Below are positions 1 through 64,000 of a stretch of 64,000 bases of DNA, in pieces (positions within the stretch are counted from its first letter, which is position 1; every line of letters starts with the position of its first letter). This stretch comes from an uncultured virus (IMG/VR IMGVR_UViG_3300031994_000090) (lineage: Duplodnaviria > Heunggongvirae > Uroviricota > Caudoviricetes). The DNA lies in the IMG/VR virus record IMGVR_UViG_3300031994_000090; one strand, 5' to 3'. Made by a program: the position numbers and the translations under genes. The notes under the pieces are model-generated. The model searched no databases, had not been told where the DNA came from, and saw only the letters and a list, made by a program, of their open reading frames with translations.

Positions 1-139
1 TACCCGGACCACATCTTTCCTCTTTTATCCTTAACCCTTATCTCGGCAAGTTTGCCGGTCGGGCGGAAGATGGAAAACCATTTGTATATGTCGCTTTCGT
101 TGATTCGCAAGCCCATTCTCTTGACTATGTGTTATTGCG

Positions 140-838
140 CTATTGGTAGTGCGCATATTCATCCGTCTGCTCCGGGGCGGCGGGACTTTCCTCCTCGTAC
201 TCCGGCAGATTGTTAAGGAACGTGGAGAAGTTCTTAAGGTATCTTCCTCCCTGTTCCTCCAGATACATTGTGATAGACCGCTCTATCTGGGCAATCGTAT
301 GCGTCCGCAGAAGGGCCGCAATGCGTTGCTTGTCCTTTGAGCACTTTCCCGTGCTTCGTGGACCGGTGCCCGTTTCTGTCTTTCCGGGATAGAGCGCATA
401 AAGGCGATTGATTTCCGCCTCGTTCTTCTTTAAGATTTCTTCTATTGAAGTTGTCTTACTATTTGTTTTACCAGATGTATTAGATTTGTCCGTGTCGGCA
501 AATCGATTTTCGTTTTCTGACAAATCGATGTTTTCAAACAGAGAAATCGATTTGTTCGAGAGAGTATATGACAGCGTGTGGTCCCATGGGTTCTTGCTAT
601 TCTTCTCGGTAAGCACCCATCCGTCTCGCCGTAACTTCTGCAAAGGACCGGCGGCATTGAACTCCGGAAATTTAGTTTGCCAACTCTTAATGGAGTTGTA
701 GGTCCAATACTTCCCCTCGTGGAAGTTGATGCCCTTTTTCTCATTCTGCTTACACCAATAGGCAATCTCCTTCAGCACGATGGCCTCGGGGATGCCGCCA
801 ACCGCAAGGGCTATATCAACGTCGTAGGAGTGTATCAT
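140..838 (-). CDS. Phage replication initiator-like protein
   Basis: N-terminal HSYDVDIA...EAIVL...WTYNS winged-helix-like domain, S/T-rich linker, C-terminal LYALYP...YLKNFSTFLN; follows recombination genes. Confidence 0.6.
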   Translation of the reverse strand: MIHSYDVDIALAVGGIPEAIVLKEIAYWCKQNEKKGINFHEGKYWTYNSIKSWQTKFPEFNAAGPLQKLRRDGWVLTEKNSKNPWDHTLSYTLSNKSISLFENIDLSENENRFADTDKSNTSGKTNSKTTSIEEILKKNEAEINRLYALYPGKTETGTGPRSTGKCSKDKQRIAALLRTHTIAQIERSITMYLEEQGGRYLKNFSTFLNNLPEYEEESPAAPEQTDEYAHYQ

Positions 839-1263
839 TTCCTTTTTCCGTATTCTTGCATGAGTTCTTCAAAACCGGGGTCCTCGCGGGAAGGGAGCCA
901 CCAGTTATAGGTTTGCTGGGCCCACTGCTTGACCGCCGTGAGGAACTTACTCATTTCCTCTTCGGACATTTCGCTCGTGTGATAATCCTCGTAGGTTTCT
1001 TCGCCGGTGAAGACGTTGTAAACCTTTTTTCGTCCGAGGATTTCCCTCTTGACATCACGGGCGACGGCTTCTACGCTATTATCGCCGATAGTATCGGCCA
1101 TCAGGGAGCACCAGGCCCACCAAAGGGCGTTCTGGCTCGTCGTCCGCCTCGCAGAACGGCGAAGTTCCGTCAGGTCAACATCGCTCCCTTTTTCGGCAAG
1201 GTAGGATGCCCTGGCGAGGAACTTCGCTTTCTGCGTCGGGTCGGAATTATGAAAGACCGCCAT
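835..1263 (-). CDS. NinB/YbcN-like recombination protein
   Basis: RTTSQNALWWAW motif and HTSEMSEEEMSKFL...WA. Confidence 0.6.
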   Translation of the reverse strand: MAVFHNSDPTQKAKFLARASYLAEKGSDVDLTELRRSARRTTSQNALWWAWCSLMADTIGDNSVEAVARDVKREILGRKKVYNVFTGEETYEDYHTSEMSEEEMSKFLTAVKQWAQQTYNWWLPSREDPGFEELMQEYGKRK

Positions 1264-1739
1264 TAGAAGCCGAGGCTATCGTCATAATCCGACTGGGCAC
1301 CGGCTGGTGCTGGAGTCTGGGGGGCGGGAGCAGCCGGAGCCGAAGGGGCGGCAGGTGCCGCTACTTGGGCGAGGGTGCTTGCACCGGCGGGAGCCGCCTG
1401 GGCGCCACCGGCGGGAGCGGCACTGGCAAGGGCGATGGAGCGGAGTTCGACATGAGTGAACACATCTTTGCCGCTTCCGTCCTTCTTGTCGTAGAGGCTT
1501 CCGCGAACGATGAACTCAAAGTCCACCTTCGTGCCTACGGGAAAATTGTCGAGGGCCTTGCATGTCTCCTCGCGGGTAGCCTCCAACTTAATGTAGTTGG
1601 AGTTACGTTTCTCCCCAGTGTAGGGGTCGTAACTGGGCTGCTCGATGATGAGCACACGGGATACATAGGTCTTGTCGTTGTACTGACGGGTTTCGGTCTG
1701 GCCGACCATGTAAACCAGACCACGCTGAGTGATTGCCAT
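1263..1739 (-). CDS. Single-stranded DNA-binding protein (Bacteroidetes DUF3127-like)
   Basis: OB-fold-like N-terminus, Ala/Pro linker, acidic tail DYDDSLGF. Confidence 0.75.
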   Translation of the reverse strand: MAITQRGLVYMVGQTETRQYNDKTYVSRVLIIEQPSYDPYTGEKRNSNYIKLEATREETCKALDNFPVGTKVDFEFIVRGSLYDKKDGSGKDVFTHVELRSIALASAAPAGGAQAAPAGASTLAQVAAPAAPSAPAAPAPQTPAPAGAQSDYDDSLGF

Positions 1740-1741
1740 AA

Positions 1742-2425
1742 CTAAAATGCTCTGTCTTTTAAGTATTGGGTGAGATTGAATTTCGTAACGAAATCAGTGA
1801 AGTCGCAAACAAGCTGCTTATTCTCTTCCACCATGCCGTCATACCTTAAGCACTCAATGGCGCCGTAGGGTTTGATGCCGAGGGAAGAAACGTCGTAGCC
1901 ATGTTTTTCTTTCTTGTAGCCAGGGAACTCGAAGAGGTCAAAATAGAAGGTGTCGAGGCCGGTGAAATCGAGGTAGAACTTCCACTGTGCGGAATCGGTA
2001 TAATCGTCCAATTTGACCGCACTATATTTGGTTTTGATGTCGCGCACGAAGAGTCCGTGCAAAACATCAACCCTTCCGTGGACCCAAATATCCATGGAGG
2101 GAGTATGGAACTCGCGCCCTATCCATTCCTCATGGAAAGCATAGGGCAGTTTGTTCCGATACTTGAGCGCCATGGCGACTTGCTCCTCGTTGAAGATTAC
2201 CGGCCACCCTTCCACGGTCACTCGGAACTTACCCATTTCGTCAAGTTCCTCCAAAACCGCCTCTCCCTGCTCCACTATCGCATGGAACGCACTACCGATA
2301 CGTGTGTATTCGTTTCCCTGGAAGGGGGCGGTGAGCGCTTCAATCATTGCTTGTTGAGTCGTCCACTCGTCCCCGGCCAGGAACTTGCGATAGGTTTCAA
2401 GGGTGGTAATGGAAATGCGTTTCAT
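1742..2425 (-). CDS. PD-(D/E)XK exonuclease
   Basis: GSAFH, GRVD...DIKT, QWKFY motifs; between Sak4-like ATPase and SSB. Confidence 0.75.
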   Translation of the reverse strand: MKRISITTLETYRKFLAGDEWTTQQAMIEALTAPFQGNEYTRIGSAFHAIVEQGEAVLEELDEMGKFRVTVEGWPVIFNEEQVAMALKYRNKLPYAFHEEWIGREFHTPSMDIWVHGRVDVLHGLFVRDIKTKYSAVKLDDYTDSAQWKFYLDFTGLDTFYFDLFEFPGYKKEKHGYDVSSLGIKPYGAIECLRYDGMVEENKQLVCDFTDFVTKFNLTQYLKDRAF

Positions 2426-3318
2426 TACTCTTCCTTGAGGAATTTACCGGCCTCCTTGTTGAACTTCAGCCCCAGTTTCTTGAGCACCGGAGCAAGTTTC
2501 TTTTTCAGTGGCGTCACCTCGGGGGCAGGGCAAGCGTTGATGGCCGCGAGAGCGGCATCTGCGGAGGGCCCGTCTGTTACTTTGGCGATGGCCTCCTCGG
2601 CGGTCTTAATGGCCGAAAGAGCCTCGTTCTGGGCATTGGTGCGCTCTTGAATGCGCGTCTTGGTAGCGGCAATGATGTTTGCCATGGCCGTGGCGTAGGC
2701 GGGGTCGCTGGCGTCGGGGATGATGATGTCACCCAGACGGGCGGTATCCTTCGCTACGATGCGGTGATTCTTCTGGAAGTGGAGGACACGGGAGTTGTCG
2801 GCGCCATAGGAAAGGAAGCCAATCTGGTCGGCGATACGCTGAACGAGGTCCTTGGACTGGCCGGTGACAGAGGGATAGAAGATGCGGTCGTCGCCATCCT
2901 TATCCTCTGCGGCGTGAGCCAGGATAACGAGGTCCACATTGATGCTACGGAGGTAGGCCACGAAAGCCTTGAAAGCGTCTCCGACATAACCAAACATCTT
3001 CAGCTTGTTCTTCTTGGAAGCGTCGTCAACGCGCATGGCGTAGTCGCAGAGGAAATCATCGAGGCAAGCCTTGGCGGTGTCGATGATAACCGTCTTGTAA
3101 TTTTTGAAGGTCTCCTTCTCTGCCACGATGTCCTCCCACTTGGAGCACACGAGCGTATCCTTGCGGACCACGGCACGGTCTGCGCCACGGTCACAGTCAA
3201 CGAGAACGGGATTTTCTGCGGTGTTTGAAAGGGAAGTTTTTCCCACGCCCGGAACACCATAAACGAGCATGACCACCGGACGGGCCGGGAACTGGTCGGT
3301 TGCTTTTACGATTGGCAT
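2425..3318 (-). CDS. Sak4-like AAA ATPase (ssDNA annealing)
   Basis: Walker A YGVPGVGKT, VIIDT, ILAH; Sak4-exonuclease-SSB synteny. Confidence 0.8.
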   Translation of the reverse strand: MPIVKATDQFPARPVVMLVYGVPGVGKTSLSNTAENPVLVDCDRGADRAVVRKDTLVCSKWEDIVAEKETFKNYKTVIIDTAKACLDDFLCDYAMRVDDASKKNKLKMFGYVGDAFKAFVAYLRSINVDLVILAHAAEDKDGDDRIFYPSVTGQSKDLVQRIADQIGFLSYGADNSRVLHFQKNHRIVAKDTARLGDIIIPDASDPAYATAMANIIAATKTRIQERTNAQNEALSAIKTAEEAIAKVTDGPSADAALAAINACPAPEVTPLKKKLAPVLKKLGLKFNKEAGKFLKEE

Positions 3319-3348
3319 TGTGAATTGATATTAAGTGAAACAAAAAAA

Positions 3349-3626
3349 TTACTTAACGAACCGAAGCATCGGCATCATGTCGCGGGTGACGGTTCCCCAG
3401 CTCTCGCCCAGGGGTTTTATTCTGCCATCCTTATCGAGCTGAACAGTCGCCTTGGACTTCCATACCATGAAGCCATGGAGGCGAGACTTAAGGCGCTTCG
3501 TCTGTTCGCGCCGGAGTTCCTTATACTGTTCGTAAGGCATCTTTGCCGGACGCTCATTGAGGATTTCCCCAAACCTTCTTACGGTAATGACCTGGGGGGG
3601 GTAAATGTTGCTTTCTTTCTTGCCAT
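3349..3626 (-). pseudogene. Hypothetical gene frameshifted at a C8 tract (phase-OFF state or sequencing error)
   Basis: ATG at 3626 reads MARKKATFTPP and then stops; one extra C at 3594-3601 fuses it in frame to ORF 3349-3540. Confidence 0.6.
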
Positions 3627-3642
3627 AGTATTGTGAATTAAG

Positions 3643-4137
3643 TTATTGCCAATCCGTCACCTCGAACTCAAGGTCAAGGCGGCTTTCGTCGAAGTCCGAC
3701 TTCCTCGCTTTCCCGCTGGAATCAAGAACCTCGACCTTTGTGATTTCGCAGTTGCACTCCCAGTTGGTCTCTATGAACATCTGGGGTATGCCCCACGCAT
3801 CGTCGGTAAACCTGGTCTTGGTCTCGTGTGCCCGCATTTCGATGGTGAGGTAGATTGCCGCATCGTCCGGAAGTCCCGCATCGACCTCGATGGTCCGGTG
3901 CTCATCCTCCATGCAGTCAACAGCATTATGAATCCGCCTTTGCAGTTCACGGTATGCTTCGCCGGTGATATGCACCGGGGAGAAGAACTTGCTCCAGAGC
4001 CACCCGCAGAGGGCGGCTATTGCAAGGCAACTGCCCGTCCAGAGGAGATTGCAGGAGCCGTCGGGGTTCTCTGCGCATCCGAGGAAGATAGCGGCTACCG
4101 TTATCAATCCGAGAAGGGTTCCGAGTATCTTTTTCAT
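3643..4137 (-). CDS. Membrane-anchored hypothetical protein
   Basis: Two N-terminal hydrophobic segments. Confidence 0.6.
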   Translation of the reverse strand: MKKILGTLLGLITVAAIFLGCAENPDGSCNLLWTGSCLAIAALCGWLWSKFFSPVHITGEAYRELQRRIHNAVDCMEDEHRTIEVDAGLPDDAAIYLTIEMRAHETKTRFTDDAWGIPQMFIETNWECNCEITKVEVLDSSGKARKSDFDESRLDLEFEVTDWQ

Positions 4138-4236
4138 GCTCTTAAGAAAATGCCGGGATGAGACGCAGAGGCCCCGGCGATGTACTAAAACCTAAACTAA
4201 TCAACTCCCGCTGCGCCTCCATCGCATCACTGCGAG

Positions 4237-4962
4237 TTAAAAAAGTTGTAATTGACCGACTTCTTGCTTGCGCCCCAGGATGAGGTCGCAAATGAAATTG
4301 CGGGCATAGTCCGGAGACATGAGCGACCGCTCTTCCGAGCAGATGCCCGCCTTGATACCAGACTTGCTGTTCAGAACCGTCTTCCGTTTCTCCGGCTCTT
4401 GCAGCGTCTCGCCTTGCTCCGGAGAGCAGTTGATAAACCAGTAGGCCGTGGGCTTTTTGAAATAGTCCCCACGACGCGTCCGGTCCTTGTCGATGATTGT
4501 TGGCCGGAGGAAGACCTGGGTGAGCAAGAGGTAGTGAGGTTGAGTAGCCGGATTCTCAATGATGAGCCGGAGACCGCGAACCTGGGCGATTCCAACCAAC
4601 TTATAGAGTAGAACCAAGAATTTCTCTCGATTCTGAATCCTCTCGACAACCCGCTCGAACTTCTGTTGAGTTGTAAGGCCCCGTTGGTTCAGATGCTCGA
4701 AGGTGTACTCCATCATCTGCATCGCCTCGAAGTATATGCAGGGAAAGAAGGCCAGAACGATGTCGTCCTTCGACATAGCATCGAATATGCTACCCCCCCC
4801 CACGAACGCTTTTTCAATCTCGGCGAAAAGGTCAACCACATGGTCGGTCTGGCCGAAATTGTTCTGGATGTCGTAGTCTTCCGCCGGGATGCCGAGTTTC
4901 AGGAACTCATTCTTGAATGTGCCGGATTGCTCGAACAAACAGAAAGCCCGTCTTACTTCCAT
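4237..4962 (-). CDS. DNA cytosine methyltransferase-like protein
   Basis: CLFEQSG (motif I-like), FFPC, IIENP, KKPT; G9 tract on coding strand. Confidence 0.65.
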   Translation of the reverse strand: MEVRRAFCLFEQSGTFKNEFLKLGIPAEDYDIQNNFGQTDHVVDLFAEIEKAFVGGGSIFDAMSKDDIVLAFFPCIYFEAMQMMEYTFEHLNQRGLTTQQKFERVVERIQNREKFLVLLYKLVGIAQVRGLRLIIENPATQPHYLLLTQVFLRPTIIDKDRTRRGDYFKKPTAYWFINCSPEQGETLQEPEKRKTVLNSKSGIKAGICSEERSLMSPDYARNFICDLILGRKQEVGQLQLF

Positions 4963-5171
4963 AACAACTGATAGACTTCCTTCGCCCAGACGCCGACAAC
5001 GCCGTTGGCGGATGCCTTGTGCAGCTTGCCTTCGGCGATGTAGCGGGACACGCTCTGCGGTGTCCTACCCAGAACAAATGCGGCTTCTCCGCAAGTCATT
5101 ACGCGAGTCTCATTGTTCATGGCCGTGTCAAGCCTCTGAAGAGCCGTAATAACTTCGGAGAGTTCTTTCAT
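4953..5171 (-). CDS. Small HTH (excisionase-like) protein
   Basis: MTCGEAAFVLGRTPQSVSRYIAEGKL. Confidence 0.65.
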   Translation of the reverse strand: MKELSEVITALQRLDTAMNNETRVMTCGEAAFVLGRTPQSVSRYIAEGKLHKASANGVVGVWAKEVYQLLWK

Positions 5172-5413
5172 CGCTTGTTGATTGTTATACGAAGAACGAG
5201 GTCTGTGTATTTGACCTCGGTGGTTACTTTATAGGGATGCTCTGCATCTGCGTTCACCTTCGAGCAAGTCACTTGCAGGGAACGCAACTTCGAGAAATCT
5301 TTCATCTTGAGTTCGTAGATGCCGGATTTGAGAGACTTCACAAACTCTAACCACTGACCGTTGTCAAAAAGAGAACGCTCGCCGTCTTTCAATTCCTTGT
5401 ACTGGTTTGCCAT
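5168..5413 (-). CDS. Hypothetical protein, first gene of leftward early operon
   Basis: 81 aa ORF overlapping next gene. Confidence 0.6.
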   Translation of the reverse strand: MANQYKELKDGERSLFDNGQWLEFVKSLKSGIYELKMKDFSKLRSLQVTCSKVNADAEHPYKVTTEVKYTDLVLRITINKR

Positions 5414-5824
5414 ATAATGTATTCCTTGTAATCATAGAGGAAGGCTCTCGTGGTCAAGCCGGGAGCCCTTGGGTAAATTATGAGTATAATTGCCTCACTC
5501 TGCCTTACACGCGGACTTGTGACCGCCGTCGGTGGCATTAAGGCCATTTCGTTTTTCGCAGACTATTGCCCATTTTTCAAAGGTAGGCATCGGATTACGT
5601 CGCTCCGTGCCATCACTCGCCTCGACCCCCTTTGTCTGTTACTCTTCGTGCGGTATGGGCTCACAGAAGTTACGCTTCTGGTCTTGCCGTTTAGAGGACG
5701 CAACCCCCACCGGTCTGCCGGATAACTCCCACTCTGAACTCCTGGTCGTCAAGCAACCCCTCGGAGAACCAACGGAGCATTGAGCCCGGGACAACGATTG
5801 TGACACAAAGTTGTATAATCACTA

Positions 5825-5856
5825 TTTGCATAGTTGGTTGAAAATTCCTAAATTTG
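5825..5856 (+). promoter_or_regulatory. Bacteroidota sigma-A promoter toward repressor
   Basis: TTTG (5825-5828)-N20-TAAATTTG (5849-5856). Confidence 0.65.
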
Positions 5857-5969
5857 CGGTGGACTTAATACGAGAAAGTGCTTTGTAAGTACCTTCAAGC
5901 GCTTTTTTAGGCTTTGCAACCGGTATGCCAACTCGGTTTCACAATCGTTGTTTAACCGAACTCCGGCTA

Positions 5970-6000
5970 CAAAGGTAGTGATAATTTTCACAAGTCCAAA
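5970..6000 (-). promoter_or_regulatory. Bacteroidota sigma-A promoter toward early operon
   Basis: Minus strand TTTG (6000-5997)-N19-TACCTTTG (5977-5970). Confidence 0.7.
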
Positions 6001-6031
6001 CTTTTTTTGAGAAAATTTTAACAGAAAGTTT

Positions 6032-6352
6032 ATGGACGGCTTTGTAAACAGATTATTTGAGTTCATGGAGGCCAAGGGCCTAACTCAAAATGCCTTTGAG
6101 CAGAAGTGCGGTCTCACGCACACCAACATCCGCACCCTGAAGCAAGGGCCGACGGCTTCCTATCTTATGAAAATTCTCACAACCTTCCCCGACCTTTCGA
6201 TGGATTGGCTCTTTCGGGGAACGGGCAGTATGCTGGTGGGGGAATTGTCACAACCCAAGACTACGCCGTCAGTCTCTATCGGAACTATCCAGACCGTCAA
6301 CATCGGGAACTGGGGTGAACTTGTAGAACTTCTTAAAACCAATAAGCAATGA
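6032..6352 (+). CDS. XRE-family HTH repressor (CI-like)
   Basis: GLTQNAFEQKCGL...LSMDWLFRGTGSM; divergent from early operon. Confidence 0.75.
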   Translation: MDGFVNRLFEFMEAKGLTQNAFEQKCGLTHTNIRTLKQGPTASYLMKILTTFPDLSMDWLFRGTGSMLVGELSQPKTTPSVSIGTIQTVNIGNWGELVELLKTNKQ

Positions 6353-6729
6353 AAAGACTAATCTCACTGCTCGTGTTGCTCGTCGGCATTGCTGTCTATG
6401 GGCAAGACTATGAGGAAGCATCCGTGTACCTGTTCGAGAAGGGACGGACCATGATGTTTGTCCTCCAAGACGAAGACCACTACCTCGGAATGTATTTCTT
6501 CCCCAACACCGAGAACCGCGAAAAGGCTTTCGTTGAGGTGGAAATGCGGGACTATACGAAGTCTTCTGAACTAAAGGACCTGATATTCAAACCAGAGGTT
6601 TCCGGCAGCATGATTAAACTCTACGCTTCGGACGGAACCTATATCTGGCACGTCATGTTCCACTATGATACCGCCTTCGTCTATAATGCCAAGGGGGAGT
6701 TCCTTTTCAAGATACCAAGACACAGTTAG
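6349..6729 (+). CDS. Secreted hypothetical protein (lysogeny module)
   Basis: Signal peptide MKRLISLLVLLVGIAVYG-Q. Confidence 0.6.
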   Translation: MKRLISLLVLLVGIAVYGQDYEEASVYLFEKGRTMMFVLQDEDHYLGMYFFPNTENREKAFVEVEMRDYTKSSELKDLIFKPEVSGSMIKLYASDGTYIWHVMFHYDTAFVYNAKGEFLFKIPRHS

Positions 6730-6730
6730 C

Positions 6731-7054
6731 ATGGAACAACCAATGACCGAAGCCCAAAGGGCTCAATATCTTATCGACCACTGTTGCGGAGGTTCGGCGG
6801 CTGAGTTCGCGAGAGCCATAGGGATAGACAAGGCCCGCATGTCTCGGATAGTTCACGGCCACTTCCGCTTAAACAAACTCTTTGACCGCATCATTGAAGC
6901 CTACCCGAACGTAAGCCCGCAATGGCTTCGTACCGGCGAGGGGTATCCCGGCGACATTTCAACCGAACTGGTGAAGCAGAGGCTTACGAAGATTATTGAA
7001 GAGAAGGATGCGCTTATAAGGACACTTCAAAGGGTAATAGAGGAGAAGTTATGA
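6731..7054 (+). CDS. Second XRE-family HTH regulator
   Basis: SAAEFARAIGIDKARMSRI...VSPQWLRTGEG. Confidence 0.7.
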   Translation: MEQPMTEAQRAQYLIDHCCGGSAAEFARAIGIDKARMSRIVHGHFRLNKLFDRIIEAYPNVSPQWLRTGEGYPGDISTELVKQRLTKIIEEKDALIRTLQRVIEEKL

Positions 7055-8220
7055 AGTTTAACTGGAACCTATATGCTCCCAATAAGGAGAGCAGTCCGAT
7101 AAGGGTGGTTATCAACCATCACGGGAAGACATATTACAAAGCCATTGGTATAACCATCCCCACAAGACAATGGAAGATACCCAAGAGAGGCCCGCAGTAT
7201 TGCACCGATACCAAAGTGGCGGCAAAGATGCGCAAGATTGACCTCTACCTCCAGACCTATCTCGATGATTACTCCACCGAGGAGGACATTCGCAAGGTGC
7301 TCTCGGGAATCGCCGCAGGGCGGGCAGAAATGCCCGTAGAAACGCCCGAAGCCCCCAAGACCTTCTGGGGGTTCTATGACGAGTATGCGGCCCGCGAAAG
7401 GCCCGCAAAACGCCAACATGTAAGCACCAATAAGATAATCGGTGAGATAATGGGTAGGCACGATGATTGGAACGACCTGACGGATGGGTGGTTCAGAAGG
7501 CTCGTGGACGGATTCAACGCCCGAAACTACTCCGAGAACTACAAGTCCTCGATGATAACCAAATTGAAGTCCTGTCTGCAAGAAGCCCTTGATGCTGGAT
7601 TTCATCACAATACCGCTTTCCTTCGCGTCAAAAAGAACTTCATGCCCGCAGATAGTATCTACCTCACCGAAGAGGAAATCGAGCGCCTGTGGGCCTTGGA
7701 ATTGAAAGATAAGCACCTCTGCGCGGTTCGAGACCTTTTCCTCCTCGGCTTCTACACGGGTGCGCGGTTCGGGGACTACTCGCAGCTTGACGAAAGCATG
7801 ATACGGGATGGGGTGATACACCTTACCTCCCGAAAGACGGGAGTGGAGTCGCTGATACCCTGCTCCCCAAGGGTGGTGAAGATGCTTAAGCGAAACGGCG
7901 GGCATGCACCGAGAATGTCCCAGGTGGAACTCAATCGGGAGATAAAGACGGTCTGCATGTATGCGAAGATAAACCAACCCGTCACGACCACTATCGTTAA
8001 GGGCGGTAAGCAAGTCAAGACCACGAAGCCGAAATATATGCTTGTGTCAAGTCATTGTAGCCGGAGGTCATTGGCGACCAATCTGGTTCTGCAAGGTTTG
8101 CCCGAAAGGTCTATCATGCTCCTTACGGGACATAAGAACGAGAAGAGTTTTGCTACCTATGTGAAATTGACAAAGGAAGAGAACGCGATTGCTTTGAAAG
8201 GTAATTCGCTATTCAAGTAA
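7051..8220 (+). CDS. int: Tyrosine integrase
   Basis: TGARFGD, HCSRRS, TGH, TY catalytic residues; N-terminal arm-binding-like domain. Confidence 0.92.
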   Translation: MKFNWNLYAPNKESSPIRVVINHHGKTYYKAIGITIPTRQWKIPKRGPQYCTDTKVAAKMRKIDLYLQTYLDDYSTEEDIRKVLSGIAAGRAEMPVETPEAPKTFWGFYDEYAARERPAKRQHVSTNKIIGEIMGRHDDWNDLTDGWFRRLVDGFNARNYSENYKSSMITKLKSCLQEALDAGFHHNTAFLRVKKNFMPADSIYLTEEEIERLWALELKDKHLCAVRDLFLLGFYTGARFGDYSQLDESMIRDGVIHLTSRKTGVESLIPCSPRVVKMLKRNGGHAPRMSQVELNREIKTVCMYAKINQPVTTTIVKGGKQVKTTKPKYMLVSSHCSRRSLATNLVLQGLPERSIMLLTGHKNEKSFATYVKLTKEENAIALKGNSLFK

Positions 8221-8244
8221 TCCAAAAAGTAATCCATTGGCAAA

Positions 8245-8291
8245 AATAATCCCCGCAACTAACTGATTTTTCGTTAATTGCGGGGATTGTT
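8245..8291. terminator. Hairpin terminator next to att core
   Basis: AATAATCCCCGCAA...TTGCGGGGATTGTT inverted repeat. Confidence 0.6.
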
Positions 8292-8306
8292 GGTGACTCC
8301 TACAGG
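8291..8306 (-). other. Candidate attP core (tRNA 3' end fragment)
   Basis: Minus strand CCTGT-AGGAGTC-A-CCA fits T-stem 3' arm, acceptor strand, discriminator and CCA; flanked by AAGTAATCCA repeats. Confidence 0.6.
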
Positions 8307-8409
8307 GTGTGCTCAAAACCACGTTTTACGGCTTGTAGGGCATTGTAGGGCGGTTTGTGTTAAGGATAGTTAACACGTTTTTTAAGGGTTTTTCACTTCA
8401 AGTAATCCA

Positions 8410-8967
8410 TCATGGATTACTCCTTAACTTTGCATCTTCAATGGCTTGCGCCTGCCTTGATAATGGGATAATACCTTTCGATAGATTGATTACGGGATTA
8501 AAGGCATAAATGAAAATCAGGGACTCCTTTGGCTCGGGGCAAGGAATGGAAAGCCTCTCGTTGAAAGCCTTATTCCGCTCCCACTTTGTAATTGGGTTGT
8601 TTGCATTTTGCTTACACGTCACCCACCTGAGATTCTTGGCGCGATTGTCGGTTTTAATCCCGTTCCGATGGTCAATCGAAGTGCACCCCCATTCTCTTTG
8701 AATAAACGCAAGGGCAACGAGTTTGTGTGCATAATACATTTTGCCCGCAACACGAACCTTGTAATACCCATTTTTTCTTGACAAGTGCTGCCTAAATATC
8801 ATTTCGGGAAAATGATAGCGCCCACCAAAGAACGGCATCCGTTTTACCCTTCCGTAATTAGACACGAAATATACGCCATATTCTTTACTGTCCTCAATTT
8901 TCCTCCATATTTCCCCAGGAAAATCTTCAAGCAACAACCATCTTTCCGAATTAACCTCTACTTTCAT
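8410..8967 (-). CDS. NUMOD4/HNH homing endonuclease
   Basis: EIWRKI...YFVSNYGRVK (NUMOD4); HKLVALAF...IDHRNGIKTDNRAKNLRW (HNH). Confidence 0.88.
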   Translation of the reverse strand: MKVEVNSERWLLLEDFPGEIWRKIEDSKEYGVYFVSNYGRVKRMPFFGGRYHFPEMIFRQHLSRKNGYYKVRVAGKMYYAHKLVALAFIQREWGCTSIDHRNGIKTDNRAKNLRWVTCKQNANNPITKWERNKAFNERLSIPCPEPKESLIFIYAFNPVINLSKGIIPLSRQAQAIEDAKLRSNP

Positions 8968-9261
8968 AGTTCAATTATTAAAAACCGCATCAGTAGGTAG
9001 GGACTACTGACGCGGTTATATAGATTGCCCCTTACGGGACTACTCTATTTCGTGTTTGCGCACCGTTCCCTACTCGGTACAGTGCAAAGGTAGCAATTCT
9101 AACAACAATATACAACACTTGTTGCGTTTTTTCAAATAGAAAAAGCCACGAGGGCATAATACCCCCGTGGCGACCAATCAAAAATCACATTTCACCATGA
9201 AGTGTGATAGTGGCCATGGTGGCGGTCAGGCGACCATGGCCAAGTGCAAAGATAGCATTTT

Positions 9262-9597
9262 CTACGACAACCCCTTCGTGTTAGGGTTAATCATATCGGA
9301 ATGCTGTTGATACATATCTGCGCATCCCATAAGGTAATTTCCGAATTTCCGGGCATCGCCGAAGCCTTTCAATCCCTTCGCCTGGGCGATGCAATAGGCG
9401 CCAAGGGTGGCGAGATTGTGCGGGCCTATCTGGCCGCTTCCGAGAAGGCTGATTAGGCACCCTCCCATCTTCTGTTCGTCCCCACGCATGGCGATGCAGA
9501 CTTTGTTCTGGGCGTCAGACTGCACTGCGATGGTGCAGTTAAGGTTATTCTCGACCACAAGGTTTTTGATTTTCTGTATAACTTCTTCTGGTGTCAT
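9262..9597 (-). CDS. Hypothetical protein
   Basis: 111 aa ORF in early array. Confidence 0.6.
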   Translation of the reverse strand: MTPEEVIQKIKNLVVENNLNCTIAVQSDAQNKVCIAMRGDEQKMGGCLISLLGSGQIGPHNLATLGAYCIAQAKGLKGFGDARKFGNYLMGCADMYQQHSDMINPNTKGLS

Positions 9598-9601
9598 AGT
9601 G

Positions 9602-10444
9602 CTACATTAAGAATGATTCTACTTTCGGATTGAGTTTTACATCGTGGCGGACTATATACCTTGCGCTCATGGCGGGGTTGGTATGACCAGCGAGTTGCAT
9701 GATGTCAAGTATATCCGTCCCCAGGTCTGCAAGGATGGTGCAGAATGAGATTCTTGCAGAGTGCGAGGAAAGGAACATCCACTTCGGGCCGGAGATTTCC
9801 TTCCCGGCCTTATACACACTTACCTCCGTGTTGATTTCCGCCCTCTGCGCCAGTTCCCTTACCATGTTGTTGTAGTAGGAAATAGAGAGGTTCTGCTTGC
9901 CGTGTTTATGCAACCATTCCACTTTTTCCTTGGTTGCGTCGGAGCAGATGATTGTGGATTGGATGCGAGTCTTCTTTGACACGTAGTTCAGATACCACCC
10001 ACCTTCCTCCCGCTTCTGGAAGTTCGAGGGAAGCAGCTTGATAAGGTCAGAGTGACGAAGGCCGGTCTTGCAGGATACATAGAACCCGTCCCGGACGGTT
10101 CGTTCCATGTCGGAGTCGAGCCAGGCGTTACCGAAGGCTTCCACCTCCTCTTTGGTGAGGTAGGTTTTCATCGGAGCCTCATTCTTGGCCTTGAGGATTT
10201 CACGATAGTTTTTCGGGAGGTTCGGCAATTCATCCTCGAACTGCGCAAGGAATGCTTTGAGAACGGCAAAGGTGGTGTGTGCTGATGATGGGGCCATGGT
10301 TTCCTTGACTTCACCGGCGAACCTTGTAAGGTGCCATTTGTCAAAGTCCTCCCATCTGTCTATGTGGGCCGTGGCAAGGTGCTTCACTATGCCCGGCTTC
10401 TGCCTCGGGTTGAGGCTCTGGAGTGCTTCTTGTAGCGGTATCAT
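9602..10444 (-). CDS. Second tyrosine recombinase (short, no arm-binding domain)
   Basis: TGLRHSD, HSARIS, AGH, RY; 280 aa. Confidence 0.88.
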   Translation of the reverse strand: MIPLQEALQSLNPRQKPGIVKHLATAHIDRWEDFDKWHLTRFAGEVKETMAPSSAHTTFAVLKAFLAQFEDELPNLPKNYREILKAKNEAPMKTYLTKEEVEAFGNAWLDSDMERTVRDGFYVSCKTGLRHSDLIKLLPSNFQKREEGGWYLNYVSKKTRIQSTIICSDATKEKVEWLHKHGKQNLSISYYNNMVRELAQRAEINTEVSVYKAGKEISGPKWMFLSSHSARISFCTILADLGTDILDIMQLAGHTNPAMSARYIVRHDVKLNPKVESFLM

Positions 10445-10458
10445 GGTTTGATTGGATT

Positions 10459-10713
10459 TTAGAAGATGCGGATAAACACATTGTCCGAACTTATACGGCC
10501 CTGGAGGTCATGGTTAAACTCCCTCTCAAACGAGTGGCCTCCGTAAATTCCACAGAGGCGGTTATCATCGCCCTCGGAAGTGATAGCGAGTGAGCGACAT
10601 TCGGTTTCCTTGAGGGTAAGAACCTTCTCGACAAATTCGTCTTCCAGTTCGCGGCCTTCTCTTTTCGTAAGATACTGCCTTGCAGCATCCACGGCGAATA
10701 CATAAATCTTCAT
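10459..10713 (-). CDS. Hypothetical early protein
   Basis: Start MKIYVF after leader motif. Confidence 0.6.
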   Translation of the reverse strand: MKIYVFAVDAARQYLTKREGRELEDEFVEKVLTLKETECRSLAITSEGDDNRLCGIYGGHSFEREFNHDLQGRISSDNVFIRIF

Positions 10714-10908
10714 AGTGGTGTTCTTTAATTGGTTTATTGGAGAAGAAGTAGGGCTACCGGCCCCGCCTCTTCTGAATCTTGTCCGACACTGCGAATCCGA
10801 GGCCAACAAGAATCCCCTCCGCTACCCAAATGCCATTCCACTCGTAGAATAGAGCAGCAAGGGTAATCATGAGGACAATGATAGCGAAGTAAGTGATTTT
10901 GAGTTTCA

Positions 10909-11085
10909 TTACGATAGTTTTTTAATGATACGATTGAGCTGGTTGATTTCAACTTCAGCTTTCGGAATGTCGTCAAAATCGCGGAATCTCTTGTCGTCCA
11001 TTATACGGCTACGAAGTGCACCGATTTCCATCTGGCAGAGTTCCGTAAGAACGGATACTTCTTTGGTTGTTAATTCTACTTGCAT
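10909..11085 (-). CDS. Small hypothetical protein (58 aa, below ORF-track cutoff)
   Basis: MQVELTTKEV...IKKLS* after leader motif. Confidence 0.5.
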   Translation of the reverse strand: MQVELTTKEVSVLTELCQMEIGALRSRIMDDKRFRDFDDIPKAEVEINQLNRIIKKLS

Positions 11086-11148
11086 AATGTGAAATTTTGA
11101 TTGGTGAATTAGCGGTTAAAGGGGCGGCATCACCCGCCCCACAACCAA

Positions 11149-11385
11149 TCAAATGCAGCCATCATTGGCCGCAGTGAAGACCTCGTGTGCATCCCTCGCA
11201 TACTCCTTGAACTCCCTTGCCATCGCAAGGTCTCCCTCCTTTGCACACTGGTCCGCAATCGCCTTCATTTTCTCCTCGCAGTCGAACATTGCATTCTTAA
11301 CCCGAAAGAGCTGGCTAAAGGTCAAACCAGAGATTGAATATCGAACCCCGTCATTGGTGGTTCGTTTTGTAACTCTTACTGCCAT
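11149..11385 (-). CDS. Hypothetical early protein
   Basis: ORF after hairpin/leader motif. Confidence 0.6.
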   Translation of the reverse strand: MAVRVTKRTTNDGVRYSISGLTFSQLFRVKNAMFDCEEKMKAIADQCAKEGDLAMAREFKEYARDAHEVFTAANDGCI

Positions 11386-11448
11386 AGTGAAAAAGATTTT
11401 TGATTGTTGGCAAGCACTGGCGCGGTCAGGCGCCGGTGCCCGTGAGGA

Positions 11449-11763
11449 TTACTTCACCCGCAGTTTCTTGCGCACCTCGTCGCAGATTTGACACCAGATA
11501 ATCGGGTTAGTGTACCAGTGGCTCCCTCCCTTGTAGTCGAAGCAGAGAACTTCTCCGGTATGAGGCGGATTTTGCTTTACCAACTCAACCACAATTACCG
11601 GATAGAAATCAAATCTTCCCGAGGGGCTTTCGGACACCGCCTGCACTTCTCCCGACAACTCCAGTTTCTTGATGCCGTTGGCATTAAGAAGGTCGCGGAT
11701 TTCATATTTGGCTTTCTGGTTGAGGGCGTCAATGCGCTCCTCGTAGGTTTTTCTTTTGCTCAT
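11449..11763 (-). CDS. Hypothetical early protein
   Basis: Start MSKRKT after AACCAATCA. Confidence 0.65.
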   Translation of the reverse strand: MSKRKTYEERIDALNQKAKYEIRDLLNANGIKKLELSGEVQAVSESPSGRFDFYPVIVVELVKQNPPHTGEVLCFDYKGGSHWYTNPIIWCQICDEVRKKLRVK

Positions 11764-11823
11764 AGTGTTTTGTTGATTGGTTTGGCGACCACGCACCCGG
11801 TCAAAGGTGCGCAGTCATGGGGT

Positions 11824-12090
11824 TTACGCAAACACCTCCGATAGCCTCGGCAGTCGGTCCACGACTACAAGGTCGTCATAGATGGTGCGCAGTTCAGAGA
11901 GTAGTTCTGCGTACTCACTCTGCGCTGCCGGTTTGGTGTTTTTGCGGTAGAAATCCAGTGAGCAAGGACCATGTTGCCCCACATGCTCATAACTTGTAAG
12001 CATGTCCTTGTTCCAGCAGATAGGGAAAACGGCAATGATTTCGCCATAGAAGTCCTTCGTGCAGACTTTTCTGAATACAACTTTTGTCAT
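11824..12090 (-). CDS. Hypothetical early protein
   Basis: VVFRK...IAVFP...SYEHVGQHG. Confidence 0.65.
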   Translation of the reverse strand: MTKVVFRKVCTKDFYGEIIAVFPICWNKDMLTSYEHVGQHGPCSLDFYRKNTKPAAQSEYAELLSELRTIYDDLVVVDRLPRLSEVFA

Positions 12091-12096
12091 AGGGCG

Positions 12097-12438
12097 TCAA
12101 TCTAATTTGTCGGCGATATTGCGGAGGTCTGCTTTCCATTCCTCCAAGTCCTCATAATGCTCGCGAGTATTGTCGAAAGGGACGCCCTTTGCATGAGCGG
12201 CCTCGCGACCATTCTGCCACCAGAGCATCACTTCTTCGTCAATGTCGAAATCGTCAAGGTACTTATTGAGGCACTTGCGCGACGGCTCGTCAAGGCAAAT
12301 AATCATATCCCCTCCGGCGTTGGTGTAGTATTCCAGTTCCACAGAGTTGGGCTTGTCCGCCCACACCGGCTCGGTGTTGCAGACTTTTACATCGTATTCT
12401 TCCAGAATCGCGATGTTTTTCAAGAATTTTTTATCCAT
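12097..12438 (-). CDS. Hypothetical acidic early protein
   Basis: Start MDKKFL after AACCAATCA. Confidence 0.65.
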   Translation of the reverse strand: MDKKFLKNIAILEEYDVKVCNTEPVWADKPNSVELEYYTNAGGDMIICLDEPSRKCLNKYLDDFDIDEEVMLWWQNGREAAHAKGVPFDNTREHYEDLEEWKADLRNIADKLD

Positions 12439-12498
12439 AGTGATATTTGATTGGTTTGTGGAGGCCCATGGCCCGGTCAAGAGCCATAAGCCAAACTG

Positions 12499-12750
12499 TT
12501 ACCAGTCTTTGCGAATCAAATCCACAAGACGACCGCAGACCCCGACGGAGGTTTCATCGGCGTGTCGCTCGAAGGTTCCATTTTCATAGCATTTTCCGTT
12601 ACCATGGAGGCGCTCATACGCCTCATTATGCCGGTGTATAAGCGCCATGCAGATTTCATACTCCTCCGTCTTGTTGAGGTGGTCGAGAGACACGAGCCCG
12701 AAGAGTGGGCCTTTAGAGTAACATTTTGATTTTGTTGCTTTGCTTTCCAT
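12499..12750 (-). CDS. Hypothetical early protein
   Basis: ORF after hairpin/AACCAATCA. Confidence 0.6.
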   Translation of the reverse strand: MESKATKSKCYSKGPLFGLVSLDHLNKTEEYEICMALIHRHNEAYERLHGNGKCYENGTFERHADETSVGVCGRLVDLIRKDW

Positions 12751-12855
12751 AATGAATCAGTGATTGGTTTGTAGCGAATAGCCACCCGGTCAGAGGTGGC
12801 TATCCGAAGGAAGAATGGTGTCGGCGGGACGGAGCCCGCCTCCAAGAAAGAAGGC

Positions 12856-13395
12856 TTAAGCCTCGCTTGCGCTCGGTTTTTCAAGATGCGCCACGGGCAC
12901 AACAACGCAGGTGTTATACAAGTTGTTGCTGCCGAAGAAACCGTAGCCGCCACTCGCAACCCACGCGCCGCCGGCGCTGACACGAAGGCAAGACCAAAGG
13001 TAGGAACCTTCGGGGAGAAGGTCTGCGCCCTCTATCTGCTTCGCAAGGGCGTTGATTTCTTTCTGGTACTTCTTGATGGCTCCGGCGGTAAGGAGAGAAG
13101 GAATGTTGAACTTCTCTCCGATGCCACGCACGAACTTCGCTGCCGGGCTATCCAGCTTCAGCAGTTCATCGGTGCGCTCTTTGCAGAGGTCGGTGTCTTC
13201 AAAAAGAGCCTCAATCTCCGAATGGCCCGGCTCCTTCCAGTCGTCAATGCGACTGGCGTTAAGAAGTTTGCACTCCTTGTATTTGGGATACACCAGAATG
13301 GTCGCACCGTCAATCCTCGGAATTGAGATTCCTTCGATGGCATCCAGTTTCATTTCGTCTTCGCGACCTTCTTTGAAAATGAGTTTTGCTTTCAT
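12856..13395 (-). CDS. Remote DGR target protein (179 aa, C-terminal CLec-like variable region)
   Basis: C-terminus GSYLWSCLR...AW...VVVPVA is encoded by a 122-bp TR copy differing only at TR adenines. Confidence 0.9.
   Translation of the reverse strand: MKAKLIFKEGREDEMKLDAIEGISIPRIDGATILVYPKYKECKLLNASRIDDWKEPGHSEIEALFEDTDLCKERTDELLKLDSPAAKFVRGIGEKFNIPSLLTAGAIKKYQKEINALAKQIEGADLLPEGSYLWSCLRVSAGGAWVASGGYGFFGSNNLYNTCVVVPVAHLEKPSASEA
12887..13008 (-). repeat. DGR variable repeat VR2
   Basis: 18 mismatches to TR 48216-48337, all at TR adenines. Confidence 0.95.
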
Positions 13396-13468
13396 TTGTT
13401 GTGAAATTAAATTGGTTGAACATAAGGGTTGGCGCACTCCGTTCCGGCCAGGGAACGGAATGCAATGG

Positions 13469-13714
13469 TTAATCTTGGAAGTGCCCCTCCACAAGATAGA
13501 GAGAGAAGTCCTCGCCCTCACTGGTTTGACCGCAAATGTCAAACTCGTAAAAGCCCTTATCTGCATTGAACTTGTCTCGACGGTGACGAACCACCCACTT
13601 ATCTGCGAGGGCAAGAGAAAGGTCGCTTTCGAGCTGTTTCTTTGCATTTTCCCACTTGTGGTAATAGCGCTCAAACACTCGCCTGCCTACTTCTTTGACG
13701 TAGATTGTAAACAT
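13469..13714 (-). CDS. Hypothetical early protein
   Basis: Start MFTIYV. Confidence 0.6.
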   Translation of the reverse strand: MFTIYVKEVGRRVFERYYHKWENAKKQLESDLSLALADKWVVRHRRDKFNADKGFYEFDICGQTSEGEDFSLYLVEGHFQD

Positions 13715-13725
13715 GGCTACACCTC

Positions 13726-13944
13726 CTAAAGATAATATCTCAGCCCGTCGTCTGCGACGAACCATTTCTTCAGTACGAGAACTCCATTTACGGTGTTCTT
13801 CTTGCGGTTTACCACTTCTTCCAGAGGGAAGTCGCGGTAGTGTGTTGCGCCATAGCCGAATTTAATCTCGGCCCTCGTGGGGTTGCGATGATACGTGACA
13901 TGCTGCACCCCATTGATTATGGGGTTGAATAAACTTGTACTCAT
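13726..13944 (-). CDS. Hypothetical early protein
   Basis: Start MSTSLF after AACCAATCA. Confidence 0.6.
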   Translation of the reverse strand: MSTSLFNPIINGVQHVTYHRNPTRAEIKFGYGATHYRDFPLEEVVNRKKNTVNGVLVLKKWFVADDGLRYYL

Positions 13945-14095
13945 AGATTTGTGATGTTGATTGGTTGATAAAAGAGAAGCCACCCACTCGGTCAGGAGTG
14001 AATGGCTTGGTATTTATTAAAAATCCTTAATGCGGCTATCTCACGACAGTCTGTTGTTATGAATAAATCCCGCATCACTGCGGTCAATTACGATG

Positions 14096-14126
14096 CAAAT
14101 GTAATGATTTTTTGGCACCCTGCAAA
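14096..14126 (-). promoter_or_regulatory. Internal Bacteroidota promoter upstream of remote DGR target
   Basis: Minus strand TTTG-N19-TACATTTG. Confidence 0.65.
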
Positions 14127-14151
14127 ACGGCCAGGTCTTGCAGGGCGAGAT

Positions 14152-14796
14152 TCACTTCGCACGGTCCCACCAGTCTGGATAGGTGCCGTTGATTTCGTTG
14201 AGCCCGTCATAGAGGCTAATTACCAGCTCTTCGAGGGTTTCACGAGGAACATTCTTGATGTCGTCCTTTTTGAAGGTCGCATCCACTTGGTTGATAAGGG
14301 CGCGAAGGGGATTCTGCGGAGGATTGTACGATACAACCTTGCCGAATACCATGCACACGTCGCGTTGGCAAACGTAGCCGGAGTCCGTACACTGTTGGCC
14401 GTTGTACTGGTCGATTTCCTCAATCATGTCGTCGGTGACATCTGCAAGTTTGGGATATTCCATTCTCAGGCCCTCGCCCTCTGCGTATCCGTCATAGTAT
14501 TTAAGGCAGAAGTTGTGCTCCTTTTCGTCCCCGAAGAACTCTTTGGAAACCACTTCGATGTCCTCGGTTTCCTCGACATACTTGACTATCACGCCCGCAC
14601 CGTTTATCCAGTGCACTTCCCGTCCCTCGCGGAACCAGGCATCGGGAAATTCCTGACGGGTGCGCAGTACAATGCCACCGTAGGACATTTCACCGCCACC
14701 GACGATTTGCAGAATTGCATCCTCGCAGTCTGCGATAACGACATTCGCATTGTCGTCCACGCCTTCAAGTAAGGCTTTCAGTTCTTTTGCTTTCAT
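14152..14796 (-). CDS. Hypothetical acidic early protein
   Basis: Start MKAKEL after motif. Confidence 0.65.
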   Translation of the reverse strand: MKAKELKALLEGVDDNANVVIADCEDAILQIVGGGEMSYGGIVLRTRQEFPDAWFREGREVHWINGAGVIVKYVEETEDIEVVSKEFFGDEKEHNFCLKYYDGYAEGEGLRMEYPKLADVTDDMIEEIDQYNGQQCTDSGYVCQRDVCMVFGKVVSYNPPQNPLRALINQVDATFKKDDIKNVPRETLEELVISLYDGLNEINGTYPDWWDRAK

Positions 14797-14858
14797 AGTG
14801 ATGAATTTTATTGATTGGTTTGCTCCCATGGTCACGGTCGGGTGGCCATGGGAAAAGT

Positions 14859-15089
14859 TTATTCTCCCGCAGTGCAGAAGAAATCATCAGGAACGAAGTC
14901 AATGCCGTCGTACTGGCGGAAGATTACATCGTCAGGGACAATCTCGTCCGCATTAGCGACATCCCACATTGAGGGTTCATCGTAGTCCCGGTCCATCACT
15001 TCGGCAAAAGTGCCCTCGTTTACCAGTTCTACCATGTAGTTGTTTTTCAGTTCCGTGAGCTGTTCACGGGATAATTCCGTTACGTGCAT
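14859..15089 (-). CDS. Small acidic early protein
   Basis: 76 aa, D/E-rich. Confidence 0.65.
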   Translation of the reverse strand: MHVTELSREQLTELKNNYMVELVNEGTFAEVMDRDYDEPSMWDVANADEIVPDDVIFRQYDGIDFVPDDFFCTAGE

Positions 15090-15150
15090 AGTATTGATTT
15101 GATTGGTTGATTGACACCTTGCCTACGGTTCGGTGTAGGCAAGATGAAGG

Positions 15151-15513
15151 TTAGTCAAGCAAATCGCTTGGCCAGTAGCCGTAATCGCTCCCGTCGCCGG
15201 GGTGAGCGCCGAAGAAATATCCGTCCGGAGCATAAGCATCCAAGACATCAAACAAATCCTCCAGAAACATGGTCACATCTTCGGAAGACCAACGTTCGTC
15301 ATTCTCGCTCGTGTCACCGGCGGTAATCACGCAGAGATTCCAGTTGGCACCATTGATGCTCTGAATCATCTGCGCATACTCCATCGTATCCTTGATTGCT
15401 TCAAGGAATGTCGGAACCAGGTCGCAGTTACGCATCGTGCCGTGGATAAGGGTTGCACCAAGCGGAGCATAAATCACACTCCCGGTGCGTTCATCGGTAA
15501 ATTGTCTTTCCAT
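15151..15513 (-). CDS. Hypothetical early protein
   Basis: Start MERQFT; C-terminal APDGYFFGAHPGDGSDYGYW. Confidence 0.65.
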   Translation of the reverse strand: MERQFTDERTGSVIYAPLGATLIHGTMRNCDLVPTFLEAIKDTMEYAQMIQSINGANWNLCVITAGDTSENDERWSSEDVTMFLEDLFDVLDAYAPDGYFFGAHPGDGSDYGYWPSDLLD

Positions 15514-15569
15514 AATGATTGTTGATTGGTTGGCGCCAGTGTGGCGGTTCATGGCCACACTGACAAAGA

Positions 15570-16217
15570 TTAGTACGCAAAGGCGGTTCTCGCATACAAC
15601 GGCGCAGAGTGCTTGATTTGCTCCTTGCGCTTGTTGATGTGGTTTGTGAGGGCGGCTTTGTAAGCGACCATCGCCTTCTCGCGCCTGTCCTTCAATTCGC
15701 AGTCGATTGCGTTTTTGGCTTGCTGGATTGCATCTTCGAGGCCATCGTCGCCATAGAATCCCCAACAGGAATCAATGTGCTCTCCGTCCTCATCCTCTGC
15801 AACATATCCGTAAACCTCGCCTTCAAGGTACATGTTCCACTCGCTCACGACTGATTCAGCAATCTTTTCGGCCTTGGATTTCGCCCAGGACCAACCCTTA
15901 CGGCGTTTCACGCAGATAAATGCGTAGCCGTTGGAATAGTCCCAGCCACGGGTTGTACCCAGGTGGATGCAGATACCGCTATGGTCGTAGATGCTCACGG
16001 GGAAGATGTAAAATCCATTCAGGAACCAACGGTTCGTTTCTTCGATTGCATTTCTACAATCCTCTGCGGAAATACTCTCTGAATCCACGTTCAGACAGCG
16101 GTAATCCGCGCAGAGGAAACAATCTGGATTGTCCCAGTTTGCCGGGGATTCAGCATCCTCGTCGTAGCAGATTTTTATCGACATACCTTTGTAGCCAATA
16201 GTTTCTTTCTCGTACAT
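15570..16217 (-). CDS. Hypothetical early protein
   Basis: YDHSG...WD...YLEGEVYGY...DSCWGFYG. Confidence 0.7.
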   Translation of the reverse strand: MYEKETIGYKGMSIKICYDEDAESPANWDNPDCFLCADYRCLNVDSESISAEDCRNAIEETNRWFLNGFYIFPVSIYDHSGICIHLGTTRGWDYSNGYAFICVKRRKGWSWAKSKAEKIAESVVSEWNMYLEGEVYGYVAEDEDGEHIDSCWGFYGDDGLEDAIQQAKNAIDCELKDRREKAMVAYKAALTNHINKRKEQIKHSAPLYARTAFAY

Positions 16218-16278
16218 AGTGATTTAATTTTGATTGGTTGTGGCTCCCTCGCGGATTTTCACACCCGCAAGGAAATGG

Positions 16279-16548
16279 TTAGTTTTCGTAGCCGATGATG
16301 CGCTCCACGGCAGCAATAAATTCATCGCTCCCGTCAGGAATCCGGCCACCACCGCGCTCGGCATCATGCCGTTGCAGAATGAACGTGTGGATTGCATCTT
16401 TCAGAGCAAGTTCCAGTTCGAGGTTTTCTTCCTCATACGGCTCCTCCTCCAGTGCATCCTCCAGTTCGTCCATCACATCGTAGGCGCTGAGGTTTTCTTC
16501 GCCACTTTCGTAGCGGTCCATAAGTTCGGTGATTCTTTTCTTAAGCAT
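16279..16548 (-). CDS. Highly acidic small protein
   Basis: MDELEDALEEEPYEEENLELE. Confidence 0.65.
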   Translation of the reverse strand: MLKKRITELMDRYESGEENLSAYDVMDELEDALEEEPYEEENLELELALKDAIHTFILQRHDAERGGGRIPDGSDEFIAAVERIIGYEN

Positions 16549-16603
16549 AGTGATTGTGTAGATTGGTTGTTTGCGATGGTTTGCGGATTCCTCCGCAAGC
16601 CAC

Positions 16604-17053
16604 CTAAATCACGGCTCCCCACAAACTCATTCGGTGAGTCACTTGCTTACCGTTCACGGGCCCGTCCTTGACAAGATACGGTTTGAAACACCCGTCAAAA
16701 TACCGGGGCCGGAACGTGATGCCGTTGAACTCAAAACTTCCCTGCGTGCCGAACATTTCAAGCAGTTCGTCGAGGGTTTTGTCAATCTCGATACGACCGC
16801 ACTGGCGATATTTCTCGAATAATGCACCATTGTACCGCTCTGCTGCCTTGCAGTTCCGTTTCGGACTGATTTCAAGCGTCAGTTCGTCGCGGAATGGTTC
16901 GCCCTCGCGTTTCTTGCCGTAAATTCGCAGGGATTCGAGATAACCCCAGGGGGAATAATCCCAAATGAACCCAAGGCGTTTGAGGTACGCAAGACCGCGT
17001 TTGTTCACAACCTCCCCAACGGGAAGATTCTGAAAGTATTCTTTCATTTTCAT
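16604..17053 (-). CDS. Hypothetical early protein
   Basis: Start MKMKEY after motif. Confidence 0.6.
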   Translation of the reverse strand: MKMKEYFQNLPVGEVVNKRGLAYLKRLGFIWDYSPWGYLESLRIYGKKREGEPFRDELTLEISPKRNCKAAERYNGALFEKYRQCGRIEIDKTLDELLEMFGTQGSFEFNGITFRPRYFDGCFKPYLVKDGPVNGKQVTHRMSLWGAVI

Positions 17054-17116
17054 AATTAGTGTGATTTGATTGGTTATGGCGGTTCGCCGGGTAATCACAC
17101 CCGGAAAACCATTCAT

Positions 17117-17497
17117 CTAATTCCATAACGGGAATTTGTGAGAATCATACCAAGGATGATACGCAAGGGCTTTTCGTATAGCCGTCTTGAGGCTCCTTCC
17201 ATGATAGAGCAGTATCTGCCCCTCTCTGCCAAGTTCATCAATGTCCGGGCATAAATTATCCCACACATAGAAACTCCCGTCGTTGTCGTCGCTAATATAA
17301 CAACGTGTGCTGGCGTGTCCGTCCTTGATAATGTCGGAAATGTCGGCCAACTTCGTGCCTGGTTCGTCATTACCCTGGAGCCAACATATTTGGCGTCCAA
17401 ATGGCTGATAGACTCCAGTAATCTCTTTTTTCGAGTTGGTGTGCACATATCCATTCAGTGCGGCAGCAATAGTGTTGCAGAATTTCTCGTAATTCAT
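17117..17497 (-). CDS. Hypothetical early protein
   Basis: ORF after motif. Confidence 0.6.
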   Translation of the reverse strand: MNYEKFCNTIAAALNGYVHTNSKKEITGVYQPFGRQICWLQGNDEPGTKLADISDIIKDGHASTRCYISDDNDGSFYVWDNLCPDIDELGREGQILLYHGRSLKTAIRKALAYHPWYDSHKFPLWN

Positions 17498-17558
17498 AGC
17501 AAATAGATTTGATTGGTTCGGTTCCTCCCGGTTCGTTTCAGGAGCCGGGAGAAATGGT

Positions 17559-17909
17559 TCATTTTGCAGGGACTGCTACAAGAGCCGGAGAATCACGCGA
17601 GAAAAGGAGGCTCGTCCAACGCAGTCGTTTCACACGGTAGGCGTGACCGCAGTCGATGGCCATCTGCGCATATTCACGCATACGCCATACTTCCTTTTTG
17701 CAGAACGCCATGAAATTCTCGTCGCTCTGCTCCATGCCGGTTTCATCACACACTTCGCAAAACAGCTCCCACATGGGGTCCTCTATTTCGCAGATATTCA
17801 TTGCGTGGCCGTGCCACACAATCTCCGGGTCGGCCCAATCTCCGTGGTACACAAAACGGAATCCGTAAATTCCCATCCAAAGGGGCCAGGGTGATTTGTT
17901 CTTACTCAT
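17559..17909 (-). CDS. Hypothetical early protein
   Basis: Start MSKNKS; HGDWADPEI. Confidence 0.6.
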   Translation of the reverse strand: MSKNKSPWPLWMGIYGFRFVYHGDWADPEIVWHGHAMNICEIEDPMWELFCEVCDETGMEQSDENFMAFCKKEVWRMREYAQMAIDCGHAYRVKRLRWTSLLFSRDSPALVAVPAK

Positions 17910-17971
17910 AATTGTGATTGATTGGTTTGTTGGTGCCCGTTCGTCCGGCCAGGGGCGAGCGGGCAAATTGT

Positions 17972-18274
17972 TCACTGCAAGTCCACGGCACAAAGCGCCA
18001 CGCGGATGCAACTCTTTTCCTCTGGTTTCGCGTACACCTTTGCAGCAGACAGTTCGTAGGTCCCGTCCACGGTTGAGAATCCGGTGGCCGGAGAAATCCG
18101 TTCAACCCGTCGCTCAGGATAAACCCGGTCGTAGAGGTTCGTCAGGCGCGACTCGTATTCATCCACCGCTTTTGCGTAGGATGAAAACCAGGCGTGCGTT
18201 ACGCACCGGGATTCCAGTTTGTTCCCGTCCTCGTCAAACCACTCGTGTTTGACACAGTAGATAGATTTTGCCAT
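17972..18274 (-). CDS. Hypothetical early protein
   Basis: Start MAKSIY after motif. Confidence 0.6.
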   Translation of the reverse strand: MAKSIYCVKHEWFDEDGNKLESRCVTHAWFSSYAKAVDEYESRLTNLYDRVYPERRVERISPATGFSTVDGTYELSAAKVYAKPEEKSCIRVALCAVDLQ

Positions 18275-18337
18275 AGTAAATTGTGATTGGTTCATGGTGC
18301 CCTACGGTTCGTTCAAAAACCGCAAGGCAAAAGACGG

Positions 18338-18979
18338 TTACAAGTTGCGCTCGTATGCAAAATCGTCGTTCATTATACTTTCCGCAACGCAAAGCAAATG
18401 ACCTTCTGAATTTTGCTGGCGGTATCCACCCTGGAAACGGGTGACACTGCCACAGTTCCACGAAAGGACCGGCTGATATTTCAATCGTCCCTTCGCTGCC
18501 GGAGAAACCGCACCGTAATACAGTCCGATGGTTGAATCGTCAATCTCATACTGGTCCCGAAGGAAATACTGCATCAATTCCGGATTTCGTTCGTCAATCG
18601 GAAATTCCACGGTCAAATCCAGGTCGTTGTGGATGTACTCAATCGTGAGAATCGTTGCGAACTGCTTCGGAGCACGGCTCGTTTGCATGCGATACGGGAG
18701 CATGGCGTAACCATTTTTGCTCCCGGTGTACACGCGACAATTCTCCGTCATGGGCAAATGGTTCAGAGCGTTCTGCGCATCCCGTTCGGTTAGCGCCTTG
18801 AGTCGGTCGTCGGCCCTGTGCACCACGACATGAATCTTTCCTTTCTGCGTGAGCGAATTTCCATCTATGATAACGATTTGGATTCCAAACTGCTGAAGCG
18901 GTTCGTTGTACTTGTTCTCCAGTTCTGCGAGGCGAATTTTTTCTTCAAATTCGGCCCTCATTTTAGCGATGTCGTTCAT
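18338..18979 (-). CDS. Hypothetical early protein
   Basis: Start MNDIAK after motif. Confidence 0.65.
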   Translation of the reverse strand: MNDIAKMRAEFEEKIRLAELENKYNEPLQQFGIQIVIIDGNSLTQKGKIHVVVHRADDRLKALTERDAQNALNHLPMTENCRVYTGSKNGYAMLPYRMQTSRAPKQFATILTIEYIHNDLDLTVEFPIDERNPELMQYFLRDQYEIDDSTIGLYYGAVSPAAKGRLKYQPVLSWNCGSVTRFQGGYRQQNSEGHLLCVAESIMNDDFAYERNL

Positions 18980-19043
18980 ACTTTGTGAATTTTGATTGGT
19001 TTGTGCGCACGGTGGTTCGTTCAGGAACCACCGCACATGCGGT

Positions 19044-19328
19044 TCATTCGTCCTCGGAATCGTCCTCGTTCTCCTCCAGTTCGATTCCCAGTTCGTTGGC
19101 TAAATCCTCAACGGTATTGTCACCGTAGGAATAGAACATTTCTTCGATGCCCTCCAGGTCCTCGCCGTGAGTTTCCGCGTAGAAATCCACGGCTTCACAA
19201 ACACGGCTCTCGGAAATCGCTGCGCGTTCCATCAGTTCGTTCAAGGTCTCCTCGCTCTGCGTGCGGAAGAAAAACCCACGCACGGACGGGTTCGTCCAGA
19301 GCTGTTCAAATGTAATTTCAGCTTTCAT
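19044..19328 (-). CDS. Highly acidic small protein
   Basis: C-terminus ELEENEDDSEDE. Confidence 0.65.
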   Translation of the reverse strand: MKAEITFEQLWTNPSVRGFFFRTQSEETLNELMERAAISESRVCEAVDFYAETHGEDLEGIEEMFYSYGDNTVEDLANELGIELEENEDDSEDE

Positions 19329-19397
19329 GATAGTATTTTGATTGGTTGATTCGTGACCGGAAATTCCGCCAGGAATAACCGGCCTTGTCACGGTTCG

Positions 19398-19643
19398 TTA
19401 CAGAGAGAGCATCACGGCACCGGTTCGTTTCAAGCAGCGGTCGTAATCCCGTTCGTTGTACCAGTTCAATGCGGTACGCATCGCACGGTTCGTTTCGTTC
19501 ACGGAGTTTCCCGCAGCCCGCAGTTCACGGCTCGCATCAAGCATAGCCTGAATTGCGGTTCGTCTGGCACGGTTCGTTTCCTTGATTCGTTTGACCTCAC
19601 CAGGGAAAAGCCTCTCAATAACTTTGCAGATAATCTTTTTCAT
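19398..19643 (-). CDS. Basic hypothetical protein with ETNRA repeat
   Basis: Start MKKIIC. Confidence 0.55.
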   Translation of the reverse strand: MKKIICKVIERLFPGEVKRIKETNRARRTAIQAMLDASRELRAAGNSVNETNRAMRTALNWYNERDYDRCLKRTGAVMLSL

Positions 19644-19710
19644 AATAGCAGAATTTTTGATTAAACATTTGGTGCATAGGTGGATAATCACACCCACCTA
19701 CACAATCACT

Positions 19711-19929
19711 TTAACGCATCGCATACTGCACCGGGAGATTGTTCGCCGGGGAAATCCGTTTCCCTATCTCCGCCAGGAAATTCGAGCGATACGCAGCACG
19801 TGCGGACTCGTTCGTGAACTGCCGGGAGAAAATCTCCGCAATCGTTTCGCAGTCGTTCATCAGGGCGAAATTGCGCCCGTCCTCGCTCCCAGTCTGACTG
19901 GCAACGTGGATAATGCTCGTTTTACACAT
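19711..19929 (-). CDS. Hypothetical early protein
   Basis: Start MCKTSI after motif. Confidence 0.5.
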   Translation of the reverse strand: MCKTSIIHVASQTGSEDGRNFALMNDCETIAEIFSRQFTNESARAAYRSNFLAEIGKRISPANNLPVQYAMR

Positions 19930-20317
19930 GGTTGATTTTTGATTGGTTAAGATATTTTGCAATGGTGTGCAGCGTTCAACCGCACACCACCCAGGCGAAT
20001 TTTTACAGCTCGTTCCGTTCCTGTTTTCCTCTCCCGGCATCCATATTCCAGGGCCCGTTTTGAATGTCTGTGACGACAAGCCATTTCCGCCCGTTCAATC
20101 AATCATTCACTATTTTTTGCAGTGGAGAATCATTCGCGTAAATTGCTATCCATTCACCAGCTTCCAGGATTCATTCATCCCCTCAACCGTTCACCGTTCA
20201 TCCAGGGAATCACGTTCCCCAGATTCAGGCAACCACTGCAAGCCCGTTCAAAATACGGTGCAGATTTGCGAGCGCACCAGGAACACACGAAAATAACGGC
20301 CACACAAAAATTTGTGC

Positions 20318-20352
20318 AGTCGTTCCGTTCGTTCGTTCGTTCCGTTCGTTCG
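20318..20352. repeat. GTTC/GTTCC microsatellite
   Basis: GTCGTTCCGTTCGTTCGTTCGTTCCGTTCGTTCG. Confidence 0.8.
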
Positions 20353-20515
20353 CTATTTCAAAGGGCATCGGATGCCGGGACTACTTCGCGCCCGTCCTGG
20401 ACTTATACCTATTTTTTGGGGCGTGGTGTAAATTTCACTTTGCACCACACGCAAAACAAAATGCCCGGCCAAAATAGCCGGGCAAATTGTAATATTAAGA
20501 TAGTGCCAAAAAGAT

Positions 20516-21016
20516 TTATTTTGTAGTGTTTTCTTTGTAGATTGTTTCAAGGGCTTTAATAAATGCCGGAATTTCCGAAATAGCGACATTTGCCGGGACG
20601 TCAAATTTACGTATCTTGTGGAATTTTTCGTTTTCCGATGCGCTTAAATTGTCAATCATTTTTGCGGAAACAATAGCCGGGCCAAAAGTTTTGACGGCCT
20701 CGGAAAACGGCAAAGTTTCGGAAAATGTAGCGACGGCCTCGGAATCAGTAACGGCCCGGAAATTGTTTTCTATTTCCTCGGAAACAGTCCCGGAAACAAG
20801 GGCGGAAATATAGGCGGACTGAATTTGTATTTTTTCGTCCTTTGTCAAATATGCGCCCTTTTTGGACTGTGAAACAGTGATAACGGACGGCAAATTTATG
20901 CCGTTTTCGTTATAAAATGCCGTTACTACATTAAGACGGCTATTTCCGTCTAAACTTGTAAAAGTGGCTTTTTGTGCCGTGGTGCAATACTTTGCAAAAT
21001 TTTCTATCTTATTCAT
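20516..21016 (-). CDS. Hypothetical protein, first gene of array (AT-rich)
   Basis: 166 aa ORF downstream of promoter at 21113. Confidence 0.7.
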   Translation of the reverse strand: MNKIENFAKYCTTAQKATFTSLDGNSRLNVVTAFYNENGINLPSVITVSQSKKGAYLTKDEKIQIQSAYISALVSGTVSEEIENNFRAVTDSEAVATFSETLPFSEAVKTFGPAIVSAKMIDNLSASENEKFHKIRKFDVPANVAISEIPAFIKALETIYKENTTK

Positions 21017-21112
21017 AACAAAAAAAAGGATTAAGTTAATAAAAATTTTTAATAATAGAATCAGGGCAAAGGGATGCCCGGCACTATCTTAATATGTCAA
21101 AGAACTGCAATA

Positions 21113-21143
21113 CAAATATACAAAATAATCCCGACAATACAAA
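21113..21143 (-). promoter_or_regulatory. Bacteroidota promoter heading the early array
   Basis: Minus strand TTTG-N19-TATATTTG. Confidence 0.7.
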
Positions 21144-22153
21144 CATTTTACAATATTTTTTGCACTTTTTTCGTCTTTGTAAGTGCTTGAATATCAATAA
21201 GTTAGAAAAAAATTTAATACCTTATTAGAATAATTTACATTTATAAGTTATTGATTTTCAATGAGTTACAAAGGTAGTTTTGAAAGATTCTAAACTATAT
21301 TTCCAGGAAGACCAGAACGGAAAAAATGTAACATCTTTGTTACTTTTGCCGTTTCGGTGGTACACTTTCGGAGAATGTAACAAAGTTGTTACATATCGTA
21401 AAACGATAACGGATAAAAACTTACTATTATAAGGTATTTTTGCCGTAACTACTTGAAAATCAATAAGTTAGCCACCCGGGCCCCCCGCACAGTTAAAAGG
21501 TATAGTCACCCACCCCAGACACCTAATTTTTTTTCTAAATTTTTGAAATTTTCAATTTTTCAGATTCCGCCCCTATCCCCTACGGGGATAAATAGCCCGG
21601 AAAAGGGCCTATTTTAAGCCCGGAGCCCTCCAGATGACCTCTACTGCCACCGAGGGCCTCAAACCTTCCAGAATCGCCCGGAATGGGCCAAAGCGGGGCG
21701 TTTTGCCTCCTTTCTCCCTTCCGGCTCAGCGGGAAGCATCTTCGATAGAAGCTGCATGAGAATAGCGGCGAGCGCGTACATGAAAGACAATCATCATCAA
21801 CCGAAGTTGTATCGGCCATCATGGTCCTTCCCTCATACGCGCTCACACGTACACGTGTATATCACTCTCTGGGAGTGGTGGTGGAGAAAGGGGGATTATA
21901 GGGGGATTAAGGAAGGAGATTGTAAGGGGAAACCATTAAGGGGGCAAAGGGGGATGGAGGCGGAGGCGCACCCTCGTAAACCCTGCAAGTGCATTATTTT
22001 TATTGTTTTTCGATAAAATTCAAGGTGAAAACGGCCTTGTTTTTGACTTTTCTTGACTTTTCTTTCCTTTTTTATATCAAAAATAGGATGGAATCTTGCT
22101 CCATCCTATCTGATTTTTGTGTTTGATTAACTTTTGTTTGACTTTGTTGGATT

Positions 22154-22837
22154 TTAGTGCACTTTCGCTGCTTCGTACTGTGCACGGAGGTCCGCCGGAG
22201 ACTTCTTGCCATGGTAGATGTTCTTGCTTATCCACTGGAGGCAGTCTTCTGCGGAGTGGGGGCAGTCGGTGTCGTAGAACTGCGATGATTTCTCCTCGGG
22301 GATGCCGAGGTGGATGAAGATGGAGAAGTTTTCGTCGTCCCAGTCTTCCCAGAACAGATGAAGGCCCAGGTCCGCACGGCGTTTCTTTTCTGCACGGAGG
22401 GTGTCGCGGTCGTAGTTGAGGTCTTCACGGCAAAGGACGTCAAGGTCGTAGTTCTCGTAGAGATAGTCGAGAACGAAGTCTGGAGACAGGCGCTTCCCGG
22501 GCTCGTTGTATTTTGCGACGGATGCAAGGGCGTGCTCCGTTTTGCTCCGGCATTGATACTTCGCCATCACCCAGCGCACCAGGTCCTCTATGTCCTCGCG
22601 GGCCCATCCGTCGCGGAAGCGGGCGTCGTCTGCCGCCGGAGCCTTGCTGCGGCCCATGAGCCAGTCTTCGAGTTCGCGGCGGTCGAAGAAGATTGCCTTG
22701 CCGTTGGGCTTGTTGTGCGGGATTGTCTTTGCCGACGTCAGTTTGTAGAGATAGGCGGCGGAGAAGCCGGTGTATTCAACCGCTTCCTGGAAGGTCAGTA
22801 CCGCTTTTGTGAAGATAGACTCGTTGTTACTGCTCAT
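22154..22837 (-). CDS. Excisionase-like HTH protein with C-terminal extension
   Basis: LTFQEAVEYTGFSAAYLYKLTS...KPNGKAIFFDRRELEDWL. Confidence 0.75.
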   Translation of the reverse strand: MSSNNESIFTKAVLTFQEAVEYTGFSAAYLYKLTSAKTIPHNKPNGKAIFFDRRELEDWLMGRSKAPAADDARFRDGWAREDIEDLVRWVMAKYQCRSKTEHALASVAKYNEPGKRLSPDFVLDYLYENYDLDVLCREDLNYDRDTLRAEKKRRADLGLHLFWEDWDDENFSIFIHLGIPEEKSSQFYDTDCPHSAEDCLQWISKNIYHGKKSPADLRAQYEAAKVH

Positions 22838-23021
22838 GATTCTTGTTGTTTGTTTTCCGCAAAGATATTGTGTTTAGTTGACTTTTGCAACCTTTGTTTG
22901 ACTTTGTTTTATTTTTATTGACTTTTATGGATACGAAAAACCCCTCACGTCAACAACAATAAAAAACGTGAGGGGTGCGTGAGCGAGCAGTGAGGTTCCA
23001 TTTGCCCCGTGGCCGGGCGTT

Positions 23022-23429
23022 TTACTCGCTCTTGATGTTTTCGAGTTCTTCGTGGAGTTCCTTCTCCTCCTGGAGTATCTTGTCGTCGGCCTCCTTGTCG
23101 TCGGTGGGCTTGGGTTTGCCGTAATACTCCGGATGGGCCTCGGTCTGTGCGTTTACGAGTTCGGCGTGCTTGACAAAGAACGGAACGTCGGGAACGACGC
23201 AGAGCTGTGAGAAGATGGAGGCGGCGTAGCCCTTGAGCCATCCGTCATGCTTTTCCTTGATGGCCATGGAGACGAGCATACCGACGGAGGTGTCCTTGGA
23301 GATTCGCCAGGAGACGAGCCCGGAAATATCCATGCCCTTGATATGGTTGCCTTCCTCGTGGAAGATGAAGTTGCCTACGCGATAGTCGCCTCTCTGGAGG
23401 ATGATTTTGCCTTTCTTGTCGAGTTTCAT
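23022..23429 (-). CDS. Hypothetical protein
   Basis: 135 aa, in packaging operon. Confidence 0.65.
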   Translation of the reverse strand: MKLDKKGKIILQRGDYRVGNFIFHEEGNHIKGMDISGLVSWRISKDTSVGMLVSMAIKEKHDGWLKGYAASIFSQLCVVPDVPFFVKHAELVNAQTEAHPEYYGKPKPTDDKEADDKILQEEKELHEELENIKSE

Positions 23430-23854
23430 TTCTTGATGGATTTAGGGTTGGACTTTTTTGATGCGGGGCGGGCTACGGAGGTCGCGATGCCTTCGGAGAC
23501 GGAAACAACGGTGCCGCGCTCGGTGGTGTACTTCCCGTCAGGTGCGGGGATGAGACCTTCATGGTTTTCATCGTCAACGAATACCTCCATGCCTTTCTTG
23601 AGGTCTTTGTTTCCGAGCCAGAAGAGGATGCCCTTGTCGGTGACGACGCCGTTGCCGTCCGGAGTGGAAGGGCCCTCTATGCCGATTTGTTTTTTGATAA
23701 GTTCGATGAGGGCCTTGATTTCCGTCGGATTCAGGGCGTCGATGCGGCCATAGCGGTCAGCGATGGCGATACCATCGCGGTTCTCGTCGAGGTCCTTAAG
23801 GAGCGCCTGGCACTCCTTCTGGGTCTTCGGGATGAAATTGGTAAGTTGTGACAT
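23426..23854 (-). CDS. Hypothetical protein
   Basis: 142 aa; PAPDGKYTTERGTVVSV motif. Confidence 0.6.
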   Translation of the reverse strand: MSQLTNFIPKTQKECQALLKDLDENRDGIAIADRYGRIDALNPTEIKALIELIKKQIGIEGPSTPDGNGVVTDKGILFWLGNKDLKKGMEVFVDDENHEGLIPAPDGKYTTERGTVVSVSEGIATSVARPASKKSNPKSIKK

Positions 23855-23874
23855 AATGCGTTATTTGATTTTAG

Positions 23875-24645
23875 TTAAACTTCTTCTTTCGGTTTTTTCT
23901 CCCGTTTCTTATAGTGACGCTTCGGCGGACGCCCCAGTTTCTTTCCGTTGACGGAGTATCCGGGACGCGGGACGTAGTAGTCTTTCTTGCCGGAGTCTTC
24001 CGGGGCGTCTTCCTCCGTCTGCTTCTCGGGCTCTGCGACCGCAGTGGCCTCCGGCTCGGTAATGACATGGCTGCCACGGAAAGGGCAGGTGTCGCACTCG
24101 GGGCGCGGGAGGTAGAAGTGGATGGTGGTGTCGTCCTCGCCGATACCCTGGCGGCGCTTGAGACGGTCGTACTTATCCAGGAGGTCCACGCGCTTGGGGT
24201 CCTTGGGCTCAAGTTGCGTGATGGTCTCCCACATTCTCGCGAGGATTTCCTCGTCGCCGACCGGCGCCGTTTCGCCTTGCCAGAGTTTCCTTTCCAGATA
24301 GGTGGGGTTGTTGGTTGCGCTGATACTGCTTCCCTTCTTGGCCCCGCGTCCGTCACTCTGTCCTCCGGGGGTGGGGTGGATTTTCTGGTACTCGTCAAGG
24401 ACGCATCCGCCCCGCATCTGCGCCTGGCGCTTGCGGACGAGTTTGGTAATGGCTTCGGATGTAGTGAAGGCGACAGCGGCGTGAGCGGCCTCCACCTTCT
24501 CGTCGGACTCCTTGACGAAGCCCACGGCGAGCATGGCGTCAACTGGGTCCCATCCCCACGCCATGAGTTCCGCCACGGCCAGTTGCCTGACGTCCACCTT
24601 CTCGGCCTTCGCACGGCTCTTTCTTTTTGTTGAAAAATCAATCAT
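23875..24645 (-). CDS. Hypothetical protein, possible terminase small subunit
   Basis: Start MIDFST; helical N-terminus, CxxC, basic tail; in packaging operon. Confidence 0.4.
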   Translation of the reverse strand: MIDFSTKRKSRAKAEKVDVRQLAVAELMAWGWDPVDAMLAVGFVKESDEKVEAAHAAVAFTTSEAITKLVRKRQAQMRGGCVLDEYQKIHPTPGGQSDGRGAKKGSSISATNNPTYLERKLWQGETAPVGDEEILARMWETITQLEPKDPKRVDLLDKYDRLKRRQGIGEDDTTIHFYLPRPECDTCPFRGSHVITEPEATAVAEPEKQTEEDAPEDSGKKDYYVPRPGYSVNGKKLGRPPKRHYKKREKKPKEEV

Positions 24646-25427
24646 ATTTCGTTGGTGTAAACTACATAACAACAACAGCGCGGATGGTAGGGTGGCATTC
24701 CTTCGAGGTCGTTGGCCGCGTGGAGGAATCCTACCTGCGCGTCGCAAATCTCACAAGGGAATGAGGAGCCGCGATAGACATAGTAGCCGCGCTTTCCTTC
24801 GTTGAGTCTCGCCCAGTTCTGCATCCATCCCTTTGCCACGAGTGTCGTCAGGAGGACGGAGAGGGCGGTTGCGGAGGCTATGGGGTTTCCCTTCCCGTAG
24901 TGCGGGATATTCTCAAGGCGAACCGCATCGCCTTTTCCCATGTGCTCCTTTATCCACGGATTGTCGTAAGGGCGGTCGAGGTATTGGCGGACCACGGCGA
25001 GGATTTTCCCCTGGTCCTTGATGCCTTCAAGCCCGGCGGCGGCGATAGTGGCCTCCAGTTCATAGCCCCAGCGAGAGGTGTACTCTGCGAGTCTCTGCCG
25101 GAAGGTCTTGTTCTTGTATGAGGTGGTAAGGACGGGTGCTACGAAGGGTGTGTCGTTTTCTCCATCCTTGAATGTGTCAATGGTGGCAACGTGGTCGTAG
25201 AGGGCGTCGCGCAGAAGCGCGAGGACCTGATTGACTTCCGCCAGAAGAGACGGGTTGGCAGAGAAGCGGAAACTCTCTGGGGGAATGTTGTACCGGCGGG
25301 AGATTTCCACTATCCGCCTCGCGGCGGAGAGAAGGGCTGTGTCAAGTTCTGACACAACCAGTCTCTCTGCCCGGAGACGGAGAAGAAGATAGTCCTTTGC
25401 TCTCGCTATTTCTTGCTCGGTGGGCAT
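24642..25427 (-). CDS. Head morphogenesis (SPP1 gp7/Mu F-like) protein
   Basis: CEIC...PPYHPRCCC C-terminus; follows portal. Confidence 0.75.
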   Translation of the reverse strand: MPTEQEIARAKDYLLLRLRAERLVVSELDTALLSAARRIVEISRRYNIPPESFRFSANPSLLAEVNQVLALLRDALYDHVATIDTFKDGENDTPFVAPVLTTSYKNKTFRQRLAEYTSRWGYELEATIAAAGLEGIKDQGKILAVVRQYLDRPYDNPWIKEHMGKGDAVRLENIPHYGKGNPIASATALSVLLTTLVAKGWMQNWARLNEGKRGYYVYRGSSFPCEICDAQVGFLHAANDLEGMPPYHPRCCCYVVYTNEI

Positions 25428-26926
25428 TATTCAGAGTTTTGCTGACTGAACCTCTGGGCCTCATACGCGGCAAGAATGTCGGCCTGTTCCGCGAGTTTTG
25501 CCTCTTCGGCCAGACGCTCCTTCTCGGTGGCGACGGCATAGAACCATGCACGCTCGGAAGCGGTGCGCTTGGAAATGAAGCCGTTCTGGACGCCAACAGC
25601 AAGGTCGGCCATTACGGCGCTCTCGTTTGTGTGGATATAGACCTTAATCCAGGGGCGCAGAGGAAGGTTCACGAAGTCGAGGGACTTTTTTACCTCGACG
25701 CCATATCCGAATGAGAACAGATAGACGATTTCATTGAGGGCCGGAGTGAACTCCTCGGCATCATTCATACCCTTCTCGACCGCCGGTGAATAGAGAATCT
25801 TCAAGGCCGCTGCGGGGAGGTCTCCACTTTTGAGTTCCGGGGGTGTCACGATGAAGGACTGCTCGTAGATAAGGTCGTGCAGGTCCTTGAGTTCCTTCAT
25901 GTAAGATTCACTGGCGGACTGCCCGGCGAGGTATCCAGCTTCGTCGTCCTGTCCCATGGTGATGGTCTTGATGGTGCCGTTAAAGTCGTGGTTGGCCTCC
26001 ACGTTGTCACCCTTGAGGTACATGATTGGTTCGCCAAACGCCTTGTTGTTATGGGCCATCTGGGAGAAGGAAATCTCATATTCCTCGATAGAATCCTGAG
26101 AGGGAGACCAACACGGGCCGTTTTCATTGCGATGGTATGAGATAGGAACCCGGTTCGTGAATCCGTGCGGAATCTTTCCTTTTTTAGGGTCGTCATAGAC
26201 ATATCCATCCAGGGAGTATTGGAAAGAGCCTTCTCCGAAGTACAATGTGGGCACGCTATCTTTAGGGTCCGATGATTTATGGAGCCTGTGAAGGAACTTG
26301 CGGTCCCATACCTCCATGCGCTCCACGACCGTTCCGTCCGGCAGATAGTCATTGTAGGTTCTGGCGAAAACATCGAGGCGCCCGTCGTGTCCGTAGTGTG
26401 GATAGAGCCCGTCACCCTTGAGGCGCGAAAAGACATCCCAGCCGAATTTTCCGTTTTCGATATATGCAACGAAAGCGGCGTCGCCGGTTGTCTTTACGCT
26501 CTTGGCGAACTCATAGAAGGCGTGCTCCATGTCCTTTCCCTGCCACCCGTCTCGGAATTGACGGAAGTCGGTGCTGGTTTTCTCGTCCTCCTTCTGGGCG
26601 TTTAGGTCGAACTGAATGTCGTTTCCGCAGAGGTGAACGAGGTGCTTCAGAGTGATAATCTGTTGGAAGGCGAAAGCGTAACGCGGGACTTTCTCAACGT
26701 AGGTATTGCGAGTGGTCTTTCCGGTATCGTTGCCTTCGGCGTCAAGGATGGGTTCTTCGATTTCTCTCCAGATGTCTGGATAGAACATCGGATTATGAAT
26801 GTTGTGGGCCGACGGGTAATACTGCCGGATGAAGTCGTCCTGGGTCCAATCTTTTGTTTTGAGCGGTTCTCCGGGCATAGAGGGCAGCACTTTTTGCCAG
26901 GGTCGCTTGGAAAGTAAGGTTCTCAT
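25427..26926 (-). CDS. Portal protein (SPP1 gp6-like)
   Basis: 499 aa after TerL; HLCGN, TGDAAF, SGDLPAAALKILY. Confidence 0.85.
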   Translation of the reverse strand: MRTLLSKRPWQKVLPSMPGEPLKTKDWTQDDFIRQYYPSAHNIHNPMFYPDIWREIEEPILDAEGNDTGKTTRNTYVEKVPRYAFAFQQIITLKHLVHLCGNDIQFDLNAQKEDEKTSTDFRQFRDGWQGKDMEHAFYEFAKSVKTTGDAAFVAYIENGKFGWDVFSRLKGDGLYPHYGHDGRLDVFARTYNDYLPDGTVVERMEVWDRKFLHRLHKSSDPKDSVPTLYFGEGSFQYSLDGYVYDDPKKGKIPHGFTNRVPISYHRNENGPCWSPSQDSIEEYEISFSQMAHNNKAFGEPIMYLKGDNVEANHDFNGTIKTITMGQDDEAGYLAGQSASESYMKELKDLHDLIYEQSFIVTPPELKSGDLPAAALKILYSPAVEKGMNDAEEFTPALNEIVYLFSFGYGVEVKKSLDFVNLPLRPWIKVYIHTNESAVMADLAVGVQNGFISKRTASERAWFYAVATEKERLAEEAKLAEQADILAAYEAQRFSQQNSE

Positions 26927-28542
26927 TATATGAATCTGATTGAAGTTGCTTTGCGGTAAACGGGGAGACCTTTCGGGGCGTGATGTGTTCCTTTTCCGAT
27001 TTCGAATATCATTCGCATCAGAAGGGCTTCAATGTAGTCCGGTGAGTGTCCGACAATGCTCATCATCGTCTTTTTCTTAATCAGGGAGAAGCCTTTCTCG
27101 GCGGAATCTTCTTCGGCCCGGATGGCTTTGCGCTCTTTGAGGAGAATCTGGCGGAGCGGCGTATTGGAGAAGCCCTTGCCGGAGAAGCGCATTTCGAGGA
27201 GCCTCGGCTCGATGCTCAATTCCCCGTCAATGAGTTTGTGGTAGAAGATGTATGCACACTGGCTCTTGAGGTCCTTGTACATGCCTTTGTATTTCGGGTC
27301 AACACCGGCGATGTTGTTGAAGGGTTTGGCGTGCGGGAAGAATCCACGAAAAGCCTGACCGAGACCATTGAGGTCGTAGGTGAAATGCTCTTCGAGGACG
27401 CCCCACTCTTGGAGTTTTGCCTTGACGTTCTGGAGGGTGGTCTTTGAGTCACGACGGCAGACGTAAAGGTCCTTTATGTGAAAACCCTCCCAGAGCCACA
27501 TCACGAGGGAGTCTCCACCCTCGAAGGCGACGTCGCAGGATACATATCTCGGTCCGCCTTCAATCTTTGGAGCCTCGAAGAATCGCTCCATGTCGAGGAT
27601 TTTGATGATGTCCTCGCCGGTGGACTTGTAGTTCCAGTTACCCTCAAGGTCGCGGGCACGCTGCTCGTCGGACTGCTGAGCAAGGTTTGCGAGGTAGTTG
27701 GGGTCCGAGAGCATCAGCTTGAGGTTTTCTTCCAGACCGGCACGGACAAAGGTCACGGACTTGACGAACATCCGCTTTTTGTCATAGCCGAGTTTGGCGT
27801 ATGCCTCGTTCCAGAGAGAGTCGATGATGTCTTTACACTGCTCGTACACTTCCTCCGGGGTGTTGCCCCAGTAGATAGTATCAACGCTATCTCCATCCAT
27901 GAAGCAATAGCGGATTTTGCAGTCACGTTCAGGAATCGGGAAACCGTCTGGTCCAATCCACCAGTCGATGAATTTTCTCACCCATGAATCCGGGTCCGGG
28001 TTGCACGTCCCCCAGATGCGGTTATGCAGACCGGCACCGTTTCGGTTACAAGTTGCGAGGTATTTGAACTTCTCGTATGGGATGTGGGTGATTTCGTCGA
28101 TGCCGATGTAGTTGTACTGTTTTCCCTGGAAACGCTTTTTGAAATCTTCGAGTGAGTCGCCGTAGTATGAGAAGCGTAGTTTTCCACCGGCGTTGAAGTT
28201 CCAGGTACGGTCGTCGCGGGAGCGGTTGAAGTTTCCGTACTGGGAGTACATCATCGTGGAATAGTCAATGACTTGGGTAAGGTCGTCTCGCTCATTACGG
28301 ACAATAAGTCCGGAGAAAGCGGGCTCATTGATGTCCTTTAGGCCCTCCATGACAAGCGACCAACTTTTTGAACCTCCCCTGCTTCCTCCGCCGATTACGA
28401 TGTCTGCGTATCGCGAAAGCATACGTTCTTGTGCCCCTGCTTGCGCTATGATGCGAAGGGGGTTGATGATGTCCTTATCTTTATCACGGAGCGCCTGAAC
28501 GCTTGCATAAGACAAAACAGGTATGTCCTTGGAGGATACCAC
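26926..28542 (-). CDS. terL: Terminase large subunit
   Basis: GGSRGGSKS, IDEITH, TCNPDP, CDVA, HSPDY; start taken at GTG 28542 (uncertain). Confidence 0.92.
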   Translation of the reverse strand: MVSSKDIPVLSYASVQALRDKDKDIINPLRIIAQAGAQERMLSRYADIVIGGGSRGGSKSWSLVMEGLKDINEPAFSGLIVRNERDDLTQVIDYSTMMYSQYGNFNRSRDDRTWNFNAGGKLRFSYYGDSLEDFKKRFQGKQYNYIGIDEITHIPYEKFKYLATCNRNGAGLHNRIWGTCNPDPDSWVRKFIDWWIGPDGFPIPERDCKIRYCFMDGDSVDTIYWGNTPEEVYEQCKDIIDSLWNEAYAKLGYDKKRMFVKSVTFVRAGLEENLKLMLSDPNYLANLAQQSDEQRARDLEGNWNYKSTGEDIIKILDMERFFEAPKIEGGPRYVSCDVAFEGGDSLVMWLWEGFHIKDLYVCRRDSKTTLQNVKAKLQEWGVLEEHFTYDLNGLGQAFRGFFPHAKPFNNIAGVDPKYKGMYKDLKSQCAYIFYHKLIDGELSIEPRLLEMRFSGKGFSNTPLRQILLKERKAIRAEEDSAEKGFSLIKKKTMMSIVGHSPDYIEALLMRMIFEIGKGTHHAPKGLPVYRKATSIRFI

Positions 28543-28557
28543 TTTGACTATTTTTTG

Positions 28558-28616
28558 CAAAAATATCAATTTTTCTGCAACTTTTGTTGTAATTTGTTGG
28601 AAAATTTGTATTTTTG
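28558..28616. promoter_or_regulatory. Divergent -7 promoter elements (terL leftward, capsid operon rightward)
   Basis: TATTTTTG on minus (28565-28558) and on plus (28609-28616). Confidence 0.5.
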
Positions 28617-28636
28617 CACCGAGTATAGACAGGCTT

Positions 28637-28807
28637 ATGACGTTCGAGTCAAAAGAGGTTAGCGGCAACGGGCCCGAGAAAAACTTCGTTGAGTGTCCGT
28701 TTTGCGAGCAGAAATTGCTCAATGTCGCGTCTCTTGAAGGCGAGACAGAGGTTGTGGTGAAATGCCGCCGATGTCACCGCTTTGTGAGGATTCGATTAGT
28801 TCCTTGA
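28637..28807 (+). CDS. Mu Com-like zinc-finger protein
   Basis: CPFCEQKL...VKCRRC. Confidence 0.65.
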   Translation: MTFESKEVSGNGPEKNFVECPFCEQKLLNVASLEGETEVVVKCRRCHRFVRIRLVP

Positions 28808-28916
28808 TATACTCATTGCGTTGAAAAAGCCGTAGAGCTGTTTTCTCGGTCCATACCGGACCGTGGAGGCAGCTCTATTTTTTTATACTCACAACCCAAA
28901 CAAGTTCTTTAACAAC

Positions 28917-29567
28917 ATGAAAACCAAAATTTTAGCAGCCCTCAAAACCAAGTATGCAAATTTGGGGTTGAGTGACAAGGCGTTTGATGGGGTGGCCGCA
29001 CTGCTCGTAAAAACCATCACGAAAGACGAGGAAATCGAGGCCGGAATCGCCGGTGCCGAAGTCGAAACCCTCTTGAAGTCTATCCAGAGTTCCGTAGATG
29101 CCGAGCGCACCAAAGCGGCCCAGGCCGCGAAGGACCTTGAGGATTACAAGAAGGCTCACCCTGAACAGGGCGGTGGCGACAGTCCCGAAGTAAAGAAACT
29201 CAAGGACGACCTTGAGAAGCAGAAAACCGAACTCGAAACCCTCAAGGCCAACTACAATGACCAAATCAAGCAGGGTAAATTCAACGCTCTGCGGGACCAG
29301 GTGAAAGGAAAGGCCACCGAACTCAACGTATCCAACGTAGCCATCTGGAATGATGTCGTCGCCGGTATCGAAATCAAAGACGATTCGACCGTTGAGACCA
29401 TCCTCACTGCGGTAAAATCCGCTTATGAGGATAAACTCAAGTCTTACATCGGCGAAGGTGCCGCCCCCTATCGTGGGGATGGCTCTCCGAAACCCGCCGA
29501 GGTGAGTGCCGAGGACCGCGCCAAGAAGGCCAAGGAGGATGCTGACCGAGTTCGTAACAACAGTTGA
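28917..29567 (+). CDS. Capsid scaffold protein
   Basis: Coiled-coil, upstream of decoration and major capsid genes. Confidence 0.65.
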   Translation: MKTKILAALKTKYANLGLSDKAFDGVAALLVKTITKDEEIEAGIAGAEVETLLKSIQSSVDAERTKAAQAAKDLEDYKKAHPEQGGGDSPEVKKLKDDLEKQKTELETLKANYNDQIKQGKFNALRDQVKGKATELNVSNVAIWNDVVAGIEIKDDSTVETILTAVKSAYEDKLKSYIGEGAAPYRGDGSPKPAEVSAEDRAKKAKEDADRVRNNS

Positions 29568-29589
29568 CATCCATAAAAAACAAATTATC

Positions 29590-30258
29590 ATGCCTATTTA
29601 CGAACACTTCAACAACGCTTATTCGCGCCACAGCCAGCAGGTAGGTGGTGCGAATCCGTTCCTCTGCCACCCCGACGAGGTGAAGTACCGTCAGTACGGT
29701 GCTCTCATTTCCGACACCCTCGCAGAGAAGGAGTTGGTGCATGCCGGAACCCCCTTTGAGGTTGACCTCAAGGCCCACACCGCCAAACTTATGAAGGTGT
29801 GGGAGGTCCTGAAGGTCGAGGCGAGCGGAAGCAATTCCGTTATCACCCTCGGAGCATCTTGGCTCGCACCCAAACTCGTCGCTACTGATGTCGTGATGGT
29901 GGTTCCCGCCTCCATCAGTGGTACTGGTAAGGCCGTCGCCGCCGGTACTGTCACCGACAACCAGGACGGCACTGTCTCCATCACCGTAGTTACCGCCAAC
30001 ATCGACACCGTGAAGGCCGGTGATTTCCTCACCATCGCCGCCGAAGCCGGTTCCGGTAAGGCCGTCGCAGTGAAGGGTAACGCCGTATTCACCCGCGACC
30101 TGTACGCAGGTAACGCCCAGAACTTCGTTGACATCGCCCGTGGCGAGGTTTACTGCTACGTGAACACCTGCAACGGTATTCCCGCCGCAGTCATCGCCGC
30201 CGCCCGCGAAATCGGCCAGTTCATCGAACCCGAGTATTTCGCAGAAGTAACCGAATAA
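29590..30258 (+). CDS. Head decoration/auxiliary capsid protein
   Basis: AGTP motif, Ala/Gly/Val-rich, strong codon bias, precedes major capsid gene. Confidence 0.6.
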   Translation: MPIYEHFNNAYSRHSQQVGGANPFLCHPDEVKYRQYGALISDTLAEKELVHAGTPFEVDLKAHTAKLMKVWEVLKVEASGSNSVITLGASWLAPKLVATDVVMVVPASISGTGKAVAAGTVTDNQDGTVSITVVTANIDTVKAGDFLTIAAEAGSGKAVAVKGNAVFTRDLYAGNAQNFVDIARGEVYCYVNTCNGIPAAVIAAAREIGQFIEPEYFAEVTE

Positions 30259-30277
30259 AGCAAAGGAGGACTAAATT

Positions 30278-31480
30278 ATGGCAAAGAATCTCATTTCCGG
30301 TCTGTATTCGACCGAATTTTATCAGCTTCTGGAGCCCGGTCTTCTCGCTCGCGGTTACAAGAACCTCGAAGACTGGATTGCTGAACAGCCGAACTACTGG
30401 TTCGACGAAGAGGAGTGGAAGTCCATCTACACCCTTGCTCCGTTTGAGAACCCCGCCCGCACCTTCGACCAGAAGATTGGCGAGCGTTCCGTTCCCATCA
30501 TGGCCACCTACCTCTCCGATGAGGCAGAAGGACCGCTGCTTCCTACCGCTGGCTTCGAGAAGAAGACTGGCGAAATCCCTCGTATGGGCCGTGGTGTCGC
30601 CTTCGACATCGACGCATACGAGAAGATGCAGCAGCTCGCCCGTCAGGGTGTCAACGTTCAGGATTCCTTCTACGACCAGTTCGTAAAAGACACCATGAAC
30701 CTCATCCAGAGCATCCACAGCCAGCGTACCTTCACCGGTCTCCAGGTGGAGTCCAAGGGTTCTTACGTAACCACCAAGGAAACCAGTAATGGCGGAATTA
30801 TCGGTTACGAAATCAACCTGAACCCCGTCGCGGAGAACCGCAAGAAGTGCGGCGGCTTCTGGCTCGGTGAGTACAAGCACGGCACCAAGAACGCATGGAG
30901 CAACGCCAACGCGAAGCCCCTTGGCGACCTGGAGGACATGTACAACTATGGTTGGCGCATGCGCATCATCCCTCGCGACCCCAACGCATCGGTATTCCGT
31001 ATCAGCGCAAGCGGTTGGGAGGTCCTGAAGGCCCATGCCGACACCAAGGCCCGTGTGGCTTTCTGGAAGTACGGCCCTACCACCGGCTCTCTCGCAGAGT
31101 ACGTCGTGACCGACGCTGACCTCAACGGTTACATCGCATCCCTTGGTCTCCCGAAGGTGGAGGTCGTATCTTACTACGGCTTCGGCACCCTCATCAACCC
31201 CAAGACCAAGAAGTTCGAGACCGTCGAGACCGAGGCTTTCGACGCCAATACCGTCGTGCTCCGTCCCAGCGGCAAGTTCGGTGAAATCCAGTGGAAGCGT
31301 GCCAACAACATCCTGGCCACTGCCGATTCTCCGATTATGTACACCGACGGCGGTGCAATCGCCATCTGCGAGGACCGCGGCAAGAAGGGTCTGGTGTTCC
31401 AGGCCGAGTCCATCTGCCTCCCCGTGCCGAAGGCTATCCAGACCGTGCTGTACCTCTCCATCAACGAGGCCGCAGCCTAA
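30278..31480 (+). CDS. Major capsid protein
   Basis: 400 aa, strong codon bias, W.NANAKPLGDL, C-terminal LPVP; position. Confidence 0.8.
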   Translation: MAKNLISGLYSTEFYQLLEPGLLARGYKNLEDWIAEQPNYWFDEEEWKSIYTLAPFENPARTFDQKIGERSVPIMATYLSDEAEGPLLPTAGFEKKTGEIPRMGRGVAFDIDAYEKMQQLARQGVNVQDSFYDQFVKDTMNLIQSIHSQRTFTGLQVESKGSYVTTKETSNGGIIGYEINLNPVAENRKKCGGFWLGEYKHGTKNAWSNANAKPLGDLEDMYNYGWRMRIIPRDPNASVFRISASGWEVLKAHADTKARVAFWKYGPTTGSLAEYVVTDADLNGYIASLGLPKVEVVSYYGFGTLINPKTKKFETVETEAFDANTVVLRPSGKFGEIQWKRANNILATADSPIMYTDGGAIAICEDRGKKGLVFQAESICLPVPKAIQTVLYLSINEAAA

Positions 31481-31500
31481 CCATTTGATTGAACCGAGTT

Positions 31501-31875
31501 ATGGGTAAGCTGGTAGAAGATTATCTGAAAGACCTTACGGCGTTTGACGTCACTGATGGTGCCATCGAAAACGTTCTGCTTGATGCGGGCGTGAAGGCTG
31601 GCTCCGAATGGGACTCCCTCACTGTCAAACAGCGCGACCTCTGCAAAGCATACACCTATCTCTGGTGTGCTTCCACTCCGTCAATCTCCGGCTCCGTCGA
31701 GGATTCCGATAGTGGATGGTCACACCGGGAGGGTGGCAAGCAGACCTCTGCTTATGACAAGAGGCTGATGCGCCAGATGGGCCTTGACCTTCTTGCCAAG
31801 TATGGCCTTAACTCGGGAAAATCAACGATTCACGTTGTGGCGGGAGGCATGCGAGTGTTCCCCCGCCACAAATAA
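31501..31875 (+). CDS. Head-tail adaptor
   Basis: Position after major capsid gene; RDLCKAYTYLW. Confidence 0.55.
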   Translation: MGKLVEDYLKDLTAFDVTDGAIENVLLDAGVKAGSEWDSLTVKQRDLCKAYTYLWCASTPSISGSVEDSDSGWSHREGGKQTSAYDKRLMRQMGLDLLAKYGLNSGKSTIHVVAGGMRVFPRHK

Positions 31876-31887
31876 ACGCTCTTTGAC

Positions 31888-32490
31888 ATGGCTTACAACC
31901 CTCGCTTTCCATATACGCTGCGTGTCCTTCGGGCGGCGATGAACGAGTATGGCGAACCCGTCTTTGACGAGAACGGTACTCCGTCATATCGCGCCCTGAT
32001 GCTTGACGTCGCGGAGTATGAGGGGCAGATGCCGAAGATGGTTGTGCCTACGATTGTTTCCGATGCAATTCTTTCTTCCGAGGATGGGGCCTTGCTCGTT
32101 ACCGAGGAAAACCAGAAAGTGATTGTGTCGGAGCAACCAGGACACGCCACTTCCAACACTCTGCTCTTGAGTGAGGATAATGTCTTTATTCTGACCGAGG
32201 ACGGGAAATACATTGTTGTCGGGACGGAGGCGGTCAAGGACCGCGTTCCACAGACTCGTCAACGTATGTTTATCCCCTTCGGGTATCGCCAGCAGACTGC
32301 CAATGCCGTTATTAACGGCGATGTGATTATTGCCGAAATGAAAATCGCTTGCCCCTTGATTCTCGGTGATATTCGCACGAAGGACCTTCTGGAACTGACG
32401 GATAATGACAGGACCTTCCGGGCGGAGGTTGTAAAGAAAATCAACACCAATTTCGGAACGAATATCTGGTACAACGAGGTCAAGCAATGA
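31888..32490 (+). CDS. Head closure protein with two SEDxxxLxTE repeats
   Basis: NPRFPYT start, GTNIWY end; position. Confidence 0.55.
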   Translation: MAYNPRFPYTLRVLRAAMNEYGEPVFDENGTPSYRALMLDVAEYEGQMPKMVVPTIVSDAILSSEDGALLVTEENQKVIVSEQPGHATSNTLLLSEDNVFILTEDGKYIVVGTEAVKDRVPQTRQRMFIPFGYRQQTANAVINGDVIIAEMKIACPLILGDIRTKDLLELTDNDRTFRAEVVKKINTNFGTNIWYNEVKQ

Positions 32491-32930
32491 CGAATCAGGA
32501 GGTTATCAGGAAAAAGTTCGCACTGTTACGCGAAAGAGTTGCAGAGGGCGGCAGGGCCGGTCTCTGTGAGCAGATGGAGCGTACCATGCAGCAGTCCATA
32601 AACCTCCACATGGTTCTGGAGGATGGTGCTCACAGGCACCACACTCTCGAATCTGATTCCCATGGTTGGGCCGTTGCCGACAAGGGGAAACTCGTAAAAT
32701 CCGGAGCAAGCGAACTTGAAATGTCGAACCTTTATGGCTCGGCGGAAGAGGATGCTTCCCGGGAGGCCGCGAGGGATTCCGCGAATCAGGTAGGGGTTTT
32801 CTCCGCAGTTATGGGCGACTACGACAGCGCCCGTTTCGAGGAGAAACTTCACGAACTCCTGATGGTGTCGGCGCACCAGGACTTCATTGTTTATTTCCGA
32901 AGGAATTACAAGCCCGTTAGCAAGCGATGA
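32487..32930 (+). CDS. Neck/tail completion protein
   Basis: Position. Confidence 0.45.
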   Translation: MTNQEVIRKKFALLRERVAEGGRAGLCEQMERTMQQSINLHMVLEDGAHRHHTLESDSHGWAVADKGKLVKSGASELEMSNLYGSAEEDASREAARDSANQVGVFSAVMGDYDSARFEEKLHELLMVSAHQDFIVYFRRNYKPVSKR

Positions 32931-33316
32931 ACAACTTTGACATTACCGACATAGAGAACACCCTTAAGGGTATCGTGCGCGAGTCTGGGGTTTCCGAGAC
33001 CGTGTACTCTAACCGGCCCAAGGCTACGCCCGCCCCGAAGGATGATTTCGTCGTGGTGTCGGTTGTTGGAAGGGTCAATGACCGTGCTGCGCTCGGTGAC
33101 TGTCAGGTGTTGATTTACCTTTTTGCCCGCGACGCACAGGCGTTCAAGAATAGCGCGAAGTTGAGCAAGATGTACCAAACCTTCAGGGCGGGGCTTCCCG
33201 GCTTTAAGGATAAGTACGAGTTCAACCAGACGCCTTCTGTGCTTGGCGACGTCGCGGACGATTACGGATACCATGCAAGGGTGATTGAATTGTTTGTAAC
33301 TATTAAATCTGAATAA
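32927..33316 (+). CDS. Tail terminator-like protein
   Basis: Position before major tail protein. Confidence 0.5.
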   Translation: MNNFDITDIENTLKGIVRESGVSETVYSNRPKATPAPKDDFVVVSVVGRVNDRAALGDCQVLIYLFARDAQAFKNSAKLSKMYQTFRAGLPGFKDKYEFNQTPSVLGDVADDYGYHARVIELFVTIKSE

Positions 33317-33321
33317 ATACC

Positions 33322-33903
33322 ATGGCAACATTGACTGAAGCAATGAAGCAGGATTTGCACATTGGCAATTCCCAGCTTGCTATCTTGCCCTACACCCCTG
33401 GGGCAAGTTACGCCACTCCCACTGACTTCTCGGAGGCTGATGTTCTCTACACTCTGGAGGGCACCCTGAACTTCGACGAAGGTTCCCCTTCCACCAACCC
33501 TATCCGCCTCGACCAGAAGCATGAGGTTATCGACGACGAGTTCACAGAGGACCAGGAGTACACCATGACCGGTGACATCCCCTCCATCAACCTCGCCCTC
33601 ATGTCCTATTTCTTCGAGGAAGGTGCCGCCGTTTCCGGTGTCAAATCCCCCGACGGTGACTTCACCTACGCCGGTAAGGGCTTCGGTGCCGCCAAGACCC
33701 GTGAGGTTGTTGTGCTCGCCGTTTCCCAGAGCAAGAAGACCGCCATCATTCTCAACCACGTGAAGATGCGTCTTTCTCGCCCGAAGGGAAGCGACAACAC
33801 CAGCCCGAAGGTCATGAGCATCACCGGCGCTTGCATCGCCGACGTAAACGGCATGGTGGTTACTCCTCTGCCTACGGCAACGGCTGTAACACCCACCCCT
33901 TAA
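33322..33903 (+). CDS. Major tail tube protein
   Basis: 193 aa, strong codon bias, followed by terminator and chaperones. Confidence 0.7.
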   Translation: MATLTEAMKQDLHIGNSQLAILPYTPGASYATPTDFSEADVLYTLEGTLNFDEGSPSTNPIRLDQKHEVIDDEFTEDQEYTMTGDIPSINLALMSYFFEEGAAVSGVKSPDGDFTYAGKGFGAAKTREVVVLAVSQSKKTAIILNHVKMRLSRPKGSDNTSPKVMSITGACIADVNGMVVTPLPTATAVTPTP

Positions 33904-33925
33904 TCACGGGAGGTAGGTCGAACGA

Positions 33926-33957
33926 GGGGCGGGTGGTATGTATCGCCCGCCCTTTTT
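33926..33957 (+). terminator. Rho-independent terminator
   Basis: GGGCGGGTG...CGCCCGCCC-TTTTT. Confidence 0.75.
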
Positions 33958-33971
33958 CAAATTAACAATCT

Positions 33972-34481
33972 ATGATAGAAGAAAAACAGCCCTCCCTTGA
34001 GGCGAGACAGGCCGTAATGGCCATATTGAATGACAAGCCCACCGTGGTTACGATTCCCGGCACCCGCCATAAGGTGAAACTGGGCTTTCTGCGTGATTGT
34101 ACGGTGGATAAGGTAACGGAACTGCTTCTTGAGAGGGAGGAACAGGAGGAGAAGGCCGAGGGTGCGGAGGAACTGATGCGCTCTAATGCGAAGCACCCGT
34201 ATCTCAACCTCAAGATTGCAGTGTGCTACGTGCTCAATGACTACTGGAAACTGCGCCTTTTCTTTCCTCTTGTCTGGAGGTGGTGGGCCTATGTCTGGAG
34301 GCTCAATGAGGCCCAGGTTGGTGCTGTCCTCGCGGAAGTAAAAAAAAAGACAAGTTTACACCTTACCTGGTACTCAATGAATTTGGGGTACTTGCGGGAT
34401 ACCAGAGCCGACCTAAAAACACTGGCGATTCAAAGCCCATCCCCTCATACACAGAAATCGGAAGGCGGGCAGCCTTCATAA
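33972..34481 (+). CDS. Tail assembly chaperone (G-like)
   Basis: Between major tail and tape measure genes; in-frame A AAA AAG. Confidence 0.7.
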   Translation: MIEEKQPSLEARQAVMAILNDKPTVVTIPGTRHKVKLGFLRDCTVDKVTELLLEREEQEEKAEGAEELMRSNAKHPYLNLKIAVCYVLNDYWKLRLFFPLVWRWWAYVWRLNEAQVGAVLAEVKKKTSLHLTWYSMNLGYLRDTRADLKTLAIQSPSPHTQKSEGGQPS

Positions 34482-34774
34482 AGGACTTCCCGCAGTATGG
34501 ACTGCCGAGGCGGTTCTTTTTCGGGCTTGTGAGTGTCCCAGAATGGGAATCATACGCGGTACTGTCCCGCGCTAAAAAGCAGATTATGCAGAGCGATTTG
34601 CCGCATACGCTCTACAATTTCAAGGAGAAGGAGGGTGATACATCCTTTGACCCCAATGATAAAGCCTTCGAACTGCAAAGACAGGCGGATGAGAGGGCGG
34701 CGGCAAGACGAAGGGCCCGCCAGGAGAAGGAGGGATACACGGTGGACGAGGTGTTCCGTGGCGAGGCCGATTAG
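34349..34774 (+). CDS. Tail chaperone -1 frameshift extension (T-like)
   Basis: -1 frame open without stop from slippery site to 34774. Confidence 0.7.
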   Translation, partial: DKFTPYLVLNEFGVLAGYQSRPKNTGDSKPIPSYTEIGRRAAFIKDFPQYGLPRRFFFGLVSVPEWESYAVLSRAKKQIMQSDLPHTLYNFKEKEGDTSFDPNDKAFELQRQADERAAARRRARQEKEGYTVDEVFRGEAD

Positions 34775-34802
34775 GAATTGAATTGACTTAAACGACTATA
34801 CA

Positions 34803-37800
34803 ATGGCGGATATAGACAGCTTGAAGTTCAGTATGGTTCTCGACTCTGACAAGTTCGAGAAGGATATGAAGCGCGTCGAGGGGATGGCGGAGAAGTTCGA
34901 GAAATCCGTCAGGGACGCCCTTGCTATCAGCAATCTGCTTGATGCGTCCCAGAGCAAGGGCGCAAAGGCGACGAAGGAGAAGGCTGCGGCCCAGAAGGAG
35001 GTTGTGCTCCTCACCCGTCAAGAACTGGAGGCGAAGCGAGCCGCCGGAACTATTACTGATAAGGAACTAAAGCAACTTAAGGCCCTTGTTGCAGCCGATA
35101 AGCAACTTCTGGACGAAGAGAACAAGAAACTCACCGCCCAGAAGAAGCAGCTTGATATTGAGAATAAGACGCTTAATGCCGCGAAGAAGAAGGAGGATGC
35201 CGAAAGACGCCATTCGGCGGCGGTAAATGCAACCAACAAGCACGTCGGAACACAGTCCGTCTTAATGCGGCAGATTACGTCGTATCTTGGCACCTATGTT
35301 TCCCTCTGGGGCGGAATGCGCCTTGTTTCGAATATAGTTCGCATAACTGGTGAATTTGAGGCACAAAGGGCCGCTTTGCGTGCAATCTTGATGGATGCCG
35401 CCGGTGCAGACAGGATATTCTATCAGTTGCAGGAGTTAGCAGTCAAGTCCCCCTATACCTTCCGCGACCTCACTTCCTACGCAAAGCAACTCTCGGCTTT
35501 CTCCGTCCCGATGGATGAGATATACGAGACCACGAAGAAACTCGCGGACGTGTCTGCGGGTCTTGGCGTAGATATGTCTCGTATTATCCTTGCTTACGGG
35601 CAGGTGCGTTCCGCCGCGTTCCTTCGCGGTCAGGAAGTCCGTCAGTTCACGGAGGCCGGTATCCCTATCCTTTCAGAACTCGCAAAGCAGTTTGAAGAGA
35701 TTGAGGGTCACGCTGTTTCCACCGGCGAGGTCTTTGACCGCATATCGAAGCGGCAGGTGCCGTTTGAAATGGTGGAAGAGGCATTCCGCCGCATGACTTC
35801 CGAGGGCGGCAAGTTCTATAATATGCAGGAGGTTCTGGCCGAGACGGTGAAGGGCAAACTCTCCAACTTGCAGGACTCTTGGGAAATCATGCTCTCGAAG
35901 GTTGGTGATGCGAATAGCGGTCTTATCAAGGGCACCCTGTCGCTTGTTACCGAACTAATCAACAACTACGAGAAACTGGGCCAGGTTCTGCTTGAGGTTG
36001 CGGTAGCGTATGGCACGTACAAGGCGGCAGTAGCGGCGGCTAATGTGATGCAGGGCGCCGCTCTTGCGAGCAAGTTGACGCAGTTTGTTGACGGGAAGAA
36101 AATATCTTCATTGACAATCCTTGTACAGACGTTAGCGAATGTCACGAAGAAGGGCTTGTCGAGTGTTCTTGGTGTAGTTACCAAGCATCCTTTTGCGATT
36201 GCTCTTGCAGGTGTTATGGCCGGTGTTACGGCGCTTATCTTGCACCTTCGCAAGATGAACGAGCATCTTCGCGAAACCGATAAGATTACATCGAAGGCCA
36301 TAGCATCCGCCGAGGCTTCCAAGTCCAATATCCATTATTACATCCAGCGCCTCAAGGAAGCGAAGGAGGGTACGGAGGAATATAATAGGGCTCGCCAGGA
36401 TGTTATAGACCAGGCCGGGAATTTCATTAGCGCTACCGATGCAGAGCGCCTTTCTCTGGAAAATGTGGATGATGTCTGGGTGAACATCTGCAACCACATT
36501 GAGGAGGCCACCAAACTCCAGGCTATGCAGTCCGCCACTGCTCAGGCCGCAGCGAGCAAGCAAGAGGCGCAGTTGGGCGTAATGGATGCGCTTGCCAGTT
36601 ACCAGACCCGTAAGAACAATGAGCACAACGGGTGGTTTGGCGCCAAGAAGGGCACTGTTATTTCGAATGAGTCCAGGCAGAATATCGCTTCTTATATCCG
36701 TGGCGAGATTGACTATGAAGAGTTGGTGAACCGTCTTTCCGGCCAGATAAACGGCACTGATGCTTGGGCTACCTTCCGTGGTTCTGACTTAGGTGATGCG
36801 CTTGCCAGAGCGAAGGCGTGGCGCCAAGAGTATGAGGAGGCAGAAAAGATTTATAACGAGACCGTTGCCCGTGCAAAGCAGAATATGGGCGACCTTTATG
36901 GCTCCGGCGAAAAACCCACTCCGGAGGGCCCCTCTCCGCTTGAAGGTTGGCGTGCCGCTGTTAAGGAATATATTGACGCCTTTGGTGGTGGTAATCGTGG
37001 CATGGAGGTCACGAACGCCACTGCTCTTGCGGACTATATCAAGAAGGGCGCTGACGCTCTCGATGCCGCTCGCGACGCACTCAAGCATACTCCGAAGAAC
37101 GACCCCGGATATAAAAAACTTGAGAACGACATTAAGTTCTATGAGGGTATTTCCGAGGCTATTTACGGCAAGGGATTTACCGAATACGATAATACTACCA
37201 AAAAATATAAGACGAATCAGAAGGAACTCACCAAGGCCCAGAAGGAGCGCTTGAATGGGTATAAGCAGCAGGTGGAAAATCTCAAGACGATATATTCCAC
37301 TTACCGCGCCCTTGCCCCCATGTTTACTGACGAATACGGCAACCTTGACGAAGGTGGCCTCGCGACCGTTGTGAGCAACCTCTTCGGCGGCGATTCTGTT
37401 CCAAAGAACATGGAAGAGTTTGCGGGCGCCTTCAAGGTGCTTGCGGAATCGATGGAGACCATTGACCCGAACTCCGCGCAGGATGTCCTCAATCTGATTG
37501 CGGGAATGACTGCAAAAGATGTTGGTTCGCAGTATCAGAAATCCGCCACCGCCGCAAAACGTTTTTCGGAGTTCCTGGATACCATGGGAACTCGGACCTC
37601 CAATATCTTTGGTGAGGGCATCCAGCGAAAGGCTCTGGAACTTGCAAGCGGCGTCGATAAGGCCAATGCGAAGGTTGATGCCGAGGCCGCGAAGCGTAGA
37701 AAGGAACTCCTTGCCGGGCAATTTGCCTATGAAAAGGAAGGCCATGAGAAGACTTGGGCCGAGTATCTTGAGGAGGGTAATAAGGCCATTGACGCATGGG

Positions 37801-39728
37801 CAGATAACGAGAAGAAAGTTAATAAGGAGACTGCGCAGGAGAAGATTAAGGATATGGCGCAGACCTACCTTGCGGAGCAACTGAAAGCCAGAAATATCAA
37901 CCTTCAGGACTGGGGAGATAAGAGTCTGGCCCAGGTGCGCGACATCTTCCGTGACCTTAAGAACATCATGGAGGATTCCACCATTGAGAAGATGTTCGAC
38001 GAGGATGCCCGCAAGAAACTCGAAGAGGACGGTTACGACCTTTCCGCGCTCATAAAGGAGATTTTGCGCCTTCTGGGGCTTTACATTAAGGAAACCGAAC
38101 AGGAGGGATGGAAGAAGGCTTCAAAGATTGCTGATTCTATTGCAGATTCCTTCACCGAAATGGGCTCTGCTCTCGATAAGGCCGCAGATAGTTTCGACGA
38201 CATATCCAGTAGAGGCTACAAGGTAAACAAGTCCCTTGCCGGTGTGTTCAATCAGATTGGCTCTGGTTTGAGCGCCCTTTCCGGCATGTCTGAAACGCTT
38301 GAGAAAGTCTCATCCGGCGAGAGTGTCGGTATGGGCGACGCCTTCTCCGCCGGTGCGAAACTTCTTTCAATGGTTGCCAATGCCTACTCATCTGTTATTC
38401 AGGCTCAGCAGAGACTGAAAAAGGAGACGGAAGAGTGGGAAGCAACGCTTCGTAAGGCCGCATACGAATTGATAAACATACAGATGGATGCTTTGGATTT
38501 CAGTGAAAAGAATCCTTTGTATTCATCAAGTGTGTACGAAAAGGCCGCTTCTGCCACCAACAAGTTCCGTCAGAACTCCGAGAAGATGGCCGAACTCTAC
38601 AAGACCATTGCCGGAGGGAAGACGCAGGTTGGCCAGAAGCAGGTCATTGACGGCTTGCAGACTGGTGCCGGTGCGGGCATGGGTGCACTTGTTGGCGCCG
38701 CCTCCGGTGCCATCATCGGCTCCGCCGTGCCGGTTATCGGAACGGCGATTGGTGCTGTCGTCGGTGGCATCATCGGCCTTATCGCCGGTGGTGTTGGCGC
38801 CGGTGCGAGTAGCGCTCACATGGAGCCTATCTTCGGCACTCTGCAAGAGAAGTACGGCAGTCTCCTTGAAGAAGGCACGAAGACATTTGCGCTCAAGGCG
38901 GAAATCATGGCAGAATATGCTGCCGGGAAACTGGATGAGACTACCTCCGCCGCTATTGCAGAGCTGGAGGAACTTCGTGCTAATCTCCAGGAGGCCATAG
39001 ACCTCGTGAATGAGAGCATCACCGATGTGGTGGGCGACCTTTCCAAGACGCTTTCCGATGAGATTGCGGAAGCATTCACGAATGGAAATATCTATGACGC
39101 CGTTGACGCCTTCCATGATTACCTCACCGATGCTATTCAAGACCTTGTGATGCAGGTGGCCATGGCGCGTTTTGTACAGCCGCTCCTTGACCAGCTTTAC
39201 GAGGGTATGCTTGGCTCCGTCGGGATGAAACTCGACGAAGATGGGAATCCTTACTATGTTGGCGGCGGGGATGGTAACTATACCGACGACTTGAAGCGTT
39301 TTGAGGATGGACTTGCGGAGGTGATGCCAGGGCTTAATGAGTACCTTGCGGCGGCGAAGGACGCTATGCTTGCACTTGGTGAGTATAATATCTTTTCTCC
39401 AGACGATGACAAATCGGGCAAGAACTCCCTCGGCAACGGCATCCGGTCCATCACCGAGGACACCGCGAACCTCCTTGCCTCCTACCTTAATGCTATCCGC
39501 GCGGACGTCTCCTACGGAAAGACGCAGTGGGAACGCATTGCGGTGGCCGTGGAGGGCCAGAACGGGCGATACATCACCCTTAACGATTACATGCAGCAGG
39601 TGGCAGCAAACACCTTTGATACCGCGCAGAACACGCAACGTCTGGTGGAGCGCGTGGATGCTTTCATTCGCGACTTCTCCCTCCCTTCCGGCTATGGCGA
39701 AAGTATCAAGGTTCAGGTTGTCAATTAA
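34803..39728 (+). CDS. Tape measure protein
   Basis: 1641 aa, LAVKSPY...YGQVRS...LRGQEVRQF, Ala-rich helical, hydrophobic Gly segment. Confidence 0.92.
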   Translation: MADIDSLKFSMVLDSDKFEKDMKRVEGMAEKFEKSVRDALAISNLLDASQSKGAKATKEKAAAQKEVVLLTRQELEAKRAAGTITDKELKQLKALVAADKQLLDEENKKLTAQKKQLDIENKTLNAAKKKEDAERRHSAAVNATNKHVGTQSVLMRQITSYLGTYVSLWGGMRLVSNIVRITGEFEAQRAALRAILMDAAGADRIFYQLQELAVKSPYTFRDLTSYAKQLSAFSVPMDEIYETTKKLADVSAGLGVDMSRIILAYGQVRSAAFLRGQEVRQFTEAGIPILSELAKQFEEIEGHAVSTGEVFDRISKRQVPFEMVEEAFRRMTSEGGKFYNMQEVLAETVKGKLSNLQDSWEIMLSKVGDANSGLIKGTLSLVTELINNYEKLGQVLLEVAVAYGTYKAAVAAANVMQGAALASKLTQFVDGKKISSLTILVQTLANVTKKGLSSVLGVVTKHPFAIALAGVMAGVTALILHLRKMNEHLRETDKITSKAIASAEASKSNIHYYIQRLKEAKEGTEEYNRARQDVIDQAGNFISATDAERLSLENVDDVWVNICNHIEEATKLQAMQSATAQAAASKQEAQLGVMDALASYQTRKNNEHNGWFGAKKGTVISNESRQNIASYIRGEIDYEELVNRLSGQINGTDAWATFRGSDLGDALARAKAWRQEYEEAEKIYNETVARAKQNMGDLYGSGEKPTPEGPSPLEGWRAAVKEYIDAFGGGNRGMEVTNATALADYIKKGADALDAARDALKHTPKNDPGYKKLENDIKFYEGISEAIYGKGFTEYDNTTKKYKTNQKELTKAQKERLNGYKQQVENLKTIYSTYRALAPMFTDEYGNLDEGGLATVVSNLFGGDSVPKNMEEFAGAFKVLAESMETIDPNSAQDVLNLIAGMTAKDVGSQYQKSATAAKRFSEFLDTMGTRTSNIFGEGIQRKALELASGVDKANAKVDAEAAKRRKELLAGQFAYEKEGHEKTWAEYLEEGNKAIDAWADNEKKVNKETAQEKIKDMAQTYLAEQLKARNINLQDWGDKSLAQVRDIFRDLKNIMEDSTIEKMFDEDARKKLEEDGYDLSALIKEILRLLGLYIKETEQEGWKKASKIADSIADSFTEMGSALDKAADSFDDISSRGYKVNKSLAGVFNQIGSGLSALSGMSETLEKVSSGESVGMGDAFSAGAKLLSMVANAYSSVIQAQQRLKKETEEWEATLRKAAYELINIQMDALDFSEKNPLYSSSVYEKAASATNKFRQNSEKMAELYKTIAGGKTQVGQKQVIDGLQTGAGAGMGALVGAASGAIIGSAVPVIGTAIGAVVGGIIGLIAGGVGAGASSAHMEPIFGTLQEKYGSLLEEGTKTFALKAEIMAEYAAGKLDETTSAAIAELEELRANLQEAIDLVNESITDVVGDLSKTLSDEIAEAFTNGNIYDAVDAFHDYLTDAIQDLVMQVAMARFVQPLLDQLYEGMLGSVGMKLDEDGNPYYVGGGDGNYTDDLKRFEDGLAEVMPGLNEYLAAAKDAMLALGEYNIFSPDDDKSGKNSLGNGIRSITEDTANLLASYLNAIRADVSYGKTQWERIAVAVEGQNGRYITLNDYMQQVAANTFDTAQNTQRLVERVDAFIRDFSLPSGYGESIKVQVVN

Positions 39729-39764
39729 AGTTGTACTTTGTTGTAGTTTTTGTAAATTTGCAAT

Positions 39765-40349
39765 ATGGCTTGGCTACCCTTCATAAACAACTACAAACCC
39801 TTCTACATCCAGACCGCAAATGACACTGCGGCCTGGAGTACGGAGGTCTATGGACTTGTCGCCAAGTCCAATCCCTATCCTATCATGCCAAACCCGAAGG
39901 CCCCTTACAACAATGATTTCAAGGATGCCAACGGGGACGATGAATATGTACAGGATATGTTCTACGAGTCCCAGGAAATCAGCGTCAAGTTCTACTGCAA
40001 GGTTCCGGGGGCAAGCGAAGCGGAGAAGTTACTTCGTCACCAGGTAGCGGCCTTCTTTGAGAAGATAAAGAAGGGCGAGTTCCTGATTTATGATTCCTAC
40101 ACGGGGATAGGGCGCCAGAAGGTGCGTTATGCCGGGTACGAGGAAGATTCCTTTGTGGCAAGGGATGATTACGCCCGGGTGATTTTCACCGTGAAATTCA
40201 AGGTGAACGACCCGCTTACGCAGATGTATTACAACGACGTGACGGGGCAGATTACTGACGACCCCGCAGAGGGGCGCACAGACCTTCTCGGAAGCGAGGA
40301 TAATGCCTATATCATCACGGAAGAAGGACTTTACATTCAGGTAGCATAA
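39765..40349 (+). CDS. Distal tail protein-like
   Basis: After tape measure gene; FKVNDP motif. Confidence 0.6.
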   Translation: MAWLPFINNYKPFYIQTANDTAAWSTEVYGLVAKSNPYPIMPNPKAPYNNDFKDANGDDEYVQDMFYESQEISVKFYCKVPGASEAEKLLRHQVAAFFEKIKKGEFLIYDSYTGIGRQKVRYAGYEEDSFVARDDYARVIFTVKFKVNDPLTQMYYNDVTGQITDDPAEGRTDLLGSEDNAYIITEEGLYIQVA

Positions 40350-42607
40350 TGGCACGGATAACGATATACGACAAGAGTGGAAATCCTAAACTCAATTCCC
40401 ATGGAGACCGAATCTATGGGAAGATGAAGTATGTGGGGCAGACCATGAGCATATCCTATCTGGAGTTCAATATCGTCTCCCCCTACCCGATTGCCTGGAA
40501 CGTGGGTGATTATGTGGATTACGGGGCCGGATTGATTGGCATCAGAAATATCCGCTTCATGCTTTTCACCATCCCGCAACCAAGAAAGGATGCGGAGGGT
40601 GGCCTTTATGGTGGCGGATTCGTCTATTCCGGCGTGCAGTTCCACGACCTCGGGCAAATCCTCACCCTTGCTCCTTTTACCGACATGCAGGTTGAAAATG
40701 ACAACCTCATTCATTATTCGACCAGGAGCGGCCTTTCAACCTTTGAGAACGTGGCCGGTATTCTTGCCCGGCTCCAGGCTTGTGCCGATGCTTTCCGGCT
40801 CTCTCTTGGCGCCGACGACCCGATGAAGGGGGCGAAGTTCTATTTTCGCCTTTGCACTCGCGACACTACCGCCGCACACCTTACCGTGGCGCCTAACAAC
40901 ACTCTCGGCGGCGAGGATATAGACAAATATGAGGAGTTGATTGACGAGGCCCGTGCAGTCACCATTGACGGCTTTGTGCTTGACGGCTTGAATGATATTC
41001 AGAACGTCTGGCCCGCTATCGGGTGGGACATGAAGTTCTCTCTCTGCGATTGGTATTATGATTATGATGCCCATAACCGCATCGTGTATGCGGAGGACAT
41101 GCTTACGGGTATTGCTTTTAACTACTTCTATCGCAGCGCGACAAGCAGAACCCCGAGCAGCATAAAGGACGAATGGGGGCAGGAGGTTGGCACTCTCCCC
41201 GAGAGGATAGTCTTTGTTACCATTGGCGCAGTGAACTTCGTTTCCAATGCCGAGTATTCTGTTCCCTTCCAGCGCCATAACGGCCTTGTGAACCTCCGTA
41301 GATACATTACCAACCAAGACACTTTCCTCACTCGCCTGGTGGCTTATGGCTCCGAAAGGAATCTTCCCGGAAGGTATTACAACGGGAAGGATATTCTCAA
41401 CGCGGATTCGGTGGATATTCCGAATCTCATGCTGCCTATCTCCACTTGGGGGAAGACCTACGGGCGTATTCACGATATGGTGATGAGCATCGACTATGAG
41501 ACGGTGCTGAATGAGGACGGGAGCATCAAGACCGCAACCGCCTTCTACAACAACATCAAACATGTCTATACTTACTCCTACAATTCTACGAACCTCACAT
41601 ACGAGGTTAGGGATAAGACCGGCGAGGTGGTGGCAAGCGGCAGTTACACTGCGACTTCTTTCCCTACGACGGATATTCTTCCGCAGACCTATCGTGAGGT
41701 GCAGAGGCTTCTTCCCGATGCCCGCAAGGCGTTTATAGAGGACGAAGAAAAGATTGCGATGTATGGGGTTATCACGAAGACCGTGCGTTTTGATAATGAT
41801 AATGACGGGGACATCTATCCCACTTTGCAGGGCATGACCTTGCAGGATGTGATAGATTCCATTGGGCTTTCAAAATTGAAACCCACCGCTACCAGTAAGA
41901 CCGACGGGCTTGTGCTGAAAAAGGTTGGCGACGACTGGGTGTCCTATATCGCCGGTCTTGACGATGATATTCAGAAGGAAATCTCCGAGGACTCGAAGTA
42001 CAGGGTGATGCTTCTCCGTTACGGGTTTGCCCGTCGCGGCCAGTGGTTCCCGATGAAGGGTGCCATGGGTTCCGCCATCCGTCGCCAGAACCCCCGCCCG
42101 GACCAAATGTCAACTCACACGACGCGCCGCTATCCCTCCACGACGAAGACGAAGAGGGAGGTTGAGCCGAACTCGTATCAGCTTGTAAGGCGGGGCGATT
42201 CCAACGGGCTTTCACCGGAGCGCTACCGCATTATTGGCCGTGATATTTTGCTTCACGGCTCTATGCCATCACATAGCCAGCTCACCTATGCGACAAGGAA
42301 TGATAGGATTTACGCCGGTGCCACGCTCGCAACCAGACTTGGGGCCGCAGTGGTCCCGCCACGCATAAGGAAGCATGACATTTATACTGCGAAGTCTTCC
42401 GGCATCACATATTATTCCAACTCGAAAAAAGATGGTCTGACAGACCTCTATATCGGGCTTTATCACTATGAACCGGATAGGGGTTGGGTGCTTGTGAGTA
42501 ATGTATGCAAGATACGCGGAAGGGCGAAACGCCCCGGATATACGACCAAATACGACAATACGAAAGTGTGGTTTGGAAATGAGGACAACATTATCCTCGG
42601 GGGATAA
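40349..42607 (+). CDS. Tail/baseplate hub protein (N-terminal part)
   Basis: TRLVAYGSERNLP, NLMLP, DIYPT motifs. Confidence 0.65.
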   Translation: MARITIYDKSGNPKLNSHGDRIYGKMKYVGQTMSISYLEFNIVSPYPIAWNVGDYVDYGAGLIGIRNIRFMLFTIPQPRKDAEGGLYGGGFVYSGVQFHDLGQILTLAPFTDMQVENDNLIHYSTRSGLSTFENVAGILARLQACADAFRLSLGADDPMKGAKFYFRLCTRDTTAAHLTVAPNNTLGGEDIDKYEELIDEARAVTIDGFVLDGLNDIQNVWPAIGWDMKFSLCDWYYDYDAHNRIVYAEDMLTGIAFNYFYRSATSRTPSSIKDEWGQEVGTLPERIVFVTIGAVNFVSNAEYSVPFQRHNGLVNLRRYITNQDTFLTRLVAYGSERNLPGRYYNGKDILNADSVDIPNLMLPISTWGKTYGRIHDMVMSIDYETVLNEDGSIKTATAFYNNIKHVYTYSYNSTNLTYEVRDKTGEVVASGSYTATSFPTTDILPQTYREVQRLLPDARKAFIEDEEKIAMYGVITKTVRFDNDNDGDIYPTLQGMTLQDVIDSIGLSKLKPTATSKTDGLVLKKVGDDWVSYIAGLDDDIQKEISEDSKYRVMLLRYGFARRGQWFPMKGAMGSAIRRQNPRPDQMSTHTTRRYPSTTKTKREVEPNSYQLVRRGDSNGLSPERYRIIGRDILLHGSMPSHSQLTYATRNDRIYAGATLATRLGAAVVPPRIRKHDIYTAKSSGITYYSNSKKDGLTDLYIGLYHYEPDRGWVLVSNVCKIRGRAKRPGYTTKYDNTKVWFGNEDNIILGG

Positions 42608-42730
42608 AAAATAAGTGAGAAAAAGAGAAGGGAACAACGCATGCCACCCAATAAACCCAGGTGCACGGGCCCCAACACCAAGTCTCACTTACGATAGGAC
42701 AAAGATAGGAAGAATTATTGAAAAAGCAAT

Positions 42731-44554
42731 ATGGCAGTTTACATTAAGATAGACGACCCGGCGAAATACTACCAGCCGACACTCGTAACTGACGCGGCCA
42801 CCGACAGGGTGGACGAGATTGCCGTCGGCTCCAACGGTGGCGGCAAGGGCTATATTGCAAATTCGGGGCAACAGGATGCGCCAATGACGCTTGTTGTGGG
42901 TGAAAGAAAACTTATGGAGGTAACGCAGGGATTTGCCTTTCTTCTCGGCAGCTTCTCCGGAGTGTGGGCTGGTGTTGGGCAGGTGAAGATTAAACTTATT
43001 GATGCGTCCAATAGGGTTTTCTTTAAGGAGTTCCTTACGGATAATCCGCTTTCTTCGTATTCTTACGCGGTATATCTCTCCGTTGTCGATGCCGCCGGGA
43101 ATATGGTTAATAAACCCCTCTCGGTTACATCTGAATACGATTCCACTCTTCAGAAATACAAGCACACCTTCTCGCTCAACGCAAGCGTGTTGACCTTCGG
43201 GACGACTGGCGTATCCTCGCCGCTTGCCGACCTCTCGAAAGTATCCGTGTATTTGCGTGGTTATTTTTACGAGACGAACCACGAACTTGTAGAGTATATC
43301 GGCGGTGGCTATGAGTTGGACGCCGCGCCAGGTGGATTCCCGCTCTATCTGCGTGGAATAGCCGGGAAGTCCTGGCGCGTGAGCGCTGCGGTGGGGAACA
43401 TCTATTTCTACGGTATTTCTTCCGGCACCTTTCCATCTAACGGGGTTGAGTTTATGCCGAAGTCGGAACAAATACCCGTTACTATTAGTTCCAATTACTC
43501 CACCACCCAGATACTCCGTGCTGGAATAATTGCTGTAGTTCGCACCGGCAGTAACGAGAATACCCTGGACTATGTTCCCATAAGCCAGAAGTCTTCTGCC
43601 TCGGGGAGCCTCGATGTGAGCATGCGAACTATTCGCATAAAGGGCGTTGCTGGAAGGACGCTGAAACTGAAAATCTTTGATAAGCAGAACCACGGATGGT
43701 CCTTGTCCGTCGGCACGGGCTCTGCTTTTATTTCTCTTTCCCGTAGTTCTGGGACCGGAACCACCACAGTTAATGTTACTATTAGTAACGCTGTTATTTA
43801 CACTGCGCGATATGGCATTATCACCCTTACAGATTCCACCAATTCGCAGACCTACCAGATACCCGTCGTGCAACTCTGCACGGAGCGGTATTTTGCCGTA
43901 GAAGAAACCGTCTCGGGGCAGGCGAAGACCATTAAGGCGTATGCCGCCACTGTCGTTAAGGTCTCTTTTGAAATGGAGGTGTCATATTATAACGCGCCCT
44001 CTTTCGCCCTTAAAATTCGCCAACTCGGGTTTAATATAAACGATTTCGCCGCCGGAACCAACGGTCTTGCAACGCTCAACATGAAATCCGGTAAGTGTGC
44101 CGGACGCGATTTCAATATCACGAACTGCGCTTACGACCCGATACATGACCGTTGGGTGTTAACTCTTGACCGACTTGAGGATACTTCCGTCGGTATGGTG
44201 TTTCCGAATATCGCCTACCCCATCGAGGCCGGAGACCGTTTCGTACTCACGGATATACTAATGCCGGAAGTTTATATCATCGTGGCCGGAAAGAAACTTC
44301 TCGCAAGGGCCCGCGTGTATTATGACCAACATTCCAAGTTGAAATACCTCTACGATTTGGAGGTGGACTCAAAATGGATGGGGTCTCGCGGCGCGGTGCT
44401 CTTTCCTGGCATGTATATGCAGATTGTGGATTCAGACCTCATCGGTGCAAATCCCGAATATGTGCTTATTGATACCGTAACCATCACCGAGAATGACAGT
44501 AATATCCCTGTTTACAAGGTGACACTACGAGAAAAACTGTATTTACCAGAATAA
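42731..44554 (+). CDS. Tail protein with BACON domain (hub C-terminal part)
   Basis: W...SGTGTTTVNVT..N...RYGIIT...IPVVQ (about 43690-43875); MKSGKCAGRDF, GDRFVLTDI.MP. Confidence 0.65.
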   Translation: MAVYIKIDDPAKYYQPTLVTDAATDRVDEIAVGSNGGGKGYIANSGQQDAPMTLVVGERKLMEVTQGFAFLLGSFSGVWAGVGQVKIKLIDASNRVFFKEFLTDNPLSSYSYAVYLSVVDAAGNMVNKPLSVTSEYDSTLQKYKHTFSLNASVLTFGTTGVSSPLADLSKVSVYLRGYFYETNHELVEYIGGGYELDAAPGGFPLYLRGIAGKSWRVSAAVGNIYFYGISSGTFPSNGVEFMPKSEQIPVTISSNYSTTQILRAGIIAVVRTGSNENTLDYVPISQKSSASGSLDVSMRTIRIKGVAGRTLKLKIFDKQNHGWSLSVGTGSAFISLSRSSGTGTTTVNVTISNAVIYTARYGIITLTDSTNSQTYQIPVVQLCTERYFAVEETVSGQAKTIKAYAATVVKVSFEMEVSYYNAPSFALKIRQLGFNINDFAAGTNGLATLNMKSGKCAGRDFNITNCAYDPIHDRWVLTLDRLEDTSVGMVFPNIAYPIEAGDRFVLTDILMPEVYIIVAGKKLLARARVYYDQHSKLKYLYDLEVDSKWMGSRGAVLFPGMYMQIVDSDLIGANPEYVLIDTVTITENDSNIPVYKVTLREKLYLPE

Positions 44555-44566
44555 ATTCATACAACT

Positions 44567-46324
44567 ATGGCAGACGACGTAATTAAAATCTCAGGATTGA
44601 CGGAATCGACCGATTTCGCCAATCTGTTCACCATCGGAACCCACACCGATGAGCAGGGCAACGTCACCAGCGTAAAGGTTTCTCTTGCGAACCTTCTCAA
44701 AGTGGTGAGCGATGTCACCATCACCGAGTCCTCCGAGGATGGCGGGGTCAATGTAGTGGTCTTCACCCTCCTCAACGGGACGACCTACACCCTCAACGTG
44801 CTCAACGGCACCAAGGGCTCGCAGGGTATTCAGGGCCCCACGGGTGCAACCGGCGCGACCGGCCCGAAGGGTGATACCGGTAACGGTATCTCCAGCATCG
44901 AGGCCGTATCCGTATCCACCGAGAGCGGCGGACACTCCGTGTATCGTATCACCATGACGAGCGGAGAGACCTTCGATTTCACCGTGTATAATGGCAACGA
45001 ACTTGCGGAGAATCTCGCTTCTTGGGAGGGCTCCACTATCAATGCGGATTACACTCAGGAGCAGGCCGTTGACACCACCGGCGGAACACTCTCGATTGAC
45101 TCCGATGTTTCCGCCCAGCTTGTGAAACTGGAGGCGAAGACGGATTTCTCCGCAGCCGCGCTCTGGGCCACCGGTTTCAACCTTCTTCGTCGCGCCCGCA
45201 CCGTCGGGAGCGGCTATGCCATCATGGTTCCGGCGCTTCCCTTCGGGGCCTTCGGCACTGCTGAACAGCCAAACGGCCTCCTCTTCACGGACGCCTATGG
45301 CAACAACCTTGCGCCCACCGTGTACTTCAAGCCTCTCGCAAGTGGCGTTCCGGCCTCCGTCACGGATGGCACCCGTATCACCCCGACGGTTGTGAACGGT
45401 TATAACTTCTACTGCACCTCCGAGGCTGGCTGGATTGTCATTTCCGGCATCACTCTCGCCTCGACTTGCGCCCATATCGCATGGAGCCGTCGCTACGACG
45501 AGTATAAGGCCGTGAATGACGCCCAAGATGCCGGTGCGGAAATCTCCCTCACGGCCATCATCAATGCTTGCCATTCCTATGGGCTTTTGCTTCAGGTTGG
45601 GAATGTTGCGGATTCCATTGAAGCCGTAAGCGAAACCCAGATGAAGTGGAACCGTAAGGTTGAGAGGGTCCAGCCTTCCTGGACTAACGTGCTTCAGGAG
45701 GATGGCGCAACCTATCTCCATGAGGCTGTTATTTCGGGCATGAAGAGCGGAGGCTCCGCCACGTTCATGAACGACAACATCGCCCTTTCCGTGGACGGGA
45801 CGACGGTCTCCTATTCCGACACCAACGCCGACGCATCTACGGACTACGTGAAGTATGAGCTGGCGAGCCCCGAAAGCGGCACCGTCAACCTCACTTCCAC
45901 CTTTGCGGTCGAAGACTGGGGTATGATTGTGCTCCAGACTGCAACCGGCGAGGCAAGCCTTACTATCGCTTACGCTCAGGGCATCCCCGACACGCTCCGC
46001 GAAATTGCCTCCAACGGCTTCAAGTCCGTCAAGGGAGACCTCGGCGCTCTGGCCGACGAAGTGGAGAAGCAGAGGTATGAAGTGCCCTTTGAGGCCGCGT
46101 TCGACCGCATGCCGATGCTCGGAGGTCAACCCGGTATCCTTTTCTGCGACGGCACTCCTACTGCGTCCAACAAGCCTACGAACTGGATTGATTTCCTCGA
46201 CGGCGGGTACAACTGGACCGGTCTCCCGAATGTCGAAGGGCAGCACGTGTTGGATTTCACCAATCATATCGACTACTATGGTTGGCTCAATCCCGCAACC
46301 GGTCTGCTTGAATGGAAACACTAA
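44567..46324 (+). CDS. Tail fibre protein with short collagen-like segment
   Basis: KISGL N-terminus; GSQGIQGPTGATGATGPKGDTG. Confidence 0.7.
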   Translation: MADDVIKISGLTESTDFANLFTIGTHTDEQGNVTSVKVSLANLLKVVSDVTITESSEDGGVNVVVFTLLNGTTYTLNVLNGTKGSQGIQGPTGATGATGPKGDTGNGISSIEAVSVSTESGGHSVYRITMTSGETFDFTVYNGNELAENLASWEGSTINADYTQEQAVDTTGGTLSIDSDVSAQLVKLEAKTDFSAAALWATGFNLLRRARTVGSGYAIMVPALPFGAFGTAEQPNGLLFTDAYGNNLAPTVYFKPLASGVPASVTDGTRITPTVVNGYNFYCTSEAGWIVISGITLASTCAHIAWSRRYDEYKAVNDAQDAGAEISLTAIINACHSYGLLLQVGNVADSIEAVSETQMKWNRKVERVQPSWTNVLQEDGATYLHEAVISGMKSGGSATFMNDNIALSVDGTTVSYSDTNADASTDYVKYELASPESGTVNLTSTFAVEDWGMIVLQTATGEASLTIAYAQGIPDTLREIASNGFKSVKGDLGALADEVEKQRYEVPFEAAFDRMPMLGGQPGILFCDGTPTASNKPTNWIDFLDGGYNWTGLPNVEGQHVLDFTNHIDYYGWLNPATGLLEWKH

Positions 46325-46339
46325 TAAGCATTACAAGAT

Positions 46340-47602
46340 ATGAGTGAAATTAGATTAACCAAAAACCCCAAGCGCGGCGATGCCGTGCTGGGGGTTATCG
46401 GCACCAACCAGGTTGAATTTGCAACCCACGAGAGTATGTTGAGCGCATCGCTTGACACGAGCAAGTATGAATACATCGGCCCCGTGTTCAGGCGCAAGGG
46501 TAACGACGTGCTCTATGGATACCACACAACCGCGTCTCGTGTGTGGGCCGAGCGCTATTCCTACAAACTAACCGGGTACACGCTCGATGGTGCTGCCCAC
46601 ACCGGCGTACTTTCCATCCGCGAGGCGTCCGACTCCTGGGCCGCGAACCATGACTACACCGTTGCCTATGCGGCTTCTACGGTGGACGAAATGGTGACTC
46701 TGCTCAACACCTTCTTTCTCAACCCCACCAACGCGGTCTTCCAGACCCAGGACTGGTACGCGGTGAAGGAATCCGACGATTCAATCACTATTCACTTTGC
46801 CTATACAGACTGGAGGCAAGCAGGTTACAACTCCGGCAAGAGCGGATTCGCCCTTACGGCCAACCTTCTCCCGGATGTCACATCCCTTGCCAATATCCGC
46901 CGTAAGAGCGGGGCGACCGGAGGTGAAGGTGTTATCAGTTCATGGGAACGCGCTCTGGCGTATTTCCGGGGTGATAACTCCTCCACTACATACAATCCAA
47001 ACGCCGATGTGACGGACGTCAAGAGGACCTATCCAATCTGTCTTCCCGGATACCTCGGAACGAGTCAGTACCAGAGCGACCACTGCGCCTTCCTTCGCTC
47101 CATCTACGGAGAAGGCGAAGCCGGTTGGCTCAAGTTCATGCAGAGCTGTCTGCCGGTGCTTCCTTCCGACTGGGGTAACATGGGCATGCGTGACGGAAAG
47201 GCCAGGACTCAACTCCTCGCCTCGAAGTTCTATACGAGCCACAAGAAGACCGACCCCACCCCGCTTTGTCCTGCTGCGTACTACGCCGCGAATATCGAAA
47301 CCGCTACTCTGCCGAAGGGAACCTTCTCTCTCGGTACGACGGAAGAGGTCTTCGAGATTCTTGACGGAATCAAGTACGGAACCAACGGAAGCCGCGATGC
47401 GGACAAGGTGAACGCCCTTCAGAACCGCATGGGTAAGAGTGCAATTTCAAATGGTTCCTACCTTTGGTCTTGCCTTCGTCTCAGCGCCTTCGGCGCGTGG
47501 TATGCGTATGGCTACGGCGGTTTCTTCAACTACAACGGCTTGTATAACGCCTACGTTGTTGTGCCCGTGGCGCATCATAAGCTGAGCGACAGCGAAGACT
47601 AA
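46340..47602 (+). CDS. DGR target protein, putative receptor-binding adhesin
   Basis: C-terminal VR1; follows tail fibre and precedes avd. Confidence 0.9.
   Translation: MSEIRLTKNPKRGDAVLGVIGTNQVEFATHESMLSASLDTSKYEYIGPVFRRKGNDVLYGYHTTASRVWAERYSYKLTGYTLDGAAHTGVLSIREASDSWAANHDYTVAYAASTVDEMVTLLNTFFLNPTNAVFQTQDWYAVKESDDSITIHFAYTDWRQAGYNSGKSGFALTANLLPDVTSLANIRRKSGATGGEGVISSWERALAYFRGDNSSTTYNPNADVTDVKRTYPICLPGYLGTSQYQSDHCAFLRSIYGEGEAGWLKFMQSCLPVLPSDWGNMGMRDGKARTQLLASKFYTSHKKTDPTPLCPAAYYAANIETATLPKGTFSLGTTEEVFEILDGIKYGTNGSRDADKVNALQNRMGKSAISNGSYLWSCLRLSAFGAWYAYGYGGFFNYNGLYNAYVVVPVAHHKLSDSED
47453..47574 (+). repeat. DGR variable repeat VR1
   Basis: 17 mismatches to TR, all at TR adenines. Confidence 0.95.
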
Positions 47603-47615
47603 ATCTTAAACCTTC

Positions 47616-47641
47616 GGACGGCGGGCTCCGTACCGCCGTCC
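47616..47641 (+). promoter_or_regulatory. DGR target-recognition hairpin
   Basis: GGACGGCGG-GCTCCGTA-CCGCCGTCC, just after target stop codon. Confidence 0.75.
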
Positions 47642-47658
47642 ATAACTTCCTATTTGAT

Positions 47659-48114
47659 ATGGATGAAAGCAAATCACTGAAAGAGCAAATAGACTATTCC
47701 GTTCCTAAATACCAGATGGCTTCGATTTACAAAGGATTGAAGCGGTTGGCAAAGCGCGTTCATAAACTCCAGTTCGAAATGACGAAGGAGAACAAACGCA
47801 TTTATGGGGACCGTATTAGCGATAGGGTTCTGGATTGTATAGAGGATTTTGTAATCGCCTATGATTTTCAAGACGAGAGGCCGCATTACTATATGAAACT
47901 CACCGCAGATATTCATATTGTTATGAGTCTCATGGGTGAAATCATAGACGAGCATATCCTTATTCCGAAAGCCCATGTAACTGGCAGTGATGGCAGAACC
48001 GTACCAAATAAGCAGGACAAACTCGTGATTCAGATTTACGAAGAGATAGGAAAAATTGACACAGACATGGGTAAATGGAGGGTGTCGGCAATTAGCAGCA
48101 AGCCTGGCCAATGA
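47659..48114 (+). CDS. avd: Avd-like accessory protein
   Basis: 151 aa helical protein between target and TR; IGKIDTDMGKW end. Confidence 0.7.
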   Translation: MDESKSLKEQIDYSVPKYQMASIYKGLKRLAKRVHKLQFEMTKENKRIYGDRISDRVLDCIEDFVIAYDFQDERPHYYMKLTADIHIVMSLMGEIIDEHILIPKAHVTGSDGRTVPNKQDKLVIQIYEEIGKIDTDMGKWRVSAISSKPGQ

Positions 48115-48215
48115 AATCCCTTGAAATATGAGGGTCGGTCCAGACAGTCTGCTCATCTGAATAAGATGGAGCCCATACTGTCATTTACAGTTAAGAACAA
48201 GAAAATGGGCGTTGA

Positions 48216-48337
48216 GGTTCCAACCTTTGGTCTTGCCTTCGTAACAACGCCAACAACGCGTGGAATGCGAATGGCAACAACGGTTTCTTCAACAACAACA
48301 ACTTGTATAACACCTACGTTGTTGTGCCCGTGGCGCA
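48216..48337 (+). ncRNA. DGR template repeat (TR)
   Basis: 122 bp, 14 AAY codons, between avd and RT. Confidence 0.95.
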
Positions 48338-48366
48338 GCTTATTTATGAGCAATTATCGTTGAACT

Positions 48367-49545
48367 ATGGTAAGTTTAAGGGAAGTATATCGGGATTATC
48401 GTGATGCGGTTAAAAACAAGTCGCATAATCCAGATTATGTCGCTTTTGACCTGCACCGTTGCGCAAAATTGAACAAACTGCGCGACGACATAGAGAATCG
48501 TACTCTGCGGCCCACATCTTCCGCCTATGTCGTCTTTTCCCCGGTAATCAGAGAGGTGTATTCCGCCGATGTAGCCCAGTGTACGGTGGAGCATCGTCTG
48601 GAAAGACACCTCCGGCCCTTGATTGAGAAGGTAATCAATCCGAGGGTATTTAATAACCGCGTCGGCATGGGACTCGACAGAGCCCTTAACTGCCTCGCGG
48701 AAGATATTTTTGAGGTGAGCAACGGGTACACCGAGGATTGCCACGTGGCCGTTGCGGACCTCTCCGGGTATTTTCCGAACGCCAACCAGGAACGCAGTTA
48801 CAATATCCTTAAGCAACTGATTCTGGATTCGGACATTGCTCCGGAGAAAAAGGATGAACTGGTCTATCTGCTCCGGATGAGCATATACTTCAACGCAAAT
48901 GCTTCCGAACGGCGCAGTCCCGCTGCGGACTGGTATAGGGTGCCGCCGAACAAGAGTCTCATGAACAAGCCTGACGGCTTCGGTGCGGCCCCCGGAAAGA
49001 TAATCATGCAGATGGCCATGACGTTTTACCACGACGAGGTAATTAAGTGGCTCCTCTCGTGCGGAGTGCGTGTCACCGTATATGGCGACGACTTCGCCTT
49101 TGTTTTTAAGGATAAAGACCAGTTCCTCAACCTCATTATGCCGGAGTTCCGCTCAAGGATGGCCGCTATCGGATGCGAGGTTCACAAGCGGAAGTTCTAC
49201 TGCCAGTATTACAAGAAGGGTGCGCATTTCTGCTCGCAGTGGGTACTTCCCGGGCGCGTATATGCCGGGAATCGTACCGTCTATAACTTCTTCGAGAAGA
49301 TAAAGTATTGGAACCGCCGGTTCTCGCTCCGCAATGCCGAGAGGATGGTGTCTTCCCTTGATTCGTATTTCGGCATTTTCCGTAACCGGCAGGGATATGC
49401 CATCCTCCGCCGTGGATACGAGAGGTTGACTGCCAGATGGAAAGAGGTGGTCGAACTGAAGGAGCGCAAGAATATCCTCGGTCTTCGGGACGGGTACAAG
49501 CACAAGGAATTGATATGCAAAATCTATAAACTCAACTTAATATAA
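48367..49545 (+). CDS. DGR reverse transcriptase
   Basis: REVY, NNRVGMG, ADLSGYFPN, YGDD; adjacent to TR. Confidence 0.92.
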   Translation: MVSLREVYRDYRDAVKNKSHNPDYVAFDLHRCAKLNKLRDDIENRTLRPTSSAYVVFSPVIREVYSADVAQCTVEHRLERHLRPLIEKVINPRVFNNRVGMGLDRALNCLAEDIFEVSNGYTEDCHVAVADLSGYFPNANQERSYNILKQLILDSDIAPEKKDELVYLLRMSIYFNANASERRSPAADWYRVPPNKSLMNKPDGFGAAPGKIIMQMAMTFYHDEVIKWLLSCGVRVTVYGDDFAFVFKDKDQFLNLIMPEFRSRMAAIGCEVHKRKFYCQYYKKGAHFCSQWVLPGRVYAGNRTVYNFFEKIKYWNRRFSLRNAERMVSSLDSYFGIFRNRQGYAILRRGYERLTARWKEVVELKERKNILGLRDGYKHKELICKIYKLNLI

Positions 49546-49551
49546 TCAGCC

Positions 49552-49800
49552 ATGAAACAGAACGAAAAACTCATTGCCATTCAGGCTCAGGAAGACATCA
49601 TCCGTGACCGGGAGGCACGCCTTTCTTCCACCGATTACATCGCCGCAAAGATTGCCGAAGGTAAGGCCACCAAGACCGAGTACAAGGTAAAGATTGACGA
49701 GCGCCAGACCTGGCGTGACGAAATCAACGCCGCCCAGGAGGAAATCGCACGGCTCAATGCCATCGAACCCGAGGAGGACGTGAACGATGATGCTCGATAA
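49552..49800 (+). CDS. Small phage protein (tail-fibre associated)
   Basis: LSSTDY...KIAEG...RQTWRDEIN. Confidence 0.55.
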   Translation: MKQNEKLIAIQAQEDIIRDREARLSSTDYIAAKIAEGKATKTEYKVKIDERQTWRDEINAAQEEIARLNAIEPEEDVNDDAR

Positions 49801-50089
49801 CGTAATCGTCACGGACAACAATATCCACATCACGGATTCGGCGTTTCTGTCGAAGCGTGATGCGGATAGTCTTCTGTATGAGGTGGCGGCAGAATACCCT
49901 ACATGCTCCGTGGTTGTCAACCGCACCCATGGAAGCATGATGCGGGAATGGGCTGCGCACACCCTTCTTTACAAACTCCACCTCTTTCGCTCCCATACGA
50001 AGGATGTGGACCTTAATTATCCGCAGAGGTGGTGGGTGTCTCTCGCCTACAACATCTTCGGTGCTATCGCCCTAATCTTCTTAAAGTAA
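49787..50089 (+). CDS. Hypothetical protein
   Basis: REWAAH motif, C-terminal hydrophobic segment. Confidence 0.55.
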   Translation: MMLDNVIVTDNNIHITDSAFLSKRDADSLLYEVAAEYPTCSVVVNRTHGSMMREWAAHTLLYKLHLFRSHTKDVDLNYPQRWWVSLAYNIFGAIALIFLK

Positions 50090-50095
50090 AGTGTT

Positions 50096-50359
50096 ATGAA
50101 AAAGTTGTTTGAAAAAATCAAAGAGTGGTTCCTGACCCTCGACCAGCGGTATTACATCGCTTTCATCATCGGCATGATTCTCGCCGCCTTTATCGCCCTC
50201 GTGGTTCCCAAGTTCGCGGAGTGGTGCGTGGTTCCTATCTTCTTCGCCCTTGCCATCCTTGAGTTTGTCCGGCAGTGGCAGGGGAAGCCTTCTTGGTGGA
50301 GGTACGAGCTGGCCACACTTATCGGCAGTGTAATCATCTGGATATTCCAGATAGTATAG
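50096..50359 (+). CDS. Small membrane protein
   Basis: Three hydrophobic segments. Confidence 0.6.
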   Translation: MKKLFEKIKEWFLTLDQRYYIAFIIGMILAAFIALVVPKFAEWCVVPIFFALAILEFVRQWQGKPSWWRYELATLIGSVIIWIFQIV

Positions 50360-50371
50360 GAGGAACGGACA

Positions 50372-50860
50372 ATGGTACAGGCTACTGAAAACGGCGCAGT
50401 CAACACCGTAGTGGAGGGGGGCGCAACCATTGGAGTAGTCGCTTTCTTCTCTGAAGCCATGAAACAGACTTTGCCTTGGCTGGTACTGGCGGTACCTATC
50501 ATAGTTCTCGACTTGCTGTACGGTATCCGTGCGGCAAAATATCGTGGTGAAAAGGTGCGTTGGTCAACTGCCATCAGGAGGACCGTTGACAAGGCGGTTG
50601 GGTATGTCATGTGGTGCGCCGCCGCAGTAATGATTGCCCAGCTCTTTGAGGTCGCGTGGCTCGACAAGGTTATTCTCGGCCTTGTGTACGGAAACGAACT
50701 CATCAGTGTCATTGGCAACTACCTCGAAACGAAGGGTATCACCCTCTCTGTCGGGGCCCTCTGGAACCTTATCTTCCGCAAGGCGGGCGAGAAAGTTGGC
50801 GTAGAGGTCTCGAAGGAGGAACTGGAGGAAGTGATAAAGCATAAGGGGGAAAAGCAATGA
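50372..50860 (+). CDS. Holin
   Basis: DLLYGI...RRTVDK...ELISVIGN, transmembrane helices, precedes amidase. Confidence 0.8.
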   Translation: MVQATENGAVNTVVEGGATIGVVAFFSEAMKQTLPWLVLAVPIIVLDLLYGIRAAKYRGEKVRWSTAIRRTVDKAVGYVMWCAAAVMIAQLFEVAWLDKVILGLVYGNELISVIGNYLETKGITLSVGALWNLIFRKAGEKVGVEVSKEELEEVIKHKGEKQ

Positions 50861-51546
50861 CTTTCTACGAACAGTGCCTTGGGGGTTATGTGCCCCAGGG
50901 CATTACCCTTCCGGTAATGTACGGCGGCAAGCCCGTGGGCCTTCTTCTTGATGGTGGCCATGGGCTTGAGCAGTACACGCCCGGGAAGCGCTCTCCGGAC
51001 GGAACGCTCATTGAGGGCCGGTGGAACCGCGAAATGGTCGCAAGGCTCCTTCCGGACTTGCGTGCCATCGGCTTTGACGCCAGGTGCCTTATACCGGAGG
51101 ATGAAGACATCAAACTGGCGGACCGAGTGGCGAGAGCGAATGCTATTATGGCCAGAGAGTCGGACAAGGCGTGGTTCTACCTTTCAGTGCATATCAATGC
51201 CGCTTCCGGTCCGGGATGGGAGCCTCGCGCCTCCGGTTTCTGCGCTTACGCCAGCGCCAACGCGAGCGAGGTGAGCCGGAACTTCGCAAGGGCCATGGTG
51301 GCCGCAGCGCATCGTTTTGGACTGAAGGGGAACCGCTCTGTCCCCAAAGAGGGTTACTGGACTGCCGGATTCTATGTGATACGATGCACAAAGATGCCCG
51401 CCATCCTCACGGAATCGCTCTTTATGACCAACCCCAAGGAGTGCGAGTTCCTGAAGAGCGAGAAGGGAAAGGAGACGCTTTCTGCCGTACACGTGGAGGC
51501 TCTTTGTGATTTCTTTAGAGTGCCCTATGCCCACGTTAACGGATAG
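50857..51546 (+). CDS. Endolysin, N-acetylmuramoyl-L-alanine amidase (Amidase_3)
   Basis: LDGGHG, E, SVHINA, PAILTE. Confidence 0.9.
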   Translation: MTFYEQCLGGYVPQGITLPVMYGGKPVGLLLDGGHGLEQYTPGKRSPDGTLIEGRWNREMVARLLPDLRAIGFDARCLIPEDEDIKLADRVARANAIMARESDKAWFYLSVHINAASGPGWEPRASGFCAYASANASEVSRNFARAMVAAAHRFGLKGNRSVPKEGYWTAGFYVIRCTKMPAILTESLFMTNPKECEFLKSEKGKETLSAVHVEALCDFFRVPYAHVNG

Positions 51547-51709
51547 AGAGAAGGCGGTGGATAAGATACTGCGCGACCTGGGGCTTGGCCCGGAGTTGCG
51601 CGGCCTTGTCTCCCGCGAGGTGGGGAGCATGACCGGCTATGCCACAGAACTGGATAGTATCACTATCCGCCAGATTGAAGTGTATTTGAGAAAAACCTTA
51701 AGCCAATGA
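51527..51709 (+). CDS. Small hypothetical protein
   Basis: Overlaps both neighbours. Confidence 0.45.
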   Translation: MPTLTDREKAVDKILRDLGLGPELRGLVSREVGSMTGYATELDSITIRQIEVYLRKTLSQ

Positions 51710-52260
51710 AACGATTCTTCGAAATAGCGGGCATTTTAGCCCTTGTAGCACTCGGGTGGATACTTGGGACCTTTTATCCGGTAAAGTCGCTCCAGCGGCT
51801 TGCAGGGTGGCAAGAGCGGCGAGATACGACTTATTTCCACGATACCACTTTCGTTGATAAGCCCGTACCAGTCGAAGTAACCCCCTTGGGCTATGAACTT
51901 ATCCCCATTGGGACGATGGATAGGATAGCCGGGCAGATACGGGCCCTGGAGGACTCTCTTGAGAAAAAGCCACGTATCGCCAGGAAGGATAGTTTAATCT
52001 ACATCGAGGTGCCCATGGAACAGAGACACTTCACGGACAGCACCACCTACGACGCTTGGGTATCCGGCTATAACCCGAAACTCGACTCCCTTCGCATCTA
52101 CACCACTTCGATGCAGATAGACGTCACCAAGGAGCCGATAGCCCCCAAGAGACTATTCAGCTTTGGAGTCCAAGTGGGCATCGGTGCCCAGTACGGACTT
52201 GTGCGAAAGCAATTCGACATAGGACCCTACGTTGGAGTGGGATTGCAGTACAATTTCTGA
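51706..52260 (+). CDS. Spanin-like lysis accessory protein
   Basis: N-terminal TM, YDAWVSGY, C-terminal beta-strand GPYVGVGLQYNF. Confidence 0.55.
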   Translation: MKRFFEIAGILALVALGWILGTFYPVKSLQRLAGWQERRDTTYFHDTTFVDKPVPVEVTPLGYELIPIGTMDRIAGQIRALEDSLEKKPRIARKDSLIYIEVPMEQRHFTDSTTYDAWVSGYNPKLDSLRIYTTSMQIDVTKEPIAPKRLFSFGVQVGIGAQYGLVRKQFDIGPYVGVGLQYNF

Positions 52261-52267
52261 AACGAAT

Positions 52268-52303
52268 AAAAGCCCCGCAAGGATTTCTCCTTACGAGGCT
52301 TTG
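52268..52303. terminator. Bidirectional terminator between convergent arms
   Basis: AAAAGCCCCGCAAGG...CCTTACGAGGCTTT. Confidence 0.6.
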
Positions 52304-52306
52304 TTG

Positions 52307-52552
52307 TCAATGGCCTTTCTTGAGGGCTATGAGGTTGCGGAGACCTCTGCTCCCGGGCGGGATTCCCTTCCCGCGAAAGCCGCCGGTGAACGGGAAGTAT
52401 TCGATGGTGGCGCAGTTGACTTTGACGTATAGCGAGAACTCCGTCTCACCAATCACATCAATACCGGCCCTCGCGAGTTCCCGCTTGGCTCCGGCCTTGC
52501 GCCGAGGGAGAATCGTATCCCTTGCTTCCCGCCACTCTTTACTTGTTGACAT
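52307..52552 (-). CDS. Hypothetical protein
   Basis: 81 aa ORF. Confidence 0.55.
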   Translation of the reverse strand: MSTSKEWREARDTILPRRKAGAKRELARAGIDVIGETEFSLYVKVNCATIEYFPFTGGFRGKGIPPGSRGLRNLIALKKGH

Positions 52553-52838
52553 CGGTCTTATCCTCCGGACTTAAGGTTTTATTCACTCTGTCTATATCGT
52601 CTTTGAGTCTCTTGAATGCCGCATCCAGCTTGTCTGCGGTCTCTTGGCTCATAGGCTTAATTTCTGTAATGAGGGGCTTGCTCATTGACTCTTTCATCGC
52701 CTCGCGGAACCCACGAAGCATTTCTCCGGAAATGATGTCGCCGAACATTTCTTCGAGCCTATCGACACGTCTTTCAAGTCGAATCAGAAGAAAGATGATG
52801 GCGAGCAGGACCAGACAGATAATAAGGTTGCTATTCAT
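52539..52838 (-). CDS. Membrane-anchored hypothetical protein
   Basis: N-terminal TM. Confidence 0.55.
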   Translation of the reverse strand: MNSNLIICLVLLAIIFLLIRLERRVDRLEEMFGDIISGEMLRGFREAMKESMSKPLITEIKPMSQETADKLDAAFKRLKDDIDRVNKTLSPEDKTDVNK

Positions 52839-53163
52839 GGCTCTGTTCCTGCAATATCCGTTTCAGTTCTTTCGGTGTTGATACCTCCCGGTGGTGCCTT
52901 ATTGTTTCAATGAATTTATCCCGGCCATATTGTTTGTATAGTTGGATGAAGTCTGCTTGAATAAGGTCGCAAGGTTCTCCGGGCTCGATAGCCTTTTCTT
53001 TGCCCTCTTTTTCTGCAATGAGAGAGAGTTCAAAGATGTCGCGACCATTTTTATCGACGATAACAAATCGATGGCCATCAATGTTAACTGCTCCAGTGTG
53101 ACGAACAATGGAGAACTGGGAGTTAGCCCAGAACTCTTCTGTCATTAGGATGGGTAATTTCAT
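52831..53163 (-). CDS. Hypothetical protein
   Basis: Start MKLPIL overlaps upstream stop. Confidence 0.6.
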   Translation of the reverse strand: MKLPILMTEEFWANSQFSIVRHTGAVNIDGHRFVIVDKNGRDIFELSLIAEKEGKEKAIEPGEPCDLIQADFIQLYKQYGRDKFIETIRHHREVSTPKELKRILQEQSHE

Positions 53164-53462
53164 AGTCTTTCTCCAAGTTTGATTACATAATACTCTTTGC
53201 CGGGCTTTGCGCCCCATTTCTCTTGGCCGGTGCCAACCCGGCAACCACCATATTTGAATGACATCGTTTTACGGTCTTTTGCATAGCCGCGATAGAAGGT
53301 GACAATATCGTATTTCCTCCACCGAAGATGCGGCTCGCTCCATCCGGTTTCTAACCTTCTTCGATAGAATTGCGTCAGACTGCGATACTCCTCCAGCTTT
53401 TCTCCGGAGTCAATCATGTCGTAATACTCATACGTCAGGACGAGTTTCAGTTCTCTTACCAT
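53160..53462 (-). CDS. ASCH domain protein
   Basis: YYDMIDSGEKLEEYR...FYRGY. Confidence 0.8.
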   Translation of the reverse strand: MVRELKLVLTYEYYDMIDSGEKLEEYRSLTQFYRRRLETGWSEPHLRWRKYDIVTFYRGYAKDRKTMSFKYGGCRVGTGQEKWGAKPGKEYYVIKLGERL

Positions 53463-53519
53463 AAATACTATAATTTGATTTCTTTTTCAATGCCAACGGG
53501 CCGACGGGCGTACTGGGGC

Positions 53520-54044
53520 CTAATACGGATTTTTTAGATTATCCAGAATCTTACGCCACTTTATTGGCATCCAATATGCGTTGCATACCATAAAGTGCTC
53601 GCAATCGTGCCGAATAAAGCGGATGTATTTAATATCCCAGCCCATACAATCCTTGACATCTGCTGCGAGGTATCGCCAATCCTCATCATATCCACCAGAC
53701 CTTTCGCAAAGTTTCTTGAGCCAAGGCAAAATTTTACCGGCCTCGATTAAGTAGTCTCCGAGCGATTTGGATTGCGCTATCCGCCGTGCCCTTGCAAGAC
53801 CCTCGTTAGAGCGGACCTCAAGACCACACTCGGCTTTCTTGTATAGTTCCGGTTTCTTGAAGCCCCAACCCAGGGCGAAGTCACGGGTGTCGCAATTTAT
53901 TGTTTGAATGTGTTCAGCAACTATCGCATCGTCCATAATGCGATTTATCGGCACCCAATCATCGTATGTTCCATCAATGATGTTAAGTGTGTCTGGTACT
54001 TTATTCATAGACATTATTTGATAAAAAGGGTGCGGCCCCTCCAA
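53520..54044 (-). CDS. Hypothetical protein
   Basis: ORF; start uncertain. Confidence 0.55.
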   Translation of the reverse strand: MEGPHPFYQIMSMNKVPDTLNIIDGTYDDWVPINRIMDDAIVAEHIQTINCDTRDFALGWGFKKPELYKKAECGLEVRSNEGLARARRIAQSKSLGDYLIEAGKILPWLKKLCERSGGYDEDWRYLAADVKDCMGWDIKYIRFIRHDCEHFMVCNAYWMPIKWRKILDNLKNPY

Positions 54045-54087
54045 ATGGAGAGAGGAATATGTACACTATCCTCCGCACCCCGTAATC

Positions 54088-54432
54088 CTATCTATTATCT
54101 CCTTCCCCGTGAATCTTATCCCGATTCAAGCGGTCAGTGAGTTTTTCGATGTTCTTTTCCGCCACGTAGGAAAGGGAAACGCCAAGGGCGTGAGCCATGA
54201 TAGAGAGATACCAGAGGGTGTCGCCCATTTCCAGAACGATTGCCTCCACTCTTTCTGTGTCAATTTTCCCACCCGCATCCCTGATGGACTTCTTGATTTT
54301 CCCGGCCACTTCACCGGCCTCCTCGCAGAGTCCAAGAGCGCAGTATTTGGCGAGGTTCTTCTTACGCATCCTCTTGAACTTATCCAGAAGGAAAGTCCTT
54401 GAGGCTTCTTGATACGAATCAAAATTATACAT
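54088..54432 (-). CDS. MazG-like nucleotide pyrophosphohydrolase
   Basis: LGLCEEAGEV...EMGDTLWY...NIEKL.DR. Confidence 0.88.
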   Translation of the reverse strand: MYNFDSYQEASRTFLLDKFKRMRKKNLAKYCALGLCEEAGEVAGKIKKSIRDAGGKIDTERVEAIVLEMGDTLWYLSIMAHALGVSLSYVAEKNIEKLTDRLNRDKIHGEGDNR

Positions 54433-54434
54433 AC

Positions 54435-54770
54435 TTATCCGATGATTTTATACATCTGCATAAACCCATCCTCCTCCTTGATGGGCTTATATCCACACTT
54501 CTTATAGAAGTCCTGCACCCAGTCCGTGAGGACGGAATTGAGGTCAATACGAAAGATGCCTTGTTCCCGACAATAAGACTCGCAAGCGAGCATAAGCGCC
54601 CTTGCTATGCCTTGCCTTCGTAGTGGCTCTATGACCGAGAGACCAGAGAGGTAGCAGACACCGGGGTTATTGTCCTCAAATGACATTTCCACGATTGCTC
54701 CGCCATCGGACTTGATAATCCTTACGGATTTGCCCCACGGCCAGGTGTTATGATGCCAGATTAGTTTCAT
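54435..54770 (-). CDS. GNAT acetyltransferase
   Basis: RRQGIARALM...FYKKCGY. Confidence 0.85.
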   Translation of the reverse strand: MKLIWHHNTWPWGKSVRIIKSDGGAIVEMSFEDNNPGVCYLSGLSVIEPLRRQGIARALMLACESYCREQGIFRIDLNSVLTDWVQDFYKKCGYKPIKEEDGFMQMYKIIG

Positions 54771-54882
54771 TTATGTCTCAATAAAAAGGGGCGGCGTCTC
54801 AATCATCCTCCTTCTTTCGGAACACGTCCGATACCGGGAATCCGCCATGCACCACGCGCAGACTTTTCCGCCCCGTTGCCAT

Positions 54883-55101
54883 TTACGGCTTAATAGTTTT
54901 TCTGGTTATTTTATGGGATTGTACCCATGCTTTTGCTTCGCTCAGCTTATGGAAGATAAGGGGAGCCCATTCTCCTTTTACTGTCGGTTCTGTAACATCT
55001 ACCCACCACAAGAGCCCGAGTAGTCTTTTCTGGATTTTGAAGTGATGGTAGTGGCCGACGCCTTCGGAAACAATTCTGTACTTCATAATATACCTCCCCA
55101 T
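54883..55101 (-). CDS. Hypothetical protein
   Basis: Short ORF. Confidence 0.45.
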   Translation of the reverse strand: MGRYIMKYRIVSEGVGHYHHFKIQKRLLGLLWWVDVTEPTVKGEWAPLIFHKLSEAKAWVQSHKITRKTIKP

Positions 55102-55481
55102 ATTTCTCCGGGATGCGGATTATCAAATTCCGGATTATGGAAATGCTCGCAACCCTCAACAATCGAAGGCATCTGCTCCCAGTTATCATCGTCGATATTC
55201 CGCAATTCTTCCTTCTTCCATTCTGCGCAGAGCGGAGTGAATAGGAGGCAGTTCTTTGCTTCGCATACACGGACCGGTACTCTACTCGTGAGCCCCGGAG
55301 CCTTCTCTACTTCTTGCTTCTCGTCCGTCTGCGTGTAGTGTACGCAAAACTCCCAACATTGCGGCTTATTCTTGGGGTTCTCGTGGCAAAGCCTTTCGTG
55401 CCGAGAAAGAGCCCCGGCATTAAGTGAGACCTTACCGCAATGCTCACATTGATACACTTTTATGTTAGTGAGTGTTTTCAT
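55083..55481 (-). CDS. Zinc-finger hypothetical protein
   Basis: CEHC...HERLC. Confidence 0.6.
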   Translation of the reverse strand: MKTLTNIKVYQCEHCGKVSLNAGALSRHERLCHENPKNKPQCWEFCVHYTQTDEKQEVEKAPGLTSRVPVRVCEAKNCLLFTPLCAEWKKEELRNIDDDNWEQMPSIVEGCEHFHNPEFDNPHPGEIWGGIL

Positions 55482-55945
55482 AGTTTTGAACAGTAATAAC
55501 AGTATCTATAACCACGATTAACACGCCTTTTCAGGCAGCATTGACACCATTCGGGATTACCCTTCCGACTATCTAACTCTTGCTGTGTTAACTCTACGTT
55601 AAGGTTTTGCTTCCGGTTGATAATCTTGTTATGCCGAGGATGGTATTTTTGAATCATTTCGTACTCCTTATTGAGCATATCTTGCTCATTATCGAAGCGA
55701 AACTCCTCCTTGAACTCGAATGGTTTTCCGTGCATTGAGTGGTAATACCATCTGGAGTATGGGTGTTGAATGGTAGTCCCAACATAAACAACCTTTCCGT
55801 TGGCATACCCGAAATACACAATGTATTTGTCTTTCCGCCGTGTATAATCCTTTACCTCTTGCAAGAAGGATTCGTAGTCTTTGGGGCCATCTACCCGTTT
55901 CTTGTAGTAACTATATAACCCATTCTGGTAATCGGTCCACCTCAT
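55478..55945 (-). CDS. GIY-YIG-like nuclease
   Basis: YIVY...VYVGTT...R...H...E...N. Confidence 0.6.
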   Translation of the reverse strand: MRWTDYQNGLYSYYKKRVDGPKDYESFLQEVKDYTRRKDKYIVYFGYANGKVVYVGTTIQHPYSRWYYHSMHGKPFEFKEEFRFDNEQDMLNKEYEMIQKYHPRHNKIINRKQNLNVELTQQELDSRKGNPEWCQCCLKRRVNRGYRYCYYCSKL

Positions 55946-55948
55946 AAC

Positions 55949-56140
55949 TTATCCATCTTTCTTCTCGCCAACAACAGGAGTCGTGTCGGTAACTTTAACC
56001 CATGAACCATCGAATGGCGAATCCGTGTCTATATCTATCACAACCTTCGCAGAATGTCCCAGGTCACTGATAGTGATTAGTTCCCTCGCACGAGCATAGC
56101 ACTCTGCGAGGGATGCGCAATTCAGTTCGATGTGTTTCAT
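55949..56140 (-). CDS. Hypothetical protein
   Basis: Tightly packed ORF. Confidence 0.45.
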   Translation of the reverse strand: MKHIELNCASLAECYARARELITISDLGHSAKVVIDIDTDSPFDGSWVKVTDTTPVVGEKKDG

Positions 56141-56141
56141 G

Positions 56142-56423
56142 CTATTCGCCCTTCAAATACGCCATTATAGGTGGCCAGATAACATTGAACACCTCTCGCT
56201 TTTCGGGTGGAACATCATCGATTGTAACACACTCGGCAAGGACGAGGTAAGGAGGCATCCCGATGGCGTCACAAATGGCGTAGAAATTCTCCTTGGTCGG
56301 GAGGGAAAGATTGTTTTCGATATTGTACAAAGCCGTTATGGAAATACCGGCTTTCTCGGCGACATTCTTTCGCTTTAGCCTCTTCTCTTTACGGAGCCGC
56401 TTAATGGTGCTTCCTAAATCCAT
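56142..56423 (-). CDS. XRE-family HTH regulator
   Basis: IKRLRKEK...VAEKAGISITALYNIENN. Confidence 0.85.
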   Translation of the reverse strand: MDLGSTIKRLRKEKRLKRKNVAEKAGISITALYNIENNLSLPTKENFYAICDAIGMPPYLVLAECVTIDDVPPEKREVFNVIWPPIMAYLKGE

Positions 56424-56424
56424 A

Positions 56425-56904
56425 CTACCTCTCCTCCACTATTTCGCAACCGGCGGAGCAGATGTAGTCGATATGCCCGGGCTCATCCTCGATGCCGAAA
56501 AACACTACGTCTTCGGGAGCCTTCTTAAGCCTCACGACCTTATAGATGCCACCGGCATGCTTTACCTTGAAAGGAACCGTTACGGGCTTGCCAACCTTGG
56601 CAAAATGTTCCTTGACGTCCTTAAGCAACGCCACGAGGGCATCTATTTCTGTGTCGCCAAACCCGCAGACACCTTCTTGAAGGTTGTCGCCAATCAGAAG
56701 GGAGACTTGATTTCCGTCCATTGTAGGCTCAATGGCGCACTCGTAGGCAATTCTGCCCATCAGTTCCTTTTCGGCCCTTTGTGCGCCAATCTGGGCGCCA
56801 TAGCAGACCGCTGTGTGCACTAAATCCCAAGTGAGTGTCGGATTGTACGCCTTTACGGACTCAACGTGCTCCTGGGCGATTTCGTCGATTGTTTTCATTG
56901 TCAT
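56425..56904 (-). CDS. Hypothetical protein
   Basis: GDNLQEGVCGFGDT. Confidence 0.6.
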   Translation of the reverse strand: MTMKTIDEIAQEHVESVKAYNPTLTWDLVHTAVCYGAQIGAQRAEKELMGRIAYECAIEPTMDGNQVSLLIGDNLQEGVCGFGDTEIDALVALLKDVKEHFAKVGKPVTVPFKVKHAGGIYKVVRLKKAPEDVVFFGIEDEPGHIDYICSAGCEIVEER

Positions 56905-57136
56905 TTATCTTTTCTGAAATTTTTCCCAAAACATTGATAATCCCCACCGCCAGATAGTACGCGGCGGGGAAGATGTTAACACCCGGTATCGCCCCGGCGA
57001 GGAATGCTTTGTATATCCCCGTCGAGCTGAGCCGGCATCCCTCCTTCAGTAGCCTCCGCACATTCCTTGTAGTGTAGAACGTGCAGATAGCCAAAGGAAG
57101 GAGGTAGAGAATAAGGATGATGCTATCTGCTTTCAT
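56861..57136 (-). CDS. Small membrane protein
   Basis: Hydrophobic segments. Confidence 0.5.
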   Translation of the reverse strand: MKADSIILILYLLPLAICTFYTTRNVRRLLKEGCRLSSTGIYKAFLAGAIPGVNIFPAAYYLAVGIINVLGKISEKINDNENNRRNRPGAR

Positions 57137-57323
57137 TCCTCTTTTGGTAGGTTATAGATAACGTCCAGAGGAACCAGGATACATAGAGATTGTATTCCTT
57201 GCCAAAATTTGCCTTCACATAGCGAAAGGCGATGCCGGGAATGAACTCTATGCAGAAGTACCTGAAATCCTTTCTGGATGCGCAGTTCTTCTCAATTCCA
57301 ATATGCAGGTTGCCGATTCTCAT
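57123..57323 (-). CDS. Hypothetical protein
   Basis: Tightly packed ORF. Confidence 0.45.
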   Translation of the reverse strand: MRIGNLHIGIEKNCASRKDFRYFCIEFIPGIAFRYVKANFGKEYNLYVSWFLWTLSITYQKRNESR

Positions 57324-57489
57324 TACTCCTCCTCTTTTACGGAATAGCCACGACGTTCCAGTTCGGTAACGAGCGCATCCGTCGAGGCGTCGTCAATATG
57401 GCTGTCAACATATTTCTCTTTCTCTTGCCAAGACAAGGAAGCATATACCTCATCTGCGTCAATGGTAATCTTAATTTCTGCGTCCATAA

Positions 57490-57999
57490 CTATTCGTGTT
57501 TCATAAAACAAATCCAGTGTGTTCCCTGGGATTTTCCCACCTTATGACCGAAGATTGGTCTTTCCGGGGCGAGGGCAAGGATGCTTTTGACCTTAATGTC
57601 GGTGTCACTCCACTTGAAGATTAGGAACCCACCGGGTTTCAGTACCCTAAAGCACTCTGCAAAACCCTTTTCAAGATAGTCCCTCCAGTCCTTGCGTAGT
57701 TCGCCGTATTCCGCATACAAGTCACCGCGTCTTTCGTGAGAGGCGTTATCGTCCTTGGAGTAGTACACCATGTGTGGCGGGTCAAAGACCACCATGGCGA
57801 AAGTATTGTCCGGGTATGGCATATTGCGGAAGTCCGCAACCACATCTGGATGCACCTTAAAAAGTCCGCCCTTACAGAGCGGGACCTCTTCGTCCCTTAT
57901 GTCTTGGAAAAGAACACGCTCATCTTCCTTGTCGAAGTAAAACATCCTCCCGCCGCAACAGGCGTCAAGTATCGGGGGGGGGTAATTCAAATTTTTCAT
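57490..57999 (-). CDS. SAM-dependent (DNA amino-) methyltransferase
   Basis: ILDACCGGRMF, FDPPH, RVLKPGG; C9 tract near start. Confidence 0.8.
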   Translation of the reverse strand: MKNLNYPPPILDACCGGRMFYFDKEDERVLFQDIRDEEVPLCKGGLFKVHPDVVADFRNMPYPDNTFAMVVFDPPHMVYYSKDDNASHERRGDLYAEYGELRKDWRDYLEKGFAECFRVLKPGGFLIFKWSDTDIKVKSILALAPERPIFGHKVGKSQGTHWICFMKHE

Positions 58000-58197
58000 T
58001 TCTCTACCTCCTTATAATCCAACGCATCGAAAGCCCCTTGCAGATAGGCTTGCTCAATGTCGGTCTGGTCTAATTCATACCCACCGGCGGCGGCTTGATG
58101 ATACACGCTGCGGGCGTATCGCTTACCCTTCTGCGTGAGTTCCTTTGGTACTTCTGTTGTTGCCATGATAATTAGGTTTATTCTTTCGGCTTTTGTG

Positions 58198-58413
58198 TCA
58201 TACCCGCATCCCCTCCGGGTATTTGGTGGCAAGAGGGCGATAGTTTTCCGGGGCCTTCTTCCCGCAGACTGGGCAGACCATATCGGGTATCACATGCTTG
58301 TGAAAATACTCATCATCGTAGCCGGAGCGCTCCATTGTATGCCCGCAGTGTTCGCACTCGAAAACGGCATAGAAATCGCGGCGGTTCTGCGACTTAATTT
58401 CCTTGATTTTCAT
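58198..58413 (-). CDS. Zinc-ribbon hypothetical protein
   Basis: CEHC...CPVC. Confidence 0.6.
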   Translation of the reverse strand: MKIKEIKSQNRRDFYAVFECEHCGHTMERSGYDDEYFHKHVIPDMVCPVCGKKAPENYRPLATKYPEGMRV

Positions 58414-58541
58414 TGCGTTTCTTCAATCTGTTTAACACTTCTTTGTAGTATGCCTCCTCCGTGGGATAGCGCCCGGTCTCGTGAGTGAGAATGGCATCCG
58501 CAGTCCTCACAACCTCCCGGACATCTATCCACGTGAGTTGG

Positions 58542-59579
58542 TCAAGAATCTTCGTCTTCATCTGTAAAAAGCATAGGGTATTCCTCGTTAGAGTGGAAGC
58601 CGGAAATGGTATCGTCGGAGTAGATGAACCATTTCATGAAGTCCTCGGCGTTGCGGAAGAGCGCCCGGCGCTCTTCCGAGCATTGCGAGAGGAAGATTGC
58701 CATCCTCTTTGTGTACTCACGAACGAAGATGGGATACCTCCTTGCGTCTCGCGCCCTGGATGCCGTGTCTGCCAGAGGGCAGAGGATGCACCCAAGCCTT
58801 GAATACCCCTCGTTGTAGAGTTTGCAGTACGGCAGTTTGAAAAGCCGTATGAGCATCCAGACATCGGCATCGGTCCACTCCCATATCGGGGATAAGATAA
58901 CCTTCTCTGCACCCCTTACGCACCCGAGAACGGTCTGCGCATCTACTTCAAAGAGGTCAACGTGCTTGACGTACTTCTTTCCGCCCTTGACCACCACCGA
59001 ATGCTCGCCAACCTCCTTGGGGTGCTTCTTCGTACCGAGGAAAGTTTTCTTTCCTCCGAAGGCTTTGAGCGGCGTAGGGTTCTGCTTCGCCCGCCGGTCA
59101 CTCTCTGCAACTCGCAGTCCGGTGGCGACTACCTCACCATGGCCGGAGAACTCCTTGAAGATGTCACAACACCATCGGTGGTCTCTGGACGGGGCCCCGT
59201 GTTTCGTGAGTTCCGTGAGGAAGTTCATTGTCTTTCCGTCGGGCCCCTTCGGAGGAAGATTAAGGCGGACACGGCCAGTGGAAACGTACACCTCTCGAAT
59301 GAAAGCCATCAACTCCGGAGGGTCGATGGTCGTGCACTGCATTTCGGCATGGAACTTCACGTCTGCGTGTTCAAAGAGCCAAAGAAGCGCCATTGAATCC
59401 TTTCCGCCAGAAAAGGCTACATTGAAGCCGCCCTCGGGGTTGTATTCAAGCGCAAGGAGTTCCGCCTTCTTTATGAGCGATATTGCTCTCTCAATTTTAT
59501 ATCGCAGTTGGGGGGGGGTAATCCTTAATGCTTCCTCAAGGGAAATCTTCGGCTCCACTCCATACTGCTTACTGCTCAT
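58542..59579 (-). CDS. PAPS reductase-family (PP-loop) protein
   Basis: FSGGKDS, RWCC, GLRVAES..R, RLGCILCP; C9 tract near start. Confidence 0.88.
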   Translation of the reverse strand: MSSKQYGVEPKISLEEALRITPPQLRYKIERAISLIKKAELLALEYNPEGGFNVAFSGGKDSMALLWLFEHADVKFHAEMQCTTIDPPELMAFIREVYVSTGRVRLNLPPKGPDGKTMNFLTELTKHGAPSRDHRWCCDIFKEFSGHGEVVATGLRVAESDRRAKQNPTPLKAFGGKKTFLGTKKHPKEVGEHSVVVKGGKKYVKHVDLFEVDAQTVLGCVRGAEKVILSPIWEWTDADVWMLIRLFKLPYCKLYNEGYSRLGCILCPLADTASRARDARRYPIFVREYTKRMAIFLSQCSEERRALFRNAEDFMKWFIYSDDTISGFHSNEEYPMLFTDEDEDS

Positions 59580-59826
59580 CCTCTTGCATCAGTTTCTCCG
59601 CTTCGATAAGCGAATTGAGGGCACTATCCAGCGGCTTGGAGACCTTCTTGTACTGCTCCGGCTCCTTGTCTTTCAGGTAGCCAATGAGGCAGAAAAGACT
59701 CTCAAAGGAATCATGGAGGAGGGATTCGCGCTCACTCTCCGGTTCCTCTGCGGTTTTGGCGATGAACACCATAAACACGATGCCGATAATAACGGCGACA
59801 ACAATGATTGCGATGATTGCTTTCAT
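59569..59826 (-). CDS. Membrane-anchored hypothetical protein
   Basis: N-terminal TM. Confidence 0.55.
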   Translation of the reverse strand: MKAIIAIIVVAVIIGIVFMVFIAKTAEEPESERESLLHDSFESLFCLIGYLKDKEPEQYKKVSKPLDSALNSLIEAEKLMQEDEQ

Positions 59827-60009
59827 TTCACTTCAAGGTTTTTGATGTAAGCGGGGACTGGGCGGGGCTTCCAACACCCTTTCACTGCATCGAGGGCAAA
59901 GTCTGCATCGTGCATCCAGCACGAGGGCATATCGAAGCAAGTTGAACACTCGTGGCGAACCGGCTTCAGTTTCGCTTGCATCTGGTTATACTTTTCTTCT
60001 ACGGTCATT

Positions 60010-60531
60010 TTATTGTTGTGGTTTGAAATCGTAGTAGCAGTGGAACTCTCCCTTCCGCTCGCCACGCTTCATCTTTTCGAGCCTGGTTGCACGATGGGTG
60101 TCTGGAGTAAAGTAGGCGACCTTCTGAACCTCATCCACGACATACCCGAGGTGTCGTAGGTAGGAAGTCTGGTCGTGATAATGCTTGGTGCCGTGCCGGA
60201 GACGCATCTTCGTCTGTTGCGGAAGGCCCCAACGGGCCAGCATATCCTCGGTCTTGTATCGGGCCTTGTAAGAGGCTACGCGCTTCGCTACGGCCTCCGG
60301 AGTGTAACAGGCAGAGGAATCCCCACCACGGGCGAGATTCGACGCCTTACCGGCCTTTACGCCCATGTTGTGAAGATGCTCCGGAGATTTCCTCAAATGG
60401 TATCTGGACTGGATGCGGTCGATGCTCGAAAGACCTACGCCAGTGAGTTCCCGGATTTCCTTCTTCGTGTGGTCCGGGAACAGACGGATAACGAGGCGTA
60501 TCTGCTCGCTTGTGAGTGGAACACCGGTCAT
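60010..60531 (-). CDS. HTH-containing hypothetical protein
   Basis: TKKEIRELTGVGLSSIDRI. Confidence 0.6.
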   Translation of the reverse strand: MTGVPLTSEQIRLVIRLFPDHTKKEIRELTGVGLSSIDRIQSRYHLRKSPEHLHNMGVKAGKASNLARGGDSSACYTPEAVAKRVASYKARYKTEDMLARWGLPQQTKMRLRHGTKHYHDQTSYLRHLGYVVDEVQKVAYFTPDTHRATRLEKMKRGERKGEFHCYYDFKPQQ

Positions 60532-60636
60532 AACTCGATGCTCCAGTAGAGCCAGACAAGGAAGATACGCCGCCCCATGTAGGACCTGGCAACTATGATT
60601 GTCGGCAGAACGTAGAACTGACTGCCTTCCTTCCGG

Positions 60637-60852
60637 TTAAGATTCGTGAACTTCATTGTCTCGCGGTTTGAGGAAATCACAACTTTCGGTCTTGGGGTTG
60701 ACGAGCGCGACCTTGTGCCCGCAGTAGCACTTGTCAACATACTCCGGCTGCATGGTCTCGTTGGCATCATCGTACCACTCGCCGATTTGGACCTTCTTCA
60801 CGAGGTCGAGGCGACACAGCTTGCAGTCCTTGCATTTCATTTCAGTTTCCAT
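60637..60852 (-). CDS. Cys-rich small protein
   Basis: CKDCKLC...CYC. Confidence 0.5.
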   Translation of the reverse strand: METEMKCKDCKLCRLDLVKKVQIGEWYDDANETMQPEYVDKCYCGHKVALVNPKTESCDFLKPRDNEVHES

Positions 60853-61265
60853 TTGGGCAGTGAAGGGTTGAAGGCTCCGGGGACTCTGGCGATATTCTTG
60901 ATGTTCATGGTGATGCCCTCCGGAAGATTATCCTTCGGATTGACCATGAAGGCATCAGGATAGCCGGTATATGTAATTGCGTAGTCGAGAAGGTCTTCGA
61001 GATTATCTCCAAATAGTTTCTCATCCCGCCGTGTCGAGTAGTAGTATTTCTTGCGCGTCCTCCCTTGCGTGTATTCCTTCTCTGCGCACTCGAAATGGAT
61101 GCAGTATTTGCCCTTTGTCGCATCGTAGTACAGACCCCAGAACACGAGGGAGTACGCGGTGCATTTCTGGCACTGGGCGGTAATCCTTGCGAGGGCCGCT
61201 CCGTAGTCATAGGGCGGCACTGGCTTCTTGAACAGATTAGCCAAACAATCCAAAAGGTTCTTCAT
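60837..61265 (-). CDS. Hypothetical protein
   Basis: Start MKNLLD. Confidence 0.5.
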   Translation of the reverse strand: MKNLLDCLANLFKKPVPPYDYGAALARITAQCQKCTAYSLVFWGLYYDATKGKYCIHFECAEKEYTQGRTRKKYYYSTRRDEKLFGDNLEDLLDYAITYTGYPDAFMVNPKDNLPEGITMNIKNIARVPGAFNPSLPKWKLK

Positions 61266-61743
61266 CTTTCTTCTTCTCCTTTTTGGCTTTAGATTTCTTT
61301 CTGGGTTTCGGAGGCTTGATGTTGAGACTGAAGGCAATCTCCGGATAGTCAATAGTAGGGTCGAAGACCTCACGGATGGGATGCCCGAAGTATCGCATCA
61401 TCTTGCGCTTCAAGATATAGTCCTCCGTGGCGAATCCCTTGATGTCCTCGACAACCTCTTTTCCGTCCTTGATATAGACAAAATCGGCGGCGTATGTGAC
61501 GGGGTGTTCGCAGAACTTCTCTACAATCTTCGTCTTGGTCTTCAGTTTGACCTCTACGGCCTCCGTCTGCCTTGGGATGAGGGTAAATACCTTTTGAAGT
61601 TGAAGGTCGCTTATAAGGCCCCTTTTCTGGGCTTCGCGCAGTATGCGGTAGCGGTCAACTTCCGGAGTAGAGTCAAAGGTTATTCCCTCGAACTCCACCT
61701 TCTTGGTTCCGTAGTATCTATTCTTAAATCCCATTGTCGTCAA
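61237..61743 (-). CDS. DUF1064-like PD-(D/E)XK endonuclease
   Basis: GITFDS..E..RY, YAADFVY, VEDIKG. Confidence 0.8.
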   Translation of the reverse strand: MTTMGFKNRYYGTKKVEFEGITFDSTPEVDRYRILREAQKRGLISDLQLQKVFTLIPRQTEAVEVKLKTKTKIVEKFCEHPVTYAADFVYIKDGKEVVEDIKGFATEDYILKRKMMRYFGHPIREVFDPTIDYPEIAFSLNIKPPKPRKKSKAKKEKKKDEEPFGLFG

Positions 61744-62068
61744 ATAGTTTTGGTTCGGTATCCACCTTACGGCGCTTGCTGTGCTTCGGCCACTCCGTGC
61801 GAAGGAACGGGCATCTGGGGCTGTTGATAATCTTGTTGACGCGCTTTGTTACGCCATTAGTGAGCATCGAGTCAAGAATTTCCTCGTTGACTCTGCAACG
61901 GCCCTTATTGGCATAGCCGGTGATAACCCTGAACTTGATTATCGGATGCTCGGCCTTGATGCACCGGTCGCAGTTGTGCGCCATCCAATCCATGCCCATC
62001 GTCCCGTTTGAGAAGGTGGGGTAGTCGGTTCTTTTCTTTGCCATATTACGAGTCGTCTTCATCACCAA
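61724..62068 (-). CDS. Hypothetical protein
   Basis: FSNGT...NCDRC. Confidence 0.55.
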   Translation of the reverse strand: MVMKTTRNMAKKRTDYPTFSNGTMGMDWMAHNCDRCIKAEHPIIKFRVITGYANKGRCRVNEEILDSMLTNGVTKRVNKIINSPRCPFLRTEWPKHSKRRKVDTEPKLFDDNGI

Positions 62069-62434
62069 CGTCGAGAAGGGCGGTGTCGCCTATCTGTTGG
62101 AAACCAATCTTCTTGGACTTATCTTCCTTCTTTGTCCTCACGTCCAACTCCCTTTCCAGATAGACCGGTATCCCAAACAAGCGCACTTCTTTCGCCCAGC
62201 GGGTGTCCGATTGTATTATTGAGATTTGCAAGATTGCCATAGTTGTGCACGGCCCTGCTCACGGCAAGGCGGAATAGTAGATTGTTCATACCTTCACTGC
62301 GGAGGTCTCGGAAACGATTACGAACATTCCGGATGGGAGTTTAACCTTCCACTCGCCGGGACGAAACTCCTCCACCACCTCGCCGGTGGCGTAGCCGTTT
62401 ACTGTCCTCCATCTGATTTTGTCGCCGATGCCAA

Positions 62435-62935
62435 TCATTTTTCGTCGGGGTATTTCATGTCGAAGTAATTGAAGTCGGCCTCGTCGAACTGGCCGTGGCC
62501 CTCCATGTCGTTGAGGGTCTTGAAGATGGTGTACTGCTGCTCACCATCGTGGTAGGTGCGGTCCAGAAGAAGGAGGGTGAAGCGGGCCAGGGTGTTGGCG
62601 TCCGCTTGCCAGTTGTCGTAACTGCGCGTGCGGTTATCGCCCTCATTGGAGCCCCAGGTGGCATCCGTCACCATCTTGCTTATGAACTCCTCGAAGAAGT
62701 ACACGGCCCGCTTGACTGCGGTGTAGTATTCCTTGAGGGCCCCGAGTTCCGGATTCTCTTTCGAGGTTGCGCCTACACTGCGGAACACTGCGTCTATCCT
62801 CTGGGTGGTCCTTGCAAGCTGGAGCATCGAGGCATCGGCTTGCAGATATAGGGCCTTGAGAGAATTGGCGATGGTGCTCTTGTTGATGATGTAGTCGGTG
62901 GCCTTTTCGGCCATGATTTTCTTATCCTTCTTCAT
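62435..62935 (-). CDS. Hypothetical protein
   Basis: 166 aa ORF. Confidence 0.6.
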   Translation of the reverse strand: MKKDKKIMAEKATDYIINKSTIANSLKALYLQADASMLQLARTTQRIDAVFRSVGATSKENPELGALKEYYTAVKRAVYFFEEFISKMVTDATWGSNEGDNRTRSYDNWQADANTLARFTLLLLDRTYHDGEQQYTIFKTLNDMEGHGQFDEADFNYFDMKYPDEK

Positions 62936-63110
62936 CGAGTTTGTATTTTTCTACAAGACAGAGAGGTATCGCGAGCCGCCCCTTGTTATAGAGCGAGGGC
63001 CCGCGAACCTCATACTTGCCCTTGATACCAGGAAGGGAGATAAACTCCCCATCCTGCGGTTGTCTGTCACGGATGTCTATCCAGTCTTCCATGGAATTGA
63101 CCAGGCGTCA

Positions 63111-63392
63111 CTATTCTTTGCTCGCCTTCTGCGCCTCTATTCTTTCTATGATGGCTTTTTGGACGTCCTTGCTCATAATAATATCAACAAGCGCGTATGC
63201 CGCAAGTTCATGCTCGGAGCAAGTCTCGACAAATTTCTTCAAGCCCTTGAATAAGAGCAGAAAGTAACTGGGATTTACTTTATCTTCCCCCCCCCGTTTC
63301 TCGGTGAAGTTAGAGATAAGTGAGCCGTCTTTCTTAACGGCGAAAACAATGTCCTGCGTAGGGACAATAAGCATTTCTTGATTCTGGTCCAT
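63111..63392 (-). CDS. Hypothetical protein with G9 tract
   Basis: 93 aa ORF. Confidence 0.55.
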   Translation of the reverse strand: MDQNQEMLIVPTQDIVFAVKKDGSLISNFTEKRGGEDKVNPSYFLLLFKGLKKFVETCSEHELAAYALVDIIMSKDVQKAIIERIEAQKASKE

Positions 63393-63510
63393 GTTATTAT
63401 TATTTGAATGTTGGAAAAGCCGTAAAAAGGGTGCGGCGGCAGGAAACGATTATGAAAGGTAGCGTGAAAGTAGCCCCGCTACCGCACCCGGGCAGAAAAG
63501 AAAAAAGGGG

Positions 63511-64000
63511 TTACTTGCGGTCGTCCGGATAGAAGGAGTTGGAAAGTTCCTTTGGGACAATGTCCGTGCAGTTGACCTTCTTCGCTTCGTTGAGGGTGAG
63601 GATGAATCCGGCCTTCAACTTGTCGGTCTCCTTCTTGATGCGGTCCTTGTCATTGGAGTTCACCTTGAGGTCGTCAACGAACTTCTTGCGGCGCTCGTGG
63701 ATGATTTTCTCAATCACGCCCAGAGCCTCATCGACGTTCTCGGCCTGGAGGACGATGGTTCCGTTCTGAACATCATTATCGTCGCGCCAACGGGCAGAGA
63801 CGGAGATATTGTAGAACTTCAGTTCGGGAGCCTTCTCGCCTTCCTTGAGTTCCCGGGGCTCCGGAGCAACGAACACTGCGTCGTCGAAGTTGCCCACACT
63901 CTTGAAGGTGAACACGCCATCGTATGTGCGCTCCATGTACTCGGCGGTGATGGCCAGAGCGTCGGCCACAGTCTTGGCGTAGAGGATAACCGTGTGCTTC
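63511..64000 (-). CDS. Hypothetical Bacteroidetes-type protein (5' truncated by window)
   Basis: Open frame to window edge. Confidence 0.6.
   Translation of the reverse strand, partial: KHTVILYAKTVADALAITAEYMERTYDGVFTFKSVGNFDDAVFVAPEPRELKEGEKAPELKFYNISVSARWRDDNDVQNGTIVLQAENVDEALGVIEKIIHERRKKFVDDLKVNSNDKDRIKKETDKLKAGFILTLNEAKKVNCTDIVPKELSNSFYPDDRK

Follow-up and report, generated by a model that had tools for sequence, protein, structure and literature searches.

What are the repeated hairpins that punctuate a row of short genes in the viral DNA analysed here (64,000 nucleotides from an uncultured virus, hereafter the window)? A reading of the sequence alone had proposed either an integron-like system capturing and shuffling gene cassettes, or a repeated RNA element acting, for instance, in translation. 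Our best reading is of the second kind: the elements are leaders of a standard, SD-less type, all answering to a single antisense RNA that acts in trans.

Most genes of the row share one start module

10444..19996, minus strand: array of some 24 short accessory genes, most of them unannotated; collinear but variable among relatives
Elements (hairpin to ATG), with the gene that each precedes:
19929..19996, minus: gene 19711-19929
19643..19704, minus: gene 19398-19643; degenerate motif
19328..19396, minus: gene 19044-19328; upper limit approximate
18979..19040, minus: gene 18338-18979
18274..18329, minus: gene 17972-18274
17909..17965, minus: gene 17559-17909
17497..17554, minus: gene 17117-17497
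17053..17116, minus: gene 16604-17053; upper limit approximate
16548..16604, minus: gene 16279-16548
16217..16275, minus: gene 15570-16217
15513..15565, minus: gene 15151-15513
15089..15146, minus: gene 14859-15089
14796..14854, minus: gene 14152-14796
13944..14008, minus: gene 13726-13944
13395..13464, minus: gene 12856-13395 (remote DGR target)
12750..12806, minus: gene 12499-12750
12438..12492, minus: gene 12097-12438
11763..11816, minus: gene 11449-11763
11385..11442, minus: gene 11149-11385
11085..11151, minus: gene 10909-11085; kept in relative L122
10713..10773, minus: gene 10459-10713

The window contains 19 exact copies of AACCAATC, with 2.72 ± 1.58 expected (100 shuffles, largest count 6). 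Sixteen of these, the number given in the sequence-only reading, lie at 11775-19948, all on the minus strand (11.7-20 kb), and the near-matches reported at about 10450, 10727, 11099, 11402 and 13409 are present (at 10449, 10726, 11098, 11401 and 13409 by our count). A hairpin accompanies 21 of the 22 motif-led starts, the recombinase start being the sole exception, and the hairpin-punctuated array of about 20 units is real; the recurring loops listed for it were found where they had been placed. The hairpins of these starts fold at -16.8 to -24.0 kcal/mol and end 19-37 nt 5' of the ATG, the median element fold being -19.9 versus -9.1 for random 48-mers (n = 400). With the axis set on Watson-Crick pairs only, the stem mismatches comprise 32 G-U and 7 A-C, which points to folding on the coding strand. 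The module reads, in order, a hairpin of 12-13 bp, an unstructured A/C-rich leader with AACCAATCA, and the ATG; the motif sits at approximately -24 to -10 relative to the ATG, and position -3 is A in 19 of the 22 motif-led starts. The single grammar claimed for most short genes describes most of them, and does not extend to 13469-13714, 11824-12090, 10734-10908, 9262-9597 and 20516-21016, which lie in the row without an element. One element, 11085..11151, itself contains the motif's complement, at 11143-11151, where it overlaps the stop codon of the upstream gene. Stem length is near constant, and the same loop types recur across lineages with different leaders (CTGACC 13, TTGACC 12, GTGATA 12, CCGACC 8); the conserved loop sequence is accounted for by none of the features tested.

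The motif is scarce in host genomes (2-14 matches per genome), on which ground we rejected the element as a generic host ribosome site, and in two MAGs the prophage contig carries 8 of 9 and 7 of 8 of the matches. The coding strand has no T run after the stems, which speaks against a terminator, a possibility that we likewise rejected. None of the ten minus-strand -7 boxes at 8.9-21.7 kb lies inside an element. Rfam yielded no relevant family to E 5 at 8.5-22 kb (two chance matches) and none in four related loci (one tRNA); the window has no tRNA. When viral contigs were scanned for a pattern of loop plus motif, 120 loci came up with a single match each; they look chance-like and were set aside. 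The proposal that the repeat works as RNA, in the translation of a host without SD sequences, agrees with the coding-strand fold, the motif position and the scarcity in hosts.

Ahead of the array and within it lie further signals:

21113-21120, minus: -7 promoter box
21269-21276, minus: -7 promoter box
21179-21205, no strand: 27-bp imperfect palindrome
21243-21269, no strand: 27-bp imperfect palindrome
21445-21471, no strand: 27-bp imperfect palindrome
14096-14103, minus: internal -7 box upstream of element 13944..14008

The two boxes at 21113..21276 are likely the array promoters, and the palindromes beside them (21179..21471), of which G005 also has three copies, are candidate operators. The matches of three relatives contain no inverted promoter segment between palindromes, save the 32-nt repeat itself. 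As for the array proteins, 3 of 24 match PHROGs, all families with no assigned function; none scores above the Pfam cut-off, 0 of 25 match PADLOC, and in the Atlas one array protein leads only to unnamed viral clusters, under 0.9.

A predicted antisense RNA closes the array

9247..9254, minus: Bacteroidota -7 promoter box
9140..9242, minus: small antisense RNA (predicted, about 103 nt), made up of 5' hairpin, second hairpin, unpaired seed and terminator
9211..9242, minus: 5' hairpin of the RNA, CTGACC loop as in array elements
9172..9208, minus: antisense part of the RNA (unpaired seed and second hairpin)
9184-9208, minus: second hairpin, complement of spacer and ATG
9172-9183, minus: unpaired seed, complement of ACCAATCAAAA
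9140..9171, minus: intrinsic-terminator-like hairpin (9145-9171) and T run, closing the array

The hairpin near 9211 had been taken for an array element; it marks no cassette boundary and instead opens a module of its own. The non-coding island 9140-9242 is conserved in relatives L202, L122, L282 and L283; its core TTTTTGATTGG is invariant, with compensatory changes in 8 of 35 pairs. Homology of relatives stops at 9131-9141. Within the 5' hairpin, 5 of 13 pairs have changed on both sides, and 2 of 65 cells are broken. The predicted RNA (9242-9140) folds at -51.1 kcal/mol and leaves unpaired a stretch complementary to the AACCAATCA..ATG leader, while the ATG-complementary part is folded within the second hairpin and would require opening. 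This conserved unpaired seed is complementary to the initiation regions of several mRNAs, and the pairing region covers -20 to +5, which is needed for initiation. The antisense module (9140-9254), which the sequence-only reading had missed, would explain the conservation of the motif.

By the numbering used in PMC6847099, the predicted +1 is 9242, exactly where the 5' hairpin begins. By sequence, the RNA has its own promoter and intrinsic terminator; the -7 box is kept in L202 and absent in L122, L282 and L283, three of the five members of the window's clade. A seed pattern scan returned 121 matches, one of which had the architecture, and that one is identical in sequence to L122. Run against 77 sources, a covariance model built on the RNA gave a full score only for the five training sequences and this L122 duplicate, and matched array hairpins weakly. 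In L133, L143, L127, L307 and L204, what a k-mer antisense scan picked up were opposite-strand starts of repressor and integrase genes, which we rejected as RNA candidates. We found no description of such an anti-leader RNA in the literature.

Seed and leaders match within genomes and change in step

Seed pairing has a median of -22.5 kcal/mol for 27 array-region starts compared with -13.3 for 59 other genes (p 2e-9), and, with folding costs included, -13.5 for element starts (n = 22) compared with -5.3 for other starts (n = 25). Raw duplex energy is not specific when set against all ATG-led frames, as 43 of 226 non-array frames of the window's genome, many of them spurious, reach -17. In a blind test, the candidates were the 36-mers before terminator-like sites, with no other criterion, in eight genomes at least 70% complete. 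In seven of the eight, the array starts of a genome paired best with a coding-strand module (own best/second best: -21.8/-11.6, -21.8/-11.1, -17.4/-10.6, -20.5/-10.3, -21.9/-10.9, -15.8/-9.4 and -12.2/-10.3). A -7 box stands at six of the seven best sites, compared with 30 among all 122 sites. Start sets taken from genomes with a different seed type reach -7 to -15.

The eighth genome, G008, fails the test: its candidate, though flanked by promoter and terminator, reaches -15 or better with only 5 of its 11 own starts, and fits the starts of G002. The margin is small in G014, where the candidate fits 3 of 7 starts. We distinguish five seed types, with cross-matching mostly absent, and seed and leader change in step across all five, which amount to at most five independent events. 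In G006 the AUG complement is reached via a G-U pair only, and the opposite strand has no start codon. The candidates of G002, G006, G007, G008 and G009 keep the seed and lack the loop hairpin, and in G002, G006 and G007 the module lies kilobases upstream of the array. No module turned up in any of the six fragmentary records (G001, G003, G004, G010, G011, G012; 30-64% complete), four of which have hairpin arrays.

The recombinase and alternative explanations

9602..10444, minus: short tyrosine recombinase of 280 aa with full catalytic set; the only gene of the row that is fixed
10449-10457, minus: motif near-match at the recombinase start, without hairpin

An integron combines IntI, which carries a specific insertion, with attI and attC, and has one crossover position per site; attC has inverted core sites (RYYYAAC ... 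GTTRRRY), and cassettes reorder while new ones enter beside the integrase. With its one-gene units, sequence-variable hairpins and adjacent tyrosine recombinase the row looks similar, and the 280-aa enzyme might excise and insert genes at hairpins serving as folded single-stranded DNA sites. The enzyme is intact (PF00589, E 3.8e-10; best folds XerH, XerA and lambda Int), all 47 aligned relatives share R130, K158, H228, R231, H254 and Y263, and it always stands at the end of the variable row; the G-T bias of the stems is also compatible with DNA folded on one strand. Gain and loss had been proposed to break at the element, and 35 of 41 junctions do have a stop, an ATG or the motif no more than 15 nt away, versus 18% expected; they do so on both sides of it (14 stop, 10 ATG, 11 motif), with no fixed crossover position. 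Moreover, elements persist while both neighbours change: 15513..15565 is 94% identical to L202 across 63 bp although neither flanking gene aligns, and 17497..17554 lies between other genes in L122 and ahead of a different gene in L202. Gene order is kept in 56 of 56 pairs within the window's clade (0 discordant) and in 10/10, 346/346 and 196/196 pairs in three other groups, and the gene adjoining the recombinase is common to L202 and three sequencing runs, changes starting at 10734. The IntI insertion is absent from the recombinase (TIGR02249, 18.6 bits against a cut-off of 265), whose profile aligns at 94-257 with XerD 110-278 with no long gap and with IntI4 only at 216-256, 41 C-terminal positions. 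The AAC-like words flank the hairpins in the same orientation, with no GTT core at the 3' end, hence no inverted attC core sites. Relatives of the enzyme sit beside rows without these hairpins (L123, L125, L131, L126, L168). In eight DNA runs, for which contigs only were used, no cassette-sized back-joint appears among the joints shown, and a few short back-joints with element-sized matches are unreadable as circles. Integron-like capture, which also leaves the antisense module unexplained, is very unlikely, and the recombinase is best read as a member of the row rather than the enzyme that shuffles it.

We weighed two further explanations. The elements could be no more than strong-expression modules, each a stabilising hairpin with a translation enhancer, that double as recombination substrates in the manner of T4 PeSL cassettes, the antisense copy being an inverted duplicate of one element kept for its terminator. 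A-rich unstructured starts boost translation in Bacteroidota according to PMC6847099, which suits the A at -3; 9145-9199 on the plus strand reads hairpin, motif, ATG; some G006 and G007 array elements on the opposite strand resemble antisense-plus-terminator units, and several k-mer antisense matches are mere gene starts on the other strand. The opposite-strand frames are, however, short and unconserved (37, 44, 20 and 25 codons, in two frames) and missing in G006 and G009, the seed is invariant while the stems covary, and a module with matching seed, promoter box and terminator recurs at different genome positions; we consider this account unlikely. Slightly less credit goes to an RNA that is real and pairs but acts mainly by guiding cleavage or decay, or by titrating a loop-binding protein. 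The RNA of the window's clade does share the loop hairpin with its targets, and both the recurrence of loop types beside differing leaders and the near-constant stem length would suit such a role, whereas pairing over the initiation region and the five hairpin-less candidates that keep the seed argue against it.

Proposed mechanism

We think it probable that this gut phage uses standard start modules and one antisense RNA, directed at leaders and ATGs, to block ribosome loading on some 20 accessory genes. RNA expression, repression and the role of the hairpin are our inferences from the sequence. The RNA from 9242-9140 would be made in the cell; its open stretch would pair with leader and start codon, blocking loading on about 20 genes at once and repressing translation, for which GcvB at C/A-rich enhancers and FopS at Bacteroides start regions are models, and the hairpin may mark or protect a 5' end, in line with a predicted +1 on the opening base of the RNA's hairpin copy. 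Because the leader match changes in step across related phages, switch-off of translation of the whole row by one RNA is likely. The RNA of L122, L282 and L283 lacks a promoter and follows a stop codon, as a final cassette would; there it would need to be cut from the array transcript, giving delayed negative feedback. Genes may be gained and lost through homologous or microhomology recombination between the conserved modules, and any gene landing behind a standard leader would come under the RNA.

A bolder extension, possible though doubtful, combines a plug-in regulon with RNA immunity, through hairpin processing, timed self-switch-off and cross-silencing of relatives' accessory genes. The hairpin would be a processing mark that cuts a 12-kb transcript into single-gene messages, and the antisense RNA, released as the last unit, would turn the row off a fixed time after it came on. 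A prophage's RNA could silence the accessory arsenal of incoming relatives of the same seed, which would push the seed and its 10-20 leaders to shift jointly towards new immunity types; the start of the CI repressor may also be enrolled in some lineages.

Implications and comparison with known systems

If block by one antisense RNA is correct, a single short RNA address, present in each leader, lets the phage control about 20 unrelated genes whose make-up changes fast, with address and reader rewritten together. This would explain how accessory genes of uncertain and possibly harmful effect are gained without new regulation; known phage antisense RNAs serve one gene or operon each. The natural seed-leader pairs, mostly without cross-reaction, would be directly testable as tools for SD-less Bacteroidota and give a handle on the role of A/C-rich leaders there. 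The case would also show that a short recombinase next to a row punctuated by hairpins does not by itself make an integron.

Repeated regulatory modules at which gene gain and loss break are also a feature of the PeSL cassettes of T4-type phages, promoter-plus-terminator units punctuating a hypervariable row of small genes (PMC2839356). The elements described here have neither promoter box nor T run, and the abstract of that paper mentions no antisense partner. Among phage antisense RNAs, C4 of P1 and P7 is cut from a longer transcript and pairs through two loops (PMC5320573), and sar, OOP, aQ and 24B_1 act on genes of their own phage (PMC12197685). The RNA predicted here would likewise target ribosome-binding regions of its own phage's genes, and in that group small seed changes separate immunity groups. 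C4 pairs via loops a' and b', whereas here the seed lies in a linker, and no C4 family match was found to E 5 in the Rfam search of 8.5-22 kb. Those RNAs control one gene or operon, mostly at the lysis-lysogeny switch, and the one proposed here a whole variable gene row.

The small RNAs FopS and GibS of Bacteroides thetaiotaomicron, as described in PMC11697453, offer a Bacteroidota case with a sigma-ABfr promoter, a single-stranded seed and a terminator, in which several mRNAs are repressed through pairing at their initiation regions. Our RNA shares the Bacteroidota-type promoter, single-stranded seed, terminator and, by prediction, initiation-region pairing. That system, however, comprises fourteen host paralogues, which act with RbpB on polysaccharide loci (PMC11697453), whereas here a single phage copy has extra 5' hairpins and no Rfam match. 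GcvB of enteric bacteria, for which PMC3879156 describes multi-target pairing with C/A-rich translation-enhancing sequences, offers the same scheme of one RNA, many targets and C/A-rich pairing sites. GcvB serves a host amino-acid regulon of scattered, SD-bearing targets; here, in contrast, a phage-encoded RNA would face some 20 neighbouring genes, all behind leaders of one standard type, through a seed that varies between phage lineages.

A repeated coding-strand element at the gene starts

The array of hairpins and motifs seen in the sequence-only reading held up: AACCAATC occurs 19 times in the window versus 2.72 expected, 16 of these copies lie on the minus strand at 11.7–20 kb, and 21 of the 22 motif-led starts carry a hairpin of -16.8 to -24.0 kcal/mol that ends 19–37 nt before the ATG, the motif lying between roughly -24 and -10. 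Stems of 20 elements, with the axis picked from Watson–Crick pairs alone, comprise 195 Watson–Crick, 32 G-U, 7 A-C and 6 other pairs, and the excess of G-U over A-C assigns the fold to the coding strand. The suggestion that this is a repeated RNA element therefore stands as regards the coding-strand fold and a leader fitting Bacteroidota initiation. No T run follows the stems on the coding strand, and an Rfam search of the array region returned no match to the element. According to the available text of PMC6847099, initiation in Bacteroidota is favoured by A at -3, -6, -12 and -13 plus low structure; the array leader agrees with these preferences (A at -3 in 19/22 motif-led starts), while its exact word is specific to the phage lineage. 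The motif-spacer-ATG pattern has 9, 8, 2, 4 and 14 matches in five host genomes; in the two that contain a relative, 8/9 and 7/8 matches lie on the prophage contig, one match on each contig being the antisense copy.

One element (11085-11151, minus strand; kept in the related locus L122) carries within itself a complement of the motif, starting at the stop codon of the upstream gene; this could keep the leader paired and inaccessible until a ribosome finishes translation at that stop. GTTC/CGTT repeat runs are present at 20240-20360 and 19390-19600, and GAAC words are found repeatedly, both in a number of hairpin loops and following stop codons.

A predicted antisense RNA complementary to the leaders

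Beyond the short tyrosine recombinase that ends the row (9602-10444, minus strand) and a 111-aa gene, the minus strand carries a compact module, read from sequence and, for all but the promoter box, folding:

9254-9247 (-): -7 promoter box
9242-9211 (-): hairpin with CTGACC loop
9208-9184 (-): second hairpin
9183-9172 (-): 12 unpaired bases, the seed
9171-9140 (-): terminator-like hairpin and T run

According to the available text of PMC6847099, the -7 element is TANNTTTG, whose G lies at -5; this sets the predicted +1 at 9242. Positions 9172-9208 are complementary to motif, spacer and ATG. The median duplex energy is -22.5 kcal/mol for 27 array-region starts versus -13.3 for 59 other genes, raw energy being unspecific against all ATG-led frames (43/226 non-array frames at or below -17); the five array-region starts lacking an element range from -7 to -16. 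Once folding costs are included, the values are -13.5 for 22 element starts versus -5.3 for 25 other minus-strand starts. The non-coding island is kept in the four related loci of the window clade (L202, L122, L282, L283); the core of its seed does not vary, and 8/35 pairs show a change in both partners. In L122, L282 and L283 the module has no promoter box and directly follows a stop codon, like one more cassette. In another related locus, L200, a three-hairpin unit with the lineage's own loop type and a terminator lies 3' of the recombinase (1406-1546), two array starts being available.

Seeds and leaders match in most near-complete genomes

Since picking the best antisense window would be circular, candidates were defined blindly as the 36 bases ahead of any terminator-like site on either strand, excluding opposite-strand sites within the array, and scored against the array starts of each genome, which a single rule selected. 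Eight genomes, counting the window's, are at least 70% complete; in 7 of them a coding-strand module was the site that paired best with the genome's own starts (best/second best: -21.8/-11.6, -21.8/-11.1, -17.4/-10.6, -20.5/-10.3, -21.9/-10.9, -15.8/-9.4 and -12.2/-10.3). A -7 box, once as TATCTTCG, accompanies 6/7 best sites versus 30/122 sites overall. Starts of another seed type scored -7 to -15 in this test; in a wider cross table, there is partial overlap, down to -17.8, among the related GAGTTATG, G006 and G007 types.

Seed types and the loci (L) or phage genomes (G) that carry them
AACCAATCA: window clade
AAAACCAATAAA: L142, L207
GAGTTATG: G002, G008, G014
CCTCTAAA..GCATTATG: G006
ACCCTTAAA: G007

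These represent at most five independent seed-leader changes. The module lies 3' of the recombinase in some genomes and kilobases ahead of the array in others; all have a small 5' hairpin, leave most of the antisense part unpaired and end in a terminator. Reading frames on the opposite strand that start at the ATG complement span 1–54 codons, or are absent. The own-start median failed for G008, where only 5/11 own starts reach -15, the G014 module fits 3/7 own starts, and none of six fragmentary records yielded a module. Five k-mer antisense matches considered as RNA candidates proved to be opposite-strand gene starts.

Gene exchange, probably without an integron

From 47 aligned recombinases we reached 240 loci, and one further locus made 241. 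Under a strict filter, 16/241 contain at least four hairpin-leader-ATG units; a looser one added L124, L128 and L134 as hairpin arrays. In gene maps of 37 loci and the window, the short recombinase terminates a variable gene row in phage loci having upstream cover. Some rows have hairpins of the same loop types with different leader motifs, and others (L123, L125, L131, L126, L168) end at the recombinase and have no such hairpins. Hairpin-less rows beside the same recombinase family (L125, L131, L130) use other repeats, namely promoter-like sequences in several copies and another leader that recurs; the arrays of L128, L133 and L204 include a second, shorter tyrosine-recombinase-like gene (228–248 aa) as an internal unit.

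The recombinase retains R130, K158, H228, R231, H254 and Y263 in the 47-sequence alignment and has a predicted Xer- or lambda-type fold (mean pLDDT 92). The system is most probably not an integron, and the proposed integron-like capture and shuffling is not supported: the protein scores 18.6 on the integron integrase model (cut-off 265), its alignment to XerD shows no long gap, and the order of shared genes is conserved in 56/56 pairs of the window clade and in 10/10, 346/346 and 196/196 pairs of three other groups. The expectation that breakpoints fall at the element was borne out in part. We assembled 41 junctions, comprising 30 joint ends (from 15 of 20 joints, those listed) and 11 of 12 alignment ends versus L202; the twelfth, at 9128, falls outside the array and was left out. 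Of these 41 junctions, 35 have a stop, ATG or motif no more than 15 nt away (18% expected), but they divide into 14 at stops, 10 at ATGs and 11 at motifs, with no single crossover point. Region 15511-15572 is 94% identical to L202 though both neighbouring genes are unaligned, and element 17494-17555 is flanked by different genes in L122. Elements that stay while genes change are what one expects if regulatory modules are conserved and genes are exchanged between them. The phage also encodes Sak4-like and NinB-like recombination proteins, for which we infer a role in this exchange.

A temperate phage, probably of Bacteroidales

The window covers 64,000 bases of a single 67,128-base virus contig that begins and ends with the same 127 bases, indicating a circularly complete genome of 67,001 bp. 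The genome encodes terminase, SPP1-type portal, major head, tape measure, holin, endolysin, HTH repressors, a full-length integrase (7051-8220) and a diversity-generating retroelement (DGR); the structural and lysis genes, repressors and integrase point to a temperate siphovirus. The host is probably a member of the Bacteroidales, as Paludibacteraceae and Bacteroidaceae are the labels of the two nearest relatives among genome bins. A sheep gut metagenome run contains the entire stretch and may be its source. Terminase, portal and head-morphogenesis genes (24642-28722, minus strand) face the array, opposite to the capsid and tail genes from 30278 (plus strand).

The array gene at 12856-13395 (minus strand) is a second, remote DGR target: its repeat (12883-13009) differs from the template (48215-48341, plus strand) at 19/127 positions, 18 of them template adenines. 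The hairpin after its variable 3' end (12808-12860) resembles that behind the tail-gene target. L202 has another variable region in this gene, and the G005 copy tracks the template of its own genome.

Proposed mechanism

Transcription of the row probably begins at promoters near 21.1–21.3 kb. Beside the promoter boxes, at 21179-21471, are three 27-bp imperfect palindromes. They do not occur elsewhere in the genome, G005 has likewise retained three copies, and they may be operators or recombinase sites. At each gene, the hairpin would sit just beyond the ribosome footprint, followed by an open leader. Pairing would start between the unpaired seed and AACCAATCA and spread across the start codon, so that initiation would be blocked. 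A probable role of the hairpin is to mark or shield a 5' end, since in the window the predicted +1 coincides with it and promoter-less versions must come out of the long transcript. As the last unit, the RNA would impose delayed shut-off of the row; an RNA with a separate promoter could keep the row silent in the lysogen as well. The CI-like repressor start matches the lineage's own seed in three genomes of two seed types (G002, -20; G008, -21; G006, -27) but not in the window clade (window, -7; L122, -9), so the part that the RNA plays in the life cycle may vary from lineage to lineage. CI-like repressor starts with the array leader motif occur in L143 (13271-13927), G008, G006, L133 and L127.

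Comparison with known systems

The element and module are real and well conserved and, judged from sequence, most probably represent a new form of multi-target antisense control. A literature search, covering sources other than subscription journals, found neither the element nor one RNA matching a whole phage gene row, and the available text of a 2025 review (PMC12197685) describes only single-target or host-target phage small RNAs. By membership tests, module and array belong to none of GcvB, FopS, C4 and PeSLs. As far as the available texts describe them, GcvB (PMC3879156) and FopS (PMC11697453) work like the predicted phage RNA, C4 (PMC5320573) has phage autoregulation and seed-defined specificity in common with it, and PeSLs (PMC2839356) share the modular row with the array.

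Follow-up and report, generated by a model that had tools for sequence, protein, structure and literature searches.

The DGRs most like the one described here are those of the Bacuni phages F1-F4, siphoviruses of Bacteroides uniformis (Hedzet et al. 2021, PMC8143477; MT635598). As in the window that we analysed (the whole 64,000-nucleotide stretch of uncultured-virus DNA in IMG/VR record IMGVR_UViG_3300031994_000090), a DUF1566 target, Avd, TR and RT stand together at the end of the tail module, and a second, distant DUF1566 target carries a VR at its 3' end. The distant target of Bacuni F1 (Bacuni_F1_00026, 224 aa) lies between the genes for DNA polymerase A and cytosine methylases, and we found that 16 of the 18 mismatches between its VR and the TR fall at TR adenines. 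The Bacuni authors matched both targets to PDB entry 4eps, which is also the top PDB match of the remote target protein in the window, and read both as adhesins (PMC8143477). The two systems also differ: in Bacuni the distant target is 12.5 kb away on the same strand of a 40-kb genome, whereas in the window it is 35 kb away on the opposite strand of a genome of at least 64 kb, within a block of unannotated small genes, and the window phage, unlike Bacuni, is temperate, with two tyrosine recombinases.

Phage DGRs with one target beside the cassette and another within 50 kb in the same prophage, as in the window, were also described by Wu et al. (2018, PMC5758913), whose target category 'd', or CLec2, takes in DUF1566 and DUF823 along with Fib_succ_major; that survey gives no functional context for non-adjacent phage targets. 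The paradigm of category 'd', LdtA of Legionella, is a surface lipoprotein, unlike the remote protein of the window, in which neither signal peptide nor lipobox is apparent. The tentaclin DGRs (Baykov et al. 2023, PMC10743442) share with the window the use of one TR for two unrelated CLec proteins and a VR that forms a beta-hairpin resembling that of 4eps; unlike the window, they have both targets within the cassette, with an N-terminal VR in one case, and their second target belongs to the DUF6273 type. In Bordetella phage BPP-1 (mtd-avd-TR-brt), as in the window, transfer from TR to VR is adenine-specific, an Avd-like protein is present, the VR lies at the C-terminus of a CLec domain and a hairpin follows the VR, but BPP-1 has one target, the tail-fibre tip Mtd, rather than two. 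The BPP-1 hairpin is required for homing and functions in either orientation, and the orientation of the target is immaterial (Guo 2011, PMC3240598).

The layout of the window's DGR is thus already published for Bacteroides phages, and the novelty implied for it in the earlier note was overstated, since Wu et al. and Bacuni F1 precede it. Remote DGR targets are under-counted, because the largest metagenome survey was, by its own statement, unable to detect them (PMC8144416). In a literature search that excluded bioRxiv supplements and most subscription journals, we found no paper giving a function to a DGR target in a replication module.

Results

A complete DGR with two recipient genes

The window phage is a temperate siphovirus, probably with a Bacteroidales host in the ruminant gut. 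A scan of genome contigs gave only three loci, one on a scaffold of a Bacteroides sp.; this supports the host assignment only thinly.

We re-aligned TR (48216-48337, + strand; 122 nt, of which 32 are adenines, with many AAC/AAT codons) with the two VRs and obtained the same counts as the earlier note. Both alignments are ungapped over 122 nt. There are 17 mismatches in VR1 (47453-47574, + strand) and 18 in VR2 (12887-13008, − strand); every one (17/17 and 18/18) is at a TR adenine, and neither VR has a mismatch at any other base. With 32 adenines in 122 positions, the probability that all mismatches fall on adenine is 2e-12 for VR1 and 3e-13 for VR2. When both strands of the window were searched with as many as 12 non-adenine mismatches permitted, TR, VR1 and VR2 were recovered and no further copy. 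Read in frame, TR has an adenine at position 1 or 2 of 18 codons, mainly AAC or AAT. The VRs are 35 kb apart on opposite strands, and their substitutions at TR adenines differ (T8/G8/C1 in VR1, G14/T4 in VR2), which bears out the earlier proposal that they were mutagenised independently from one TR.

Downstream of TR is a gene for a 392-aa reverse transcriptase (48367..49545, + strand) that matches PHROG 1423, reverse transcriptase (E 2.4e-19). It contains a YGDD motif, scores 26.8 bits against Pfam RVT_1 (under the 29.6 cut-off) and matched no PDB chain by sequence search. It is 30% identical to the DGR RT of Bacuni F1 (E 1e-51, 383 columns) and 84% identical to the RT of the relative G002. 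DGR RTs have a specific motif, [I/L/V]GxxxSQ; in this region, PGKIIMQ of the window RT aligns with IGNLFSQ of Bacuni, so that G and Q are retained and S is replaced by M.

Between the adjacent target gene and TR lies a gene for a 151-aa protein (47659..48114, + strand) that was modelled by AF2 as a helical bundle (pLDDT 84.8; helices H17-40, H43-69, H76-97 and H118-132). Among the Foldseek matches of the model were Avd from the DGR of Bordetella phage (4dwl_D; TMt 0.75, rmsd 2.7) and the Avd chains of the DGR RNP (8ub7, 8ub8, 8ubb and 8ube), with TMt 0.60-0.75 and weak E-values of 0.09-0.6 across all Avd matches. No Pfam or NCBIfam family matched at E <= 0.01, and no Avd family at looser cut-offs. 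By its position and modelled fold, we assign the product as a putative DGR accessory protein of the Avd four-helix type.

We conclude that the locus is a complete DGR, in the order tail-module target, Avd-like protein, TR, RT, because the mismatches are all at TR adenines, an RT and an Avd-like fold are present, and the gene order is that of known DGRs. The three repeats might instead be an ordinary duplication of a gene 3' end, with the mismatches due to normal divergence or chance. The bare existence of three repeats fits such an origin, but we reject it as having next to no probability, since TR adenines account for all 35 mismatches (P about 1e-12 per VR), an RT and an Avd-like gene stand beside TR, and the same pattern occurs in four other phages.

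The adjacent target and the hairpins downstream of both VRs

VR1 lies in the last gene of the tail module (46340..47602, + strand; 420 aa). Upstream are genes for the tape measure protein (34803-39728) and Dit (39765-40349), and fibre-like genes, as assigned with PHROGs. The VR1 protein has no family match of its own in Pfam, NCBIfam or PHROGs and received no named family from the ESM Atlas. Over its C-terminal 66 aa it shares 58% identity with the VR2 protein, and by this identity VR1 is predicted to encode part of a CLec fold.

Each VR is followed by a GC hairpin. That of VR1 (47616..47641, + strand), with a 9-bp stem, lies about 42 nt downstream of the VR; an 86-nt stretch that contains it folds at -17 kcal/mol (z -4.06), and its core resembles the hairpin of VR2. 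The latter (12823..12840, − strand; GGCGGG / CCCGCC) follows VR2 at a distance of about 47 nt. In a relative from run X3, positions 12825/12838 and 12827/12836 carry paired changes, as would fit compensation. Downstream of TR we found no hairpin (-3.9 kcal/mol, z 0.03). Across four RT-bearing phages (the window, G002, G009 and G027), a hairpin follows 8 of 8 VRs; these were called by folding, a perfect-stem search having missed most of them. The distance of about 42-47 nt from the end of TR homology is longer than in BPP-1, where the hairpin lies within 24 bp directly after the VR. The hairpins downstream of the VRs could also be plain terminators.

The remote target is a stand-alone protein with a predicted CLec fold

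VR2 lies in an ORF of 179 aa (12856-13395, − strand) whose start agrees with the conserved N-terminus of its family, MKAK(I/L)IFKEG, so that the ORF, as predicted earlier, is real. On inspection the N-terminus has no hydrophobic stretch, in keeping with the earlier statement that the protein lacks a signal peptide. The AF2 model (pLDDT 91.7, pTM 0.89) consists of one CLec domain. Its top match in the PDB by Foldseek, 4eps, has an E-value of 8.5e-4, and the C-terminal domain of Lcl (8q4e) was matched at E 3e-3. In BFVD, the model matched phage DUF1566 proteins with E-values down to 2.6e-9 and TMq of 0.71-0.78 over 176-188 columns; in the matches at ranks 2, 6 and 10, long phage tail fibres have this DUF1566 fold as their tip. 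DUF1566 is also the name of the nearest clusters in the ESM Atlas. The CLec fold that the earlier note expected is confirmed by the AF2 model and its PDB and BFVD matches.

Sequence searches were less informative. The protein matched no Pfam family even at E<=10, including DUF1566/Lcl_C (PF07603), and no NCBIfam or PHROG; tblastn of the protein and megablast of window positions 10000-22000 against a phage collection returned nothing. Compared with the small Bacuni protein, it is distantly alike (hhalign E 1.5e-4, probability 51%), over the C-terminal 94 columns only. By fold, we classify it as a predicted stand-alone protein of DUF1566/Lcl_C-like type.

The family of the VR2 protein comprises 66 clusters, with 164 representatives at E<=1e-3, and its full-length matches are mainly 160-310 aa. 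Longer forms, such as P0025, P0048 and P0056, seem to arise by read-through into adjoining ORFs; no structural domain could be discerned in them by eye, and they were set aside.

VR2 is a bona fide DGR target

We compared 23 homologues with at least 65% identity to the VR2 protein. The 18 TR-A codons have an entropy of 2.40 bits, against 0.40 for the 24 other codons of the VR and 0.51 for the 129 residues that remain. Of six RT-bearing relatives, four have a small gene whose VR matches the TR beside the RT, with 19/20, 14/15, 19/19 and 14/14 mismatches at TR adenines; for the other two (G031 and G042) we found no TR match to the small gene. The adjacent-plus-remote layout is present in four other RT-bearing phages. 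We conclude that VR2 is a bona fide DGR target and very probably not a relic, because it has no non-adenine mismatches and its own GC hairpin, variation across its family is concentrated on TR-A codons, and the layout occurs in these four phages.

Two runs from the probable source sample (X1 and X2) each contain one contig across VR2, with 0 differences, a comparison made on assembled contigs, which hide minor variants; the extra pieces on VR2 in these runs are the phage's own TR and VR1 cross-mapping. Such a single haplotype would fit a VR2 that was formerly written by the DGR and is now inactive, a frozen record kept for a fixed binding function, as would three RT-less relatives (L014, L025 and L029) that differ at 0 of 17 variable codons, with the rest of the gene 86-91% identical. 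We consider a frozen VR2 very unlikely, since contigs would not reveal minor variants, VR2 has no non-adenine mismatch to the resident TR over 122 nt, the hairpin is intact, and all 23 close homologues differ at TR-A codons.

An RT is absent from 34 of the 41 phage records that contain the family; the variable codons keep the NNC signature, and most RT-less copies retain the downstream hairpin. On the broader reading discussed below, these RT-less copies would be 'orphan' targets, either written in trans by the DGRs of co-resident elements or left after loss of the cassette. No candidate case demonstrated diversification in trans. The cleanest adenine-specific pair (L022/L034) comes from incomplete records (65% and 61%). 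The pair L020/L032 is complete; its VRs differ throughout, with changes at 21 of 72 scaffold bases, which looks like cassette exchange. Between the TRs of RT-bearing phages and the VRs of complete RT-less phages, every match has 5-12 non-adenine mismatches.

Genomic context of the remote target

Outside the tail module, the VR2 gene occupies a stretch of small unannotated genes, with the portal/terminase genes on one side and the integrase on the other; of the 30 ORFs scanned between 8410 and 23854, 26 have no match in Pfam, NCBIfam or PHROGs. The recognisable replication genes of the window (140-5400 and 52831-63969) do not adjoin it. Upstream on the same strand (13469..13944, − strand) are two small ORFs, 13726-13944 and 13469-13765, the first of which matches phrog_38643 (function unknown); we found no homologues of either beside other family members. 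Ahead of this three-gene unit, which ends with the VR2 gene, is a predicted promoter (14096..14126, − strand) matching TTTG-N18-22-TAnnTTTG, which we take to be the Bacteroidota-type consensus; the window contains 5 occurrences of the motif, where 0.76 would be expected.

In all six annotated relatives, the gene is upstream of the terminase and never among the tail genes: replication/recombination genes stand on one side of it, and methylase, RusA-like or dUTPase genes on the other. The earlier note had called the VR2 gene non-structural. As regards location this is supported by context, the gene being outside the tail module in the window and in a replication/methylase context in 6/6 relatives and the Bacuni F1 analogue; as regards the protein, gene position and domain content provide contextual support that it would be absent from the virion. 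The early timing and the anti-defence or host-takeover role suggested in the same note are conjectural.

Some phage virion proteins are encoded outside the main structural block, and the small CLec protein could likewise be a virion accessory adhesin that is encoded away from the tail module and docks on the tail or capsid after synthesis. The DGR would then diversify two particle surfaces that bind the host or the environment. The occurrence of the same fold at the C-terminal tip of phage tail fibres agrees with this, as do the likeness of the protein's last 66 aa to the tail-module target and published readings of small second targets, which lean to adhesion (PMC8143477, PMC10743442). We think a virion adhesin possible but doubt it, since the model has no domain beyond the CLec fold for anchoring, the replication/methylase context is kept in the annotated relatives and Bacuni F1, and a search for a fused tail-fibre form that would include the N-terminal half gave 1 partial match among 1414 candidates. 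Moreover, Bacuni F1 and F2 share a host despite being 15 SNPs apart in the secondary VR (PMC8143477).

Discussion

We propose that cDNA from the single TR, carrying adenine-specific errors, would replace two recipient sites: VR1, at the 3' end of the tail module's last gene, and VR2, at the 3' end of the 179-aa gene 35 kb off on the other strand. Each recipient would be marked by two features, the repeat's A-poor 3' end, which is shared, and a GC hairpin of its own some 40-47 nt downstream, the TR having no hairpin. The remote target appears to be a whole protein made of one DUF1566-type CLec domain, with no signal peptide or extra domain that would anchor it to the virion, and its family sits in the replication/recombination/methylase region of many phages. 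It may thus be a hypervariable binder that is soluble and produced separately from the tail genes, rather than a receptor-binding tail tip, and would act inside the cell, whether infected or lysogenic, or in the lysate. On balance we lean towards this account of a complete DGR with two recipients, of which the remote one is a soluble binder off the tail. It builds on the adenine-mutagenised VRs, the fold, the variation at TR-A codons, the recurrent layout and the gene context; the timing of expression, absence from the virion and the ligand we infer.

To a broader reading we give rather little credence: that the family consists of stand-alone, cytoplasm-made hypervariable lectin-fold binders encoded among replication/accessory genes, and serves as a diversifiable counter-measure. 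Its members might, for example, counter host defence or exclusion proteins that vary, or serve as a receptor decoy when the cell lyses. Because of the orphan copies, it may also be asked whether a DGR in one phage acts in trans on a co-resident one. Since the cultured Bacuni phages on Bacteroides uniformis share the layout, the question of an off-virion role is directly testable. Phage DGR work has so far centred on receptor-binding tail proteins and host-range switching; a conserved, small, soluble-looking second target among replication/accessory genes suggests that phages may also hypermutate an off-virion binder.

Two variable repeats match one template

We compared the template repeat (TR; 48216-48337, +) of the diversity-generating retroelement (DGR) with two variable repeats, VR1 (47453-47574, +) and VR2 (12887-13008, -), by ungapped alignment. 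The earlier note had counted 17 mismatches to VR1 and 18 to VR2, all at TR adenines, and the alignment bears this out: 17/17 and 18/18 mismatches fall on the 32 adenines of the TR (chance of such placement ~2e-12 and ~3e-13, respectively), with no difference in either VR at non-adenine positions. The substitutions are also unlike between the two repeats, as had been noted (T8/G8/C1 in VR1, G14/T4 in VR2). TR adenines occupy positions 1 and 2 of 18 in-frame codons, mostly AAC or AAT, and each VR lies in frame at the 3' end of its own gene. Homology to the TR stops at 48337/48338, where both VRs have T and the TR has G. A scan of the two strands, tolerating up to 12 non-A mismatches, found no fourth TR/VR copy in the window. 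We conclude that VR2 is a genuine second DGR target.

PHROG annotation of 118 window ORFs places the VR1 gene (46340-47602, +) last in a head and tail module (29506-47602, +) that encodes a major head protein, a 1641-aa tape measure, Dit and fibre-like proteins. Downstream are a 151-aa ORF (47659-48114, +), considered Avd-like from its position and predicted fold, the reverse transcriptase (RT; 48367-49545, +; PHROG 1423, E 2.4e-19) and an endolysin (50857-51546). The RT carries YGDD and is 30% identical to the published Bacuni phage DGR RT (E 1e-51); its Pfam RVT_1 score is slightly below the cut-off, and a sequence search matched no PDB chain. Pfam and NCBIfam searches gave no credible family match for the 151-aa ORF. 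Its model (pLDDT 84.8, 8 homologues in the alignment) is a helical bundle, and among its top Foldseek matches are Bordetella Avd (4dwl, TMt 0.75) and Avd chains from the DGR ribonucleoprotein, with weak E-values.

GC hairpins lie ~42 nt past VR1 (47616-47641, +; predicted folding energy of the 86-nt stretch around it, -17 kcal/mol, z -4.06) and ~47 nt past VR2 (12823-12840, -). They have a common core, GGCGGGCTCCGT, and folding gave no comparable hairpin downstream of the TR. Such hairpins also follow both VRs in three related viral records (G002, G009 and G027), and hence 8/8 VRs in four phages including the window; stem sequence varies from phage to phage. In a relative from sequencing run X3, paired changes at 12825/12838 and 12827/12836 fall on partner positions of the VR2 stem, with indels nearby, and are only suggestive. 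Work on BPP-1 describes a hairpin after the VR as required for homing, and an inverted target as functional (Guo et al. 2011, PMC3240598); the opposite-strand position of VR2 fits the latter. The window hairpins sit farther from the VR than that of BPP-1, and may instead be terminators.

The remote target is predicted to be a single C-type-lectin domain

The VR2 gene (12856-13395, -) encodes 179 aa from an ATG at 13395, a start that agrees with the conserved N-terminus of its relatives. The protein is unrecognised by sequence libraries (PHROGs, Pfam, NCBIfam), and resembles the VR1 protein only over the last 66 residues (58% identity). The earlier note expected a C-type-lectin (CLec) fold, and the structural model (pLDDT 91.7, pTM 0.89; 42-sequence alignment) agrees. 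Its PDB matches are led by the CLec-type tip of a Bacteroides ovatus fimbrial protein (4eps, E 8.5e-4) and the Lcl C-terminal (DUF1566) domain (8q4e, E 3e-3), followed by many C-type lectins. BFVD gave 16 matches at E<=0.001, among which phage proteins named "DUF1566 domain-containing" and the C-terminal tips of long tail fibres rank highest (TMq 0.71-0.78, 176-188 columns). From these matches, the entire protein is predicted to be one CLec domain.

A word-indexed search yielded 66 family clusters at E<=1e-3 from 197 candidates. When a profile was run against 1.84 billion representatives, 164 passed E<=1e-3, 94 passed <=1e-10 and 35 passed <=1e-30. Most full-length matches have 160-310 aa, and long proteins align with the C-terminal half of the profile only. 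A search for longer forms gave one partial match in 1414 candidates. Separately, one protein of 2581 aa (P0136) matches profile positions 9-61 in 23 stretches, so the N-terminal beta part may be a repeatable module in other proteins.

Across the 23 homologues that are 65% or more identical, the 18 TR-adenine codons average 2.40 bits of column entropy, against 0.40 bits at the 24 remaining VR codons and 0.51 bits over the other 129 residues. Thus, between populations, variation is concentrated where the earlier note had proposed to look for it.

The adjacent-plus-remote layout recurs in related phages

Family members are encoded at 42 viral loci, one of which is the window's own DNA. With the window RT as query, we detected an RT in 6/41 records, and in 2/22 that are at least 90% complete. 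A Pfam RVT_1 search added one RT of a different type (G015, 42445-43080; 76.6 bits), missed by the DGR query and probably a non-DGR retroelement, leaving 34/41 records without any RT. In four of the six RT-bearing records the VR of the small gene matches the RT-adjoining TR, with mismatches on TR adenines in 19/20 (G002), 14/15 (G018), 19/19 (G009) and 14/14 (G027) cases, and a second VR adjoins the cassette; the other two (G031, G042) gave no TR match to the small gene's VR. Hence, the adjacent-plus-remote layout recurs. The surroundings of the VR2 gene in the window are syntenic with G002, and RT identity among phages with this layout is only 29-84%. No TR-like copy lies within 10 kb of the family gene at these loci, two weak matches not being A-specific.

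The RT-less records carry orphan copies. At codons equivalent to those with TR adenines, the third base is C in 82% and T in 18% of cases in the window gene, C in 76% at five RT-bearing loci, and C in 69% and T in 20% at 34 RT-less loci, where the rest of the same genes has 25% C; this count left out L001 (identical to the window) and L023, L036 and L042 (frame anomalies). A hairpin of <= -9 kcal/mol lies within 40 nt after the VR in 20/30 RT-less members. Six complete RT-less genomes contain no TR copy; in one (G004), a second stretch at 58645-58756 (L061) weakly matches the small gene's VR (63%) and may be another CLec-tip gene. Within one RT-less lineage (L014, L025, L029) the VR is better conserved than its own gene, with 0/123 nt different and 86-91% identity elsewhere. 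In a complete RT-less pair (L020/L032) the difference spans the whole VR, scaffold included, and looks like cassette exchange; the clean A-specific RT-less pair (L022/L034) comes from incomplete records.

Gene context of the remote target

PHROG annotation of six relatives (L017, L020, L029, L004, L011, L028) places the small gene downstream of replication and recombination genes (for example, Erf, RecT, Gam, SSB, NinB, DnaD-like loader, PAPS reductase and polynucleotide kinase) and upstream of DNA methylases, a RusA-like resolvase or dUTPase, then terminase; in 0/6 is it among tail genes. The window gene is placed otherwise, in a run of small, unannotated minus-strand ORFs (21016 to 8410) that has portal and terminase genes on one side and, on the other, a second tyrosine recombinase, an HNH gene and the integrase. 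The earlier note had proposed a non-structural, possibly anti-defence protein. Gene context and domain content support the putative non-structural nature of the protein; an anti-defence role is a hypothesis.

A match to the Bacteroidota-type promoter motif (TTTG-N18-22-TAnnTTTG) at 14096-14126 (-) precedes a three-gene unit whose last member is the VR2 gene. With 5 matches against 0.76 expected, the window is enriched in this motif, and the remaining sites are sensibly placed: 5825/5970 (divergent repressor and early region), 21113 (head of the small-gene block) and 28583. The divergent matches within 5825-6000, between leftward early genes and rightward repressor-like genes (6032-7054), give this region the appearance of a lysogeny switch. 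Two similar hairpins with loop CTGACCG (13977-14008 and 12778-12803, -), the only two sites of this motif in the window (0.15 expected), bracket the three-gene unit. These hairpins may act as terminators or mark the limits of a cassette, in which case the unit would be moron-like. An HNH/NUMOD4 homing-endonuclease gene (8410-8967, -) sits between tyrosine recombinases at 7051-8220 (+) and 9602-10444 (-); it has no match in the syntenic stretch of G002 (L002), where both recombinases are present. Both window ends (1-5400 and 52831-64000) carry minus-strand early-type genes (DnaD-like loader, NinB, Sak4, methylases, PAPS reductase, MazG), and the longest contig in the cluster of the identical protein has 67,128 bases; the window therefore probably represents the greater part of a phage genome that is circular or circularly permuted.

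Relation to published systems

The adjacent-plus-remote layout is of a known kind, to which the window adds a member. Wu et al. (2018, PMC5758913) mention "many examples" of phage-associated DGRs that pair an adjacent target with a non-adjacent one within 50 kb, and describe about half of DUF1566-class targets as short and single-domain. Two-target phage DGRs with large and small targets appear in Baykov et al. (2023, PMC10743442) and in a Faecalibacterium prophage study (PMC11792537); Roux et al. (2021, PMC8144416) describe remote targets as undetectable by their approach. In phages of Bacteroides uniformis grown in culture, Hedzet et al. (2021, PMC8143477) place a target "on a distant part" of the genome; two of these phages, Bacuni F1 and F2, have a common host yet are 15 SNPs apart in the secondary VR. 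We inspected the F1 record: the distant target gene has DNA polymerase A on one side and cytosine methylases on the other, 16/18 of its VR mismatches fall on TR adenines, and it is at best a distant relative of the window's family. Our literature search found no paper giving a function to a replication-module DGR target. The most useful yield of this analysis is a question that can be tested in a cultured system, together with the lead offered by the orphan targets.
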